DNA of 64,000 nt, taken from positions 1 to 64,000 of the forward strand of contig JAZAMN010000073.1 of the NCBI GenBank assembly GCA_036229005.1, read 5' to 3'. Shown here in pieces: positions 1-64,000 of this stretch. The notes beneath the pieces are model-generated. The model searched no databases, was not told the DNA's origin, and saw only the letters and a program-made list of their open reading frames with translations. The DNA is from Myxococcota bacterium. GTDB taxonomy: Bacteria > Myxococcota_A > UBA796 > CAJQPC01. The translations under genes and the position numbers were made by a program. Every line of letters begins with the position of its first letter. Position 1 is the stretch's first letter.

Positions 1-65
1 CCCCCACAGGTGGACGCCGCCCCCCTCCCGACATACCCGGCCGCCCAGAGAATCAGGATCCCGGT

Positions 66-1652
66 ATGTCCGAGCTGACGACCCAGGCCGAGCGCCGCCG
101 CACCTTCGCCATCATCTCCCACCCGGACGCTGGCAAGACCACGCTCACCGAGAAGCTGCTGCTCTACGGCGGGGCCATCCACCTCGCTGGCAGCGTCAAG
201 TCCCGAAAGGCCAGCCGGCACGCGGTCTCCGACTGGATGGAGATGGAGAAGACCCGCGGGATCTCCATCACCTCCTCGGTCCTGCAGTTCGAGCACATGG
301 GCCGCGCGGTCAACCTGCTGGACACCCCCGGTCACGCCGACTTCTCCGAGGACACCTACCGCACCCTGTCCGCGGTGGACTCGGCGGTCATGCTCATCGA
401 CCACGCCAAGGGCGTCGAGGCCCGGACGCACAAGCTCTTCGAGGTCTGCCGCCTGCGCGGCCTGCCCATCCTGACCTTCATGAACAAGCTGGACCGCGAG
501 GGCCTGGACCCCCTGGGCCTGATGGACGAGGTCGCCGAGAAGCTGGGCGGCCTGCGCTGCTTCCCCATCAACTGGCCCATCGGCATGGGCCGGAACTTCC
601 GCGGCGTCGTGGACGTGCGCACCCGCGAGGTCTTCCTCTTCTCCGACTCCCGCCACGGGCAGGACAAGGGCGTGCAGGAGCGCATGTCCTTTGAAGAGGC
701 CCGCGAGCGCCTGGGCGACTCCCTGGCCGACCAGGTCGAAGAGGAGCTGGAGCTGCTGGCGATGGCCGGCGATGAGTGGGACCACGAGGCCTTCATCAAG
801 GGCGAGCTGACCCCCGTGTTCTGGGGCTCCGCCATGACCAACTTCGGCGTGCAGCCCTTCCTGGACTTCTTGGTGGAGAGCGCCCCCGGGCCCGCCCCCC
901 GCGAGACCCTGGAGTCCGAGACCGTCGCCCCCGACGCGCCCCAGTTCACCGGCTTCATCTTCAAGATCCAGGCGAACATGAACCCCCGCCACCGCGACCG
1001 CATCGCCTTCATGCGCGTGGTCAGCGGCGAGTTCGAGCGCGGCATGGACGTCAAGATCGGCCGCAACGCCGAAAAGCTGCGCCTGTCCAAGCCCCACAGC
1101 TTCCTGGCCCAGGAGCGCTCCATCGTCGAGAACGCCTGGCCCGGCGACATCGTAGGCCTCTACGACCCCGGCAAGCTGCGCATCGGCGACACCCTGAGCG
1201 CCGGCGAGGTCATCAAGTACAAGGGCATCCCCCGCTTCGCCCCCGAGCACTTCGCCCGCCTGCGCCTCAAGGACCCCCTCAAGCGCAAGCAGCTCGCCGC
1301 CGGCCTGGACCAGCTCTCCCACGAGGGCGCCATCCAGCTCTTCTTCCGCCCTGAGCTCGGCAAGCAGGACCCCTTCCTGGGCGCCGTCGGCATGCTCCAG
1401 TACGAGGTGCTCATCGAGCGCCTCAAGAACGAGTACCGGGTGGAGGCCATCCTGGAGATGAGCAACTTCCGCCTGGCCCGCTGGATCGGCGGCACCGGCG
1501 ACGGCCTGGAGTGGATGAAGGCCCGGCGCGACTACCCCGTGGTCGAGGACCGCAACGGCCGACCCGTCGTGCTCGCCGAGAGCCCCTGGCCGCTGCAGTA
1601 CGCCCTACGCGAGAACGAAGGCCTGGAGCTCTACGACGTCGAGCCCCTCTGA
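66..1652 (+). CDS. prfC: Peptide chain release factor 3
   Basis: RRRTFAIISHPDAGKTTLTEKLLL, RGISITSSVLQF, LLDTPGHADFSEDTYR and NKLD GTPase motifs; C-terminal GAVGMLQYEV; 528 aa. Confidence 0.98.
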   Translation: MSELTTQAERRRTFAIISHPDAGKTTLTEKLLLYGGAIHLAGSVKSRKASRHAVSDWMEMEKTRGISITSSVLQFEHMGRAVNLLDTPGHADFSEDTYRTLSAVDSAVMLIDHAKGVEARTHKLFEVCRLRGLPILTFMNKLDREGLDPLGLMDEVAEKLGGLRCFPINWPIGMGRNFRGVVDVRTREVFLFSDSRHGQDKGVQERMSFEEARERLGDSLADQVEEELELLAMAGDEWDHEAFIKGELTPVFWGSAMTNFGVQPFLDFLVESAPGPAPRETLESETVAPDAPQFTGFIFKIQANMNPRHRDRIAFMRVVSGEFERGMDVKIGRNAEKLRLSKPHSFLAQERSIVENAWPGDIVGLYDPGKLRIGDTLSAGEVIKYKGIPRFAPEHFARLRLKDPLKRKQLAAGLDQLSHEGAIQLFFRPELGKQDPFLGAVGMLQYEVLIERLKNEYRVEAILEMSNFRLARWIGGTGDGLEWMKARRDYPVVEDRNGRPVVLAESPWPLQYALRENEGLELYDVEPL

Positions 1653-1661
1653 GGCCAGCCG

Positions 1662-2135
1662 GTGCTCAAGCTCTACAAGCGCGATGAACAGGGCCTGCTC
1701 TACCACGAGGCCTGGTTCCACGACGGCGAGATCCACGAGCACCGCGGGCGGGTCGGCGACATCGGCGAGAGCCGCGAGCACCCCTGCAGCGGCGACCCCG
1801 AGCAGGCCATCCGCGAGCTCCTGGCCCCCGTGATGGAGGCCGGCTTCGCCCCCTGGGACGAGGACGAGATGTGGACCCTGCAGCTGACCGCCAAGCTGGA
1901 GGGCTGGGGCAGCACCGAGGACCTGCAGCTGCGCATCGACCTGGAGGCCGCGCTCAACGAGCGCCTGGGCTGGACCGGGCTGGGCCACTGCGACGGCGGC
2001 GACATGGGCAGTGGAGAGATGAGCGTCTTCTGCTTTGTGGTGGACGGCCCCCTCGCCAAGGCCCTGGTGGAGCAGGAGCTCCCCGGCACCCCCTTCGCCG
2101 TGTTCAGCCGCGTGGAGATCCGCCCGCCAAGCTGA
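1662..2135 (+). CDS. Conserved hypothetical protein (WGR-like N-terminus; LGWTGLGHCDGG motif)
   Basis: GTG start 9 nt after the prfC stop; normal GC3-rich codon usage; motif resembles a family of uncharacterised proteins (from recall). Confidence 0.75.
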   Translation: MLKLYKRDEQGLLYHEAWFHDGEIHEHRGRVGDIGESREHPCSGDPEQAIRELLAPVMEAGFAPWDEDEMWTLQLTAKLEGWGSTEDLQLRIDLEAALNERLGWTGLGHCDGGDMGSGEMSVFCFVVDGPLAKALVEQELPGTPFAVFSRVEIRPPS

Positions 2136-2174
2136 GCTTTGGGGTTATGACTCCCCCACCACCGGGAGCCCACC

Positions 2175-2612
2175 ATGATCTTCGCCCTGCTGCTCGCCTG
2201 CACCGAGCTCGAGTACGACTCCACCGCCGAGTGCCCCGAAGACACCGGCTACGCCCCCGCCGAGCAGCCCGACGACCAGCTCTTGCCCGACCGGCCCCCC
2301 GTCATCGTCAGCACGGTCCCCCAGGCCGGCGATCTGGCGGTGAACCCCGGCCTCACCGAGATCCGCGCCACCTTCTCCAAGGACATGAGCCACAACGGCT
2401 GGTCCTACGTCATCACCTGGGCCGACCACTTCCCCGAGGTCGTCGGCGATCCCGTCTGGGAGGACCCGCGCACCGTGGTCTTGACCGTCTCCCTGGCCGC
2501 CGACACCGGCTACAGCCTGGGCTTCAACAACCAGAGCTACGAGAACTTCCGCGACACCAGCGGCAACGTGGCCGTGCCCTACGAGCTCAGCTTCCACACC
2601 GCCCCCCAGTAG
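2175..2612 (+). CDS. Lipoprotein with a bacterial Ig-like (Big_5/SbsA-like) domain
   Basis: GGAG RBS; MIFALLLAC lipobox; PPVIVSTVPQAGD...IRATFSKDM...FRDTSGN...LSFHT pattern. Confidence 0.8.
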   Translation: MIFALLLACTELEYDSTAECPEDTGYAPAEQPDDQLLPDRPPVIVSTVPQAGDLAVNPGLTEIRATFSKDMSHNGWSYVITWADHFPEVVGDPVWEDPRTVVLTVSLAADTGYSLGFNNQSYENFRDTSGNVAVPYELSFHTAPQ

Positions 2613-2628
2613 TAAACGCGGCCAGTAG

Positions 2629-3498
2629 TCAGCGCGCCCAGAGTGCCCGCAGGGGTGGGACGCCGCAGGGGTTCGTCCAGGGCAGGACTCCAGAGACGAC
2701 ACCGGTGACCTCGCTGGTGGGGATGGGTTCTGGCAGCGTTTGGAGGCCCCGTCGGTCGTCGGGGTGAACCAAGAGCTCTCCAGGGCCCAACAGCCGCTCC
2801 TCTCCCGAGCCGCTCTCCGAGTCCGTCACGATGGGGACCCGCGCAGCGCCGTGTTCTTCGACGAGGAGAGGCTGTGTGGTGCGTACACAGCCCGCAGCCC
2901 ACCACTGCAGCTCTGGGCCCTCGGCCCCCACGACCACCCCGTCCCGCACGAGGACACCCTGGCGCAGACCGACGCGGTCACCGGGCACCCCCAGCACGCG
3001 GCCCAGGCGCTCGCGGCCCTCGCTGTTGAAAAGGACCACCTGCCCGCGCTGGGGCATCCGGGGGATGCGGGAGACGTAGAAGAGCTCGCCCGCGCCGATG
3101 CTGGGGGCCATGCTCTGGCCGCGGGTGGCGACCGGGCCTCCGATGTGGTGGCGGATCCACGCCTGCCCGCCCCACATGGCCAGCCAGATCCCCAGGAAGG
3201 CGAGCTCCAGGGGGCGGCTCCGGGCCCGGGGATGGCGGCCCACCTGCAGGGCGGCGTGGAGCGCGATGGCCCACCAGATGGCGAGCATCCAGGCGGCGCT
3301 CAGCGGGAGGATCCACCGGGCCAGGGCCGGGATGAAGGGCGCCAGGAGACCGGGCACCGCGGAGCCCAGCAGCCACCAGAAGGGGGCCTGCAGAGCCCGG
3401 CGATAGTCGCGCGCATAGAGGTGTCCGAAGCCGGGGCCCAGGGCCGTGAGCAGCAGAGCCAGGCCTCTGCGCGCGGTGGATGGCGGCGTGGCGTTCAC
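2629..3498 (-). CDS. Signal peptidase I (S26)-like membrane protein, apparently degenerate active site
   Basis: PGFGHLY and several TM segments, then QSMAPSIGAGE, PQRGQVVLF, LGRVLGVPGDRV; start placed at GTG 3498 (uncertain; ORF is open to 3579). Confidence 0.75.
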   Translation of the reverse strand: MNATPPSTARRGLALLLTALGPGFGHLYARDYRRALQAPFWWLLGSAVPGLLAPFIPALARWILPLSAAWMLAIWWAIALHAALQVGRHPRARSRPLELAFLGIWLAMWGGQAWIRHHIGGPVATRGQSMAPSIGAGELFYVSRIPRMPQRGQVVLFNSEGRERLGRVLGVPGDRVGLRQGVLVRDGVVVGAEGPELQWWAAGCVRTTQPLLVEEHGAARVPIVTDSESGSGEERLLGPGELLVHPDDRRGLQTLPEPIPTSEVTGVVSGVLPWTNPCGVPPLRALWAR

Positions 3499-3668
3499 AA
3501 CAGACTCAACGGTCCGAGCGCCGGATCCTGAAGCCGAGGGGCCGATGGTCTCCCGCCATCGCCGGGAGATTCCCACCACCTCCCTGACAAATCAGGTCAA
3601 GGACAGGGAGCCGCCTCAAGGAGTTGGTTCAATGGCAGGTACGTGTTTCTACGTGCCCGGGACGCCCC

Positions 3669-6600
3669 ATGCCTCTCTCCTCCGCACTGTTGCCCCTCGC
3701 GCTCACACTCAGCGGGGAGGCCGCCGCCGCGACCTGGCCCTCCAGCAGCGACTGGGAGCCCGTCCAGCTCGACGGCGCGGACATCACCGACCCCTGCGGA
3801 GACGTCAGCGGCAGCTCCTGGTGGGACATCGTCGGCGACTCCAGCAACCCGGCCGCCTACTGGTACAGCGACGGCACCAACGTGTGGTTCCGCCTGCGCG
3901 TGGCCGCCGAGCCCTACAGCACCAAGGGCGGCACCCCCAGCTCCTGGCGCAGCTTCGGTTGGGGCGTGATGATGGAGTCCGACTGGGACACCAGCAGCGT
4001 CAAGTACGACCACCTGCTCTACGTGGACGGCAACAAGGACAGCGCGCGGCTGTACGAGAACACCACGGGCACCACGCCCTTCTACTCGGACACCGCCGAG
4101 ACCTCGCTGAACAGCTACTCGGCGGCGCTGGCGGCCAGCGGGGCGAGCACCGCCGGCTACGCGGGCTACACCTCGGCGGGCTCCGACATCTGCGGCGGCT
4201 CCAGCAGCAGCGTCGACTACTTCGTGGACTGGTACGTGCCCTGGTCGGACCTGAGCAGCGCGACCGGGCTCAGCGACCCCTCCGAGCTGGGCGTCGTGTT
4301 CGGCACCTCGGCCTCGACCAAGAAGTTCAGCAAGGACATCGCCGGCTGTGACAACAGCAGCAGCTCCTGCAGCTCCTGGTGGGACGCGGTCAGCGACAAC
4401 GACATGGACAGCGACAGCGACGGGCTCAGCGACCTGGACGAGATCGATCTGGGCACCGATCCCAGCGATCCGGACACCGACGGCGACGGCCTGGACGACG
4501 GCGACGAGGTCAACACCCACGGCACCGACCCCAGCGACGGCGACACCGACGGCGACGGCCTGGGCGATGGCGCAGAGGTCAACACCCACGGCACCGACCC
4601 CCTGGACACCGACAGCGACGACGACGGGCTGGACGACGCCGCCGAGGTCAACACCCACAGCACCGACCCCAACGACGCCGACACCGATGGCGATGGCCTG
4701 GATGACGGCGACGAGGTCAACACCCACGGCACCGACCCCCTGGACACCGACACCGACGGGGACGGCCTGGACGACGGCAGCGAGGTCAACACCCACGGAA
4801 CCGACCCCTCCGATGCGGACAGCGACGGCGACACCCTGGACGACGGCGAGGAGGTCAACACCTACGGCACCGACCCGAACCTGGCGGACACCGACGGCGG
4901 CGGCGTGAACGATGGGACCGAGGTGGACGACGGCACCGACCCCCTGGACCCCAGCGACGACGTGAGCGGCACGGACAGCGACGGGGACGGCCTCACCGAC
5001 GCCGAAGAGGCCACCCTGGGCACCGACCCCTACGACGCCGACACCGACGGCGACGGCCTGGACGACGGCGAAGAGATCAACACCTACGGCACCGACGCCC
5101 TGGACTCCGACACCGACGGAGACGGCCTGGATGACGGCGACGAGGTCGACACGCACGGCACCGACCCCAACGACGCGGACACGGACGGCGACGGCCTGGA
5201 CGACGGCGACGAGGTCGACAAGCACGGCACCGACCCGCTCAACAGCGACTCGGACGGCGACGGGCTCAACGACCTGCGCGAGATCTACGGCCTGGGCTCC
5301 GACCCCAACGACACGGACACCGACGGCGACGGCCTCAGCGACGGCGACGAGGTCAAGGTCCACGGCACCGACCCCACGGTCGCGGACTCGGACGGCGACG
5401 GCCTGGACGACGGCGACGAGGTCAACACCCACGGCACCGACCCCAACGACTCGGACAGCGACAGCGACGGCCTCAGCGACGGCGACGAGGTCAACACCCA
5501 CAGCACCGACCCCAACGACTCCGACACCGACGGGGATGGGCTGGGCGACGGCAGCGAGGTCAACACCCACGGCACCGATCCCCTGGACACCGACACCGAC
5601 GGGGACGGCCTGGACGACGGCAGCGAGGTCAACACCCACGGCACCGACCCCGCGGACGCCGACAGCGACAACGACACCCTGAGTGACGGCGACGAGGTCA
5701 ACACCCACGGCACCGACCCGAACCTGGCGGACACCGACGGCGGCGGCGTGAACGACGGGACCGAGGTCAGCGATGGCACGGATCCCCTGGACCCCAGCGA
5801 CGACGTGAAGGGCACCGACTCCGACGGTGACGGCCTCTCGGACGAGGAGGAGGCCACCCTCGGCACCGACCCCAACGACGCCGACACGGACGGCGATGGC
5901 CTCAGCGACGGCGAGGAGTTGGGCACCACCGGCAGCGACCCCACCAAGGCCGACAGCGACGGCGACGGCGTGGATGACGGCGACGAGGTCAACACCCACG
6001 GCACCGACCCCAACGACGCAGACAGCGATGACGACGGCCTCAGCGACGGCGACGAGCTGGACAGCACCGGGACCGATCCCCTCAACGGTGACAGCGACGG
6101 CGACGGCCTGGGCGACGGCGACGAGGTCAACACCCACGGCACCGACCCCAACGACCGCGACAGCGACGACGACGGCCTGGAGGACGGCGCGGAGGTCAAC
6201 AACCACGGCACCGACCCCACCAACGACGACAGCGACAGCGATGGGCTGAGTGATGGGGACGAGGTCGACGTCTACAACACCGACCCTCTGGACCGCGACA
6301 CAGACAAGGGCGGGGTCCCTGATGGCGTCGAGGTCCTGGTGGATGGCACCGACCCCCTGGACGGCAGCGACGACAACACCGACGCGCTGGACACCGACGG
6401 AGACGGCCTCACCGACGGCGAGGAGAGCGTGCTGGGCACCGTCCCCGAGGACCCCGACAGCGACGGCGACGGCCTCAGCGACGGCGACGAGGTCAACACC
6501 CACGGCACCGACCCCATGGACGACGACACCGATGACGGCGGCGTCATGGACGGCGAGGAGGTCGAGAACGGCACCGACCCCCTGGATGGGAGCGATGACC

Positions 6601-6782
6601 TCCCCGACGAAGAGGAGGACCCGGTCCCCGGGGACACCGCCGATGAGAACCCCCTGACCGTCACGGGCAACTACGGCGGCGGCGCGGGCTGCCAGTGCGC
6701 GAGCTCCCCGGCCTCCAGCCCCCTGGGCCTGGCTTGGGTGGGGCTGCTCGGGCTAGTCCTGCTGCGACGCCGCCGGTCCTGA
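3669..6782 (+). CDS. Large surface protein: N-terminal globular domain, about 30 DxDxDG Ca-binding (TSP3-like) repeats, MYXO-CTERM-like anchor
   Basis: Signal peptide [21 protein letters not shown] from ATG 3669; 23-aa repeat [21 protein letters not shown]-terminus [35 protein letters not shown]. Confidence 0.9.
4405..6600 (+). repeat. Coding tandem repeat, 69-bp (23-aa) unit, with higher-order duplication
   Basis: Recurrent gacggcgacgaggtcaacacccacggcaccgacccc; a block starting at about 4644 recurs at about 5487 (offset 843 bp). Confidence 0.95.
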
Positions 6783-6797
6783 GCAGCCGGTCGGGGC

Positions 6798-7559
6798 TCA
6801 GTCCGCCAGGAACTGCTGCATCTGACCGAGGGGCCGGAAGCCCATCGCCGCCACGATCGGATCGCTGGTGTCGTGCTTGGCGTAGAGCCCCACGATCTCC
6901 AGCCCGAGCGCGCGGGCCCGATGCAGGCGGGCGGCCAACACCGCGCGGTAGGCCCCCCTGCCCCGGGCGTGCTCCAGGGTCGACCCAGCCCAGAGGAAGC
7001 CGACCTTGAGCTGCGGGTAGCTGTTGAGCCCACCATAGGAGACCGGCTCCCCGTCCAGATACCCGACGAAGCGGTGGACCCGAGCGAGGTCACCGGTGCA
7101 CGCCCTCAGCTCCTGCTGGATGCGGTCCTCTGGGACGGGCTGGAGGCCACGGCCGAAGGCCTGGTCCGCGACCGAGATGGCATCCAACAAGCTCCGGCGG
7201 TCGCTGACCGGGGCAACGGTGACCTCGCTGGTGGAGAGGGGTGTCGAGGTGTTCAAGATGCGCAGGGTGTAGGTCGGTCCGGGGGTCCACCCGAAGGCGC
7301 CGAGATCCGCTTCCACCCCCTGCTCCAGGCTGGGCTCGGCCAGGTTCCACTGAGAGCTCGGACCCATGCGCGCGCGGGCCCGCTGGAGCTTGGCCCGGCG
7401 CTGGGGGCCCCGGAGGCAGACGCCCGTGTTCAGCATGGGCTCGGGGCGCTGGGAGTGCCAGAAGCAGAGGCCCTCTTCGTCGACCAGGGTGGCCCAGCTG
7501 GGGAGCCAGAAGGCGTCGCGCTGGCTGGCCTCGAAGGCGAGATCCAGGGGGTGGCTCAA
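6798..7559 (-). CDS. GNAT family N-acetyltransferase
   Basis: FVGYLDGEPVSYG...FLWAGSTLEHARGRGAYRAVL acetyl-CoA motif; TTG at 7559 overlaps the upstream stop (TTGA). Confidence 0.85.
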   Translation of the reverse strand: MSHPLDLAFEASQRDAFWLPSWATLVDEEGLCFWHSQRPEPMLNTGVCLRGPQRRAKLQRARARMGPSSQWNLAEPSLEQGVEADLGAFGWTPGPTYTLRILNTSTPLSTSEVTVAPVSDRRSLLDAISVADQAFGRGLQPVPEDRIQQELRACTGDLARVHRFVGYLDGEPVSYGGLNSYPQLKVGFLWAGSTLEHARGRGAYRAVLAARLHRARALGLEIVGLYAKHDTSDPIVAAMGFRPLGQMQQFLAD

Positions 7560-8626
7560 GCGCCGCTCTCCTCGAACTTGCGGCCAGCCCACTGCAGGTG
7601 CTCCTGCGCCTGCTTGGCGTCCATCTGCCCGGGGGCGGGCGGGGAGTCGTCAAAGAAGGGCACCACGTCGGTGGCGCGCACCTTGCGGCGCAGCAACATG
7701 AAGTTCAGGTAGTGCGCGGGGTGCTCGGCCACCCAGGTGGCGAACACGTCCACGTAGGCCTGCATGGCGCGCTGCAGGTCGGCGCTGCGGTCGCGGGTCC
7801 ACTCCAGCTCCAGGGGGGCGTGGATCACGATGCGGTGGCGGCGCTCGCCGGGCTCCCGGATGACCGCCGTGGGGAGGATGGCCGCCCCGGTCTTGCGGGC
7901 AAGCTGCGCGGGCTGCACCGCCACGTTGGCGCGGCGGGCCATGAACTGCACCTGGGTCCAGCGCCGCCCGCCTCCCCCGTCGAAGGCCAACCCCAGGACT
8001 TCGTTGTTCTGCAGGCACTCCAGGGCCGGGCGCAGGAACTTGAAGACGTTGATGTGCCGCACAGGCAGCCGCTGCTCCAGCTCCCAGCGCCGCTCCAGCA
8101 CCTTCTCCCACAGCGGCGTGGTGCGGGTCTCGCGCAGGATGTCGGCCCAGACGGGCGGGGGCGCGGAGAGCTGGTTCATGGGGTAGCCGGCGTGGCCCAG
8201 GGCCGGCATGATCATCTGGTTGGCCCCGAAGTGCCCGATGAGCACGATGGCACCCTTGCCCCGGGCCAGCGCGGCGTCCAGGTGCTCGCGGCCCTCGACC
8301 ACACAGACCTCGTCGACGGACTGGGGGTCCAGGTGGGGGTAGCGCAAGACCTCCAGCTCGTTGAACATCGTCTGCCGGTAGGCCTCGCGCAGGATCTCGC
8401 ACTTGTAGTGCGGCATGGGCTGGTCCCCGAACAGGGCCTCCAGCTCCTCCAGGGCCTCCCGACGCTCCGCCTTGGAGACCTTGCGCACCAGGTCCCCGCC
8501 CACCCGCGCGGCGTGCCCCAGCAGGCTTCGAGGCGCCCGCGAGACCAGGGCCTGGCCCGGGTAGTAGAGCGCCAGCCCGCCCAGGTCCTTGACCAGCAGC
8601 ACCGGGCTCTTGAGGGGCGAGGGCAC
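7556..8626 (-). CDS. Lysophospholipid/lipid A acyltransferase family (LpxL/HtrB-like)
   Basis: VEGREHLDAALARGKGAIVLIGHFG, LGLAFD, VQFMARRANV..PAQLARKTGAAILP, EHPAHY. Confidence 0.88.
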   Translation of the reverse strand: MPSPLKSPVLLVKDLGGLALYYPGQALVSRAPRSLLGHAARVGGDLVRKVSKAERREALEELEALFGDQPMPHYKCEILREAYRQTMFNELEVLRYPHLDPQSVDEVCVVEGREHLDAALARGKGAIVLIGHFGANQMIMPALGHAGYPMNQLSAPPPVWADILRETRTTPLWEKVLERRWELEQRLPVRHINVFKFLRPALECLQNNEVLGLAFDGGGGRRWTQVQFMARRANVAVQPAQLARKTGAAILPTAVIREPGERRHRIVIHAPLELEWTRDRSADLQRAMQAYVDVFATWVAEHPAHYLNFMLLRRKVRATDVVPFFDDSPPAPGQMDAKQAQEHLQWAGRKFEESGA

Positions 8627-8629
8627 CGC

Positions 8630-10216
8630 TCAGGCCTTCCGGAAGTCGCGGCGGGCGTCCATGGGTACCTCGAGCACCGCGCGCCGGTTGAGCTTGCCGT
8701 TGGGCAGCTTGGGGACCTCGTCCCAGAACTCGACCACCCGCGGGACCTTGTAGACCGCCAGGCGATCCCGGCAGTAGGCCTGGATGTCCCGCACACCCAG
8801 CTCACAGCCAGGGACCAGACTCACCACGGCCCGGGCGATCTCACCGCGCACCCGCTCCTCGGCCCGCACGACGACCACGTCGCGGACCTGGGGGTGGTCC
8901 TTGATCACCCGCTCGATCTCCAGGGGGTAGACGCGGATCCCCCCGATCTTGAGCATCTCGCTGCGCCGCCCCACGAACTGGATGAAGCCGTCCGCGCTGC
9001 GCTTGACCAGATCCCGGGTGTGGTACCAGCCGCCCTCGAACAGGGCCGCGGTCTCCTGGGGGTTGTTCAGGTACTCGCTGACCACGGCGGGGCCTCGGAC
9101 CAGCATCTCGCCGACCTCGTCGGGGTCACAATCGCGCCCGTGGTTGTCGACGATGCGCAGCTCGTAGCCCGAGATGGGCGTGCCGGTGGTGCCGGGCACG
9201 CGGGGGCGGTCGGGGCGCATGGCGACGGCCACCCCGGTGGTCTCGGTGCTGCCCCAGACGGGCATGAACGAGGCCCCGAACGCGCTCTCCATCCGCCGCA
9301 GGGTCTCCGCGCTCACGAAGGCGCCGCCCGACTCCAGCACGCGCAGGCTGGAGAGCCTGGGCCCGCCGGCCTCCATGTGGTCCAGCAGCATCTCGTAGAA
9401 GCTGGGCACCGCCATCATCCAGGTGACCTGGAAGCGCTGGATGGCGCGCGCGATCACGCGGGGGTTCAGGCTGTCCACGATGACGAAGGCGCCGCCGCAG
9501 ACGATGCTCCGGTGGAAGAGCTCGTGGGGGTGCGCGAAGACGCTGAACATGCCCAGGAACACGTCATCCGCGGTGAAGCCCATGCCCTCAAAGCCCTCGG
9601 GCGTCAGGCCGGTGTCCCCGTCGAAGGCCGTCAGCGCCTGGTAGAGGACGCGGAAGTGGCTGACGATGGCGCCCTTGGGCTGGCCCGTCGTGCCGCTGGT
9701 GTAGTTCAGGTAGCAGGGCTCGTCGGGCGCGGTCTGCACGCCCGGGTCCTGGTGCCCCGCCCGGTCCGCGTAGTTGCTGGTCCCGTGCCGCCCCGTCTCG
9801 CCCACGTACACGATGCGGGCCGGGTCGCTCAGGGTGGCGCGCAGCAGCGGCTTGAGCACGCTGTCAAAGCCCTTCTCGGTCAGCACGCAGCGGATCCGGG
9901 CCGTCTCGAACTGCTCCCGGATGCGCTCGGGGTGCAGCTTGAAGTTCACCGGCGCGTACAGGGCGCCGATGCGCGCGCAGGCCAGAAAGGTGGTCACGAC
10001 CTCCGGGCGCTTGTTGATCACCCCGCCCACCACGTCCCCTTTGCGGACGCCCAGGCTGTGCAGGAGACCGGCGACGGCATCGACCTCGGCGTCCAGCTCC
10101 GCCCAGCTCAGGGAGCGCTCCTCGGAGAGCAGTGCGGGGCGCTCGGGCCAGCGCGAGGCGGTCTCGCGCAGGGCCTGTCCCAGGGTGCGGTCAGCGGCGG
10201 GGAGTTGGGGCATCAT
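8630..10216 (-). CDS. Class I adenylate-forming enzyme (acyl-CoA ligase-like)
   Basis: YTSGTTGQPKG, WGSTET, GWYHTRD, GRRSEMLKIGGIRVYPLEIE, PKLPNGK. Confidence 0.93.
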   Translation of the reverse strand: MMPQLPAADRTLGQALRETASRWPERPALLSEERSLSWAELDAEVDAVAGLLHSLGVRKGDVVGGVINKRPEVVTTFLACARIGALYAPVNFKLHPERIREQFETARIRCVLTEKGFDSVLKPLLRATLSDPARIVYVGETGRHGTSNYADRAGHQDPGVQTAPDEPCYLNYTSGTTGQPKGAIVSHFRVLYQALTAFDGDTGLTPEGFEGMGFTADDVFLGMFSVFAHPHELFHRSIVCGGAFVIVDSLNPRVIARAIQRFQVTWMMAVPSFYEMLLDHMEAGGPRLSSLRVLESGGAFVSAETLRRMESAFGASFMPVWGSTETTGVAVAMRPDRPRVPGTTGTPISGYELRIVDNHGRDCDPDEVGEMLVRGPAVVSEYLNNPQETAALFEGGWYHTRDLVKRSADGFIQFVGRRSEMLKIGGIRVYPLEIERVIKDHPQVRDVVVVRAEERVRGEIARAVVSLVPGCELGVRDIQAYCRDRLAVYKVPRVVEFWDEVPKLPNGKLNRRAVLEVPMDARRDFRKA

Positions 10217-10249
10217 GGCAGGCCGAATAGCTGCGGAATCCCAGGTACG

Positions 10250-12208
10250 TCAACCATCCAGCGCCGCCACTGTGTCACGTCTTGGCAGATCCTTGAGGCG
10301 CCGCAGCGCGTCCTTCGCGGCCCCAGGCGGCACCGGCTGCCCCCCATAGCGCGCCTGGTACAGCATCCAGGCCAGCTCCTGCAGGGGCTCAGCGGCGGGT
10401 CCGGCCTGGGCAATCAGGTGCTCCGCGGCCGAGAGTGGCGGGAGACCGGGCGGCAGCTCCCAGCCCCGGCGGGCCACCAATCTCCTCGCTTGGGCGAAGT
10501 GTCTCCCCAAGGCGTCCTGGGGGCGACGGTCTGAGGAGGTGAGCCGGCGAGTGATGCGCAGCAAGAGCCAGAGGCCCACCCCCAGACCCAGCGCGGCGAA
10601 CACCACCGGTCCGAGCTTGGGTCCCCCCGTCGAGGACACACTGCCCCCGCTCAACCCCGCAGCGAGCGCCCGCCCGGCCTCGAGCTGCCGGTCCAGGTCG
10701 TAGGCCAGCAGCCCCTGCCGCCAGCGAGACTCCATCGCCAGACCGATCTGCGTGAGCAGCCCCGGGCTCTGCATCGCGGGCGCGGCCGGCGTCGCATCCA
10801 GGCGCACCCAGCTCCCGCCGATCCACGCCTCCACCCACGAGTGCGCGTCGGACTGCCGCACCGTCAAGAAGCCGCCCAGCGGGTTGGGCTCGCCGCCGTA
10901 GAAGCCGTTGACCACCCGGGCCGGGACCCCCTCGGCGCGCAGGAGCACGGCCAGCGCGGTCGCGTAGTACTCGCAGTGGCCCTTGTGGGAGTCGAACAGG
11001 AAGGTCGAGAGCGGCTGGCCGCGGGTGTCGGGCTCCGGGACCAGGGTGTAGGTGAAGCCCTGCCGCAGGTGCTGCTCGGCGGCGGCCGCAGTGGCCCAGT
11101 CCCCTCCCCCGCCCAGGCTCTGCGCCAGGGCCAGGATGCGGGGATCCAGGTCCTCGGGGAGCTGCAGCGCCGCCTCCAGGTCACCGGGGGTGGTCGCGCG
11201 CGCGTTGGGGTCCGAGACCACGCTGTACTGGCGCGGCATCGCGGCGTCGTGGAAGCGCAGATCCCCGGTGGCCTGGCGGGTGAGGGGCTCGGCGCTGTCC
11301 ACGTGCACGACCTGCGCGATGGCGAAGATGGGCGCCCGGTCCAGCGGCTCCAGCTCGATCTCCTGCAGCAGCATCCCCGGACCGAGCTCCGGAGCCGGGC
11401 CCCCCGAGCCGTGGAAGCCCGCGCGCCCGGTGCCCAGGGTCCAGCGCCGCCCGTCGAACTGCGTGAGCGCCAACCCCCGGAAGTAGAAGGGCCCGAACTG
11501 CGGCTCCCCCTGGGCATCCAGCACCCGCACCTGCATCACCCGCTCGGGGTTGTCCTTGATCTCCCCGAGCTCCCCCAGCTCCACCTGCTCGGAGAAGCCC
11601 GAGAGGTCCTGGCGCTCGCCGAGCTGCGCGAGCACCTGCGCGTCCAGCCGCGGGATGAGCACGAACAGCAGCGCCGTCCCAGCCGCGCTGAGCGCCCCCA
11701 GCCCGGCCAGCAGCGGCGCCATGCCCTCCACAGCCCCCGCCACGGCCCGGTTGCGCTCCCGGACGGCCTGGAGCTGGGCCAGCCACAGCAGCGCTGGCAG
11801 CAGCGCCACCTGCATCACCAGGACCGCGGCCAGCCCCGGAGCCTCCGAGCGGTGCAGCGCCGTGAGCTGGACCATGACCGCAAAGAGGAGTGAGAACCGG
11901 GTGTCCCGCGCGCTCCTCCCCGTCCTTAGGCGGTGCACCTGCAGGTACAGGACCAGCGCCGTCACCGCGTCCAGCCAGTCCACGCCCAGCAGCAGCGGGG
12001 AGAGCACCGCCGCGATGAGCACCACCGCCGTCGCCACCCGCCAGGCGTCCCGCTTGGGCGGCTTGTGGGCCCGGAAGCGCGCCAGGCCCACCCCCGCGAA
12101 GCCCGCCAGCGCCAGGTTCAACCCGTAGGGCTGCACAAAGAGAAGGCTGCCCAGGGACCCCAGGATGAAGGCCAGCAGCAGCCCGGAGCGCAGGCGATCT
12201 TCGGTCAT
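10250..12208 (-). CDS. Transglutaminase-like TgpA family membrane protein (DUF3488 + transglutaminase core)
   Basis: N-terminal TM bundle; SGFSEQVELG; catalytic triad GHCEYYA / AHSWVE / WVRLDATP. Confidence 0.92.
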   Translation of the reverse strand: MTEDRLRSGLLLAFILGSLGSLLFVQPYGLNLALAGFAGVGLARFRAHKPPKRDAWRVATAVVLIAAVLSPLLLGVDWLDAVTALVLYLQVHRLRTGRSARDTRFSLLFAVMVQLTALHRSEAPGLAAVLVMQVALLPALLWLAQLQAVRERNRAVAGAVEGMAPLLAGLGALSAAGTALLFVLIPRLDAQVLAQLGERQDLSGFSEQVELGELGEIKDNPERVMQVRVLDAQGEPQFGPFYFRGLALTQFDGRRWTLGTGRAGFHGSGGPAPELGPGMLLQEIELEPLDRAPIFAIAQVVHVDSAEPLTRQATGDLRFHDAAMPRQYSVVSDPNARATTPGDLEAALQLPEDLDPRILALAQSLGGGGDWATAAAAEQHLRQGFTYTLVPEPDTRGQPLSTFLFDSHKGHCEYYATALAVLLRAEGVPARVVNGFYGGEPNPLGGFLTVRQSDAHSWVEAWIGGSWVRLDATPAAPAMQSPGLLTQIGLAMESRWRQGLLAYDLDRQLEAGRALAAGLSGGSVSSTGGPKLGPVVFAALGLGVGLWLLLRITRRLTSSDRRPQDALGRHFAQARRLVARRGWELPPGLPPLSAAEHLIAQAGPAAEPLQELAWMLYQARYGGQPVPPGAAKDALRRLKDLPRRDTVAALDG

Positions 12209-13119
12209 CGCCCCTCCGGCGGCTGCAGGGCCAGCGCGGTCAGCAGGCTCCGGCGGTGCTTGGCGCCCTTGCCCAGCGGCAGGCTGCGGTCCGGGAGCTG
12301 CAGCCCCACCGCGCGCCCCTGGGAGAGGTGTCGGGCGACCTCTCCGCAGGCCCGCTCCAGCTCCTGCTCCAGGCGGCCGGCGTTGCCCGGGACCCGCACC
12401 AGCACCTCCTCGCTGGAGGCCGCGCTCCGGCTGACCACCATCGGCCCCAGCCCCCGCGCGGAGTTGGGCCAGTGGATGCTGCGCACCGGGTCCCCAGACA
12501 CATAGGGACGCAGCCCCATGAAGTCCCCCTCCCCGCCCGTCCGCAGGCTCTCCTCGTCGCCGCCGCCGCGCCCCGGTCGCCCCTTGGCCGCCACGCGCTT
12601 GCCCCGCCGGGGGTAGACCAGCACCGTGCCCCCCAGCTCCACGTCGCGGTAGCGGCGGAAGAGCCCAAAGGGGAAGGTCGAGCTCATGCGCAAGCGGCCC
12701 AGCCTGACCTCGCCGCGGCTCGCGAAGGTCCAGGAGACCGGCAGCTCCACCCGGCCCGAGCGGTGCACCGAGATCACCGCGCCGCGGGCCTCACCTCGAT
12801 CCACCTCCTCCAGCTCCAGCGAGAAGGCAGGCAGCAGGGTGCGGGGGTTGTCGAGGAGGAAGGATCCGTGCGCGGCCTCAAACGCGAACACATCCTCTGG
12901 GAGTTGGCGGCTCACGCGGATCCGTCTCAGGTTGGCCTCGGCGAGGACAGACTGGAGCACCAGCACGCTCAGGAGCAGCGCGAGCACGACGTAGAGCAGG
13001 TTGTTGCCCGTGTTGAACGCGGCGACGGTGAGACCGAGCACGGCCCCCAGGTAGGCCCAGCCCAGGGCGGTGGGGCGCACCTGCACGCGCCGGGACCAGC
13101 GGGCTCGGAGGTCGCTCAC
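12205..13119 (-). CDS. DUF58 domain protein
   Basis: AAFNTGNNLLY, STFPFGLF, LVYPR, DFMGLRPYVSGDPVRSIHW; 4-bp overlaps with both neighbours. Confidence 0.92.
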   Translation of the reverse strand: MSDLRARWSRRVQVRPTALGWAYLGAVLGLTVAAFNTGNNLLYVVLALLLSVLVLQSVLAEANLRRIRVSRQLPEDVFAFEAAHGSFLLDNPRTLLPAFSLELEEVDRGEARGAVISVHRSGRVELPVSWTFASRGEVRLGRLRMSSTFPFGLFRRYRDVELGGTVLVYPRRGKRVAAKGRPGRGGGDEESLRTGGEGDFMGLRPYVSGDPVRSIHWPNSARGLGPMVVSRSAASSEEVLVRVPGNAGRLEQELERACGEVARHLSQGRAVGLQLPDRSLPLGKGAKHRRSLLTALALQPPEGR

Positions 13120-14057
13120 GCCGGGGGCGGCAGCTCGCCCAGCAGCTCGGTGAGGGCGCGCTCGGCGGCGACGATGCCCTCTCCGCGAGGGAGCACGCGG
13201 TGGGCCAGCACAGGGAGCGCGAGGGTGTGGAGGTCCTCCGGGATCACGAAGCTGCGGCCTCGGATCAGCGCCAGGGCCTTGGTGGCCCGGTAGAGGGCCT
13301 CGGCCCCGCGGGTGGACACGCCGCGCACAAAGCGGGGGTCCCGGCGGGTGCGGTCCACGAGCTCCAGCAGGAAGTCCTCCAGCTCGTCGTGGAAGGCGAT
13401 GTCCTGGGCGGCGGCGATCAAGCGCGCGACCCGCTCAGGCGCCAGGGCGGGCTGGATCTGGGCGCCTCGGAAGCCCCCGGAGCGCAGCACCCGACGCTCG
13501 GCCTCGCGATCCGGGTAGCCCATGCGCAAGCGCAGCAAAAAGCGATCGAGCTGGGAGTCCGGCAGCGGGAAGGTGCCCCCGTGGTCGTGAGGGTTCTGGG
13601 TGGCCACCACCAGGAAGGGGTCCGGCAGCGCGTGGGACTGGCCGTCCACGGACACGCGGCGCTCGGCCATCGCCTCCAGCAGGGCGGACTGGGTCTTGGG
13701 CGTGCAGCGGTTGACCTCGTCCGCGAGCACCACGTTGGCGAACACGGGGCCCGGGCGGAAGGCCAGGCTGCCGGAGCCGGGCTCCAGGATCAGGGTGCCG
13801 AGCACGTCCGCGGGCAGCAGGTCGGAGGTGAACTGCACCCGAGAGAAGCTGCCACCCAGGGCCTGCGCGAGGCTATGGGCCAGGGTGGTCTTGCCGACGC
13901 CGGGCACGTCCTCCAGCAGGATGTGCCCCCCGCCGATGACCGCGACCATCGCGAGCTCGACGGTGTCCCGCTTGCCCTGGATCACCTGCTCCACGCTGGC
14001 GATCAGCGCCTGGATCTCCTGGTGGGGCGTGGGGGCGGTGCCCAGGGCCGCGCTCAC
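13116..14057 (-). CDS. moxR: MoxR family AAA+ ATPase
   Basis: GGHILLEDVPGVGKT, RVQFTSDLLPAD, LADEVNR, ATQNP, PLPDSQLDRF; GTG 14057 overlaps the upstream stop (GTGA). Confidence 0.95.
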   Translation of the reverse strand: MSAALGTAPTPHQEIQALIASVEQVIQGKRDTVELAMVAVIGGGHILLEDVPGVGKTTLAHSLAQALGGSFSRVQFTSDLLPADVLGTLILEPGSGSLAFRPGPVFANVVLADEVNRCTPKTQSALLEAMAERRVSVDGQSHALPDPFLVVATQNPHDHGGTFPLPDSQLDRFLLRLRMGYPDREAERRVLRSGGFRGAQIQPALAPERVARLIAAAQDIAFHDELEDFLLELVDRTRRDPRFVRGVSTRGAEALYRATKALALIRGRSFVIPEDLHTLALPVLAHRVLPRGEGIVAAERALTELLGELPPPA

Positions 14058-14617
14058 TGGGTGTAGGTCCCGGCGACGAAGCTGGTGTAGGTGCAGCCCA
14101 CGGGGACCTGCTCGTTCTCGCTGGCGACGACCTCGAAGGTCTCGATGCCGACCCAGTCCAGGTCCTCGGCCGCGTTGCCGTCCAGGTAGTCGTAGTCGTC
14201 CGTGCTGATGGCCAGCCGGTCCATGGTCTCCTGGACGTTCTCGGCCATGTTGCAGGTGTCGCCGCCGGTCCGGTACACGGCCTCGCCGCTGAGCACCCAC
14301 TGGACGGGGCCGCCCGCGCGGTCGGGCTCACCCACCACCGCGGACTCGTAGGAGATGGTGCAGCCGGAGATCGAGCCGGTGGCGAAGGCGTCGGTGGTCT
14401 CGTCCACGACCTTGAGGGTCGCCAGGGAGCCGTCGAAGGCCACGCCGAAGGTCAGGCTCTCGGTCGAGGCGACCTCCTCCTCGTTGCAGTTGTCCTCGAC
14501 GCCGGTGACCTTCACGTCCCAGGTGTAGAGGTTCTCGTCCTCCTCCGGCTGGCAGCCAGTGAGGGCGAGCAGACCGAGCGCAGACAGGCTGAACATGCGG
14601 GTCAGGGAGGTGGACAT
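14054..14617 (-). CDS. Hypothetical lipoprotein (several Cys)
   Basis: MSTSLTRMFSLSALGLLALTGC lipobox; acidic, beta-rich sequence; first gene of the moxR unit. Confidence 0.8.
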   Translation of the reverse strand: MSTSLTRMFSLSALGLLALTGCQPEEDENLYTWDVKVTGVEDNCNEEEVASTESLTFGVAFDGSLATLKVVDETTDAFATGSISGCTISYESAVVGEPDRAGGPVQWVLSGEAVYRTGGDTCNMAENVQETMDRLAISTDDYDYLDGNAAEDLDWVGIETFEVVASENEQVPVGCTYTSFVAGTYTQ

Positions 14618-14765
14618 GCGGGGGAGGCTCCTTGCGGTCCTCCCACCTTAACACCGGGGTCTCGCCGGGGCCTGCCCGTCGCGTTACGCCCCGGCCCCCT
14701 GGCTTCGCGCGCGCTGACATGGCCGCGACGTAGCCCCCGGAACGCATTCCAGCAGGAGCCCCAAA

Positions 14766-17345
14766 GTGGCTGACACCAAGCCCCTCTTCGTTGCCCGCCC
14801 CTCCGATGTCGCATTCCTCAAGGAGAACCTGGACGCCGCCGTCTCCGGCAAGGGCTCCGCGGTGGTCCTGGAGTCTCCCCTGGGCGGCGGCAAGCGCGCC
14901 CTCGTCGGCGAGCTGGTCCGCTCCGTGCCCGACTTCAACGGCGTCATCTGGCGGGTGCCCCTGATCGAGGAGGAGGAGGGCATGCGCACCCTGCTCCGCC
15001 TCTACGCACACCTGCTGGGCGCCATCTCCCGCGACCAGGCCATGGCCGGCCGCATCGAGGCCTCCATCAACATGGAGCTGCCCAAGCACCCCAAGCGCGT
15101 GCAGCAGTGGCTCCAGGCCTTCATCCAGGGCATCAAGAACCGCCCCAAGGTCCAGGGTGACCAGGCGCAGATCACCGTGCCCCGCGACAACCCCGTGCTG
15201 GCCCTGGTGCACATCATCCGCGCCCTGACCAACGCGGTGCCCCTGCTGATGGAGGTGCAGAACCTCCACGCCTGCCAGTCCGTCGCCATCTCCGGCATCA
15301 TCGAGGCCCTGCTGGAGGACATCAGCGACCGCAAGCTCCTGATGATCCTCTCCATCCGCGAGCGCAGCGACGTCAACAGCGCCTGGATGCCCCTGCCCAT
15401 GCTCGACCTGCTCGAGCGCCGCAAGGACGACCTCAAGATCCACAAGGTCGCCCCCTGGGGCGCCGACGAGGTCGCTCAGTACCTGGAGAGCCGCGGCACC
15501 GAGGCCGACGCCGCCGAGCTGGCCCGCATCGCCAGCGGCCGCCCCGGCTTCGTGGCCGACCTGGTCGACATGCTGGAGGAGCAGGGCAAGCTCTCCGACA
15601 TGAGCGGCATCACCCTGGCCAACCTCTTCCCCACCGACGTGGACGAGGACGAGCTGGAGGAGGGCCCCGCGCCCGAGCCCGGCAAGCGCCGCCACGCCGG
15701 CAAGGATGACCTGCACGAGGTCGCCGTCCGCGCGGCCCTGCTCGGCGCCACCTTCCCCGCCAACCTGCTGGCCGACATCGGCGGCTACGACCGCGACAGC
15801 ATCGACGACCTGCTCGACGCGGCCGGGGAGCTCTTCGAGGAGGTGGAGTTCAACAAGGGCATGAACACCTGGCTCTACGCCTTCAAGCCCAGCCGCCGCC
15901 GCAAGGAGCAGAACGCCCGGGCCGCCAACGTGGTCTACCAGGAGGGCGTGCTCGACTGGGCCAAGGAGAACCACCCCGACTTCCCCGGGCTGGCCCGCGC
16001 CACCGGCGCCTACATGGAGCGCTTCCTGGTGCCCCGCGGCTACGACTTCATCGTCAAGACCGCCCGCGCCTACGCCATGGCCGGCGCCAACCAGCAGGCC
16101 GCTGTGCTGCGCTCCATGGCCGTGTCCAAGGACAACCCCCAGCTCTGGCCCATGGTCCACGACATGATGAAGTTCCATGACGCCGTCGCGTGGCCCGAGC
16201 CCATGCAGCGCACCGTCTACATGAACCTCATGGACCGCATGGCACAGGGCGGCGACGTCAATCAGGCCGAGACCCTCTTCAACGAGATCCTGGCCTGGGC
16301 CGACGCCCGTGAGGACCGCCGCCTCAAGGGCTGGCTGCTCTTCGCCGGCTCCCGCCTCGACTTCCGCCGCCAGGACTTCTACCGCGGCCGCGACCGCGCC
16401 AAGGACGCGCTGACCCTCTACAGCGCCCTGGGCGACAAGCTCAAGGTCAGCGAGCTCCACAACCACCTCGGCATGATCGAGCTCTCCGACGGCAACCCCA
16501 CCGCCGCCCTGGAGCAGGTGGACATCGCCCTCCGCGAGGGCACCGTCGACACCCCCGACGGCAAGAAGGCTGTGCTGCCCCAGACCGCCGCCAACGCCGA
16601 GTTCATCCGCGGCCTGGTGCGCAAGCGCGAGCGCAAGTTCGACGAGGCCGCCGAGCACTTCGCCCGCGCCAACGAGATCGCCGGCAACACCGGTCAGGCC
16701 CCCCTCGCCCTGGAGGCCGGCCTCAACTACGGTGAGGTCCTCCTGGTCGGCGGCAAGGCCGAGAAGGCCAGCGAGATCCTCGAGCGCGTCGTGCAGATCG
16801 CCGGCGCCCTCCAGAACGGCATCCGCCAGCGCGCCGCCATGAGCCTGCTCGCCCAGGCCTACGGCGCCCAGCGCAAGTTCAACGACGCCCTCACCTGGGC
16901 CAAGCGCGTGCTGCAGGTCACCGAGCAGGGCCGCATGCAGGCCTACATCGCCGTGGACACCTACAACGTGGGCCTGTTCACCCTGATGACCGGCAACCAG
17001 ACCGAGGCGCTGGCCCTCTTCCGCAAGGCCAAGGGCCTGGCCAACCTCAAGGCTGACGCCGGCTTCGCCAAGGAGCTGCTGTTCAACCTGGGCATGGCCG
17101 CCGACCGCGCCGGTCAGAAGGCCGAGGCCAAGGCCGCCTTCACCGAGCTGCTGCCCTACGCCAACCAGGCCAAGGACGCCCGCAAGCTCGTGGCGGGGAG
17201 CATCCAGCTCGCCCGCCTCCAGAAGGCCGACGGCGAGAACGACAACGCCCGCTCCGTGCTGAACGCCGCCCTCAAGGTCGCCGAGCAGACCAAGATGGCC
17301 GAGGAGAAGAAGGCCATCAAGAAGGCCCTCTCCGAGCTGGGCTGA
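14766..17345 (+). CDS. STAND/AAA_16-like ATPase domain (degenerate) fused to TPR repeats
   Basis: AGGAG RBS, GTG start; FVAR...AVVLESPLGGGKR, LARIASGRPGF (GxP position), RAALLGATF; helical TPR-like C-terminal half. Confidence 0.8.
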   Translation: MADTKPLFVARPSDVAFLKENLDAAVSGKGSAVVLESPLGGGKRALVGELVRSVPDFNGVIWRVPLIEEEEGMRTLLRLYAHLLGAISRDQAMAGRIEASINMELPKHPKRVQQWLQAFIQGIKNRPKVQGDQAQITVPRDNPVLALVHIIRALTNAVPLLMEVQNLHACQSVAISGIIEALLEDISDRKLLMILSIRERSDVNSAWMPLPMLDLLERRKDDLKIHKVAPWGADEVAQYLESRGTEADAAELARIASGRPGFVADLVDMLEEQGKLSDMSGITLANLFPTDVDEDELEEGPAPEPGKRRHAGKDDLHEVAVRAALLGATFPANLLADIGGYDRDSIDDLLDAAGELFEEVEFNKGMNTWLYAFKPSRRRKEQNARAANVVYQEGVLDWAKENHPDFPGLARATGAYMERFLVPRGYDFIVKTARAYAMAGANQQAAVLRSMAVSKDNPQLWPMVHDMMKFHDAVAWPEPMQRTVYMNLMDRMAQGGDVNQAETLFNEILAWADAREDRRLKGWLLFAGSRLDFRRQDFYRGRDRAKDALTLYSALGDKLKVSELHNHLGMIELSDGNPTAALEQVDIALREGTVDTPDGKKAVLPQTAANAEFIRGLVRKRERKFDEAAEHFARANEIAGNTGQAPLALEAGLNYGEVLLVGGKAEKASEILERVVQIAGALQNGIRQRAAMSLLAQAYGAQRKFNDALTWAKRVLQVTEQGRMQAYIAVDTYNVGLFTLMTGNQTEALALFRKAKGLANLKADAGFAKELLFNLGMAADRAGQKAEAKAAFTELLPYANQAKDARKLVAGSIQLARLQKADGENDNARSVLNAALKVAEQTKMAEEKKAIKKALSELG

Positions 17346-17401
17346 GGTCTCTGGGGCGAGGGGCTCCCGTAGCCCCCAGCCCTCCCGACTACACCAACGA
17401 G

Positions 17402-17439
17402 AAGGCCGCTCCTCCAGCAATGGGGGAGCGGCCTTTTTT
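17402..17439 (+). terminator. Rho-independent terminator
   Basis: AAGGCCGCTCCTCCA-GCAA-TGGGGGAGCGGCCTT stem with a GNRA loop, running into a T6 tract; lies between convergent genes. Confidence 0.9.
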
Positions 17440-17472
17440 GCATCAGCGAGGTGCGGCTGGGCCGCTCCAGGC

Positions 17473-18702
17473 TCAGGGGGTGACCACCCGCACGGACTTC
17501 TTCTTCCCGCGCCAGATCACCACGCCGCCATCCTCGATGTCCTCGCTGGTGACCATCAGCTCATGACTCGTGACCGGACGCCCGCGGTCCATGCCGAGCT
17601 TGATCGCGCCCTGCTGGATCTGCCGCCGCGCCTCTCCCTTGGACTTGCAGAGCTCCGCCTGCACCAACAGGTCCACGACCAGCGCCGGGAGCTGTGCAGT
17701 GATGGACGGCATCGCGTCGACCGCCCCGCCGCCCGAGAACGCGGCCTGCGCACCCTGCATCGCCTTGGTGGCCTCCTCCTTCCCATGGGCGATGGCCGTG
17801 GCCTCGAAGGCCAGCACCCGCTTGGCCTCGCGCACGTCGGCGCCCTGGAGCGCCTCCAGCGCCTCGATGCGGTCCATGGGCAGGAAGGTGAAGATGCGCA
17901 GGAGCTTGCCCACGTCGCGGTCGTCCACGTTCACCCAGTACTGGAAGTACTCGTAGGGGGAGAGCCGGTCCGCACTCAGCCAGACCGCGCCCTTGGCGGT
18001 CTTGCCCATCTTCTTGCCCTCGGCCGTGGTCAGCAGCGGGAAGGTCAGCGCGTGCGCCTCGCCGCCGTTCACGCGCCGGATCAGATCGATGCCCGCCGTG
18101 ATGTTGCCCCACTGATCGTCGCCGCCCATCTGCAGCATGCAGCCATGGCGCTCGTGCAGCTCAAGGAAATCGTAGGCCTGCAGCACCTGGTAGTTGAACT
18201 CCAGCAGGCTGAGCCCCTTCTCCAGGCGCAGCTTCACGCTGGCCTTGGTGAGCATGTTGTTCACCGAGAAGTGCCGCGCCACGTGCCGCAGGAAGTGCAT
18301 GTAGTTGAGCGAGCACAGCCAGTCGGCGTTGTTGACCAGCATCGCGGCCTTGGCGCCCGCCGTCTGCTCGTCAAAGTCCAGCACCAGGTCCATCTGCTTG
18401 CGCATGCCCTGCAGGTTGCTGTCGATCTGCTCCGTGGAGAGCATCGCGCGCATCTCGTCCTTGAAGGACGGGTCCCCCACCATGGCCGTTCCGCCGCCCA
18501 GGAGCGCAATGGGACGGTGCCCGGCGCGCTGCAGGTGCGCCATCGCCATCAGCGGCAGCAGGTGCCCCACGTGCAGCGAGTCCGCGGTGGGGTCGAAGCC
18601 CACGTAGAAGGTCACCGGGGTGTCTCCGGCCAGGATCTCCGGCACCTCGGCGGTGTACTGCTGCACCAGGCCGCGGGCCTGCAGGACTTCAAACGCGTTC
18701 AC
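17473..18702 (-). CDS. tyrS: Tyrosine--tRNA ligase
   Basis: YVGFDPTADSLHVGH, QMGGDDQWGNI, KMGKT, C-terminal S4-like domain; GTG 18702 with a GGGAGG RBS. Confidence 0.97.
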   Translation of the reverse strand: MNAFEVLQARGLVQQYTAEVPEILAGDTPVTFYVGFDPTADSLHVGHLLPLMAMAHLQRAGHRPIALLGGGTAMVGDPSFKDEMRAMLSTEQIDSNLQGMRKQMDLVLDFDEQTAGAKAAMLVNNADWLCSLNYMHFLRHVARHFSVNNMLTKASVKLRLEKGLSLLEFNYQVLQAYDFLELHERHGCMLQMGGDDQWGNITAGIDLIRRVNGGEAHALTFPLLTTAEGKKMGKTAKGAVWLSADRLSPYEYFQYWVNVDDRDVGKLLRIFTFLPMDRIEALEALQGADVREAKRVLAFEATAIAHGKEEATKAMQGAQAAFSGGGAVDAMPSITAQLPALVVDLLVQAELCKSKGEARRQIQQGAIKLGMDRGRPVTSHELMVTSEDIEDGGVVIWRGKKKSVRVVTP

Positions 18703-18888
18703 GGGACCTCCCATTGGGCGAGTGCAGCTATGCACCCACAAGGATCCGGGCAAGCCCGGGAGGATGCCCCGCCGCACCTCCCTGAGATCACGGCATTTCA
18801 ACGGGACTGTGACGAAGCCCCCTTGTTCTGCTCACACAGGTGCGCACACTTTCCGTACACTAAGGGCGGACCCCAACAGGAGGCCAAT

Positions 18889-19296
18889 GTGCAATTCACC
18901 TTCCACTCTCCCGATCAGCTCTTCACGCAGCCTCTGCAGAAGTACTGCCGCGACAAGCTGGCCAAGCCAGTGGTCCGGCACAAGATCGACGACGAGGAGG
19001 TTCGCTTCGAGATCGAGGCCGTGAAGCACGGAGACTCGACCGGAATGCGCGTGCTCTTCCACCAGCCCGGTGTGCACATCACTGTGTCCACCCTCCACGC
19101 CGACGCCTACGGCGCCGTGGATCTGGCCGTGGACAAGCTCAAGCGCAAGCTGGCCGACACCGAGGAGCGTCGCAGGGCAATGTCCCGCCGCGCGCCCCTG
19201 CCCTCTCTGGAGCAGGAGGCTGAGGACATCTTCACGGAAGACGAGGAAGAGGTCCTGCGGGAGATGGGCGCGCTGGACGCCGTCCTCAACATCTGA
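18889..19296 (+). CDS. HPF/RaiA family ribosome-associated protein with an acidic tail
   Basis: AGGAGG RBS then GTG; LQKYCRDKLAK...DAYGAVDLAVDKLKRKL signature; only the 3' end of the 17563..19296 ORF is real. Confidence 0.8.
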   Translation: MQFTFHSPDQLFTQPLQKYCRDKLAKPVVRHKIDDEEVRFEIEAVKHGDSTGMRVLFHQPGVHITVSTLHADAYGAVDLAVDKLKRKLADTEERRRAMSRRAPLPSLEQEAEDIFTEDEEEVLREMGALDAVLNI

Positions 19297-19321
19297 CACC
19301 TCGGCGTCAACCCACCCCAGT

Positions 19322-19348
19322 CAGCCTGGCCTCGTCGAGGTCAGGCTG
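19322..19348. terminator. Hairpin between convergent genes
   Basis: CAGCCTGGCCTC-GTC-GAGGTCAGGCTG; no U tract. Confidence 0.5.
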
Positions 19349-19397
19349 TCTGCCTTCAGGGACCGCGTGCGCAGCGGTCCCCCCAGACTCCCGCAGC

Positions 19398-22300
19398 TCA
19401 GCGCCGCCGACGCAGCGCGCCCAGCCCCACCAGCGCGAGCACGAACGCGAAGCCGCCGCCGCCGCCGTAGCCCGACTCCTTGCGGTTGCAGCCACGGCCG
19501 CAGCCCTCCTCCACCGGCCCGGCCTGCGCCATGAGCGCCGTGCCCATGTTCCCGGTGTTCGCCGCGTCGTGGTGCAGGCTCTGCCACTGCACCTCCTGGT
19601 CCGCGCGCCCCTCGGTGCTCCAGGCAAAGAGGTAGCCCTCGCGCGTCCCGACCACGACGTCCATGTACCCGTCGCCGTCGATGTCCCCGACCGCGGGGCT
19701 GCCCATCACCCAGCCGCCGGTGAACTTGGGCCAGCCCGCGGGCTCGTTGCCCTGGTGGTCCCAGGCGTAGACCATGTAGCCGGCGCTGCCGTAAATGGCC
19801 TCGGGCGCCCCGTCCCCGCTCAGGTCGGCGATGGCCGGCGCCACCAGGAACTGGAAGTCCTCGATCTGCCGGGGGAAGCCCTCCAGAGCCACGCCGTCTG
19901 CGCCGGACCAGCCTCCCACAGCGAACTGGTGGGTGTCGATGACCTGGGTGAGCACCAGGCTGGCCAGCGCGTTCAGGCCGGCGGCGCCCACCACCAGATC
20001 CGGGGTGCCGTCGCCGTCCAGGTCGCCCAGCGCTGGGTTGCCGGACAGCCCAACGAAGCTGGGCTCGTCCAGGTTCGAGCCCGCCCCGTAGCTGGAGATG
20101 AAGGTGTCGGGCTCCAGGTGGGAGCTGCCGTCGCCCTGCAGGACACGGGGCTTGCCGAGCACCACCATGTCCACGATCTCGTCGTCCCCGTCCCCGTCAA
20201 AGTCCGCCAGCGCGTTGCTGGCGGGGTGGCCCGTGCCGATCAGCGGGAGCAGAGCCGCGGTGTTGGAGATGCCCAGCCCCACCACCTGGATGGGCCAGCC
20301 AGGCAGCGCCTGCAGGGTCTGCGCGTCCAGGGCGAAGGTCACGCTGTACTTGCCGTCGTCCAGCGTCTCGTTGGTGCCGACGACAAGGTCGGAGTCCCCG
20401 TCGCCATCCACGTCCCCCACCGAGACGCTCGCCACGATGCGTCGGGCGTGCACCCCACAGTTGTCCGGGTGGCAGAGGGTCACTGGCGAGCCCCCGTAGA
20501 CGCTGCCGTCGTGGTGCCAGATGTAGAGCTTGGAGTCTGCGCCACCGACCACGATCTCCAGGTCGCTGTCGCCGTCCAGATCCACCAGCGTCGGCGCCCC
20601 GGCGAAGCCCTCGTCCAGGGTGACCTCCCGGTTCAGCACCCCGGGGTCCACCCCGTCGCTGCGCACCGGGAAGCCATCCACCAGGCTGCCATCCGCGTGC
20701 CAGGCGTAGACCCGCCCCTCCAGCGTCGCGCCCACGACCTCGGGGCTGCCGTCGCCATCCAGGTCCCCAGCCCCGAGCGCCGCCAGGAAGCCGTCGCCGG
20801 TCTCAGCGTCCAGCGCGCCGCTGGTGTAGGCCGCCGCGGTCTCGTGCTCGGCCACGTCGTCGTCGATGTCGGTGTAGACCGGCCAGCCCGCCAGGATCTC
20901 GCCCTGGCCGGTGATGGCGTGCACCTCGCCGTTGGCGTTGCCCAGCACGATCTCGAAGACGGCGTCGCCGTCCAGGTCCACCAGGATGGGCGACGACTCG
21001 CCGCTGATGCCGAAGTGCAGCGGGAAGCCCGGGAGCAGGGTCGAGTCTTCGTACACAAAGATGGTGCGCCGCGCCTCGCTCTCGGTCCCGAGCCCATTGT
21101 CGACCCGGAGCCTCAGGGTGATCGCCGGTGCATGCACCCGCTCCACGCGCTCCACAGCCGCCTCTCCTCCCCCCGCTCCCGGGACGCTCTCGACGGAGAT
21201 CCCGCTCAAGGGCAGGGTGAGCTCCGCGCCCTCGGTGCCGCCCGAGCCCAGGGTGTTCCAGGTCTCGGGCTCCAGGCCCTGCCCCCACTCCAGGGTCCAG
21301 CTCTGGCCGTCGTGCTCCACGGTGAAGCTGGGGTCGGCGTCGCGGCCCTTGTAGAACACGTCGAACCACTCGGGGCCCTGGATGACGGCCTCGGCGGGCA
21401 GCTCCCCGGACCAGAGGACCTCGACGGCGTTGCCCACGTTCACACGCCCGTGCCCAAAGAAGGCGTCCCAGCCCTCATCGGAGGGGTAGGTGCCGGCCTT
21501 CTCCAGCTCCTCGGCGCTCAGGTGGACGTCGTCCGTGGTGGTTTGGAGCAGAGCCCGCACCTGGGCCGGGGTGAGCCGATGGCCCAGCTCCTCGACCGCG
21601 GCGGACTGCAGCAGCGCGACGGCCCCGGCGGTGTTCGCGGTGGCGCCGGTCGCGCAGTCGCTGGTGCCGGACACAAAGTCCAGGCGGGGGCCGAAGTTGT
21701 TGCAGCCGAAGAAGTTCATGAAGGAGTAGGTGTCCTCCACGCCGCTCCCTTCCTCGCGCACGCTGATGACCACGATGGCGTCGTGGATCATGGCCGGCAG
21801 GTTGTGGTGGTAGGAGTTCTCGTCCGCAGCGGCCACGACCACCACGCTCCCCTGCTGGGTCGCGTAGGCCATCGCGTCGACGGTGTACTGGGGGTTGCTC
21901 AGCGCGCCCATGGCCATGGCGATCGAGGCGGCGCCCATGTCGGTCGCGTAGGCGATGCCCTGTCCAGCCCTCAAGCCGTCGGTGATGAAGCTGTCGCCCG
22001 TGCGCACCGGGATGATGGAGCAGCTCGGGCAGACGCCGATGGTGCCGCCGTTGTCGCCCTCGCCCGCCGCGTCCCGGGCCACGCCGCTGCCGTGGGTGCC
22101 GTAGCCGTCGTCCCAGTCGGAGAAGGGGTCGTTGTCGCCCTGGAAGAAGTCCCAGCCCGCGATGTCGTCCACGTAGCCGTTCCCGTCGTCGTCCAGGCCG
22201 TCCGAGAAGGTGTAGATCAGGTCGCTGGGGTCCAGCACGCTGTCCGCCCGGTCCCGCCCCGCGTCGATGCTCACCCGGGGGTCGTCCGCGTAGTCCAGCA

Positions 22301-22682
22301 CGTTCACGATGCCGTTCCCGTCGGCGTCGTAGTCCAGCTCATTGCCGGCGGCGTCCTGGGGCGGCGGCAGCTCGGCGGTGTTCAGGCGCACCTTGTTGCG
22401 CAGGTCGGAGTGGTCCCACAGGATGCCGGAGTCCAGCACCGCCACGCTCTGGTCCCACTGGCCGGTGGTCTGCACCCACACGCGGTCCGCGCCGATGCCC
22501 GAGCCCAGCTCCACCTCGATGGGACGCAGCGTCTCTTCGCTCCCCGCGGGCACCCAGGAGTAGAGTCGCCACTCACCGGCGAGCTCGCTGGGGCAGGCCG
22601 ACTGGTTGTCCTGAGCGCAGTCCGGCACCGGAGCCAGCGGCACAGTGGCGGAAGCGTTCGCGAGGAAGAGCAGAAAGGACAT
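19398..22682 (-). CDS. S8 subtilase-like protein with FG-GAP repeats and a MYXO-CTERM-like anchor
   Basis: VAVLDSG, DDDGNGYVDDIAGWDF, THGSGVA; many DLDGDG repeats; C-terminus GCGRGC...FAFVLALVGLGALRRRR. Confidence 0.9.
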   Translation of the reverse strand: MSFLLFLANASATVPLAPVPDCAQDNQSACPSELAGEWRLYSWVPAGSEETLRPIEVELGSGIGADRVWVQTTGQWDQSVAVLDSGILWDHSDLRNKVRLNTAELPPPQDAAGNELDYDADGNGIVNVLDYADDPRVSIDAGRDRADSVLDPSDLIYTFSDGLDDDGNGYVDDIAGWDFFQGDNDPFSDWDDGYGTHGSGVARDAAGEGDNGGTIGVCPSCSIIPVRTGDSFITDGLRAGQGIAYATDMGAASIAMAMGALSNPQYTVDAMAYATQQGSVVVVAAADENSYHHNLPAMIHDAIVVISVREEGSGVEDTYSFMNFFGCNNFGPRLDFVSGTSDCATGATANTAGAVALLQSAAVEELGHRLTPAQVRALLQTTTDDVHLSAEELEKAGTYPSDEGWDAFFGHGRVNVGNAVEVLWSGELPAEAVIQGPEWFDVFYKGRDADPSFTVEHDGQSWTLEWGQGLEPETWNTLGSGGTEGAELTLPLSGISVESVPGAGGGEAAVERVERVHAPAITLRLRVDNGLGTESEARRTIFVYEDSTLLPGFPLHFGISGESSPILVDLDGDAVFEIVLGNANGEVHAITGQGEILAGWPVYTDIDDDVAEHETAAAYTSGALDAETGDGFLAALGAGDLDGDGSPEVVGATLEGRVYAWHADGSLVDGFPVRSDGVDPGVLNREVTLDEGFAGAPTLVDLDGDSDLEIVVGGADSKLYIWHHDGSVYGGSPVTLCHPDNCGVHARRIVASVSVGDVDGDGDSDLVVGTNETLDDGKYSVTFALDAQTLQALPGWPIQVVGLGISNTAALLPLIGTGHPASNALADFDGDGDDEIVDMVVLGKPRVLQGDGSSHLEPDTFISSYGAGSNLDEPSFVGLSGNPALGDLDGDGTPDLVVGAAGLNALASLVLTQVIDTHQFAVGGWSGADGVALEGFPRQIEDFQFLVAPAIADLSGDGAPEAIYGSAGYMVYAWDHQGNEPAGWPKFTGGWVMGSPAVGDIDGDGYMDVVVGTREGYLFAWSTEGRADQEVQWQSLHHDAANTGNMGTALMAQAGPVEEGCGRGCNRKESGYGGGGGFAFVLALVGLGALRRRR

Positions 22683-22751
22683 GATGACCCCGGGTCAGTG
22701 CGGCAGCAGGATAGTCCCCAGAAGCACCCTCTGCACAGCTTCGGAGGTCAC

Positions 22752-23240
22752 TTGAAGCTCCACGTCCGCCACACCTTCCCCAGCACCGTCGAGCGCCTGT
22801 GGGAGCTCGTCCTGGACGACGCCTACCAGGACGAGGTCGACCGCCGCGCGAACATCAGCCGCGAGCTGCTGGAGGAGCGCCGGACCCGCAACGAGCTGAT
22901 CCGCAAGGTGCGCTTCACAGCGCAGCGCAAGCTGCCCGCCGCCATCGCCCGCGCAGTGGACAGCGATCGCTTCTCCTACGTGCAGGAGCAGCGCTGGAAG
23001 CTGGACGAGCACCGCATGGTCTGGAGCGTCGTGCCCGACGTGATGGCGGACCGGATCCGCTCCAAGGGGGACTTCCGCCTCACCCAGCTCGGCCCCGATC
23101 AGGTGGAGCGGCTGGTCACCGGCGAGGTCAAGGCCACCCTCCCCCTGATCGGCGAGCGGGTCGCCAAGGCCATCGTCGGCGACATCGTCAGCGGCTACGA
23201 GCGCACCGCCGACCTGACCCGGGAGTGGCTCGCGCGATGA
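22752..23240 (+). CDS. DUF2505 / START-fold-like protein
   Basis: GGAGG RBS plus TTG 22752; LHVRHTFPSTVERLW...GEVKATLPLIGERVAKAI. Confidence 0.8.
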   Translation: MKLHVRHTFPSTVERLWELVLDDAYQDEVDRRANISRELLEERRTRNELIRKVRFTAQRKLPAAIARAVDSDRFSYVQEQRWKLDEHRMVWSVVPDVMADRIRSKGDFRLTQLGPDQVERLVTGEVKATLPLIGERVAKAIVGDIVSGYERTADLTREWLAR

Positions 23241-23965
23241 AGCTGGCGGCCGTCCAGTACTGCCCGCCCCACGGTCGCCCCGCCCAGGCCCGCCGGGAGC
23301 TGCGGGAGCTCATCCTGCGCGCGGAGGGCGCGGACCTCGTGGTCTGCCCGGAGATGGCCATCAGCGGCTACATCTTCGACAGCGCCGAGCAGATCGCCCC
23401 CTTCTGCGAGCCCGCCGCCGGAGACACCTTCGCCATGCTCCGGGACTGCGCGCAGCGCCTGGGCGCCTGGGTGGTGTGCGGCATCGCCGAGCGGGGCAGC
23501 GACGGCCTCTACAACAGCGCCCTCACCGTCAGCCCCCAGGGCCAACTGGTCCACTGCTACCGCAAGGTCTTCCTCTACGACCTGGACCAGACCTGGGCGC
23601 GCCCCGGCCAGGAGCGCCCGCTGATCCTCACGGAGTCCCTGGGCACCCTCTCCCCGGGCATCTGCATGGACCTGAACGACGACCGCTTCGGCCTGCACCT
23701 GCTCCAGAACCGCCCGGACGTCGTCCCCTTCTGCACCAACTGGGTCGACGAGGGCCTGAACATCCTCCCCTACTGGCGCATGCGCCTGCTGGGCTGGCAG
23801 GGCTGGCTCGTCGTCGCCGACCGCTGGGGTCAGGAGCGGGACGTGCGCTTCTACGGCCGCAGCGCGGTGCTCGGGCCCCGCGGACAGGTCTTCGGACCGC
23901 TCCCCGCAGAGGGTGACGGTGTCCTCGTCGTCGACACCGAGTCCCGCCGAGTGGAGCAGCGGTGA
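23237..23965 (+). CDS. Carbon-nitrogen hydrolase (nitrilase superfamily), Nta1-like
   Basis: E-K-C triad in CPEMAISGY, YRKVFLY, GICMDLN; ATGA overlap with the upstream gene. Confidence 0.9.
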   Translation: MKLAAVQYCPPHGRPAQARRELRELILRAEGADLVVCPEMAISGYIFDSAEQIAPFCEPAAGDTFAMLRDCAQRLGAWVVCGIAERGSDGLYNSALTVSPQGQLVHCYRKVFLYDLDQTWARPGQERPLILTESLGTLSPGICMDLNDDRFGLHLLQNRPDVVPFCTNWVDEGLNILPYWRMRLLGWQGWLVVADRWGQERDVRFYGRSAVLGPRGQVFGPLPAEGDGVLVVDTESRRVEQR

Positions 23966-25713
23966 ACAACCCCGTGGAGGTGTGGCTCAGAGAGCTCAAG
24001 GCGGCCCCTGGCTCCCTCCCTCTGGCGGCCCTCTCGGCGCTCCTGTCCCTGCTTGCGGTGGCCTTCTGGTGGCAGACCGCCCTGGGCACCGCGGCAGCCC
24101 GCCTCGCCGCGCTCCAGCCCATCGAGCCCTACGGCTTCGCCGTCTACCACCAGATCGTCCACAACCTCGCGCTGCACGACAGCTTCGCCCAGACCATCCA
24201 CACCGGGTACGACCCCACCTGGACCTGGTCGGGGCACCGCGCGCCCATCCTCTTCCCCGTCGCCTGGCTCTACAGCCTCGCCCCCAGCGGCCAGCAGCTC
24301 ATGAACCTCCAGGTCACCGGCGTCGCCCTCGGCGCCATCCCCGCCATGGGCCTGGGTCGACAAGCCCTGCGTCACCCCCTGGGCTGGATGCTCGGCGCCG
24401 CGCTCTACCTGGGCTGCGGCCCCACCCTCGCCATGGCTCTGCAGGACTACCAGGACCTCGTGTTCGCCCTCCCGGCGCTGGTCCTCTTCGCCTGGAGCCT
24501 CGGCAAGCAGGACCCCGCCTGGCTGGTCCTGGGCGTCCTCGCCGCCATCCTCCCCCGCGAGGAGACGCTCCCCATCGCCGTCGCCCTCGCCGTGCTGCTC
24601 CCCCCCTTCGACGACCGCGGCGCCCTCAAGCCCCGCCGCTGGCTCGGCAACGTCGCGTTCACCGCCCTGAGCGTCGGCGCCTACGCCCTCTGGAGCCAGT
24701 GGGCCTTCCCCGCCGAGCAGACCGGCTACAACATGCCCATGGTCAACGCCGTCGGCGGCCTGGGGGGCGGCTCCAGCGAGATCACCCTTCACGGCTACCT
24801 GGCCCGCGACGACTTCTACGCCGACATGCTGCACCCGGGCGGCTGGACCGGCCTGCTCGCCCCCGGCCCTCTCCTCCTGGGCCTCGCCCTCAGCCTCTTC
24901 CACATGGCCCTCCCCCTGGGACAGGGCATCGACCGCGCCTGGTCCGGCCACGCCCACCACCTGGCCCCCGCCGTCGCGCTCTTCGTCATCGCCGCCATCC
25001 GCGGAGCCGGCCGCCTCGTCCTCCTCCCCGAGCGCCTGTCCGTCTCCAGGCGCCTGCAGTGGGGGGTCGAGGGGCTGCTGCTCGCCCTCGTGCTGGCCGT
25101 CTCCACCACCTCCGCACTCTCCTTCGCCCGCGCACAGAACGTCCTCTGGGCGCCAGCGAGGCCACACTGGGTGCACCCGGGCTGGGCGCTTGCCCGGCAG
25201 ATCCCCGCGGACGCCGTGCCCATCACCACCACCGACCTCGCCCCCCTCGTCTCGGACCGCGCGGTGGCCTATACCGCGAACGACTCCCTGGAGGACAAGG
25301 CCCCCGGCCGAGGCCTTGGCGTCGGGACGCACGCCTTGTTCCACCGGGACGATGCACAGATCCGCCAGCGCGTCCTGGCCATGCCCGGCGCCACCCTGGT
25401 CGCCGAGTCTGCGCCCTTCATGCTCTACACCTGGGACCGCGGCGCCCGGGACCCCGCCGGCAGCTTCCCCCGCGAGGAGGGCTTCCACCGCCCCCCGCCC
25501 TTCCTGGGCCCCTACAGCCTCGCCGAGGAGATCCCCGGCATCGCGCCCTACCAGGACACCCTCCAGTGGCACCAGGGCGAGCACCCGCCCGCCATCGTCA
25601 TCCCCTGGCTGGACGGCAAGGCGCCCCCCGCAGCGCCCCTGGAGGGCGGCCCCGGAGCCCCGCCGCAGAGCCCCCAGAGAAGCCCGATGCCAGCGCCCCA
25701 TTCCCCGCGTTGA
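23962..25713 (+). CDS. DUF2079-like polytopic membrane protein (GT-C-like)
   Basis: AVYHQIVHN, GHRAPIL, LQVTGVALGAIP, REE motif, multiple TM segments; GTGA overlap. Confidence 0.7.
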   Translation: MNNPVEVWLRELKAAPGSLPLAALSALLSLLAVAFWWQTALGTAAARLAALQPIEPYGFAVYHQIVHNLALHDSFAQTIHTGYDPTWTWSGHRAPILFPVAWLYSLAPSGQQLMNLQVTGVALGAIPAMGLGRQALRHPLGWMLGAALYLGCGPTLAMALQDYQDLVFALPALVLFAWSLGKQDPAWLVLGVLAAILPREETLPIAVALAVLLPPFDDRGALKPRRWLGNVAFTALSVGAYALWSQWAFPAEQTGYNMPMVNAVGGLGGGSSEITLHGYLARDDFYADMLHPGGWTGLLAPGPLLLGLALSLFHMALPLGQGIDRAWSGHAHHLAPAVALFVIAAIRGAGRLVLLPERLSVSRRLQWGVEGLLLALVLAVSTTSALSFARAQNVLWAPARPHWVHPGWALARQIPADAVPITTTDLAPLVSDRAVAYTANDSLEDKAPGRGLGVGTHALFHRDDAQIRQRVLAMPGATLVAESAPFMLYTWDRGARDPAGSFPREEGFHRPPPFLGPYSLAEEIPGIAPYQDTLQWHQGEHPPAIVIPWLDGKAPPAAPLEGGPGAPPQSPQRSPMPAPHSPR

Positions 25714-25768
25714 ACGCCTGCGGGATCGCCCCATCGACATGAACAGGCATTCAGGGTAAGGCCTGCTC

Positions 25769-31459
<5,691 letters not shown>

Positions 31460-31472
31460 GGGGGCTCCTCGC

Positions 31473-32951
31473 TCAGCCGCCCAGGCCGAAGCGGCGGCTG
31501 ATGAAGGCCCAGGTGCTGACCACGTCTCCGGTGTCGAACACCCCGGTCTCCGGGTTGTCCGGCTGGTCCTGGGGCAGGCCCATGCCGTAGATCACCGCGC
31601 CGCCGATGCGCCAGTGCTCCCCCACCGGGAGGGAGCCGCGCGCGCCGACCGCGAGGTGCCAGGGGAAGAGGTAGCCCGCCGTGAGCTGGGCCTGGGGGAC
31701 GCCCACCGAGAGGTAGGGGTGGGTGCGCAGACGCAGGGTGCCATCTCCGCTGGCCAGGGTGTTGTCCGCCCCGACCGGGATGCCCAGGTCCACGCCAGCG
31801 CCCAGGGAGAGCGGACCGGTGCGCACGCTCAAGTTGGCACCCAGCACGGGCAGCGCGGCGTTGACCGTGGCCTTGGTCGCCGGGGCGGTCAGCGGCTTGC
31901 TCAGGTACCAGTCGCCGTCGTACATCCAGCCCATTCCGGCGGAGAGGTCAAAGGCCACCCGGGCGTCCTCATCGCCGCTGCTGCGGTCCGGTACCAGCAC
32001 CAGCGAGCTCCCCTCCAGCACATAGAGCAGCGGCCCCCGGCGCCCCGGGACGATGACGTGCATCGGCTGCTTGGAGGCCCCCATGAGCGCCTGGACCAGC
32101 CGGTCCTCCAGCGCGACGGCCTGGGGCTCCTCACTCAGCGCCGAGGCCAGCCGGTCAAAATCGCTCATCATGGCCGGGACCTCGACCAGCCACTCCTCTT
32201 CGGCCTCCAGGCGCCGCTCTCCGCGGGCGATGAGCTCCTCCTCCAGCACCACCTGCACAAAGTGCCGCCCAGGCGCCACAGAGGCTCCCAGCGCCGTGGG
32301 CTGAGGCGCGCCGCCGTCCACGGAGACCTGGGCGCCCGGAGGAGCCCCGACCACCCGCAGAGTCGCCTTGGGCGCGAGCTGGATCTCCGCCCGCACCGAG
32401 TCGTAGGCGATGCGCTCGGGCTCTTCAGGGATCTCCGCCGCGGTGATCTTGCGGTCCGGCTGCAGGCCCGCGGCGTCCACCCAGGCCTTGGGGACCACCT
32501 TGCCGTGCAGCTCCGTCCGGTAGGGGGCCGCGGCGGGGTCGGTGGCCAGGGTGTCCTGGAAGTAGCGCTGCACCGCGAAGCCCTCGTAGAGCAGCGCCTT
32601 GTAGACCAGCTCCCGGTCGGCCTCGTCCCGCAGGGTGTGGACCTCGGCGGTGGCCGCCTTGAGGCGGCTCATGATGGCCAGCTCGCCGTCGAACTCCTCG
32701 ACCAGCGGCCGCACGGCCTCGAACTCCGAGCTCAGGCGCTCCAGCGCGGCCTCGTCCGCCTCGCTCACGCCAGTGACCGGGACGACCTGCTCGACCGGCA
32801 CCCGCTTGAGGCTGGGGTGCAGCGTGGGGTCCGAGTCCATGCCCAGGAACACGACCGAGCCCTGCCGGGCCTTGGCCTCGACCGCAGTCACCTCCGCGTC
32901 CTGGGCGACGGCGAGGGGTGCGGAGAGCGCGAGCAACATCATCAGCGGCAT
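31473..32951 (-). CDS. Secreted or outer-membrane hypothetical protein with a PEGA-like segment
   Basis: Signal peptide ending AVA|Q; LRVVGAPPGAQVSVDG...PGRHFV; alternating beta-strand C-terminus; overlaps the kinase stop. Confidence 0.75.
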   Translation of the reverse strand: MPLMMLLALSAPLAVAQDAEVTAVEAKARQGSVVFLGMDSDPTLHPSLKRVPVEQVVPVTGVSEADEAALERLSSEFEAVRPLVEEFDGELAIMSRLKAATAEVHTLRDEADRELVYKALLYEGFAVQRYFQDTLATDPAAAPYRTELHGKVVPKAWVDAAGLQPDRKITAAEIPEEPERIAYDSVRAEIQLAPKATLRVVGAPPGAQVSVDGGAPQPTALGASVAPGRHFVQVVLEEELIARGERRLEAEEEWLVEVPAMMSDFDRLASALSEEPQAVALEDRLVQALMGASKQPMHVIVPGRRGPLLYVLEGSSLVLVPDRSSGDEDARVAFDLSAGMGWMYDGDWYLSKPLTAPATKATVNAALPVLGANLSVRTGPLSLGAGVDLGIPVGADNTLASGDGTLRLRTHPYLSVGVPQAQLTAGYLFPWHLAVGARGSLPVGEHWRIGGAVIYGMGLPQDQPDNPETGVFDTGDVVSTWAFISRRFGLGG

Positions 32952-34726
32952 GAGAGCGCGCTCCCGTCGGGGGTACAGGTCACGCCCATTGGCTTGGTGA
33001 CCTCGATTGAACCAGAAAGCTCCGCGCCGTCCACCGTCGCCGACACGCTGCAGCGGCCGGCCGGCAAGTCCCGAAGCAGCGCAGAGCTGCTCCCCTTCCC
33101 CTTCACATCTCCGCAGCGCACCGAGACCGCGCTGGCCCCATCCACGCTGAACTTGGCCGAGCGCAGGCGCTCCACCTCCTCGGTGACCGCCTCGACCTCA
33201 GCCGGGGCCTCCACCACCTCCGCCGGGGCCGTGCGCTCAACAGGCGCCGTGCGCTCAACCGGTGGGGTGCGCTCCACAGGCGGCTTTGGGGTCTCGAGCG
33301 GCTGCATGGCCTCGCTGGCTGCCGGGTCCACCTCCGAGCCCTCCTGGCCCGCCTCCACGGGGTCCCCCTCCTGGGCATCCACGAGGACAGGCTGCTCGCC
33401 TCCGGCCTCCTGGGTCTCAGCGGGGTCCTCGACCGGAAGCTGCTCGGTGGGCTCCGTCGGGGCCTCGATGCCCACCGGCTCCGGCTCCTGGCCCGAGTAC
33501 ACATAGGCGGCGCTGACTCCGACCAGCAACAGGATGCCAGCCACGATCCAGGGGATGCGGTTGGGCTCGCTGCCGGGTGCCTGGTCGCTCTCCACCGGCC
33601 CCGAAGATGCGCCGGCCTCCGGCCCCGTCGCGCCCTCGCTGTCAGCCGCGGGGGCACCGCCGACATCATCGAAGGCGTCGAACACCAGGGTGGGGTTGGA
33701 GTTGGAGGTGACCGCAGCCGCCTCAGAAATGGGGGTGCCGCTGGTGCTCAGGCCCTCTTCGGTCAGGGTCCCGCGCGCCGGCCGGGTCTTGTCGTCGAAC
33801 ACCTCGGGGATCCGAGGCAGCACCCGCTCGCAGAAGTCATGCAGGCGCTCCCCGCTCAGGCGCCGCCGAAGCTCCTTGAGCTCCTTGGCCATCTCTCCAG
33901 CGGTGGGGCGGTCGTCAGCCTGGTAGGCCAGGGTGCGCGCGATCAGGTCGGCGAGCGCCTGCACCGCCTCCTGGTCCTCCTGCTCCGAGAGCTCGGAGAC
34001 CACGCGCTCGTGGGCGGCCTTGATCTGCTCGGCGTGGCTCTCCGGGCGCAGCTCGATGCGGCCCAGCGCTTCCCGGGCGATCAGCTCGTAGAGCACGCAC
34101 CCGACAGCGAACACGTCCCCTGCACACACGTCCGGATCACCCAGCAGCCGCTCGGGCGACAGGTACCCCAGGCTGCCGTAGCGGATCGCCCCCGTCTTGG
34201 CCTCGCGCTCCGCGAAGTCGGCGCGCGCGATGCCGAAGTCCAGCACCTTGACGTCCCCGTTGGGGCTCAGGCGCACATTCGAGGGCTTGATGTCCCGGTG
34301 CACGACCTGCAGGGGCTCCCCGCTCTCCCCGGGGCTGGACCACGCGGCGTCCAACGCACTGGCCACCCCGTATGCGATCTCCACGCACGCCGGGGCGGAG
34401 AGCCGCGCATCGAGCGCGTCGTTCGCCTGCAGCAGCACCTCGAGGTCGTAGCCCTTGATGTGCTCCATGACGATGGCCCAGCGGCCGTCCAGGCGGAGCA
34501 GGTCGTCCACACGGACGATGTTGCGGTGCTGAAGTCGCCCCAGCAGGCGCGCCTCATCACGCAGGCGCTTGGAGGCGTCCGTGAAGTTGGAGAGCTCCGC
34601 GTTCAGGAGCTTGACGGCGACCTCCTTGCGGAAGCCACCCTGAGACTCCATCTCCGCCAGGTACACGGTGCCGAAGGCGCCGCTGCCCAGCTCGCGCATC
34701 AGCTTGAAGCGTCGACCGGCGTTCAC
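32942..34726 (-). CDS. Membrane Ser/Thr protein kinase
   Basis: LGSGAFGTV, VAVK, HRDIKPSN, DFG, YLSPE; one TM; Pro/Glu linker with PVERT repeats; small Cys-containing C-terminal domain; GTG 34726 lies just after the upstream stop. Confidence 0.95.
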   Translation of the reverse strand: MNAGRRFKLMRELGSGAFGTVYLAEMESQGGFRKEVAVKLLNAELSNFTDASKRLRDEARLLGRLQHRNIVRVDDLLRLDGRWAIVMEHIKGYDLEVLLQANDALDARLSAPACVEIAYGVASALDAAWSSPGESGEPLQVVHRDIKPSNVRLSPNGDVKVLDFGIARADFAEREAKTGAIRYGSLGYLSPERLLGDPDVCAGDVFAVGCVLYELIAREALGRIELRPESHAEQIKAAHERVVSELSEQEDQEAVQALADLIARTLAYQADDRPTAGEMAKELKELRRRLSGERLHDFCERVLPRIPEVFDDKTRPARGTLTEEGLSTSGTPISEAAAVTSNSNPTLVFDAFDDVGGAPAADSEGATGPEAGASSGPVESDQAPGSEPNRIPWIVAGILLLVGVSAAYVYSGQEPEPVGIEAPTEPTEQLPVEDPAETQEAGGEQPVLVDAQEGDPVEAGQEGSEVDPAASEAMQPLETPKPPVERTPPVERTAPVERTAPAEVVEAPAEVEAVTEEVERLRSAKFSVDGASAVSVRCGDVKGKGSSSALLRDLPAGRCSVSATVDGAELSGSIEVTKPMGVTCTPDGSALSCR

Positions 34727-34727
34727 C

Positions 34728-35225
34728 CTACTCTCCCGAGTCGTCGGTGCCAGCGTCACCCGTGTCGCCGCCTGACAGGTCCAGGCGGCTTCCGATGCAG
34801 TCCTCGGTGTCGGCGATGGTCAGCTCCGCGATGGCCTCGTCTTCGCCCTGAAGCTCCTCCGGCAGCGGGGAGTGGTCGTTCTGGGTGAGGTTGGCCTTGA
34901 TGGCTCCGCTCCCCTCAGCCATTGGCTCAGTCATGTCCAACACGTTGGAGTACACCGGGAAGTAGACGCTGTCGTCGCTGGCGTTGGGGTAGAAGTGCCA
35001 GTGTCCCTCGCCCTCCGCGTTCTCCGTGACCGGGCCCAGCATCACCATGTTCTCGACGGACACCACGAGCTGGAAGGTCGGGCAGATGGGACGGGTCTGG
35101 TCCTCCGCCGACATGTAGATGGGGTTCGGGAAGAGGATGTCGATGTTGGGCGCCGCCACCTCGTCGACCGGACCGACATAGGTGGGGGGAGCGCAAGCGA
35201 ACAGGGAGAGGATCAGGGTCGGCAT
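34728..35225 (-). CDS. Lipoprotein with GHWH and NDHSPL motifs (DUF4399-like, possibly metal-binding)
   Basis: MPTLILSLFAC; GEGHWHFY; LTQNDHSPL. Confidence 0.7.
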   Translation of the reverse strand: MPTLILSLFACAPPTYVGPVDEVAAPNIDILFPNPIYMSAEDQTRPICPTFQLVVSVENMVMLGPVTENAEGEGHWHFYPNASDDSVYFPVYSNVLDMTEPMAEGSGAIKANLTQNDHSPLPEELQGEDEAIAELTIADTEDCIGSRLDLSGGDTGDAGTDDSGE

Positions 35226-35270
35226 AGGGAGCAGTATACCTGTAGTTGACACCCTTGATGCCGCTGAGCG

Positions 35271-35714
35271 CTATCGGATTCGCACCATGCACTCCGCCGG
35301 CAGCACGTGAGCGTCCCGCTCGGGATCCAACAGCGGGTAACTGTGGGTGACCACGACCTCTGCGCCCTCATCCAGGCAGATCTGTCTGAGGTTCCGTAAG
35401 GTGTTCCCCGCACGCAGCTCGGCGACCGTGAAGCAGGCCACGCGGAGCTCGTCCAGACCACCCTGGGCCTTGATCCACGCGCTCAGCGCCTGGGTCGGCC
35501 CCACCCCCTTCCACCCGATCCCGAAGGTGGGCGTGCCGAGCACCAGCCCCGCGTAGTCGAAGGGATCCAGCTCCGCGGGGAGCGCGTCGAGGGCGTAGGC
35601 GTCGACCTGGAAGGCGCGCGCCTGCAGCCGCTCCACCATGTCTGGAACCACCCGGCCGCAGTGTCCGCGGGCGTTGTCGTAGACCACCAGGATGCGCAGA
35701 GGAGTAAAGGGCAT
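35271..35714 (-). CDS. Flavodoxin-like protein
   Basis: ILVVY, YAGLVLGTPTF, RVACFTV; AGGAG RBS. Confidence 0.8.
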   Translation of the reverse strand: MPFTPLRILVVYDNARGHCGRVVPDMVERLQARAFQVDAYALDALPAELDPFDYAGLVLGTPTFGIGWKGVGPTQALSAWIKAQGGLDELRVACFTVAELRAGNTLRNLRQICLDEGAEVVVTHSYPLLDPERDAHVLPAECMVRIR

Positions 35715-35879
35715 GCTCCTTTCTTCCTCTCCCGGAGCGATCCGTCAACTCTGTGAAGGGCCCAGTGGAAAACATCGTGTCAACGGGCAGTCGACGCAGA
35801 GAGACCGCGCTTGACCTGCAGGCCCCGCAAACAGTAAAGACCCCCACGGCTACAATGGCGGCCGACAGGAGATGCTCAC

Positions 35880-36866
35880 ATGGCGCGTTGGCTTGTGTCC
35901 CAGGGAGACCGACAGTTCTCCGCCGCGGATCTGGACGAGATCAAGAAGCTGGCGAGAGACGGAAAGATCACCCAGATGGACATGATCCAGCCGCCGGGGG
36001 CCAGCGACTGGCTCTACGCGACCGAGCTCCCTGAGCTCAAGGGCCTGCTCAAGTCCAGCGGCAACGACGACCTCTACGAGGACGACGACCTGCCCAAGAA
36101 GTCCAAGCTCCCCATCGCCATCGCCCTGCTGGCGGTCATCGGCGTGGGGGCGTACTTCGCCTACGACGCCTACACCAAGCTCCCCGAGGCCTCCGACCTG
36201 GAGCTCCTGGGCGAGGGCGGCCTGGCCATGTCCGAGATCCTCATCACCGACGCAGCGCCCCTGCTCTCCGCCCCCGACGGCAGCCAGGTCGCCACGCTGG
36301 AGAAGGACAGCGAGGCCAGCATCCTGGGCAAGCGCGAGGGCTGGTACCACGTCCGGAGCGAGGGTGGACAGGAGGGCTACGTCAAGGCCTCCTACGCCAT
36401 CCCCGCCTACATGTTCGCGGACGCACAGACCCAGCAGGACCACGACCCGCTCTACAACCCGAACAACTACGTCTCGGTGAAGAACGCGTCCTGGATGCAG
36501 GTGGACAGCCGCAACAAGAACTTCACGCTCTTCCAGTTCATGGTGCACAACCAGTCCAAGTTCCCCATGACGGGCCTGGTCCTGGTCGCCACCATCAAGG
36601 ACAAGTCCGGCAAGGAGCTGGAGCGGGTCGAGATCCCCGTCGAGGGCCAGATCCCGCCCCACGAGGCCACCATGATCGGCACGCTGGAGGAGGACGACGC
36701 CGAGCGCCGCCTGATCACCAACGTCAGCTACGCCGAGATGTCCGCACAGGACACCGGCCTGCAGAAGTTCTGGACCGACGGCGTGGGCGTGGAGCTGCAG
36801 TCCAGCGGCTTCTCCGAGGCCACCATCGATGTCCTGGAAGTGCGGGCCATTCCCCCCTCGGAGTGA
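35880..36866 (+). CDS. Bitopic protein: GYF_2-like N-terminus, TM, SH3b-like domain, Ig-like C-terminus
   Basis: AGGAG RBS; WLV...LDEIKKLARDGKI...W...LPEL; GWYHVRSEGGQEGYV. Confidence 0.8.
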   Translation: MARWLVSQGDRQFSAADLDEIKKLARDGKITQMDMIQPPGASDWLYATELPELKGLLKSSGNDDLYEDDDLPKKSKLPIAIALLAVIGVGAYFAYDAYTKLPEASDLELLGEGGLAMSEILITDAAPLLSAPDGSQVATLEKDSEASILGKREGWYHVRSEGGQEGYVKASYAIPAYMFADAQTQQDHDPLYNPNNYVSVKNASWMQVDSRNKNFTLFQFMVHNQSKFPMTGLVLVATIKDKSGKELERVEIPVEGQIPPHEATMIGTLEEDDAERRLITNVSYAEMSAQDTGLQKFWTDGVGVELQSSGFSEATIDVLEVRAIPPSE

Positions 36867-36958
36867 GTCGGTTCACCTCGCAGACACCACGGGCCGCCTT
36901 CGGGCGGCCTGCCCTGCTTCAGGGGGGAACACCCAGACCGCCAGCGAGGTGCGCCGAC
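36867..36958. other. Structured intergenic element (branched hairpin with a C-UUCG-G loop), probable bidirectional terminator
   Basis: GTCGG/CCGAC and CACCTCGC/GCGAGGTG outer stems; GGCCGCC-TTCG-GGCGGCC (36892-36909); CCCTG-CTT-CAGGG. Confidence 0.6.
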
Positions 36959-36965
36959 CCATTCC

Positions 36966-38129
36966 CTACTGGAGGGTAGCCGTCCCAACCAGCCCCACGT
37001 AGCTGGCGCCCTCGATGGTGTTCCCGGTGGACGGGTTCACGCTCTGGCTGCCCTGGCGCCGCATCAACTGGATGCTCATCAGCGCGCCCGAGGGGTAGCT
37101 GGTGAGCAGCGAGCTTGGGATGGTCGCGCCGCCGTTGTCTTCGGCGTGGCAGTAGAGCTCCCCCAGCACGGCGCTGCCCTGGGCGTTGAACACCGTGATC
37201 CAGATGATGAAGCTCTCGGCCTCGTAGGCGGGGGACCAGGTGAAGGTCAGGCCGTTCCGGGAGAGCTTGGTGAACGCCGAGTTGGAGGGGTTCAGGATGG
37301 TCAGGGGCTGGAAGGTGTCAAAGCCAAAGGTGGTCTCGACCACGTCCGAGACCTCCCAGCCGGCGCTGGGGACCTGCAGGTCGTAGGCGCTGTTCCAGAG
37401 CTTGTCGGACTCGCTCAGGGGCTGGCTCAGGTAGATCACCGAGCCGCCCTGGAGGCTCTTCTGCAGGGGGATGGAGTCGCTGCCCGCGCTGACGTAGGCC
37501 CAGTCGCCCATGTCCTTGTAGACGCTGGTCGGGGGCGTGCTGGCGCTGGTCGTGGCGCAGCTCCCCTGGGCGGGGAGGTCGTTGAGCCAGCTCCCGCCCA
37601 CCGGGTCGTGGAAGACCGCGCCGATGCTGTAGGAGAGCTGGCTGCTCACCCCGAAGCACTCCGGGCAGCCGTAGACCATGTAGCTGTACTCGACCAGCCC
37701 CTCGAGCTTGCCCGTGGGGGTGACGTCGGTGTCCGTGTCGCTGTCGGTGTCCGCGTCGGTGTCCGCGTCCCCGCCGCCGTCGGTGTAGGTGAAGGCGTTG
37801 TAGGCGACCGCCTGCTCCGTGCCGTTGTCCACCGTGACGTCCACCGGAGCCGCGACGGCGACCGCCGGGCTGGTCACCAGGAGCTGGCCGTCCCCGAGCA
37901 CCGTGGCCGAGAGCTCCGCGCCGCCGAACCAGACCGTGGGCGAGACGCCGAAGCCCTGGCCCAGGATCTGCACCGTGGTGCCCCCGCTGGTGGGGCCGAA
38001 TGCGGGCTCCACGCCGGTGATGCAGATGTCCGCCCCGCAGTCCCCGGCCGCGCTGCTGTCCAGCGCGGTCTCGAAGCCCTCCTCCAGGCCGAACTCACCA
38101 CAAGCGAGAAGGAGCAGCAGCGCAGGCAT
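36966..38129 (-). CDS. Lipoprotein with an IPT/TIG domain, DADTD linker and uncharacterised C-terminal domain
   Basis: MPALLLLLAC; ITGVEPAFGPTSGGTTVQILGQGF...AFTY. Confidence 0.85.
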   Translation of the reverse strand: MPALLLLLACGEFGLEEGFETALDSSAAGDCGADICITGVEPAFGPTSGGTTVQILGQGFGVSPTVWFGGAELSATVLGDGQLLVTSPAVAVAAPVDVTVDNGTEQAVAYNAFTYTDGGGDADTDADTDSDTDTDVTPTGKLEGLVEYSYMVYGCPECFGVSSQLSYSIGAVFHDPVGGSWLNDLPAQGSCATTSASTPPTSVYKDMGDWAYVSAGSDSIPLQKSLQGGSVIYLSQPLSESDKLWNSAYDLQVPSAGWEVSDVVETTFGFDTFQPLTILNPSNSAFTKLSRNGLTFTWSPAYEAESFIIWITVFNAQGSAVLGELYCHAEDNGGATIPSSLLTSYPSGALMSIQLMRRQGSQSVNPSTGNTIEGASYVGLVGTATLQ

Positions 38130-38132
38130 CGT

Positions 38133-40841
38133 CTACCACCGCAGCGAGAAGAAGTCGGAGGAGCTGTAGCCGCTGTAGTAGTAGCCCCAGCCATCCGGGA
38201 AGTGGTCGCAGTAGCTGCCCGTCAGGCTGCCACACCAGCCCGCGCCGAAGCCCGCTCGGAGCTGCGTGCTCCCGATGCCCATGTCGGCCTCTGCCCAGGA
38301 CAGGCGCACGCTCTCGCTGTCGGGGTAGCTGACGGTGGGCTTGGACAGGGTGACGAAGGTGCTGTCGTAGCCCTGGAGCTTGGCGACGCCGCTCTGCAGG
38401 CTCAGGCGGTAGTAGGTGTAGTCGCCGCTGGTGGCCACGGCCCACATCTCGATGAACGCGGTGGCCGGGTCGATGCCGGGGGCGACCTTGTATTCGAGCT
38501 CGAAGGTGCCGCCGCTGACCCGGTAGCGGGCGTTGATCAGGTCGACCGTGTCGCCGTTGTTGTCGCCGATGGGGTCGTTGCTGGTGCTCACGTAGAGCCA
38601 GGGGGCCTCGCCGAGCACGACCTGGGCCTGCGCGGTGTAGGCCACGCCAGCGCCGTCCACCAGGTCAAGCTGCAGGTCCAGGGTGTCCCCCAGCGCCGCG
38701 CCCGCGTCCACGCTGACCTCGAAGTCCTTGGAGCGGCTGGAGCCGACGCCCAGGCTGCCCAGCAGGGTCGCGGTGCCCGGCGTGGTAGCGCTGGCCGTGC
38801 TGGTGCCGAGCACGCTCAGGGTGCCGGTGACCAGGCCGGTGGCGTCCAGGTCGCCCAGGTTGGTGACCTCGATGTCCAGCTCGGCGCTCTCGCCGGGCTC
38901 CAGCAGGCCGTCGCCGTCGCCCCCGTCCCCGTCGTCGATCTCGATGGCGGTGATGGTGGGGACGGCCCAGGGGACCGAGATGGAGACGGGCACGGTCCAC
39001 GACTCGACCTCGTCCTCCAGCAGCAGCTCGGCCTGCACGTCCTGGCTGTCGGTGTGGGCGGTGGACACGGTCAGGGACATGCCGGACAGGCTGGCCTCCT
39101 CGCCGGCCTCCCACGCATCCGAGGTCAGGGCGTAGGGGCCCCCGCTGTCCACGCTCAGGTCCGGGTCGGCGCTCAGCAGGGTGGCCTGCACGCCCCCAGC
39201 GCTGGAGGCGCCGTCATTGCGGAGCAGCAGCTCCAGATCCAGGCTGTCCCCGGGCGAGATGACCAGCGGATCCGTGCTCTGGCTGACCAGCACCGGCTCG
39301 GGCGGCTGGGGCAGGTAGACCAGGGCCTCCTCCCCAGCGCTCAGGGCGGGCAGCAGGCTGGCGTCGTAGTCCACGCCGCCGTAGCGGATCCCGAAGTCGG
39401 CTACCTGGCCGGCGACCGCGCTGTCCACCCGCACGAACCAGCGCTGGGCCGGAGCGGGCGGGAGCAGGTCGTACTGGTCGGTGAGCTCCAGCTCCAGGTC
39501 CAGATCCCCCGCGCTGGCCACGTCGGCGTAGACCTGCGTGGACCACAGCGGCGCGTCCGGGTCCCCCACCCCGATGTCCACCTGCACGAGGCCGGTGCCG
39601 CCCAGGTCCAGGGAGAGGGCGGCCGCGCTGGCCTGCCCCACGAGCAGCTCGCCGGGGAAGACCCAGCTCTGGGTGTCGTCGCTGAGGGTGAGCTCCATGG
39701 GCAGGTGGCTGTGGTTGGGCCACTCGCTGTCCACCACCACGTCGAAGGCCATGGTCTCGGTGGCCCCGGCGCCGATGCTGCTCAGCTCCTGGGGGCTGTT
39801 GGAGACGGTCGCGCCCCCGGCCGGGAAGCTCAGGGAGACCTCCAGCGGGCCCCCGGAGAGGTCCACCCGGTTCTCCAGGCTGACCTGCACGCTCGCGCTG
39901 TCCCCGGGCTCTACCGGGGTGTCCGCCCAGCCCACCGTGGGCCACACGTCGATGCTCAGGGGGCCCACGGCCACATCGTCGATGAACCAGTCATCGCTCA
40001 CGGCGCCCGCGTAGCGCCAGGCCAGGTAGACCGCCTGCTCGCCGCTGTAGGCGCTCAGATCCACCACCACGGAGCGCTGCCACTCCTTGTCCAGGGGAGC
40101 GGAGAGCTCGGTGAGCTGCACATAGTCCCCATCATCCGGCAGCCTGGAGCCCGTGGACACCCAGAGGCTGTGCTGCGCCAGCGAGGTGCTCTGTCCGTAC
40201 TCCTGCCAGGTGACCTGCACGCGCTCGGTGTCCGAGAGGTCCAGGGCCGGGGAGATCAGGTAGTCGTCCAGGGTGTTGGAGGCGTCGCTGCCCCGGAAGT
40301 GGGCGACCGAGTGGGTGCCGCTGACCGCGTGGGACTCGGAGAGCGCCCAGGGGAAGCCAGCGAACGAGACGCTGTCCTGCGCCCAGCCCAGCCCCCAGAT
40401 GTCCGTGGCGCCGTCCTCCAGCTCGAAGTCCTCGGTGAAGGGGAGCGCCAGGCCCACGACCTGGACGTCCACCGAGAAGACCTCGTCGTCGGCGTCCTCC
40501 GGGAGGGTGGAGGTGGACGGGATCTCGTTGAGATCGACGGCCTTGAAGTAGTACTCCAGCGCCGGAGAGGCGACGGCCTCTCCGGGGATCTCGCCGGTCC
40601 AGGTGGCCCCGCTGTCCGCGGTCTGGAGCTCCGCGAGGTTCCAGAAGCCGGAGCCCTGGGTGCGGTAGTAGACGGTGACCTCGCCGACCCCGTCCTCGTC
40701 TGCGGCCGCGAGCTCCAGCGAGATGGGCGAGCCCACCAGCACAGCCCCAGGCGGTGTGTGCGAGAGCTCGGGGGGGGCCAGATCCGCTTGGGAGTCCTCG
40801 ACCTGATCCTTGTTGCAGGCCAGCAGCAGGAGCCAGATCAC
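38133..40841 (-). CDS. Large multi-Ig lipoprotein with a choice-of-anchor J / MAM-like domain
   Basis: MIWLLLLAC; LEYYFKAVD; LPFTEDFE...DDYLISPALDLS...VDLSAYSG..VYLAWRY...WFIDDV; GDGDGLLEPGE. Confidence 0.85.
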   Translation of the reverse strand: MIWLLLLACNKDQVEDSQADLAPPELSHTPPGAVLVGSPISLELAAADEDGVGEVTVYYRTQGSGFWNLAELQTADSGATWTGEIPGEAVASPALEYYFKAVDLNEIPSTSTLPEDADDEVFSVDVQVVGLALPFTEDFELEDGATDIWGLGWAQDSVSFAGFPWALSESHAVSGTHSVAHFRGSDASNTLDDYLISPALDLSDTERVQVTWQEYGQSTSLAQHSLWVSTGSRLPDDGDYVQLTELSAPLDKEWQRSVVVDLSAYSGEQAVYLAWRYAGAVSDDWFIDDVAVGPLSIDVWPTVGWADTPVEPGDSASVQVSLENRVDLSGGPLEVSLSFPAGGATVSNSPQELSSIGAGATETMAFDVVVDSEWPNHSHLPMELTLSDDTQSWVFPGELLVGQASAAALSLDLGGTGLVQVDIGVGDPDAPLWSTQVYADVASAGDLDLELELTDQYDLLPPAPAQRWFVRVDSAVAGQVADFGIRYGGVDYDASLLPALSAGEEALVYLPQPPEPVLVSQSTDPLVISPGDSLDLELLLRNDGASSAGGVQATLLSADPDLSVDSGGPYALTSDAWEAGEEASLSGMSLTVSTAHTDSQDVQAELLLEDEVESWTVPVSISVPWAVPTITAIEIDDGDGGDGDGLLEPGESAELDIEVTNLGDLDATGLVTGTLSVLGTSTASATTPGTATLLGSLGVGSSRSKDFEVSVDAGAALGDTLDLQLDLVDGAGVAYTAQAQVVLGEAPWLYVSTSNDPIGDNNGDTVDLINARYRVSGGTFELEYKVAPGIDPATAFIEMWAVATSGDYTYYRLSLQSGVAKLQGYDSTFVTLSKPTVSYPDSESVRLSWAEADMGIGSTQLRAGFGAGWCGSLTGSYCDHFPDGWGYYYSGYSSSDFFSLRW

Positions 40842-41452
40842 AGGCCCTCCTGGTCACAGAGGGGGTCTTCGTCGACGTTCAGCACGGGCGGCAGGTCGAT
40901 GGGGGTGCTCTCGCTGTCCTCGTCCCCGTAGAGCCAGCAGTAGGTGGCGCACTGGTAGGAGATGATGTTGCCGTTGATGTCCCCGACGGGCAGGCAGCCG
41001 TAGCCGCTGGGGCAGTCGGTGTCGTCGCCGCACTCGACGCCGCAGTAGTCGTTCGCGCCCCAGTTCAGGCACATGTTGGCGCCGTCGCCGCCGCACTCGG
41101 AGTCGTCGTTGCAGGGCTTGCAGTAGTAGCCGGAGGCCTCGTAGCACTCCCCCGACGCGGTGTTGCAGAACTCGCCGAAGCCGCAGTCGAGCTGGGTGTC
41201 GCGGCAGGAGCCGGGCACGCACTCGCGGACGTCCGTGTTGCAGACATCGCCGGGGTAGCAGTCGGAGTCCTCCAGGCACCCGTCCTGGCAGCTCTGCTCG
41301 GCGCAGTACTGCTCCATGCCGCACTGATCTGAGGTCGCGCAGGGGACGGGCTTGCAGACGCCCTCCAGACAGACGGAGCCGAACTCGCAGGCGATCTCCT
41401 CGGAGCACTCCACCTCGGGCCCACCGCAGGCCATCATGAGCATCAGGATCAC
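40838..41452 (-). CDS. Cysteine-rich repeat lipoprotein
   Basis: MILMLMMAC; repeated C-x-x-D-x-D/E-C-x-x-G-x-x-C units. Confidence 0.85.
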   Translation of the reverse strand: MILMLMMACGGPEVECSEEIACEFGSVCLEGVCKPVPCATSDQCGMEQYCAEQSCQDGCLEDSDCYPGDVCNTDVRECVPGSCRDTQLDCGFGEFCNTASGECYEASGYYCKPCNDDSECGGDGANMCLNWGANDYCGVECGDDTDCPSGYGCLPVGDINGNIISYQCATYCWLYGDEDSESTPIDLPPVLNVDEDPLCDQEGL

Positions 41453-43074
41453 TGGGAAGCCCCCTCGGCGCTGCCGGAGTCTTGGGTTCCGTCTTCAGCG
41501 TCGGTCGCGCTCCTGGCGCGGAGCTCGTAGCTGACGGAGATGTAGCTGTTGGGCGGCGGCATCTGCTCCTCTTCGAAGCGGATGGCGTTGCGCTCGGCGA
41601 TGTAGGTCCAGTCGCTGCCCTCCTCCAGCGTGCGCAGGAAGGAGTCCAGGCTGTCGGTCTCGTAGAGCTCCACCTCGAAGGTCTCGGGGTTGGGGTTCTC
41701 GGAGAGCTCGAACTCCAGGGCCAGGCCGCTCAGGACCAGGCCCAGGTCGGCGGCGATGGGCGAGAAGTCCTCGTCGCAGATGGAGTCGACCAGGCCCTCG
41801 GTGCGGTTGGCCAGGTCCACGTAGCGCTTGCCGTAGTCGGCCACGCCGTCCTCGCTGGAGCAGGAGGGCTCCCCGGAGAACTGGGGCGGGTAGGCGCCCA
41901 CCACGGCCGAGATGTTGAAGCGGGTGTGGTTGCGGTAGGCCGACTCGCCCTTGAGGTCCGTGAAGAAGCGCAGGTACTCGTCGACGGGGGAGCCGGAGTC
42001 GTCGTCCTCGTCCGAGACGAAGATGAGCGAGAGGTTGGCGTCCTCCCGCAGGAAGCCGGCGTTGTCCTCGGAGATCAGGGGCTCCGAGAGGCTCATGCGC
42101 GCGGCCTCGTAGCCCATCTCGATGCCCACCCCGGAGGTGCCCTGGGCGACCATCTCCGAGAAGATCTCGGAGGCGCCCTCGGTCTCGGGGTCGATGATGG
42201 TGATCTGGTTGTTGAGGGTGAAGGCCTCCCCCAGCGCCAAGGATCCCTCGATGCCGCCGTTCTCGGCGGAGTCCGCGCTGCGGGCCACGACGATGAAGCC
42301 CCCGGCGGCCACGGTGGTGCCCTCCGGGAAGATGTAGTCGTTGCGCCCGGCGTCGCTGAGGTGCATGCCGGACAGGTCCAGGGCCTTGTCGGTGGTGTTC
42401 TTGAGCTCCACCCACTCGCCCAGGTTGTCGGCGACGGCCGCGGGGTCCGCCATGAACTCGTTGATGATGAGCTCACCGGACTTGGGGGCCTCGGCGCTGG
42501 TCTCGGAGCCGCCCGTGTCCGTCGTGCTGCCGGTGTCCTCGCTGGCGGTGTCCGCGCTGCCGGTGTCCGCGAGCCCAGCGGCGCAGGCGGTGTTCTCGGA
42601 TCCGGGGGTGCCCAGGTCCCCTCCCCCATAGGCGGCCGCGCCGGCGCACCAGCTCCCGGGGAGGTCGTTGAGGGTGCGGGTGGCCTTGTCGGGGTCCAGG
42701 GCGAAGCTGGCTCCGGTGGGGATGCCCCAGTCGCGGTCGAAGTCCACGCGGTCGATCTCGGAGCCCGCGGCGGAGAGCAGGCGGATCTCGTCGTCGCCGC
42801 CCACGAACTTGCCGGAGAACTGCTCCTGGACCGTGTCGGTGGTGGTCACGGCGATCTGGTACTCGACGTCGACGCCCTCGAAGTACTGGATGAAGCTGTC
42901 GAAGTTGCTGGCGAGCTTGTCCTGCTCCTCGAACATGGAGCAGGAGTTGTCGACCACCAGCAGCACATCGACCTGGTTGCGGCCGTTCTGCTGGAAGATG
43001 TCGGTGTGCTTCTGGTTGTAGAACTCGTAGTCCTGGCAGCCGAGCAGGCTCAGCAGGAGGGCAAAGCTAGGCAC
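41449..43074 (-). CDS. vWA-domain lipoprotein with an inserted lamin-tail domain
   Basis: LLGC lipobox; DVLLVVDNSCSM MIDAS, IAVTTTD, EMGYEAA, GFLREDANLSLIFVSDEDD, SICDEDF; LTD motifs INEFMADP / EWVELKN / GTPGSEN. Confidence 0.88.
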   Translation of the reverse strand: MPSFALLLSLLGCQDYEFYNQKHTDIFQQNGRNQVDVLLVVDNSCSMFEEQDKLASNFDSFIQYFEGVDVEYQIAVTTTDTVQEQFSGKFVGGDDEIRLLSAAGSEIDRVDFDRDWGIPTGASFALDPDKATRTLNDLPGSWCAGAAAYGGGDLGTPGSENTACAAGLADTGSADTASEDTGSTTDTGGSETSAEAPKSGELIINEFMADPAAVADNLGEWVELKNTTDKALDLSGMHLSDAGRNDYIFPEGTTVAAGGFIVVARSADSAENGGIEGSLALGEAFTLNNQITIIDPETEGASEIFSEMVAQGTSGVGIEMGYEAARMSLSEPLISEDNAGFLREDANLSLIFVSDEDDDSGSPVDEYLRFFTDLKGESAYRNHTRFNISAVVGAYPPQFSGEPSCSSEDGVADYGKRYVDLANRTEGLVDSICDEDFSPIAADLGLVLSGLALEFELSENPNPETFEVELYETDSLDSFLRTLEEGSDWTYIAERNAIRFEEEQMPPPNSYISVSYELRARSATDAEDGTQDSGSAEGASQ

Positions 43075-43981
43075 CGCTGTCTCCAGTGTCGGTGGACTCG
43101 TCGGATTCGGAGGCGTTGCCTGGGTCCAGGCGGTCCACCATCGCGGTCAACAGGGCGTCGGAGAGCCCCGGGGTCTGGCTGTTCCAGTGGAAGGAGGTGA
43201 AGATCACCTGGCCGCGGCCGGCCTCGAAGCTCAGCAGCAAGGGGACGCCCTCGGCGGTGGCGTAGCCCTCGGACTCGGAGACCTTGTACTCGACGTCGCC
43301 GGTGGCGAAGACCTCGACGTCGTCGGCGACGGACTCCACGAAGGTCCAGTCGGAGTAGTCGAAGTGCACGGACATGGTGTCCGAGCCGACCTCGGTCTTG
43401 AGGCCCTCGTCCTGGAGTTGGGCGGTGAGCTGGCCGGCGACCGCGACCTGGGCTGCGTCGTACACCCCGCTCTCATCTTGGTAGAACTTGACCTTCTCGG
43501 GCCACACGGCCTCGACGAGGTCATAGCTCCAGTCGCTGACGACCAGGGTGCGCCCGTTGCCTTCCACGTAGGTGCGCACGCGCTCGATGACCTCGGGGTC
43601 GGCGACAAAGGCGTCGTCGTCTTCGATGCCGTTCCACTGGACCTCTCCGAAGCCGCGGGCCCCGGAGTTGACGAACACGGCGTCGAAGCTGTCGATCTCG
43701 GCGTCCTCGTCCGCGTCCACGTAGGTGAACAGGGTCTCGGACTTGAGGGCGATCTGCTCGGGGTCCACGTCGTCGTCGTAGGCGGGGGCGGAGATGAAGC
43801 CCTCGTAGACGGTGTGGGCGACGTCCAGGCGGCCCAGGTTGCGCTCGACCGCGTCGAAGTCGCCGGACACGACCGCGATGTTGTCGAAGGGCTGGAGGAT
43901 GATCTCGTTCTCCGTGCACCCCAGGGAGAGGAATCCCAGGGGAGCCAGGAGGACGGCGAGGGCGCAGGTCCTGCGCTTCAT
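43067..43981 (-). CDS. Lipoprotein, class I glutamine amidotransferase-like fold
   Basis: MKRRTCALAVLLAPLGFLSLGC; IAVVSGDFD, FDAVFVNSG, VRTYVEGNGRTLVVSDWSY, GRGQVIFTSFH. Confidence 0.75.
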   Translation of the reverse strand: MKRRTCALAVLLAPLGFLSLGCTENEIILQPFDNIAVVSGDFDAVERNLGRLDVAHTVYEGFISAPAYDDDVDPEQIALKSETLFTYVDADEDAEIDSFDAVFVNSGARGFGEVQWNGIEDDDAFVADPEVIERVRTYVEGNGRTLVVSDWSYDLVEAVWPEKVKFYQDESGVYDAAQVAVAGQLTAQLQDEGLKTEVGSDTMSVHFDYSDWTFVESVADDVEVFATGDVEYKVSESEGYATAEGVPLLLSFEAGRGQVIFTSFHWNSQTPGLSDALLTAMVDRLDPGNASESDESTDTGDSGA

Positions 43982-43998
43982 GGGGGCTCCGCGCACGC

Positions 43999-45774
43999 TC
44001 ACTCGAGGATGAAAGCGGCCTGAAGGTAGATGTAGGAGTCGGCCTGGTTCTGCTGGTAGATGCTCTCTCGCAGGCCGAACTCGCGGCCCTGGATGAAGCT
44101 GTACGCGATGAAGTAGACCTGACCGGGATCCAGGAGGCTGAGCTCTTCGGCGATGTAGGCGTGCACGCCGTCGTCCCAGGGGATGGAGGCGGCCATGCCC
44201 GGGTCCGTGGTGCCGTTGTAGGTGGTGCCGCTGATCTCGGTGTAGAAGATGGCGTCGGGGTAGGTGCACGCGCCCAGGCCGCCCTCGGTGTTGGACCACT
44301 GGTAGTTCAGGTCCGTCGAGCGGTCGTGGGTGTAGTTGCCCCAGAAGCCGGGGGTGTCCAGGTACCAGTTGCAGGGCACGGTGGGCTGGACGTCCTCGAT
44401 GATCTCCTCCTCGAGCCCGTCGGGGTCGCCCTGCAGGTGCAGATCGTAGAGGTTGTCGGGGACGTAGTCGTCGATGGTCAGGTCGTAGCCGACGTAGCTG
44501 ATCATCCCGGAGTTGGAGTCGACGGTCTTCTCCAGGGTGACGGTGTTGGCGTCGGACTCCAGCCAGACGTAGTCGCCCGCGGAGACGGTCGTGGGGTTGG
44601 GGCAGTCTTCGGCCTCACCTTCGCTACCGGAGCCGGTGACGGGTCCGACCACGTTGCCGTCGTAGGGGGAGGGCTCGGGCTTGGAGCCCATCCCGCCGCC
44701 GCCGCTGGGACAGGGCGGATCCAGGGGCACAAAGAACACCGCGCCAGCGTTCACCCGCTCGACCAGCGCGCCGCTGTCGTTGTCGATGCCCCGGGTGACG
44801 GTGAAGGAGAGCGAGACGGCGACCTCCTCCAGGGACCAGGTGCCGCCCTGGACCTCGAAGGCGTCGGGGATGCGGAGGCCCTCGTCGTCGGTGGTGATGA
44901 GCACGTCGCGGTCACCGAGCTCCGCGGCGTTGGACAGGGTCATGCGGCCCCAGAGGTTCTCCGAGTCCAGCACGGTGATGCTGTCCACGCGGATGTCCGG
45001 GTTCAGGCCGTCGCTGTCGTAGAAGGTGATGTCCGTGACGTCCTGGATGAAGTTGGTGTCCCGCGCCTTGACGGTGAACTCCACCTGGGTGCCCTGGGTG
45101 GCCTCGGCGGGGTCCCAGGTCGCGGCCAGGGCGACGCGGTCGACCATGAATCCGTCGTAGAGGTTCACGACCTTGGGGCCGTCCTCCGTGTAGATGTCCC
45201 GCAGGCCGGGGCGGGCGTCGCCCTCGATGGAGATCTCGGCCTCCAGCAGGGTCTGGGAGAGGACCTGGACCTCCAGCACGTCGATGTCGTCGCCCAGGTT
45301 GACCCAGGTGCGGCCGTCCTTCCACTCGGTGTTCTGGCCCTCCAGCGTGATGGACACGGTCTCGCCGACCTTGCCCCGCTCGGGGGTGACCACGAAGGTC
45401 TCGCCGGTGACCCGGAAGCCCTTCTCGATGGCGTAGCTGCGGCCGCTGGTGTCGATCTGGATCTTGCGGGGGCCGACCTCGGCGTCCGGCTCGATGCTGA
45501 TGTCGACCAGCAGGGTCCAGTTGTCCTGGACGGTGACGCCGTCCACCCGGATCCCGGCGCCAAAGTAGACATCGGTGGCGCCGTCGAAGTCGAACACGCC
45601 GTTCTGCGCCTGGATGCCGACCTGCATGGAGCGGCCAGCGGGTCCGGCGGGCGGAGAGACGGTGAACAGCGAGTCCGGCGCGGCCTGCTCACCGCTGTCG
45701 TCTGGCTGGGAGTTGCAGCCCAGCACGAGCAGAGGGGCGGCGGCGAGCGACAGCAACAGCCAGCTTCGCGACAT
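43999..45774 (-). CDS. Lipoprotein with three Ig/IPT-like repeats and an uncharacterised C-terminal domain
   Basis: AGGAGA RBS; MSRSWLLLSLAAAPLLVLGC; three repeats of the type P..G..G.tv.i...nt.f....t.v..G.gI.V..v.V...G.Rdv. Confidence 0.85.
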   Translation of the reverse strand: MSRSWLLLSLAAAPLLVLGCNSQPDDSGEQAAPDSLFTVSPPAGPAGRSMQVGIQAQNGVFDFDGATDVYFGAGIRVDGVTVQDNWTLLVDISIEPDAEVGPRKIQIDTSGRSYAIEKGFRVTGETFVVTPERGKVGETVSITLEGQNTEWKDGRTWVNLGDDIDVLEVQVLSQTLLEAEISIEGDARPGLRDIYTEDGPKVVNLYDGFMVDRVALAATWDPAEATQGTQVEFTVKARDTNFIQDVTDITFYDSDGLNPDIRVDSITVLDSENLWGRMTLSNAAELGDRDVLITTDDEGLRIPDAFEVQGGTWSLEEVAVSLSFTVTRGIDNDSGALVERVNAGAVFFVPLDPPCPSGGGGMGSKPEPSPYDGNVVGPVTGSGSEGEAEDCPNPTTVSAGDYVWLESDANTVTLEKTVDSNSGMISYVGYDLTIDDYVPDNLYDLHLQGDPDGLEEEIIEDVQPTVPCNWYLDTPGFWGNYTHDRSTDLNYQWSNTEGGLGACTYPDAIFYTEISGTTYNGTTDPGMAASIPWDDGVHAYIAEELSLLDPGQVYFIAYSFIQGREFGLRESIYQQNQADSYIYLQAAFILE

Positions 45775-45940
45775 GGACGGTCTCCTGAGACGGACGGGCC
45801 CCGCAGTATAGCGACGCCGTGACCCGGCCCGCAATGGCCGTCGACCGCGACTGCTGGCGCAAAAGGCAGGTAAGACAGGCGCAGGGTGTTGGCGCTGGGC
45901 GGGGCCAATAGCCTGGGGGCTTCCAAACGGAGATGCCCAA

Positions 45941-47212
45941 GTGACCCTCATCGCCCTGAGCCTGTTTGCCTGCAAGGACGGCGGCGGCGCCGACACCGCG
46001 CCCACCAACTCCGCCCCCGAGATCACCTCGCTCGCGCTCACCCCGTCCGAAGCCGGTGTGGAGGACCCCATCGTCGCGGCGGTGGAGGCGAGTGATGCAG
46101 ACGGCGACACCCTCTCCTACTCCTACGCCTGGACCGTCGACGGAGAGGCCGCCGGGGACGACAGCGACACCCTGCCCGCGGGGACCGCCACCAAGGGCCA
46201 GTCCGTGGTGGTCAGCGTCTCGGTCAGCGACGGGGAGGAGGAGGTCAGCTCCGAGAGCGCTGCGCTCACCATCGGGAACACCGCTCCGGCTGGCGGGGCG
46301 GTCTCCATCCTGCCGGGGACCCCCAGCGCCGGCGAGGACCTGATCTGCCGCCTGACCACCGAGCCCACGGACGCCGATGGCGACGCCCTTGGCTACACGG
46401 TGACCTGGACCGTGGACGGCGTGGCGGTCTCCCCCCAGGGCGTCGACACCGAGCTCCCCGACGACCACGTCCTGGCCAGCCAGACCCGGGGTGAGGAGAC
46501 GTGGGCCTGTGAGATCACCGCGGACGATGGGGAGGCCTCGATCACTCTGGCCGCCAGCGTGACCCTGCCCCCCGCGCCGCAGGTGCTCATCATCTGGGAC
46601 ACCGAGTCGGAGGGGACCCCTGGTCTGGTGAGCGCGCTGGAGGACTCCGGCGCCATCGTGACGCTCTCCGACACCGACGAGACCGGCTACACGGGGCTGA
46701 ACCCGGCGCCCGACGCCTTCGACACGGTCATCCACCTGAACGGGACGACCTACACCACCGACATGCCCACCGAGGGCCAGACCGCGCTCGTGGACTTCGT
46801 CGACAACGGCGGCGGCTTCATCAGCACCGAGTGGGACGCCTACGAGGTGTTGTACAACCGGCACCAGGTGCTGCAGGCCATCGTGCCGATGCGGCGCGAC
46901 AACGGGTCCGGCGGGACCTTCACGGAGCACACGCTGGTGGGTGAGCACCCCGTGACCGACTCCCTCCCGGAGACCTTCACCGTCACCGCGAATTGCAATG
47001 GCAACGTGGGGAGCGCCGTGGAGGCGGCCCAGGTCCTGGCGACCACCGTCCTGTGGGGGGACACGGTCGCCGTGATGTCCTACGGCAGCGGCCGCGTGGC
47101 CGGGTTCGCCTATGCCGGCAACTACGCCAACGACAGCAGCGCCTACTGCCTGAACGACCCCGCGATCAGCACCATGATGGTGAACGCGGTGTGGTGGACC
47201 GCGGGGATGTGA
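45941..47212 (+). CDS. Lipoprotein with two Ig-like repeats and a GATase-like C-terminal domain
   Basis: GGAG RBS; MTLIALSLFAC; NSAP/NTAP...DADGD.L.Y...WTVDG repeats; ALVDFVDNGGGFI, HPVT, YGSGRV. Confidence 0.8.
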   Translation: MTLIALSLFACKDGGGADTAPTNSAPEITSLALTPSEAGVEDPIVAAVEASDADGDTLSYSYAWTVDGEAAGDDSDTLPAGTATKGQSVVVSVSVSDGEEEVSSESAALTIGNTAPAGGAVSILPGTPSAGEDLICRLTTEPTDADGDALGYTVTWTVDGVAVSPQGVDTELPDDHVLASQTRGEETWACEITADDGEASITLAASVTLPPAPQVLIIWDTESEGTPGLVSALEDSGAIVTLSDTDETGYTGLNPAPDAFDTVIHLNGTTYTTDMPTEGQTALVDFVDNGGGFISTEWDAYEVLYNRHQVLQAIVPMRRDNGSGGTFTEHTLVGEHPVTDSLPETFTVTANCNGNVGSAVEAAQVLATTVLWGDTVAVMSYGSGRVAGFAYAGNYANDSSAYCLNDPAISTMMVNAVWWTAGM

Positions 47213-47255
47213 GCCCGGCCCCTGAGGCGCCGGCCGAGCGATCGAGCCCGGAGCC

Positions 47256-48473
47256 TCAGGGCAGGCTGACGAACATCGTCAGCAGGCACATTTCGTCTTG
47301 GGTGCCGTCACCCCAGTTGGTGACCTCATCGACCGAGGTGCTGTCGTAGGTGCAGCGCATGCCGATGGCGTCGCTGGGCTCGACCCGCACGGGCTCCGTG
47401 AAGGTGTAGGCGAGCTGCCAGTTGAAGTCCCAGCGGGGCACGTCGACCAGGCAGGTCTCGCTGCCGTCTTCGTGCTCCAGCCAGGCCTGCTCGGAGCGGC
47501 CGAGCTTGTGCATGTGGGGGGCGACGGCCCACAGGTTCAGAGCGATGGGCACCCCAAAGTCGGAGAGGCTAACGACGCTCTCCTCGCTGTGGGACTCCTG
47601 GCCGGGGGGGATGTTCAGGGTGGCATCCACCCAGAAGAAGGAGAGCATCTCGGTCTCCACCTGGGGCTCGATCTGGAGGTTGACCTTGGTGCTGTCCAGG
47701 TGGTCGTCAGACGCGTTGTTGTAGTGCATCTGCACGACCACGGGCATGTCGGGCTTGACGCGGATGCCGGTGCCCTCGGGGTAGCGGTTCACCGAGGTGC
47801 CCGGGGCCCAGGAGGCCAGCATGGAAGCGTCCACCCGAGCGTCGCCGAAGCAGGTGTATCCCTCGCCGCTGTCGGCGTCGTCGAGCTCGTAGGCCTCGGC
47901 GAGGGCGGCCTCGTCGCTGGGGGCGTACACGATGAGGTGGTGCACGATCTCAGGGTTGCCCGGCAGCACCTCGAAGCCGGTCAGGAAGCCCTCTTCGGTG
48001 ACACCGGGGTCCACGATGAAGCAGCGGTATGCGTCCGAGCTCTGAGCGAACGCGACCTCCACCTCTCCCAGGTCCAGAGTGTGGCTGACCTCCTCCAGCT
48101 CAGGGAGCGGGTCGGGAGCGCCGGGGTGGTCCTCCGGATTGCCCTCGACCAGACCACCGTCCACCCAGTCGCGGATGGTGGCGATCTCGTCCTCGGAGAG
48201 CCACTTGGCGTCGTGGTAGTCGTTGCAGGCGCCGCTGGCATCGGCCAGGTAGGGCGGCATGCGGCGGCTCTCCACCGAGTCCAGGACCTGGTTGGCCAGC
48301 AGGCTGACCTGCTCGTAGTCCTCCAGGCCGAAGGGACCGATGGCGCCCGCCTGGTGGCAGCTCACGCAGTTGTCCCGCAGGATGGGGGCCACGTCGCGGT
48401 TGTACTGGACCGCGCTGGGGTCGGCGGAGTCGCCAGGAGAGTCGCTGTTGCAGGCAAGGAGGAGGAGGAGCAT
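47256..48473 (-). CDS. Lipoprotein: cytochrome c domain plus copper type II (PHM/DBH-like) monooxygenase
   Basis: MLLLLLAC; CVSCH heme motif, MPP; Cu ligands VHH, QMHY, PHMH, DEMC; RWDFNWQ. Confidence 0.9.
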   Translation of the reverse strand: MLLLLLACNSDSPGDSADPSAVQYNRDVAPILRDNCVSCHQAGAIGPFGLEDYEQVSLLANQVLDSVESRRMPPYLADASGACNDYHDAKWLSEDEIATIRDWVDGGLVEGNPEDHPGAPDPLPELEEVSHTLDLGEVEVAFAQSSDAYRCFIVDPGVTEEGFLTGFEVLPGNPEIVHHLIVYAPSDEAALAEAYELDDADSGEGYTCFGDARVDASMLASWAPGTSVNRYPEGTGIRVKPDMPVVVQMHYNNASDDHLDSTKVNLQIEPQVETEMLSFFWVDATLNIPPGQESHSEESVVSLSDFGVPIALNLWAVAPHMHKLGRSEQAWLEHEDGSETCLVDVPRWDFNWQLAYTFTEPVRVEPSDAIGMRCTYDSTSVDEVTNWGDGTQDEMCLLTMFVSLP

Positions 48474-48477
48474 TCGG

Positions 48478-49041
48478 TCAGCCCTGGGTTTTGGAGACCA
48501 CCTCTCTTAGCCCAAGGTGCCGCTCCAGTGAAAGCAGCAACTCCTGCCGGCCCGAGGAAAACCCGTGCCAGGCCCGCAACTGGGGGAAGAAGACGAAGGC
48601 CAGCCCCATGAAGGCGAGGGCCCCGCGGTACAGCGGCTCGGGCGCCTGGAGGGCGGCGGTCGCGAGCAGCAGGATGCCGACGACGGCGTAGACCGCAGAC
48701 CAGCTATGGATGCGCGGGTGGGGCGCCAGGGTGCCCACGAGTCGGCTCCCCTCTCCGTCGGCGTGGAGCTCGGCGTGCAGCAGGGGCTGGAAGGGAGAGA
48801 GATCCTGGCTGCGGCGTAGCTGAGCGAGCTCCCAGTTCTGGGCGTCGATGCGCCCCCAAAGAGGCTGGGGACTCTGCGGCGCGCGGAGCACCTGGAGGAC
48901 GATCCCCCCGGGGCTGAGCTTGAAGACCAGCGGCCAGCGGCCCTCCAGCGGCTCGAGGTGCTCCCGGGCCCGGGCGAGCAGCGCATGGGGAGGCTGTTCG
49001 CTGCGCAGGGTGACCTGGCTCTTGAGGGTGAAGGGGTTCAC
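48478..49041 (-). CDS. Hypothetical membrane protein (two C-terminal TMs)
   Basis: GTG start 5 nt after the nqrM stop; stops 4 nt before the next gene. Confidence 0.7.
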   Translation of the reverse strand: MNPFTLKSQVTLRSEQPPHALLARAREHLEPLEGRWPLVFKLSPGGIVLQVLRAPQSPQPLWGRIDAQNWELAQLRRSQDLSPFQPLLHAELHADGEGSRLVGTLAPHPRIHSWSAVYAVVGILLLATAALQAPEPLYRGALAFMGLAFVFFPQLRAWHGFSSGRQELLLSLERHLGLREVVSKTQG

Positions 49042-49046
49042 CGGGC

Positions 49047-49226
49047 TCAGCGGGCGAACTGCTTCTCGGCGTGGCAGGCCCGCCGCTTCTCGAGCTCACA
49101 CACGCAGTCTTCGCCGCCCTTGCCTCCGCAAGAGCCCTTGAGCTCCTTGTTGGAGAAGATGACGCCGACGGCCAGCCCCGCCATAGCGAGGCCGACGATC
49201 CCGGTCGCGAGGAGAATGGTGGCCAT
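49047..49226 (-). CDS. nqrM: Na+-NQR maturation factor NqrM (DUF539), 59 aa, absent from the ORF track
   Basis: Hand translation MATILLATGIVGLAMAGLAVGVIFSNKELKGSCGGKGGEDCVCELEKRRACHAEKQFAR; AAGGAGG RBS; KGSCGG plus four Cys; directly after apbE. Confidence 0.9.
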   Translation of the reverse strand: MATILLATGIVGLAMAGLAVGVIFSNKELKGSCGGKGGEDCVCELEKRRACHAEKQFAR

Positions 49227-49259
49227 GGGCCCTCCTTTGGGGACGCTCCCCTAACCGGA

Positions 49260-50369
49260 CTACTGCTGGGGTGCGGGGAAGTTGCTGCTGCGCAGGGCCT
49301 GGAGCTGCTCTCCATCACGGACCAGCATGAGCACCGCGAGGCCCTGCTGCTCGGCGAAGGCCATGCCCTGCTCCGGGCCCATCACGGACAAGGCAGTGGC
49401 GTATGCGTCCGCCATCATGCAGCTACTGTGAAGCACGCTGACGCTGGCCAGCGTGTGCTCGACGGGCCTACCGGTCTTGGGGTCGATGGTGTGCGAGAAG
49501 CGCTGACCGTCCACCGTGAAGAAGTTCCGGTAGTCCCCGCTGGTCGCCATGGCGGCCTGGGTCATGGGGACCACCTGGAACACGCCGCCCTCCTGGGTGG
49601 GGCGCTCCACGGCGATGCGCCAGGGACTCCCCTCCCCCTGCGACTGGCTGGCGGGCTTGGCCTGCCCGACGCGGATCTCGCCGCCGACCTCGACCATGTA
49701 GGACAGGTGTCCGGCCTGCTCCAGGGTCTGGGCGACGCGGTCCACGGCGTAGCCCTTGGCGATGGCCGACAGGTCCACCCGGATGTCGTCCCGGGAGCGG
49801 GTCAGGGTCTTGCCGCCAGCGGCGTCCTCCCCGAAGCTGATGGCGCCGAAGTCCACGCGCGCGAGCGCCGACCCGATGTCCTCGTCTGCGGGCAGATCGC
49901 TGCGGCTGGGGTCGGGTCCGAAGCCCCAGAGTTGCACCAAGGGACCCACGGTGGGGTCGAAAGCCCCCTCGGACTCCTTGTGGACCTGCTGGGCGGCCGA
50001 CATGACCTCGAAGAACAGGGGCGAGGCCTCGAACGCCACGTCCACCGGCTGCTCGCCGAAGCGGGAGATCTCGGAGGTGGGCAGGTAGGTGGACATGCTC
50101 TGGTTCACCCCCTCCAGCGCCTGGGTGATGGCCTTCTGCAGGCGCTCGTGGGCCTCGGGGTTCAGCTCCCCGGGGATGCGCACGGTCCAGGTCGTGCCCA
50201 TGGTCTCCCCCCAGAGGGAGGTGAGGGGCTGCTGGGCCTCGGCTTGCTGCGCCCACTGCTCCTTGGCCTCCTGGCCGCGCTGCCACCAGACGACGGTGAC
50301 CACGCTGAGGAAGACCGCCGGGATCGCCATTCTCTTGAGGATGGCCTTGAGCTCGGGGGACATGGACAT
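49260..50369 (-). CDS. apbE: FAD:protein FMN transferase
   Basis: GETMGTTW, GAFDPTVGPLVQLWGFG, DLSAIAKGYAVD, ATSGDYRN, SHTIDPKTG, ADAYATAL. Confidence 0.96.
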   Translation of the reverse strand: MSMSPELKAILKRMAIPAVFLSVVTVVWWQRGQEAKEQWAQQAEAQQPLTSLWGETMGTTWTVRIPGELNPEAHERLQKAITQALEGVNQSMSTYLPTSEISRFGEQPVDVAFEASPLFFEVMSAAQQVHKESEGAFDPTVGPLVQLWGFGPDPSRSDLPADEDIGSALARVDFGAISFGEDAAGGKTLTRSRDDIRVDLSAIAKGYAVDRVAQTLEQAGHLSYMVEVGGEIRVGQAKPASQSQGEGSPWRIAVERPTQEGGVFQVVPMTQAAMATSGDYRNFFTVDGQRFSHTIDPKTGRPVEHTLASVSVLHSSCMMADAYATALSVMGPEQGMAFAEQQGLAVLMLVRDGEQLQALRSSNFPAPQQ

Positions 50370-50379
50370 TCACACCTCC

Positions 50380-50419
50380 AAAAAGAGAGACCCGCGAAGG
50401 GAAATCCCAACGCGGGTCT
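50380..50419 (-). terminator. Intrinsic terminator-like hairpin between nqrF and apbE
   Basis: Minus strand AGACCCGCG-TTGGGATTTCCCTT-CGCGGGTCT then CTCTTTTT, abutting the apbE GGAGG RBS. Confidence 0.75.
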
Positions 50420-50442
50420 GTGCAGACGAGGACAGGCTGGGC

Positions 50443-51690
50443 CTACCCGCCGAAGTCGTCGAGCATGATGTTCTCGGGCTCGACGCCCAGGTCGATCAGC
50501 ATGTTGATGACGGCCTGGTTCATCATGGGCGGACCACAGAGGTAGTACTCGATCTCTTCCGGAGCGGGGTGCTTGGAGAGGTACTCGTCGTGGGCGACCT
50601 GGTGGATGAAGCCGGTGAGGCCCTTCCAGTTGTCCTCCTCCGTCGCGTCGGACAGAGCGATGAACCACTGGAAGTTGTCGTTCTCCGCCTGGATCTCGTT
50701 GAAGTCCTCGACGTAGAAGGCCTCCCGCCAGGAGCGCGCGCCGTACCAGAAGGTGACCTTGCGGTCGGTGTGGATGCGCTTGAACTGGTCGAAGATGTGG
50801 GAGCGCATGGGGGCCATGCCGGCACCACCACCCACGAAGCACATCTCGTTGTCGGTCTCGCGGGCGAAGAACTCACCGAAGGGGCCGGAGATGGTGACCT
50901 TGTCACCGGGCTTCTGGGCGAAGATGTACGAGGACATCTGGCCGGGAGGCACCTTCATGAAGCCCTTGGCCTTGCGGTCCCAGGGCGGGGTGGCGATCCG
51001 GATGTTGAGCATGATGATGCCCTCCTCTCCGGGGTAGTTCGCCATCGAGTACGCGCGGGTGACCAGCTCGTCGACGGTGGACACGAGGTCCCACATCTTG
51101 AAGTTGTCCCAGTCGCCTCGGTACTGGTCGTCCACCACCATCTCGCTGTACTTGGCGACGTGGGGCGGAGCCTCGATCTGGATGTAGCCACCGGCCCGGA
51201 AGGGCACTGCCTCGCCTTCCGGCAGGCTGATGACGAACTCCTTGATGAAGGTCGCGACGTTGTCGTTGGACTTGACCGTGCACTCCCACTTGCGCACGGA
51301 GAAGACCTCAGGCTCCACCTCGATGCGCATGTCGGACTTGACCTTGACCTGGCAGCTCAGGCGGCAGCCATGGCGGGCTTCGCCGCGGGAGATGTGGGTC
51401 TTCTCGGTGGGCAGCATGGAGCCGCCGCCCTCGTGCACGTGGACCTTGCAGACACCGCAGGTGCCGCCGCCGCCACAGGCCGAGGGGATGAAGATCTTGT
51501 TGTTGGCCAGGGTGTTGAGCAGCGTGCTGCCCGCCTGGGTGACGATGGGGTTCTCCTCATCGTCGTTGACGATGATCTTGACCTCGGCGGCGGGGACCAG
51601 CTTGGCCTTGGCGGCCAGCAGGATGCCCACGAGGGCCATGAGGATGACCACGAAGGCCAGGATGCCCAGTCCGACTACCATCCAGTTCAT
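50443..51690 (-). CDS. nqrF: Na+-translocating NADH:quinone reductase subunit F
   Basis: [51 protein letters not shown]. Confidence 0.98.
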
Positions 51691-51700
51691 TTGAGGACCC

Positions 51701-52318
51701 CTAGAGCTGGATACCGGCGAAGGCCATGAAACCGATGGCCATCAATCCGGTGAGGACGAAGGTGATGCCCAGGCCGCGGAGGGCCGGGGGCACGTTGGAG
51801 TAGCGCATGCGCTCGCGAATCGCGGCCAGGGCGACGACCGCCATGGCCCAACCCAGGCCCGAGCCGACGCCGTAGACGACGGACTCGCCGAAGTTGTAGT
51901 CCCGCTCGACCATGAAGAGGCTGGCGCCGAGGATGGCGCAGTTCACGGCGATGAGGGGGAGGAACACGCCCAGGGCGTTGTAGAGGGCCGGCGAGTAGCG
52001 GTCCAGGGCCATCTCGACGATCTGGACCATGGCGGCGATGGTACCGATGAAGACCAGGAAGTTGAGGAAGCTCAGGTCCACCGAGGCCAGGTCCGGAGAG
52101 ATCCAGGCCAGCGCGCCCTCCCGCAGGAGGAAGTGGTGGATGGCCTGGTTGGCCGGCACCGTGACGGCGAGGACGAACATGACCGCGCCACCGAGACCGA
52201 TGGCGGTCTCGACCTTCTTGGACACCGCCAGGAAGGAGCACATGCCCAGGAAGAAGGCCAGCGCCATGTTCTCGACGAACGCGGCCTTGGCGAAGAGGGA
52301 AAGGAGGCTCTCGAGCAT
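51701..52318 (-). CDS. nqrE: Na+-NQR subunit E
   Basis: [38 protein letters not shown]. Confidence 0.98.
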
Positions 52319-52320
52319 GA

Positions 52321-52968
52321 TCAGCCCTCCGTCTCGATCTGGTCAGGCTTCCAGGTGCGCAGCGCCCAGATGAAGAAGCCGATGAGGAAGAAGGCGCCGG
52401 GAGCCAGCACCATCAGACCGTTGGGGTTGTACCAACCGCCCTCGGTGATGGGGTTGAGCAGCGTGACGCCGAAGAGCTTGCCCGTGCCGAGGAGCTCGCG
52501 GAAGAAGGCCACGACCAGCAGCACCAGGCTGTAGCCCAGGCCGTTGCCGATGCCGTCCAGAGCGCTCATGCCCGGGCCGTTCTGCATGGCGTAGGCCTCA
52601 GCGCGGCCCATGACGATGCAGTTGGTGATGATGAGACCGACGAACACCGAGAGCTGCTTGCTGACCTCGAAGACGTAGGCCTTGAGGACCTGGTCGGTGA
52701 TGATGACCAGGGAAGCGATGACGGTGAGCTGGACCACGATGCGGATGCTGGGCGGGATGTAGTTGCGCAGCAGGGAGATGAGCACGTTGGACAGCGTGAG
52801 CACGACCGTGAGGGCGATGCTCATGACCAGCGCGGTCTCCAGCTTGGTGGTCACCGCCAGCGCCGAGCAGATGCCGAGGACCTGCAGGGCGATGGGGTTG
52901 TTGTTGAACAGGGGGTCGATCAGCGCCTCGCGCTGCTGCTTCCCGAAGATGCCGTGTTGTGCACTCAT
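52321..52968 (-). CDS. nqrD: Na+-NQR subunit D
   Basis: [42 protein letters not shown] 52968 follows the nqrC stop. Confidence 0.98.
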
Positions 52969-52972
52969 GGGG

Positions 52973-53773
52973 TCACCTCTGCTCCGCGAGGAGGGGTCCG
53001 TAGGCGGCCTCACCCATCCAGAAGTGGATGCCCTTGGTCACGCCGTTGCTGGTCAGGGTGGCGCCGGAGAGGCCGTCCACGTTGTAGGGGTCCTCTGCGG
53101 GGGTGCCCGCCTGTCCCTTCTTGACGCCCAGCGCGACGCTGCCGCCGTCGAAGATCTTGCGGCCGGGCCAGAGCCCACGCCAGCGGGAGTTGTCGACCTC
53201 GCCACCCAGGCCCGGAGTCTCTCCGTGCTCGTAGAAGATGAGGCCCTTGACGGTGTTGCCGTCCGCCGCGTCCACAGCCATGAAACCGTAGAGGGTGGAC
53301 CACAGCCCGGGGGCGGTGATCGGGAGGATGAGGCGCTCGCCGTCATCGGTCTTGATGCGGTAGACCTTGGCGCAGTTGGGCAGGCGGGTGACCTTCGCGT
53401 CGTTGGCCTCGACCTCGAAGCTCATGGAGGGCTCCTTGGTCGCCTTCTTCTGGTCGTAGCTGACCAGGTCCAGGCTCTCGCAGTCGCCCTGGGCTCCGGG
53501 GAGCTTGACGAACTCGGGGCTCACGGAGCCGTCGGAGAAGAAGCCCTGCACCGCGGAGGCCTCCAGCGCGCCGACCTCGTCGTCGTTGGAGCCGGAGTCG
53601 TTGGCGTCCTGGATCAGACCGGAGACGGTGAGCACCTTCTTCTGCTGGTCCAGGATCTTGTTGGCGTCCTGCTTGTCCTTGAGGGCGACAGCCGCGCCGG
53701 ACACGAAGACGGAAGCGACCAGGCAGACCGCGCCGGCGAAGCCGACGATGTAGCCAGTGGAATCAAGCTGCAT
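52973..53773 (-). CDS. nqrC: Na+-NQR subunit C
   Basis: [17 protein letters not shown] site [14 protein letters not shown]. Confidence 0.97.
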
Positions 53774-55040
53774 GGCGAGCGGCCCTCCGCTTGATGTTCG
53801 CCTGCACCATGAAGTGATCGATGAGCGGGGCGAAGAGGTTCATGAAGAGAATCGCGAGCATCATCCCCTCGGGGTAGGCCGGGTTCACGACCCGGACCAG
53901 GACCACGAGGATGCCGATGAAGGCACCGTAGATGAGCTTGCCCTTGGAGGTGAAGGCGCTGGTGACGGGGTCGGTGGCCATGAAGACCATGCCGAAGGCC
54001 CAGCCGCCCAGGACCATGTGCCACCAGAAGGGCATCGCGAACATCGCGTTGCTGTCGGAGCCGATGGCGTTGAGACCGAGCGCGGTGAGCGCGGTTCCGA
54101 CGACCACACCGAGCATGGTCTCCCAGGCGCCGATTCGGGTGGCGATGAGCACGCCCGCGCCCAGCAGACAGGCCAGCGCGCTGGTCTCGCCCATGGAGCC
54201 GGGGATCATGCCCAGGAAGGCGTCCATCCAGGACAGGGTCATTCCCGCGCCCTCGCCCATCACCGCGTTGTCGATGCCGTTGTAGGCCACGGTGGCGGGG
54301 TCGGCGGCGGCGGCCTTTCCGAGCCAGGTGGCGCCGGAGTAGCCGTCAGCGCCCACGGCCTGCCAGACCTTGTCGCCCGAGATCTGCGCCGGGTAGGCGA
54401 AGAAGAGGAAGGCGCGGCCGGTCAGGGCGACGTTGAGCACGTTCATGCCCGTGCCGCCGAACATCTCCTTGCCGACGACCACGCCGAACATGATGCCGAG
54501 CGCGACCTGCCAGAGGGGGATGGTGGGGGGCAGGATCAGGGGGAAGAGCATCCCGGAGACCAGGAAGCCCTCGTTCACCTCGTGCTTGCGCACGACGGAG
54601 AAGGCGACCTCGGCCACACCGCCGGCGGCCTGGGTGACCAGGAAGATCGGCACGAAGTAGATGAGGCCGAGCACGAAGCAGGCGACCACTGAGGCGCTGA
54701 GGTCCCCCGCAGTGGCCAGGGAGACGTCCCCGAAGAGGGCCTGGAAGATGGCCATCTGGAAGTCGTCGCGGACCGGAGCGCCCTCGGAGATGGCGCTGAG
54801 GGCCTGGAACCCGGTGTTCCACTGCGCCATGAGGATGACGGGCTGGAGGGCCAGCACCACCGTGATCATCATGCGCTTGAGGTCGAGGGCGTCACGGATG
54901 TGGGCACCCTTCTTCGTCACCGTACCCGGCGTGAAGAGGATGGTGTCCGGCATCTCGTAGACCGGATGGAGCTTGTGGAACTTCCCACCTTCTTCGAAGT
55001 GGGGCGCCACCTTGTCCAGGGCGTTGCGAAGGAACTGCAT
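53763..55040 (-). CDS. nqrB: Na+-NQR subunit B
   Basis: DLKRMM, FGGTGMN, AYPAQISGDKVW, FMN site DGYSGAT, MATDPV, NPAYPEG. Confidence 0.98.
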   Translation of the reverse strand: MQFLRNALDKVAPHFEEGGKFHKLHPVYEMPDTILFTPGTVTKKGAHIRDALDLKRMMITVVLALQPVILMAQWNTGFQALSAISEGAPVRDDFQMAIFQALFGDVSLATAGDLSASVVACFVLGLIYFVPIFLVTQAAGGVAEVAFSVVRKHEVNEGFLVSGMLFPLILPPTIPLWQVALGIMFGVVVGKEMFGGTGMNVLNVALTGRAFLFFAYPAQISGDKVWQAVGADGYSGATWLGKAAAADPATVAYNGIDNAVMGEGAGMTLSWMDAFLGMIPGSMGETSALACLLGAGVLIATRIGAWETMLGVVVGTALTALGLNAIGSDSNAMFAMPFWWHMVLGGWAFGMVFMATDPVTSAFTSKGKLIYGAFIGILVVLVRVVNPAYPEGMMLAILFMNLFAPLIDHFMVQANIKRRAARHAA

Positions 55041-56410
55041 CAGCCTTCCGCCTCCAGGGTGTTCAGGTTCTCGCGAAGGATGGGCCCGTAGTTGTACTTG
55101 CCGGAGCAGACGACCGTGCAGAGCGCCAGGTCCTCTTCGTCCAGCTCCAGGCAGCCCAGGGCCTCGGCCTTCTCCAGGTCACCGGAGATGAGGCTGCGGA
55201 GCAGGAAGGTGGGCATGATGTCCAGGGGCATCACGCGCTCGAAGGAGCCCACGGGCACCATGGCCCGCTCGGACCCGTTGGTGCTGGTGGTCAGATCGAA
55301 CTTCTTGCTGAGGCCGAAGAGCTTGCTCAGGAAGGCCGGCATGGTGCTGAACTTGTTCAGCCCGGGGTTCAGCCAGCCCAGGAACTCGCGCTCGCGGCCC
55401 TCGGCCAGCACGCTCACCTGCTGGTGGTAGCGGCCGAGGTAGCCGAGCACGTCGCCGGAGGCGACGTCGCCCTTGAGGACGGAGCCGGAGATGACCCGGA
55501 CCTCGCCCTCCCCCAGCTTGCCGTCGACCAGGGTGTCGATGCTCGCGCCCATGCGGGTGCGGTAGAGCTGGGGTGCCGTGACCTTGGGGCCAGCCAGGGA
55601 GACGATCCGCTCCACGTTCAGCTTGCCGGTGCGGAAGAGCGCGCCCCAGAAGGCCACGTCCGCCACGCTCAGGTGCCAGACCTGCTTGCCGCGGGCGACG
55701 GGCTGCAGGAAGTGGATGTGGGTGCCGACCAGGCCGGCGGGGTGCGGACCGGAGAACTCGTGGACGTCGACGCCCGAGGCCTTGAAGTCCGCGCCGGGGC
55801 GCTGGCAGAAGTAGACCTTGGGGGCCAGCTTCTTGACGACCTCGAGGCCGGCGGCGATGTCCTCTTCGCGGCCCTTGAGGGCGACGGCGGGATCGGCGGC
55901 CAGGGGGTTGGTGTCCATGGCGTTCACGAAGATCGCCAGGGGCTCCGCGTTCAGCTCGGGGACCCGCGAGTAGGGCCGGGAGCGGAGGGCCGTCCAGGCG
56001 CCGGACTCGACCAGCAGGGCCTTGATCTGGGCCACGTCGAGCTCGCTGGCGGACTTGCCGGTGTAGGCCGCGAAGGCCTTGAAGTCCTCGGCGACGGGCT
56101 CTCCGGCGCGCTCGCTCTCGGTCAGCTCGATGACGACCGACTGCAGGGCGCGCTTGTCGCCGCGGTTGACCGCCACGATCTTGCCGGCGCCGGGCGCGGT
56201 GTGAAGAACACCCTCGCGCTTGCGGTCCTCAAAGAGGGCCGTTCCGCGCTGGACGGTGTCGCCAACGATGACCTTCATGCGCGGGCGCATGCCGACGAAG
56301 TCGGCGGCCATGACGGCGACGTGGGTCACCGCGGGGGCCTCGGCCACTTCCTGCTTGGGCTCTCCCGTGATGGGGATGTCCAAGCCCTTCTTGATGGTGT
56401 GCAAAGCCAT
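55040..56410 (-). CDS. nqrA: Na+-NQR subunit A
   Basis: [38 protein letters not shown]; start at ATG 56410. Confidence 0.97.
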
Positions 56411-56507
56411 ATGCAGCAGCACTCCGGGTCTGCGTTCTTGATGAGGGGGGCAGCTTGGCGCGTGCCTATCCCACGGGGGCAGCGCGGGCCACAGCCCCGT
56501 TCCAGGG

Positions 56508-57248
56508 TCAGCGGGGCCCACCGAAGGCGCGGGTGGACCGAGCCAGTGTCTCAACCTCGTTTCGATACAGTTCACCGCCCAGGCGCCCGCCCGGGTTGAT
56601 CAGCAGAGAGCCCACCTTCAGGTCCATCAAAGCGGGAAACAACTCCCGCCCGCGCCAGACCCGATAGTTCCCCACCCTGGGCTCCTTGAGGCGCAAGGAA
56701 AGCAGGTCGGTAAAGGCGGCGTAGACCGGCCAGCCCTGCAAGGTCTCCACGACCAGCGGCGCCCCCTGATCGTCCAGCCTCAGCAGCAGCCGGGCCGAGA
56801 GCATCTCCCGGTACATGGCGCGCCGGAGCTCGGGCGCGCGGCTCTTGGCCAGGCCTCGGATGGCGTCGAGCAGGGCCGGGTTCTCGGTGTCCTCGCTGGG
56901 GCCCTGGTGCTGGTGGAGTTGGAGTGCGCCCTCCAGGCCCAGAAGGTGCAGTACGCGCGCCGCGCGCGCCGCGATGGCTTCGATCTCCTCGACCCCATCG
57001 ACCCGCTGGAGGGTCTTGAAGGGGCTGACCTGGGTGAAGCCCTCGGCGCGCACGCCCTGGACCGCCTCCAGCCCGAACTTGCGGCCCTTGGGCAGGTAGT
57101 GGCTGGAGATGGGCTCGGTGCGGATCCGTGCCCCCTCCCGGTGGAAGATCAGCCAGAGGGGAGGGGCCTCGACCACCAGCCGGCCGCCGGGCCCACCGCT
57201 GTCGACCATGGCCCTCAAGGCTTCGTTCAGGACTGTCTCAGTGCTCAC
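56508..57248 (-). CDS. Hypothetical protein with a C-terminal SseB-like domain
   Basis: ENPALLDAI...ARLLL...YAAFTD...LLINPGG; start uncertain (GTG 57248 or TTG 57272). Confidence 0.65.
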
Positions 57249-57350
57249 GAGGTGCTCCTGGTACCGACCCAAGCCCTATCGCACATCCCTTCGCAAGACT
57301 GTCTCTCGGATGGGACAAGCCAATCCCCCTCCGACTCGATAGCGACGCCC

Positions 57351-59128
<1,778 letters not shown>

Positions 59129-59132
<4 letters not shown>

Positions 59133-59737
59133 AGGTCCTGGGGCTGGATGAGGCGGGCCGCGGCTGCGTGCTGGGGCCCCTGGTGGTCGGCGCCTTCTGC
59201 GTGGAGGAGGCGGGCATCCAGGCCCTCAAGGACGCCGGCGCGACCGACTCCAAGAAGCTGAGCGCCAAGAAGCGGGAGTCGCTGATCGAGCCCCTGGGGC
59301 TGCTGGGCGAGCACCGGCTGATCGACGTGAGCGCCCGTGAGATCGACGGCGGGAACATCAACGACCTGGAGCTGACCGCCTTCGTCGATCACATCCAGCA
59401 CTTCCGGCCGGACCGCGTGATCATCGACGCGCCGGTGCACCCCAAGGGCATCCCCAACTTTGTCGCCAAGCTGCTGGCCGCCCTGGACTACGAGCCTGAG
59501 CTGGTGGTCGAGCCCAAGGCCGACCTGAACTACCCCCCCTGCGGCGCCGCGAGCATCTTCGCCAAGGTGCACCGGGACGCGCAGATCACCCCCCTGGGCG
59601 CCGGCTCGGGCTACCCCTCGGATCCCAAGACGCGCGCCTGGATCCAGGGCTTCTTCCAGCGCGACGAGCCCCTGCCTGACTGCGTGCGCACGCGCTGGGA
59701 TACGGTCCGGAAGCTGCGACAGCTCCCCCTGCTCTGA
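59129..59737 (+). CDS. rnhB: Ribonuclease HII
   Basis: GLDEAGRG, DSKKL, IIDA, KAD...AASIFAKVHRD, GSGYPSDP; GTGA overlap. Confidence 0.95.
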
Positions 59738-59746
59738 GGGTCCCCG

Positions 59747-60430
59747 ATGCTCTCCCTGGTCCTGCCCCTCTACAACGAGGCGGCCTGCGTGGACGCCACG
59801 GTCCGCGATCTGCTGGAGGCCCTCAAGGGGGTCGGGCTGGAGCTGGTGCTGGTCAACAACGGCAGCCAGGACGACACCGGCCGCCGCATCAACCAGCTCG
59901 CGGTGGACAACAAGAAGGTCAAGGCCTTCCACCTGCAGGACAACGCCGGCTACGGCGGCGGGATCCGCTTTGGCCTTCGGATGGCCAGCGGCGACATCCT
60001 GGGCTGGGCCTGGGGGGATGGTCAGATCGCCCCGGAGCACGTCCGGGCCTGCCTGAATCTGGTGCGCCGCGAGGGCGCGGACATCGCCAAGGTGCGCCGT
60101 GTGGAGCGCCAGGATGGCCGGGATCGGGCCCTGGTGAGCGCGGTCTACTCGCAGGTGATGCGCCGGGGCTTCGGGCTCCAGACCACCGACGTGAACGGCT
60201 GTCCCAAGCTGATGCGCCGCGCGACCTACGAGCGCCTGGACCTGCGCTCGGACGACTGGTTCCTGGACCCCGAGCTGATGCTCAAGGCCGCCGAGCTGGG
60301 TCTTGACGTGCGCGAGGTGGACGCCACGATGCTCCCCCGCCCGGGCGGCTCATCCAAGGTCAACTGGCGCACGGTCGTGGAGTTCAACCAGCGCCTCTTG
60401 GCCTGGAAGCGGGGCTGGCGGCCGGAGTGA
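59747..60430 (+). CDS. Glycosyltransferase family 2 (polyprenol-phosphate glycosyltransferase-like)
   Basis: SLVLPLYNE, VNNGSQDDT, NAGYGG, GDGQ, DVNGCPK, R..GSSK. Confidence 0.92.
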   Translation: MLSLVLPLYNEAACVDATVRDLLEALKGVGLELVLVNNGSQDDTGRRINQLAVDNKKVKAFHLQDNAGYGGGIRFGLRMASGDILGWAWGDGQIAPEHVRACLNLVRREGADIAKVRRVERQDGRDRALVSAVYSQVMRRGFGLQTTDVNGCPKLMRRATYERLDLRSDDWFLDPELMLKAAELGLDVREVDATMLPRPGGSSKVNWRTVVEFNQRLLAWKRGWRPE

Positions 60431-60446
60431 GCCCTGGGACGCCCCC

Positions 60447-61793
60447 TCAGGCCAGCAGCTCCGAGATCACGCCCCCCTCCAGGTCGGGGTGGCCGAAGTC
60501 TTCGACCCACTCCTCGCCCTTGACGCCCATGGCCGTGGCCAGGGTGTTGAAGAGGCGGTTGTGGGTGATGCCCCCCAGGTCCAGGTGCTGGCCCACGGCC
60601 AGGCGGCCGCCCGCGGAGCCTGCCAGGATGAAGGGCACGTTGTTGTAGGTGTGCGAGGGCCCGGCGCCCAGGTCGTTGCACCAGACCGCGCAGCCCTGGT
60701 CCAGCACGCCGTGCTCGTTGAGGCGGTCCAGCAGGTGCAGGAAGGTCTGGGCGAAGAGCCGGTCGATGGCCTTGTGCATCTCGTAGGCGCCCTCGATGGC
60801 CTCGCCGTCAGACCCGTCCGAGTAGATGCGGTGACTGACCCAGTGGAAGGACGGTAGGCGCTGCCCGTTGACCGTGTACTCGGTGCTGTCGTTCCCATCC
60901 CCGATCTGCAGGGTGCCCGAGCGCACGAAGCCACACGAGGCCGCCAGCGCCATCAGGTCCATCTGCCAGCGCGCGTAGTTCAAGCGCTCGTCGTCCAGGC
61001 GGGAGAGGCCCACGCCGTCGCGCATGGCGTCCTCCTGCTCCTGGCTCAGGCGGCAGGAGAGGCGCTCGAAGTCGCGGATGCTCTCGCGGTGCAGGTCCAG
61101 GCGGGCGACGTCCGAGCTGGAGAGCCCGGGGTGGGCCATCAGGGCGTCGAGCTGCGCGGCGAGCACGTCGTTGGCGCTCTGGCGCTGCAGGTCCAGCACC
61201 TCGAGGCTCACCCCGTCGGTGAGGCCCAGCATGCGCTGGTAGGCGGTCCAGGGGTCGTCCTCGGCGGCCCGCAGATCCTTCTCCCCGCGGTAGGACAGGA
61301 CCTCCTCCAGGTAGCCGTTGCGGGGCCCGGTGTAGAGGGTCAGCGGCTCCCCGCCGTTCTCGTCGAAGTGCCGGGCGACGTAGCTGTCGATGGACTCGCC
61401 CATGGCCAGGCTCCCGGCCCCGCTGGGGTCATCGGAGACCTCGTGCGCGGTGAGCACCTGGTTGCCGCCCCCGGAGTGGCCGCAGCCGTTGCTGGAGAAG
61501 GCGAACTTGAGGCCCTTCACCGCGGCGATGGACGACCCGTAGGGCGCGAGCTCCGAGAGCACCCGGTCGCTGTCGGCCTCCAGGATCTCGCGGGAGAGCT
61601 CGCCCTCGGCGCTGGGCCAGAAGCCCTCGGCCTCGCCGTTGTCGGCCTGGCTCACGCCGTTGCCCTGGCGCACAAAGAAGAGGAAGGGGTCGCCCTCGGC
61701 GGCCCGGGCCTCACCGTGGATGGACTCCAGAAAGGGCAGGCCCAGGGTGAGTCCGGCGGTCCCGGTCAGGAAGATTCGGCGGGAGGTCTTCAT
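60447..61793 (-). CDS. DUF1552 (HXXSHH) family protein with a Tat-like leader
   Basis: SRRIFL..LPFLES, SIDSYVA, DVARLDLHRESIRDFE, HWVSH, NVPFILAGSAGG. Confidence 0.9.
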   Translation of the reverse strand: MKTSRRIFLTGTAGLTLGLPFLESIHGEARAAEGDPFLFFVRQGNGVSQADNGEAEGFWPSAEGELSREILEADSDRVLSELAPYGSSIAAVKGLKFAFSSNGCGHSGGGNQVLTAHEVSDDPSGAGSLAMGESIDSYVARHFDENGGEPLTLYTGPRNGYLEEVLSYRGEKDLRAAEDDPWTAYQRMLGLTDGVSLEVLDLQRQSANDVLAAQLDALMAHPGLSSSDVARLDLHRESIRDFERLSCRLSQEQEDAMRDGVGLSRLDDERLNYARWQMDLMALAASCGFVRSGTLQIGDGNDSTEYTVNGQRLPSFHWVSHRIYSDGSDGEAIEGAYEMHKAIDRLFAQTFLHLLDRLNEHGVLDQGCAVWCNDLGAGPSHTYNNVPFILAGSAGGRLAVGQHLDLGGITHNRLFNTLATAMGVKGEEWVEDFGHPDLEGGVISELLA

Positions 61794-63808
61794 TCTGCGT
61801 CCATCCGGGTGCGGAAGCTGGGAGAGCTGACCAGGGCGACCAGCAGCTCGACGATGGGGAGCCCCTCGGCACTCTGGGCGCCCAGCTCCTCCAGCAGGGC
61901 GTCATCCGCGGCCTCGGTCGTGCGGCCGTGGGTCCAGGAGAGCCAGTGGCCGGCGTAGCAGCGGTGCGTCTCGGGGTGCTGGGCGATGATCTCGACGAAC
62001 TCGCGCCCGTGGGTCCAGCTCTCGCTGCCCCCGTCAAAGGAGAAGGTGCCGGAGGCGTCCACGGGCTTGCCGTTGTCCTCGCTCCGGATCTGACCCATCG
62101 CGTCGTAGGCCTCGAACGCAAAGCCCGGGGGGTTGATCATGGTGCTGTGGCACCCAGCGCCGCAGGTCCCGTCCCCCGTGTGGGCCTCGACCCGCTCCCG
62201 GTTGGTCTGGTCGGGGTCCAGCCCGGGGAGCCCGGTGACGTTGTCCGGCGGATCCGGCAGGTCCCGGCAGAGCACCTCCAGGTTCACGAACACGCCGCGG
62301 TGGATGGAGGACGGCGTGGTGCTGTCCGCGTGGTGGGAGAGCCAACCGGCCTGGGTGAGCAGTCCGCCGCGCTCGTTGGGGTCGAGCTCCACCCGCTCCA
62401 TGCCTGTGTCCAGCTCGCCGGCGTCCAGGCCGTAGACCGGCGCCAGGTCCGCGTTCACGAAGGTGAAGGGCGCCGCATAGAGGCTGTAGACGCCCGACTG
62501 CTCCTGGAACACGACCTCGTCCACGAAGAGCTCGACCTCCCGGCGCATCGCGCTGTTCAGGTCGGCGCTCCACACCGGGAAGCGCTCGGGGTCCTTGTAG
62601 ATGTTCTCGTAGGTGTCCAGGGCCATGAGCTGGCCGTGGAAGTCCTCGACCACCGCCCGGGCCCGCGGATCCTCAAGCATGCGCCAGGCCTGCGCCTGGA
62701 CCTCGGCCTCGGTGCCCAGCTCTCCCGCCGCGGCGGCCTCGAAGAGGGTCGCATCCGGCATGGAGTTCCACAGCGCGTAGCTGAGCTTCGCGGCGATCTC
62801 CCAGTCGTCCAGGGGGATGCGGCCGTCCTCGTCGGTCTCCTGGCTCGCCTCCACCCGGTACAGGAAGTGGGGGGACTGGAGCATGGTCGCCAGCGTGAGC
62901 TGCACACCGTCCGCGAAGTCGTCCCCGCTCTCGAAGATCTCTGGACCCTGCTGCCACAGCGAGGTCATCGTTTCGATCTCCGCGTCCGTCAAGGGGCGAC
63001 GCCAGGCGCGCTGACCGAAGGCCGCGATCCACGCCTCGGCCTCGGCCTGGCCCGCGGTGGACTCCCCCAGCAGCGAGCTGCCCCGCACCTGGAGGTAGTC
63101 CACGGACAGGTTGCGGTCGTTGCCCGCGTCCGCGTCGTAGCAGTCGTTGGTGAACTTGACCGAGACGTTGTGCACGCCGGCGGCCAGCTCCACGTCGTGC
63201 TCGTAGAGGGTGTAGGTGGGCGTGGTCTCCCCCTCCCCCACCAGCACATCGTCCACGTAGAGCTCGTAGGTCGCATAGACCTCGTCCCCGCAGTCGCTGC
63301 CCAGCAGCTCGGCGCCCACCGCGTACTTGGCGTTGTTCGGCAGCTCGAAGTCGGCGCTCAAGGTGCCGGTGGACCAGAGCATCCACCCGCTGCTGATGCC
63401 GCCACCGGAGGTGGTGACCACCCCGTCGGCCTCGGCCTCGATGACCTCGACGTGCTCCTCCCCGCCGCTGCGGGGGTCCTGGGGCACCACGGCGGCATAG
63501 CGGTCTGGATCGCTGACCGTCAGCCGCGCCAGCTCCTCGGCCGCCCGCTGGTAGTCCTGGAAGCGCACCGCGTCGACCTGGAGGGCCTCGGCGTTGTTGT
63601 TGAAGCCTTCGGAGAGGGTGTCCTGCAGGAAGGCGTCGGACAGGCCGGTCTCGGCCTCCAGCGCCAGCAGGTCAGCGACTGTGTTCTCCCACTGGGTGTG
63701 GGTCAGTCGCGCAACCCGAGGGCTGGCCGTGACCTCAAGCTCCGCCTCGGTCGTAGGCGTCGCGTCCTGCTGGCAGCCACCGCAGGCGATCAAGAACAAT
63801 GCGAGCAC
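61790..63808 (-). CDS. DUF1592-cluster protein (DUF1587/1595/1592/1588/1585) with an inserted carbohydrate-binding-like domain
   Basis: RLTHTQWENTVADLL, RAWRRPL, QSPHFLYR, LSYALWNSMPD, RGGLLTQ, SSIHRG, CGAGCH; start uncertain (GTG 63808; ORF open to 63862). Confidence 0.9.
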   Translation of the reverse strand: MLALFLIACGGCQQDATPTTEAELEVTASPRVARLTHTQWENTVADLLALEAETGLSDAFLQDTLSEGFNNNAEALQVDAVRFQDYQRAAEELARLTVSDPDRYAAVVPQDPRSGGEEHVEVIEAEADGVVTTSGGGISSGWMLWSTGTLSADFELPNNAKYAVGAELLGSDCGDEVYATYELYVDDVLVGEGETTPTYTLYEHDVELAAGVHNVSVKFTNDCYDADAGNDRNLSVDYLQVRGSSLLGESTAGQAEAEAWIAAFGQRAWRRPLTDAEIETMTSLWQQGPEIFESGDDFADGVQLTLATMLQSPHFLYRVEASQETDEDGRIPLDDWEIAAKLSYALWNSMPDATLFEAAAAGELGTEAEVQAQAWRMLEDPRARAVVEDFHGQLMALDTYENIYKDPERFPVWSADLNSAMRREVELFVDEVVFQEQSGVYSLYAAPFTFVNADLAPVYGLDAGELDTGMERVELDPNERGGLLTQAGWLSHHADSTTPSSIHRGVFVNLEVLCRDLPDPPDNVTGLPGLDPDQTNRERVEAHTGDGTCGAGCHSTMINPPGFAFEAYDAMGQIRSEDNGKPVDASGTFSFDGGSESWTHGREFVEIIAQHPETHRCYAGHWLSWTHGRTTEAADDALLEELGAQSAEGLPIVELLVALVSSPSFRTRMDAE

Positions 63809-63880
63809 AGGAGTCCTCCCTGCGCTCAGCGTCTCACGAACAGGCGTTCGAAAGGCTGTCAATCCGGCAACAGTGCCGGG

Positions 63881-64000
63881 TCAGCGCCGCTCGATCGCCT
63901 CTACCGCGAGGCGGTCCGCCCGCTCGTTCTCGGGGATCCCGACGTGCCCGGCGACCCAGTCCAGGCTCACGCCGGGGCGCTCCTTGAGGCGGGCGCGCAG
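63881..64000 (-). CDS. rnhA: Ribonuclease HI, 3' end only (runs off the window)
   Basis: Hand translation LRARLKERPGVSLDWVAGHVGIPENERADRLAVEAIERR* matches the WVxGHxGxxxNExADxLA motif. Confidence 0.9.
   Translation of the reverse strand: MRARLKERPGVSLDWVAGHVGIPENERADRLAVEAIERR

Follow-up and report, generated by a model that had tools for sequence, protein, structure and literature searches.

A myxobacterium-like bacterium of the phylum Myxococcota likely uses, throughout its genome, a variation on Sec signal peptides, in the form of leaders that lack the n-region and are about half the textbook length. Canonical lipoprotein signals, organized as n-region, h-region and lipobox, average 16-26 residues, according to passages of PMC8689077.

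The window, meaning the whole stretch of 64,000 nucleotides analysed, hosts nine short lipoprotein leaders and a short subtilase leader. All had been reported by the initial annotation, and all were found; Cys is at residues 8-13, and no Lys or Arg precedes it. Seven of the nine starts, and that of the subtilase, are forced, being the first ATG, GTG or TTG after an in-frame stop. Two forced leaders are on the plus strand: 2175..2201 (8 uncharged residues and Cys9, SD at 6 nt), found in a 145-aa protein with a Pfam Big_5 (Ig-like) match, and 45941..45973 (10 residues and Cys11, GTG start, SD at 7 nt), found in a 423-aa protein. The other five are on the minus strand. The leader at 38100..38129 (9 residues and Cys10) belongs to a 387-aa IPT/TIG protein, and has an in-frame stop one codon upstream and a 3-nt gap to the upstream gene. 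Those at 40815..40841 (902-aa protein, strong SD) and 41426..41452 (204-aa Cys-rich protein) both feature 8 residues and Cys9, and a GTG start overlapping the upstream stop. The leader at 43036..43074 (12 residues and Cys13, GTG start, SD) belongs to a 541-aa lamin-tail-domain protein, and the one at 48450..48473 (7 residues and Cys8) to a 405-aa copper type II monooxygenase-like protein. Two further minus-strand starts are not forced. One opens an uncharged leader of 10 residues and Cys11 (35193..35225) in a 165-aa protein lacking Pfam matches, the other, a GTG, a probable leader of 8 residues and Cys9 (63782..63808) in a DUF1592-family protein. Canonical leaders coexist with the short ones, as had been noted. 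Those at 14552..14617 (Cys22, one Arg; a shorter start at the internal Met8 is possible), 43916..43981 (Cys22, basic) and 45715..45774 (Cys20, basic) are all on the minus strand. The last two share an operon, which also includes four short leaders; between 43981 and 38129 short and canonical leaders alternate.

The view that miscalled starts are unlikely holds for the seven forced leaders; 35225 and 63808 have alternative starts. The former has a GTG at 35252, 9 codons upstream, which brings no basic residue. The short start is favoured by a putative -10-box-like hexamer (35233..35238, minus strand) lying 7 nt before the ATG, which would mark the start of a leaderless mRNA; the motif peaks at the same spacing genome-wide. 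A two-box promoter scan found no promoter, the hexamer at 35233..35238 included. At 63808 a TTG at 63862 would bring in Arg residues; SD fit supports the short start, as does a homologue from another genome, which combines an SD with a 7-residue leader. Available RNA runs cover small pieces of contigs (shares of 0.08 at most), and gave no start sites.

Gene starts were called by an in-house hexamer gene finder, rather than by Prodigal or from Ribo-seq data. The pattern suggested by the initial annotation for a genome-wide count (Met, 5-10 residues other than Lys, Arg, Asp and Glu, a small residue and Cys) is matched by 576 of 5376 called genes, about one in ten. By chance, 16 would be expected from internal start-like codons (212/70000), and 29 (44 at most) from shuffled N-termini. 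It is highly improbable that these starts are miscalled and that true N-termini with basic residues lie upstream. Alternative starts are found within 30 codons in 200 of the 576 genes, with an SD-like motif at 60 of these, and a few such alternatives do yield basic leaders. Yet 297 of the 576 starts are forced, and another 79 have no start at all within 30 codons. Codons of the CTG/ATH/ACG type are missing upstream, too, in 170 of 317 forced leaders. An SD is located at 5-8 nt in 40.6% of short starts, 54.7% of canonical starts and 29% of other genes, its distribution being flat at internal codons; the -10-like motif similarly peaks at short starts, and independent database gene calls concur. 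For the forced set, the miscalled-start reading is already contradicted.

The pattern excludes charge by construction. Of 320 forced leaders whose Cys lies at residue 13 or earlier, 317 lack Lys and Arg, a result which is hence partly imposed. In a looser search leaving 1-4 positions unconstrained, forced leaders having Cys at 10-13 numbered 161, and only 3 of them included Lys or Arg. The short leaders share with canonical Sec/SPase II signals, as described in passages of PMC8689077, a hydrophobic run, a small residue at -1, the invariant Cys and a disordered tether. They differ in length (7-12 residues; the median is 18 in the canonical class of the same genome), in the absence of a basic n-region and in the residue at -2, which is Leu in 68%. 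This Leu is why only 16% of short leaders, versus 54% of canonical ones, conform to the strict textbook lipobox, even though their -1 residue and Cys agree with it. Leu makes up 56% of the residues, and Ala, Gly or Ser are found at -1. The best six-residue hydropathy is 2.95 in short and 2.80 in canonical leaders, while the total hydrophobicity of the former is about 60% of that of the latter. As regards a Lol sorting signal, Asp at +2 is found in 3% of short and 8% of canonical leaders, and the acidic tether following Cys is alike in the two classes (median net charge -3 in both). As the leaders contain no Arg, the twin-arginine motif of Tat signals is absent.

These features bear on the hypothesis that Cys is lipidated and the leader left uncut, or that the leader simply stays on as an anchor, Cys carrying some other modification. 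The leaders may be too short for the helix-binding groove of LspA, and the lipobox is off consensus at -2. On the other hand, the -1 residue remains Ala, Gly or Ser as in canonical signals (Ala in 77% of short and 79% of canonical leaders), and a parallel class of SPase I leaders retains both Ala-x-Ala and a conserved mature start. This hypothesis is accordingly regarded as improbable.

The SPase I class is represented in the window by the subtilase leader (22647..22682, minus strand; 12 uncharged residues) and by a further uncharged leader of about 16 residues (32904..32951, minus strand), which had escaped the initial annotation. Uncharged short SPase I-type signals were identified in at least 140 genes, versus 12 expected, and inspection by eye showed no n-region in 12 of 21 OmpA-domain proteins. 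Hydrophobic core and Ala-x-Ala before a conserved mature start are as in canonical Sec/SPase I signals, as described in passages of PMC5963308, but leaders are about 9-16 residues long and uncharged. In E. coli, the same source gives for SPase I signals a median of 22 residues and a minimum of 15-16. Since SPase I-type signals are also short and uncharged, the oddity concerns targeting or translocation, and not lipidation.

The initial annotation had taken non-conservation of Cys, or equal abundance of such leaders in ordinary bacteria, as evidence against its proposal; neither was observed. Among homologues of the 48473 protein, Cys is conserved in all the 42 closest, and in 40 it is at residue 7-11 with no Lys or Arg; 64 of the other 78 have Cys at 14 or later together with Lys or Arg (median 18). 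In close homologues the same Cys thus follows a leader of 6-10 residues, which replaces the ordinary basic signal found in distant myxobacterial ones, and is equivalent to the lipobox Cys of these. Short and canonical leaders are found in 26 pairs of paralogues within one genome, with identity up to 64%. The n-region is similarly missing in 81 of 120 subtilase homologues, which share the mature start, and basic signals are seen on relatives of the 43074 protein from other orders within the class. The trait is restricted to one Myxococcota order, and is patchy within it, the high-count genomes being scattered over the SecY tree of the order. Elsewhere in the phylum the pattern is near control level (257 genomes), and named ordinary bacteria contributed short chance ORFs to an all-genome scan. 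Low-count genomes of the order have 1-13 pattern matches (forced short leader, 1/23 seen), and a leader median of 13 (21 leaders) versus 18 in the other orders of the class (27 leaders). BamD was dropped as a marker lipoprotein, as a canonical SPase I-type signal is mostly found in the 30 loci of the order; 16S rRNA was not found in the assembly.

Lgt (four copies), LspA (two), Lnt, SPase I, SecA, SecY, Ffh, FtsY and YidC are all encoded in the genome. Divergent or duplicated Lgt, LspA, SecA, SecY or YidC had been suggested to serve a special route. SecA, SecY, Ffh, FtsY and YidC are all single, and duplication of Lgt and LspA was rejected as a cause, being class-wide. Loss of SRP was discarded (Ffh is encoded in 19/19 genomes of the order, FtsY in this genome), and so was an unformylated N-terminus as substitute of the n-region (fmt was detected in 60 of the 61 genomes of the class, and this genome has two def genes). 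No Lgt, LspA, SecA, SRP or YidC specific to the trait emerged. A dedicated route for minimal leaders, such as a paralogue of Lgt or LspA specialised for them, or insertion by SRP/YidC independent of SecA, might be suggested by the four Lgt, two of them scoring below the TIGR00544 cut-off, the two LspA, the distinctive Leu at -2 and the retention of Ffh. It has however a low probability. All 91 genomes of the class have Lgt, in 2-7 copies; LspA is found in 1-4 copies in and outside the order, with conserved columns unaltered and no diagnostic column. The trait extends to SPase I substrates, paralogous proteins bear either type of leader, and the two types alternate within one operon. A non-canonical targeting or lipidation route, as initially proposed, is therefore not supported as separate lipidation; what survives is a possibly relaxed ordinary SecY channel, by correlation only.

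Columns conserved in outgroups are lost in the order in 9/205 cases in SecY versus 10/817 in SecA, Ffh, LspA and three ribosomal proteins (p 0.006, a value which overstates the difference, as one evolutionary event is involved). Diagnostic columns are 5/377 in SecA, three of them in the C-terminal tail, and 1/209 in Ffh. At SecY position 187, Ile is replaced by Ala or Ser in 19/19 genomes of the order, while Ile or Met are found in 10/10 outside. Phe192 is changed to Thr in 17/19 and Ser282 to Ala in 4/19 genomes of the order; in this genome, five of six pore-ring residues are unchanged. Ile187 is a ring member, and prl mutations map mostly in ring, gate and plug, according to passages of PMC2171872 and PMC3164448. 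The change at 187 is non-conservative, as in prl-type alleles, though a substitution at this position is not named as a prl allele in the passages of PMC2171872, PMC3164448 and PMC5963308 consulted. That proteins whose signals are defective or missing are exported by prl mutants is described in the same passages. The SecY of the order resembles prlA/prl suppressor translocons for the smaller or polar ring residue, and differs in being a natural order-wide allele at ring position 187, with a putative suppressor phenotype. Of 147 unrelated SecY representatives, 20 also have Ala or Ser at 187 (two are named as Planctomycetota), and so do genomes of the order featuring basic signals and few short uncharged leaders; for both reasons the change is permissive at most.

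The interpretation given somewhat better than even chances is that the leaders are real Sec signals devoid of n-region, handled by ordinary SecYEG, Lgt, LspA and Lnt with the aid of a permissive SecY. Export, lipidation and cleavage of the short-leader proteins are predicted from sequence. The leucine run, with the mature domain, would suffice for delivery by SecA or SRP, and would enter the lateral gate, letting the chain pass; weaker signals are probably enough to open the altered pore ring. Lgt would add diacylglycerol to Cys, LspA would cut before it, and the Ala-x-Ala class would be cut by SPase I. Plausibly, SecY became permissive at the root of the order; signals would then have shortened order-wide to a median of about 13 residues, keeping a basic residue, and several lineages may later have dropped the n-region on hundreds of genes. 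Against this interpretation, a hydrophobic run of 6-8 residues is, as a helix, too short to span the bilayer.

Alternatively, ordinary Sec, Lgt and LspA may already accept such leaders, the SecY change being a bystander and the n-region having been lost by drift, as mature-domain signals and the leucine run suffice. Within the order the SecY change does not follow the distribution of the trait, and it occurs elsewhere; the high-count genomes are scattered, and passages of PMC5963308 report that SecA recognises targeting signals located internally. This alternative predicts the trait in other lineages, however, contrary to what was found in the 257 genomes of the phylum and in named ordinary bacteria, and E. 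coli signals have at least 15-16 residues (PMC5963308). It is considered unlikely, with an appreciable residual probability.

A literature search, outside of which subscription papers fall, found no paper on such leaders, and among the 20 of 134 matches listed none contains 'shortest signal peptide'. It is tentatively proposed, at less than even probability, that a natural signal-suppressor SecY exists order-wide, that in several lineages Met and six leucines serve most of the lipoproteome and a large part of the secretome, and that seven uncharged residues make the true minimal signal for export and lipidation in bacteria. Textbook rules demand a basic n-region and at least 15 residues; neither is respected by the natural substrates described here, about 570 of the lipoprotein type and 140-340 of the SPase I type. 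Homologues and paralogues with ordinary signals are built-in controls, and with so many natural substrates short synthetic fusions could directly test what the n-region does, how small a substrate Lgt and LspA accept, and proofreading by the SecY ring. Rule-based lipoprotein predictors of the PROSITE type require a basic residue and Cys at position 15 or later, and most surface proteins of these bacteria, which are widespread and uncultured, would escape them.

The nine ultra-short, uncharged lipoprotein leaders and the minimal subtilase leader listed in the initial annotation were all found in the window as described. Seven of the nine starts are forced, with no earlier start codon between them and the preceding in-frame stop. 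Genes 35225 and 63808, named by start position, have unforced starts; the short one is favoured by a -10-like box in the former, by SD spacing and one homologue in the latter. The encoded proteins are of kinds typical of the cell surface (Ig-like, IPT/TIG, lamin-tail, copper monooxygenase-like, DUF1592 family, subtilase), and four short and two canonical leaders are intermixed in the operon from 45774 to 36966. A second gene pair like 41452-43074, also with short leaders, is found elsewhere in the genome (G000:C6:60811-62426). The window also hosts a secreted TSP3 protein of ~1030 aa with at least 19 repeats (3669-6782, +), whose uncharged leader spans ~20 residues if ATG 3669 is the start, a tandem (double) UvrA of 1896 aa (25769-31459, +), and a complete-looking Na+-translocating NADH-quinone reductase operon (49260-56404, -; nqrA, B, C, E and F confirmed by NCBIfam), followed by an ApbE-like flavin transferase gene.

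The leader pattern proposed initially, ^M[^KRDE]{5,10}[AGS]C, recurs genome-wide. In the source genome (6.4 Mb, GC 70%, completeness 94%) it is matched by 576 of 5376 genes, called by a hexamer gene finder choosing starts by coding score alone, versus chance expectations of 16 (internal start-like codons) and 29 (shuffles). Leaders of 7, 8, 9, 10, 11 and 12 residues number 129, 133, 146, 84, 57 and 27, respectively, and a hydrophobicity filter leaves 565 short versus 149 canonical lipoprotein-type genes. The view that miscalled starts are unlikely is borne out by most of the 576 genes: 297 starts are forced, 79 genes have no other start within 30 codons, and alternatives are available in 200, with an SD-like motif at 60 of these. 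SD motifs peak 5-8 nt upstream of the short starts; SD, -10 box or upstream-stop coupling marks 474 genes. Counting from the most upstream start, Cys falls at or before residue 13 in 320 of 650 lipobox genes. Lys/Arg are absent in 317 of these 320, an absence that the pattern itself forces at Cys 7-9; where it leaves positions free, 3 of 161 leaders have a basic residue. Leaderless-type starts are enriched among short-leader genes: 12.7% of these have a -10-like box at leaderless-mRNA spacing, against 2-3% of canonical lipoproteins, or 2.0% in one count. In about 9% of all genes a hexamer resembling a -10 box lies 6 nt upstream of the start codon, preceded by a G-rich run and with no SD (in the window, 35233-35238, -), and these genes are predicted to yield leaderless mRNAs.

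Comparison with related proteins shows short leaders in place of ordinary signals. Among the best 120 of 1176 homologues of 48473 (database gene calls), Cys is at 7-11 with no Lys/Arg in 40 of the top 42; in 64 of the remaining 78 (Sandaracinaceae, Kofleriaceae and Myxococcaceae among the named ones) Cys lies at residue 14 or beyond and Lys/Arg is present, and five others have short, uncharged leaders. Within the genome, 26 short/canonical paralogue pairs involve 21 short and 15 canonical genes. Tethers are alike in the two classes, in net charge (median -3) and in the frequency of an Asp-Ser/Thr-Gly/Ala motif (28% short, 31% canonical). This motif, which presumably resembles one of Bacteroidota, lies within 30 residues of Cys in 161/576 short-leader proteins versus 235/4762 others (in the window, the tether of gene 38129 is an example), often alongside Asp-Thr/Asp-Ala repeats, and is possibly a glycosylation or surface-sorting mark. 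The textbook lipobox (PMC8689077) is matched by 16% of short versus 54% of canonical leaders, because Leu occupies -2 in 68% versus 26%.

Leaders lacking a basic n-region are not restricted to lipoproteins. Genome-wide, 344 genes that lack the lipoprotein Cys open with an uncharged hydrophobic run; Ala-x-Ala ends at 9-16 in 140 (expected 12, maximum 17), and 116 of the 140 have no later membrane helix. Read by eye, 12 of 21 OmpA-domain proteins lack the n-region; the Pal-like protein retains a basic signal. The 120 subtilase homologues, query included, share a common mature start, 81 lacking the n-region, 30 being basic and 9 unclear. Lipoprotein and SPase I classes share the targeting/translocation step, and any change should therefore sit there. 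BamD loci of the order (L007-L036) mostly have SPase I-type signals without lipobox Cys, which is kept in 3/30.

Taxonomic range was monitored with a proxy, an SD-anchored DNA pattern enforcing neither frame nor charge; controls gave mostly 0-8 matches. There are 111 matches in the source genome and 120 in a same-genus genome, with medians of 25 in the order (range 1-120, 43 genomes) and 7 in other orders of the class (1-15, 14 genomes); in the rest of the phylum only 8/243 genomes exceed 12, the top value being caused by a repeat. The scan of all species genomes gave at least 115 loci. By eye, among the matches listed, long ORFs with typical tethers carry Myxococcota, Deltaproteobacteria, proteobacterium or evidently mislabelled titles, and the matches in named ordinary bacteria are for the most part short ORFs expected by chance. 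In 35 of the genomes with listed loci, matches number 16-127 in 28 and 3-6 in seven. In a quick SecY tree, two trait columns dropped, all 23 usable rows from 22 high-count genomes (two duplicating rows already included) fall within the order clade (SH-aLRT 99); the two rows of low-count genomes lie outside. One clade record, Deltaproteobacteria bacterium UBA2385, is taken by us to belong to GTDB order UBA796 of Myxococcota. Seven records with enterobacterial or other gammaproteobacterial titles (L104, L118, L122, L134, L135, L162, L168) have 36-74 matches; those with usable SecY group in this order, and are evidently mislabelled. The trait is patchy within the order: of the 23 leaders in loci from 11 low-count genomes of the order, 22 are readable with a basic residue and one is forced short. 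Median leader length is 13 in low-count order genomes (n=21) versus 18 in other orders of the class (n=27). G263, a genome of another class, has several matches readable as short lipoprotein leaders (Cys near 9-11, one Lys/Arg kept), a milder shortening outside the order.

Duplicated machinery had been suggested as a correlate. SecA, SecY and YidC, as well as Ffh and FtsY, are single copy. Four Lgt and two LspA are indeed present, but multiple copies are class-wide: 91/91 class genomes have 2-7 Lgt, and LspA has 1-4 copies in 21 genomes inside and outside the order. Lnt, at least one SPase I, fmt and def are encoded. Also noted were two divergent members of the Lgt family that score below the TIGR00544 cut-off (G000:C21:84306-85220, C52:307944-308822), six S26-family matches and, in the window, a divergent SPase I-like gene below the TIGR02227 cut-off (2629-3498, -). 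The C-terminal zinc site of SecA (G000:C19:13596-16421) ends in Cys-Cys in 18/19 order rows, in Cys-His in 10/11 outside.

SecY is the only component with a clear order signature. Changed conserved columns are 9/205 in SecY versus 10/817 across SecA, Ffh, LspA and three ribosomal proteins. Position 187 is Ala (12/19) or Ser (7/19) in the order, Ile (8/10) or Met (2/10) outside; other signature sites are 192, 164, 168 and 110 (E. coli numbering). Ile187 is a named member of the SecY ring, and prlA sites include 69, 191, 278, 282 and 408 (PMC2171872); the ring comprises six isoleucines (PMC8082313, PMC11470409), and prl changes in ring, gate and plug let defective or absent signals be exported (PMC3164448, PMC5963308). 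The SecY change may nevertheless not be causal, as it is a single evolutionary event, common also to order members with basic signals, and Ala/Ser occur at 187 in 20/147 diverse SecY representatives (Planctomycetota account for two of the ten whose taxonomy was checked).

No paper describing the trait was found in the open-access literature; the passages of a secretome study reporting a UBA796 genome rich in extracellular proteins (PMC11495043) do not mention it. Short leaders are alike Sec signal peptides in predicted working, but lack two defining Sec features. Most likely they are handled by the ordinary Sec/Lgt/LspA (or SPase I) pathway, every post-translation step being inferred. The leucine run and mature-domain features would provide delivery, a looser SecY ring would ease lateral-gate entry, and Lgt plus LspA, or SPase I, would carry out processing. 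A permissive SecY may have arisen at the base of the order, followed by general shortening and then by repeated loss of the n-region.
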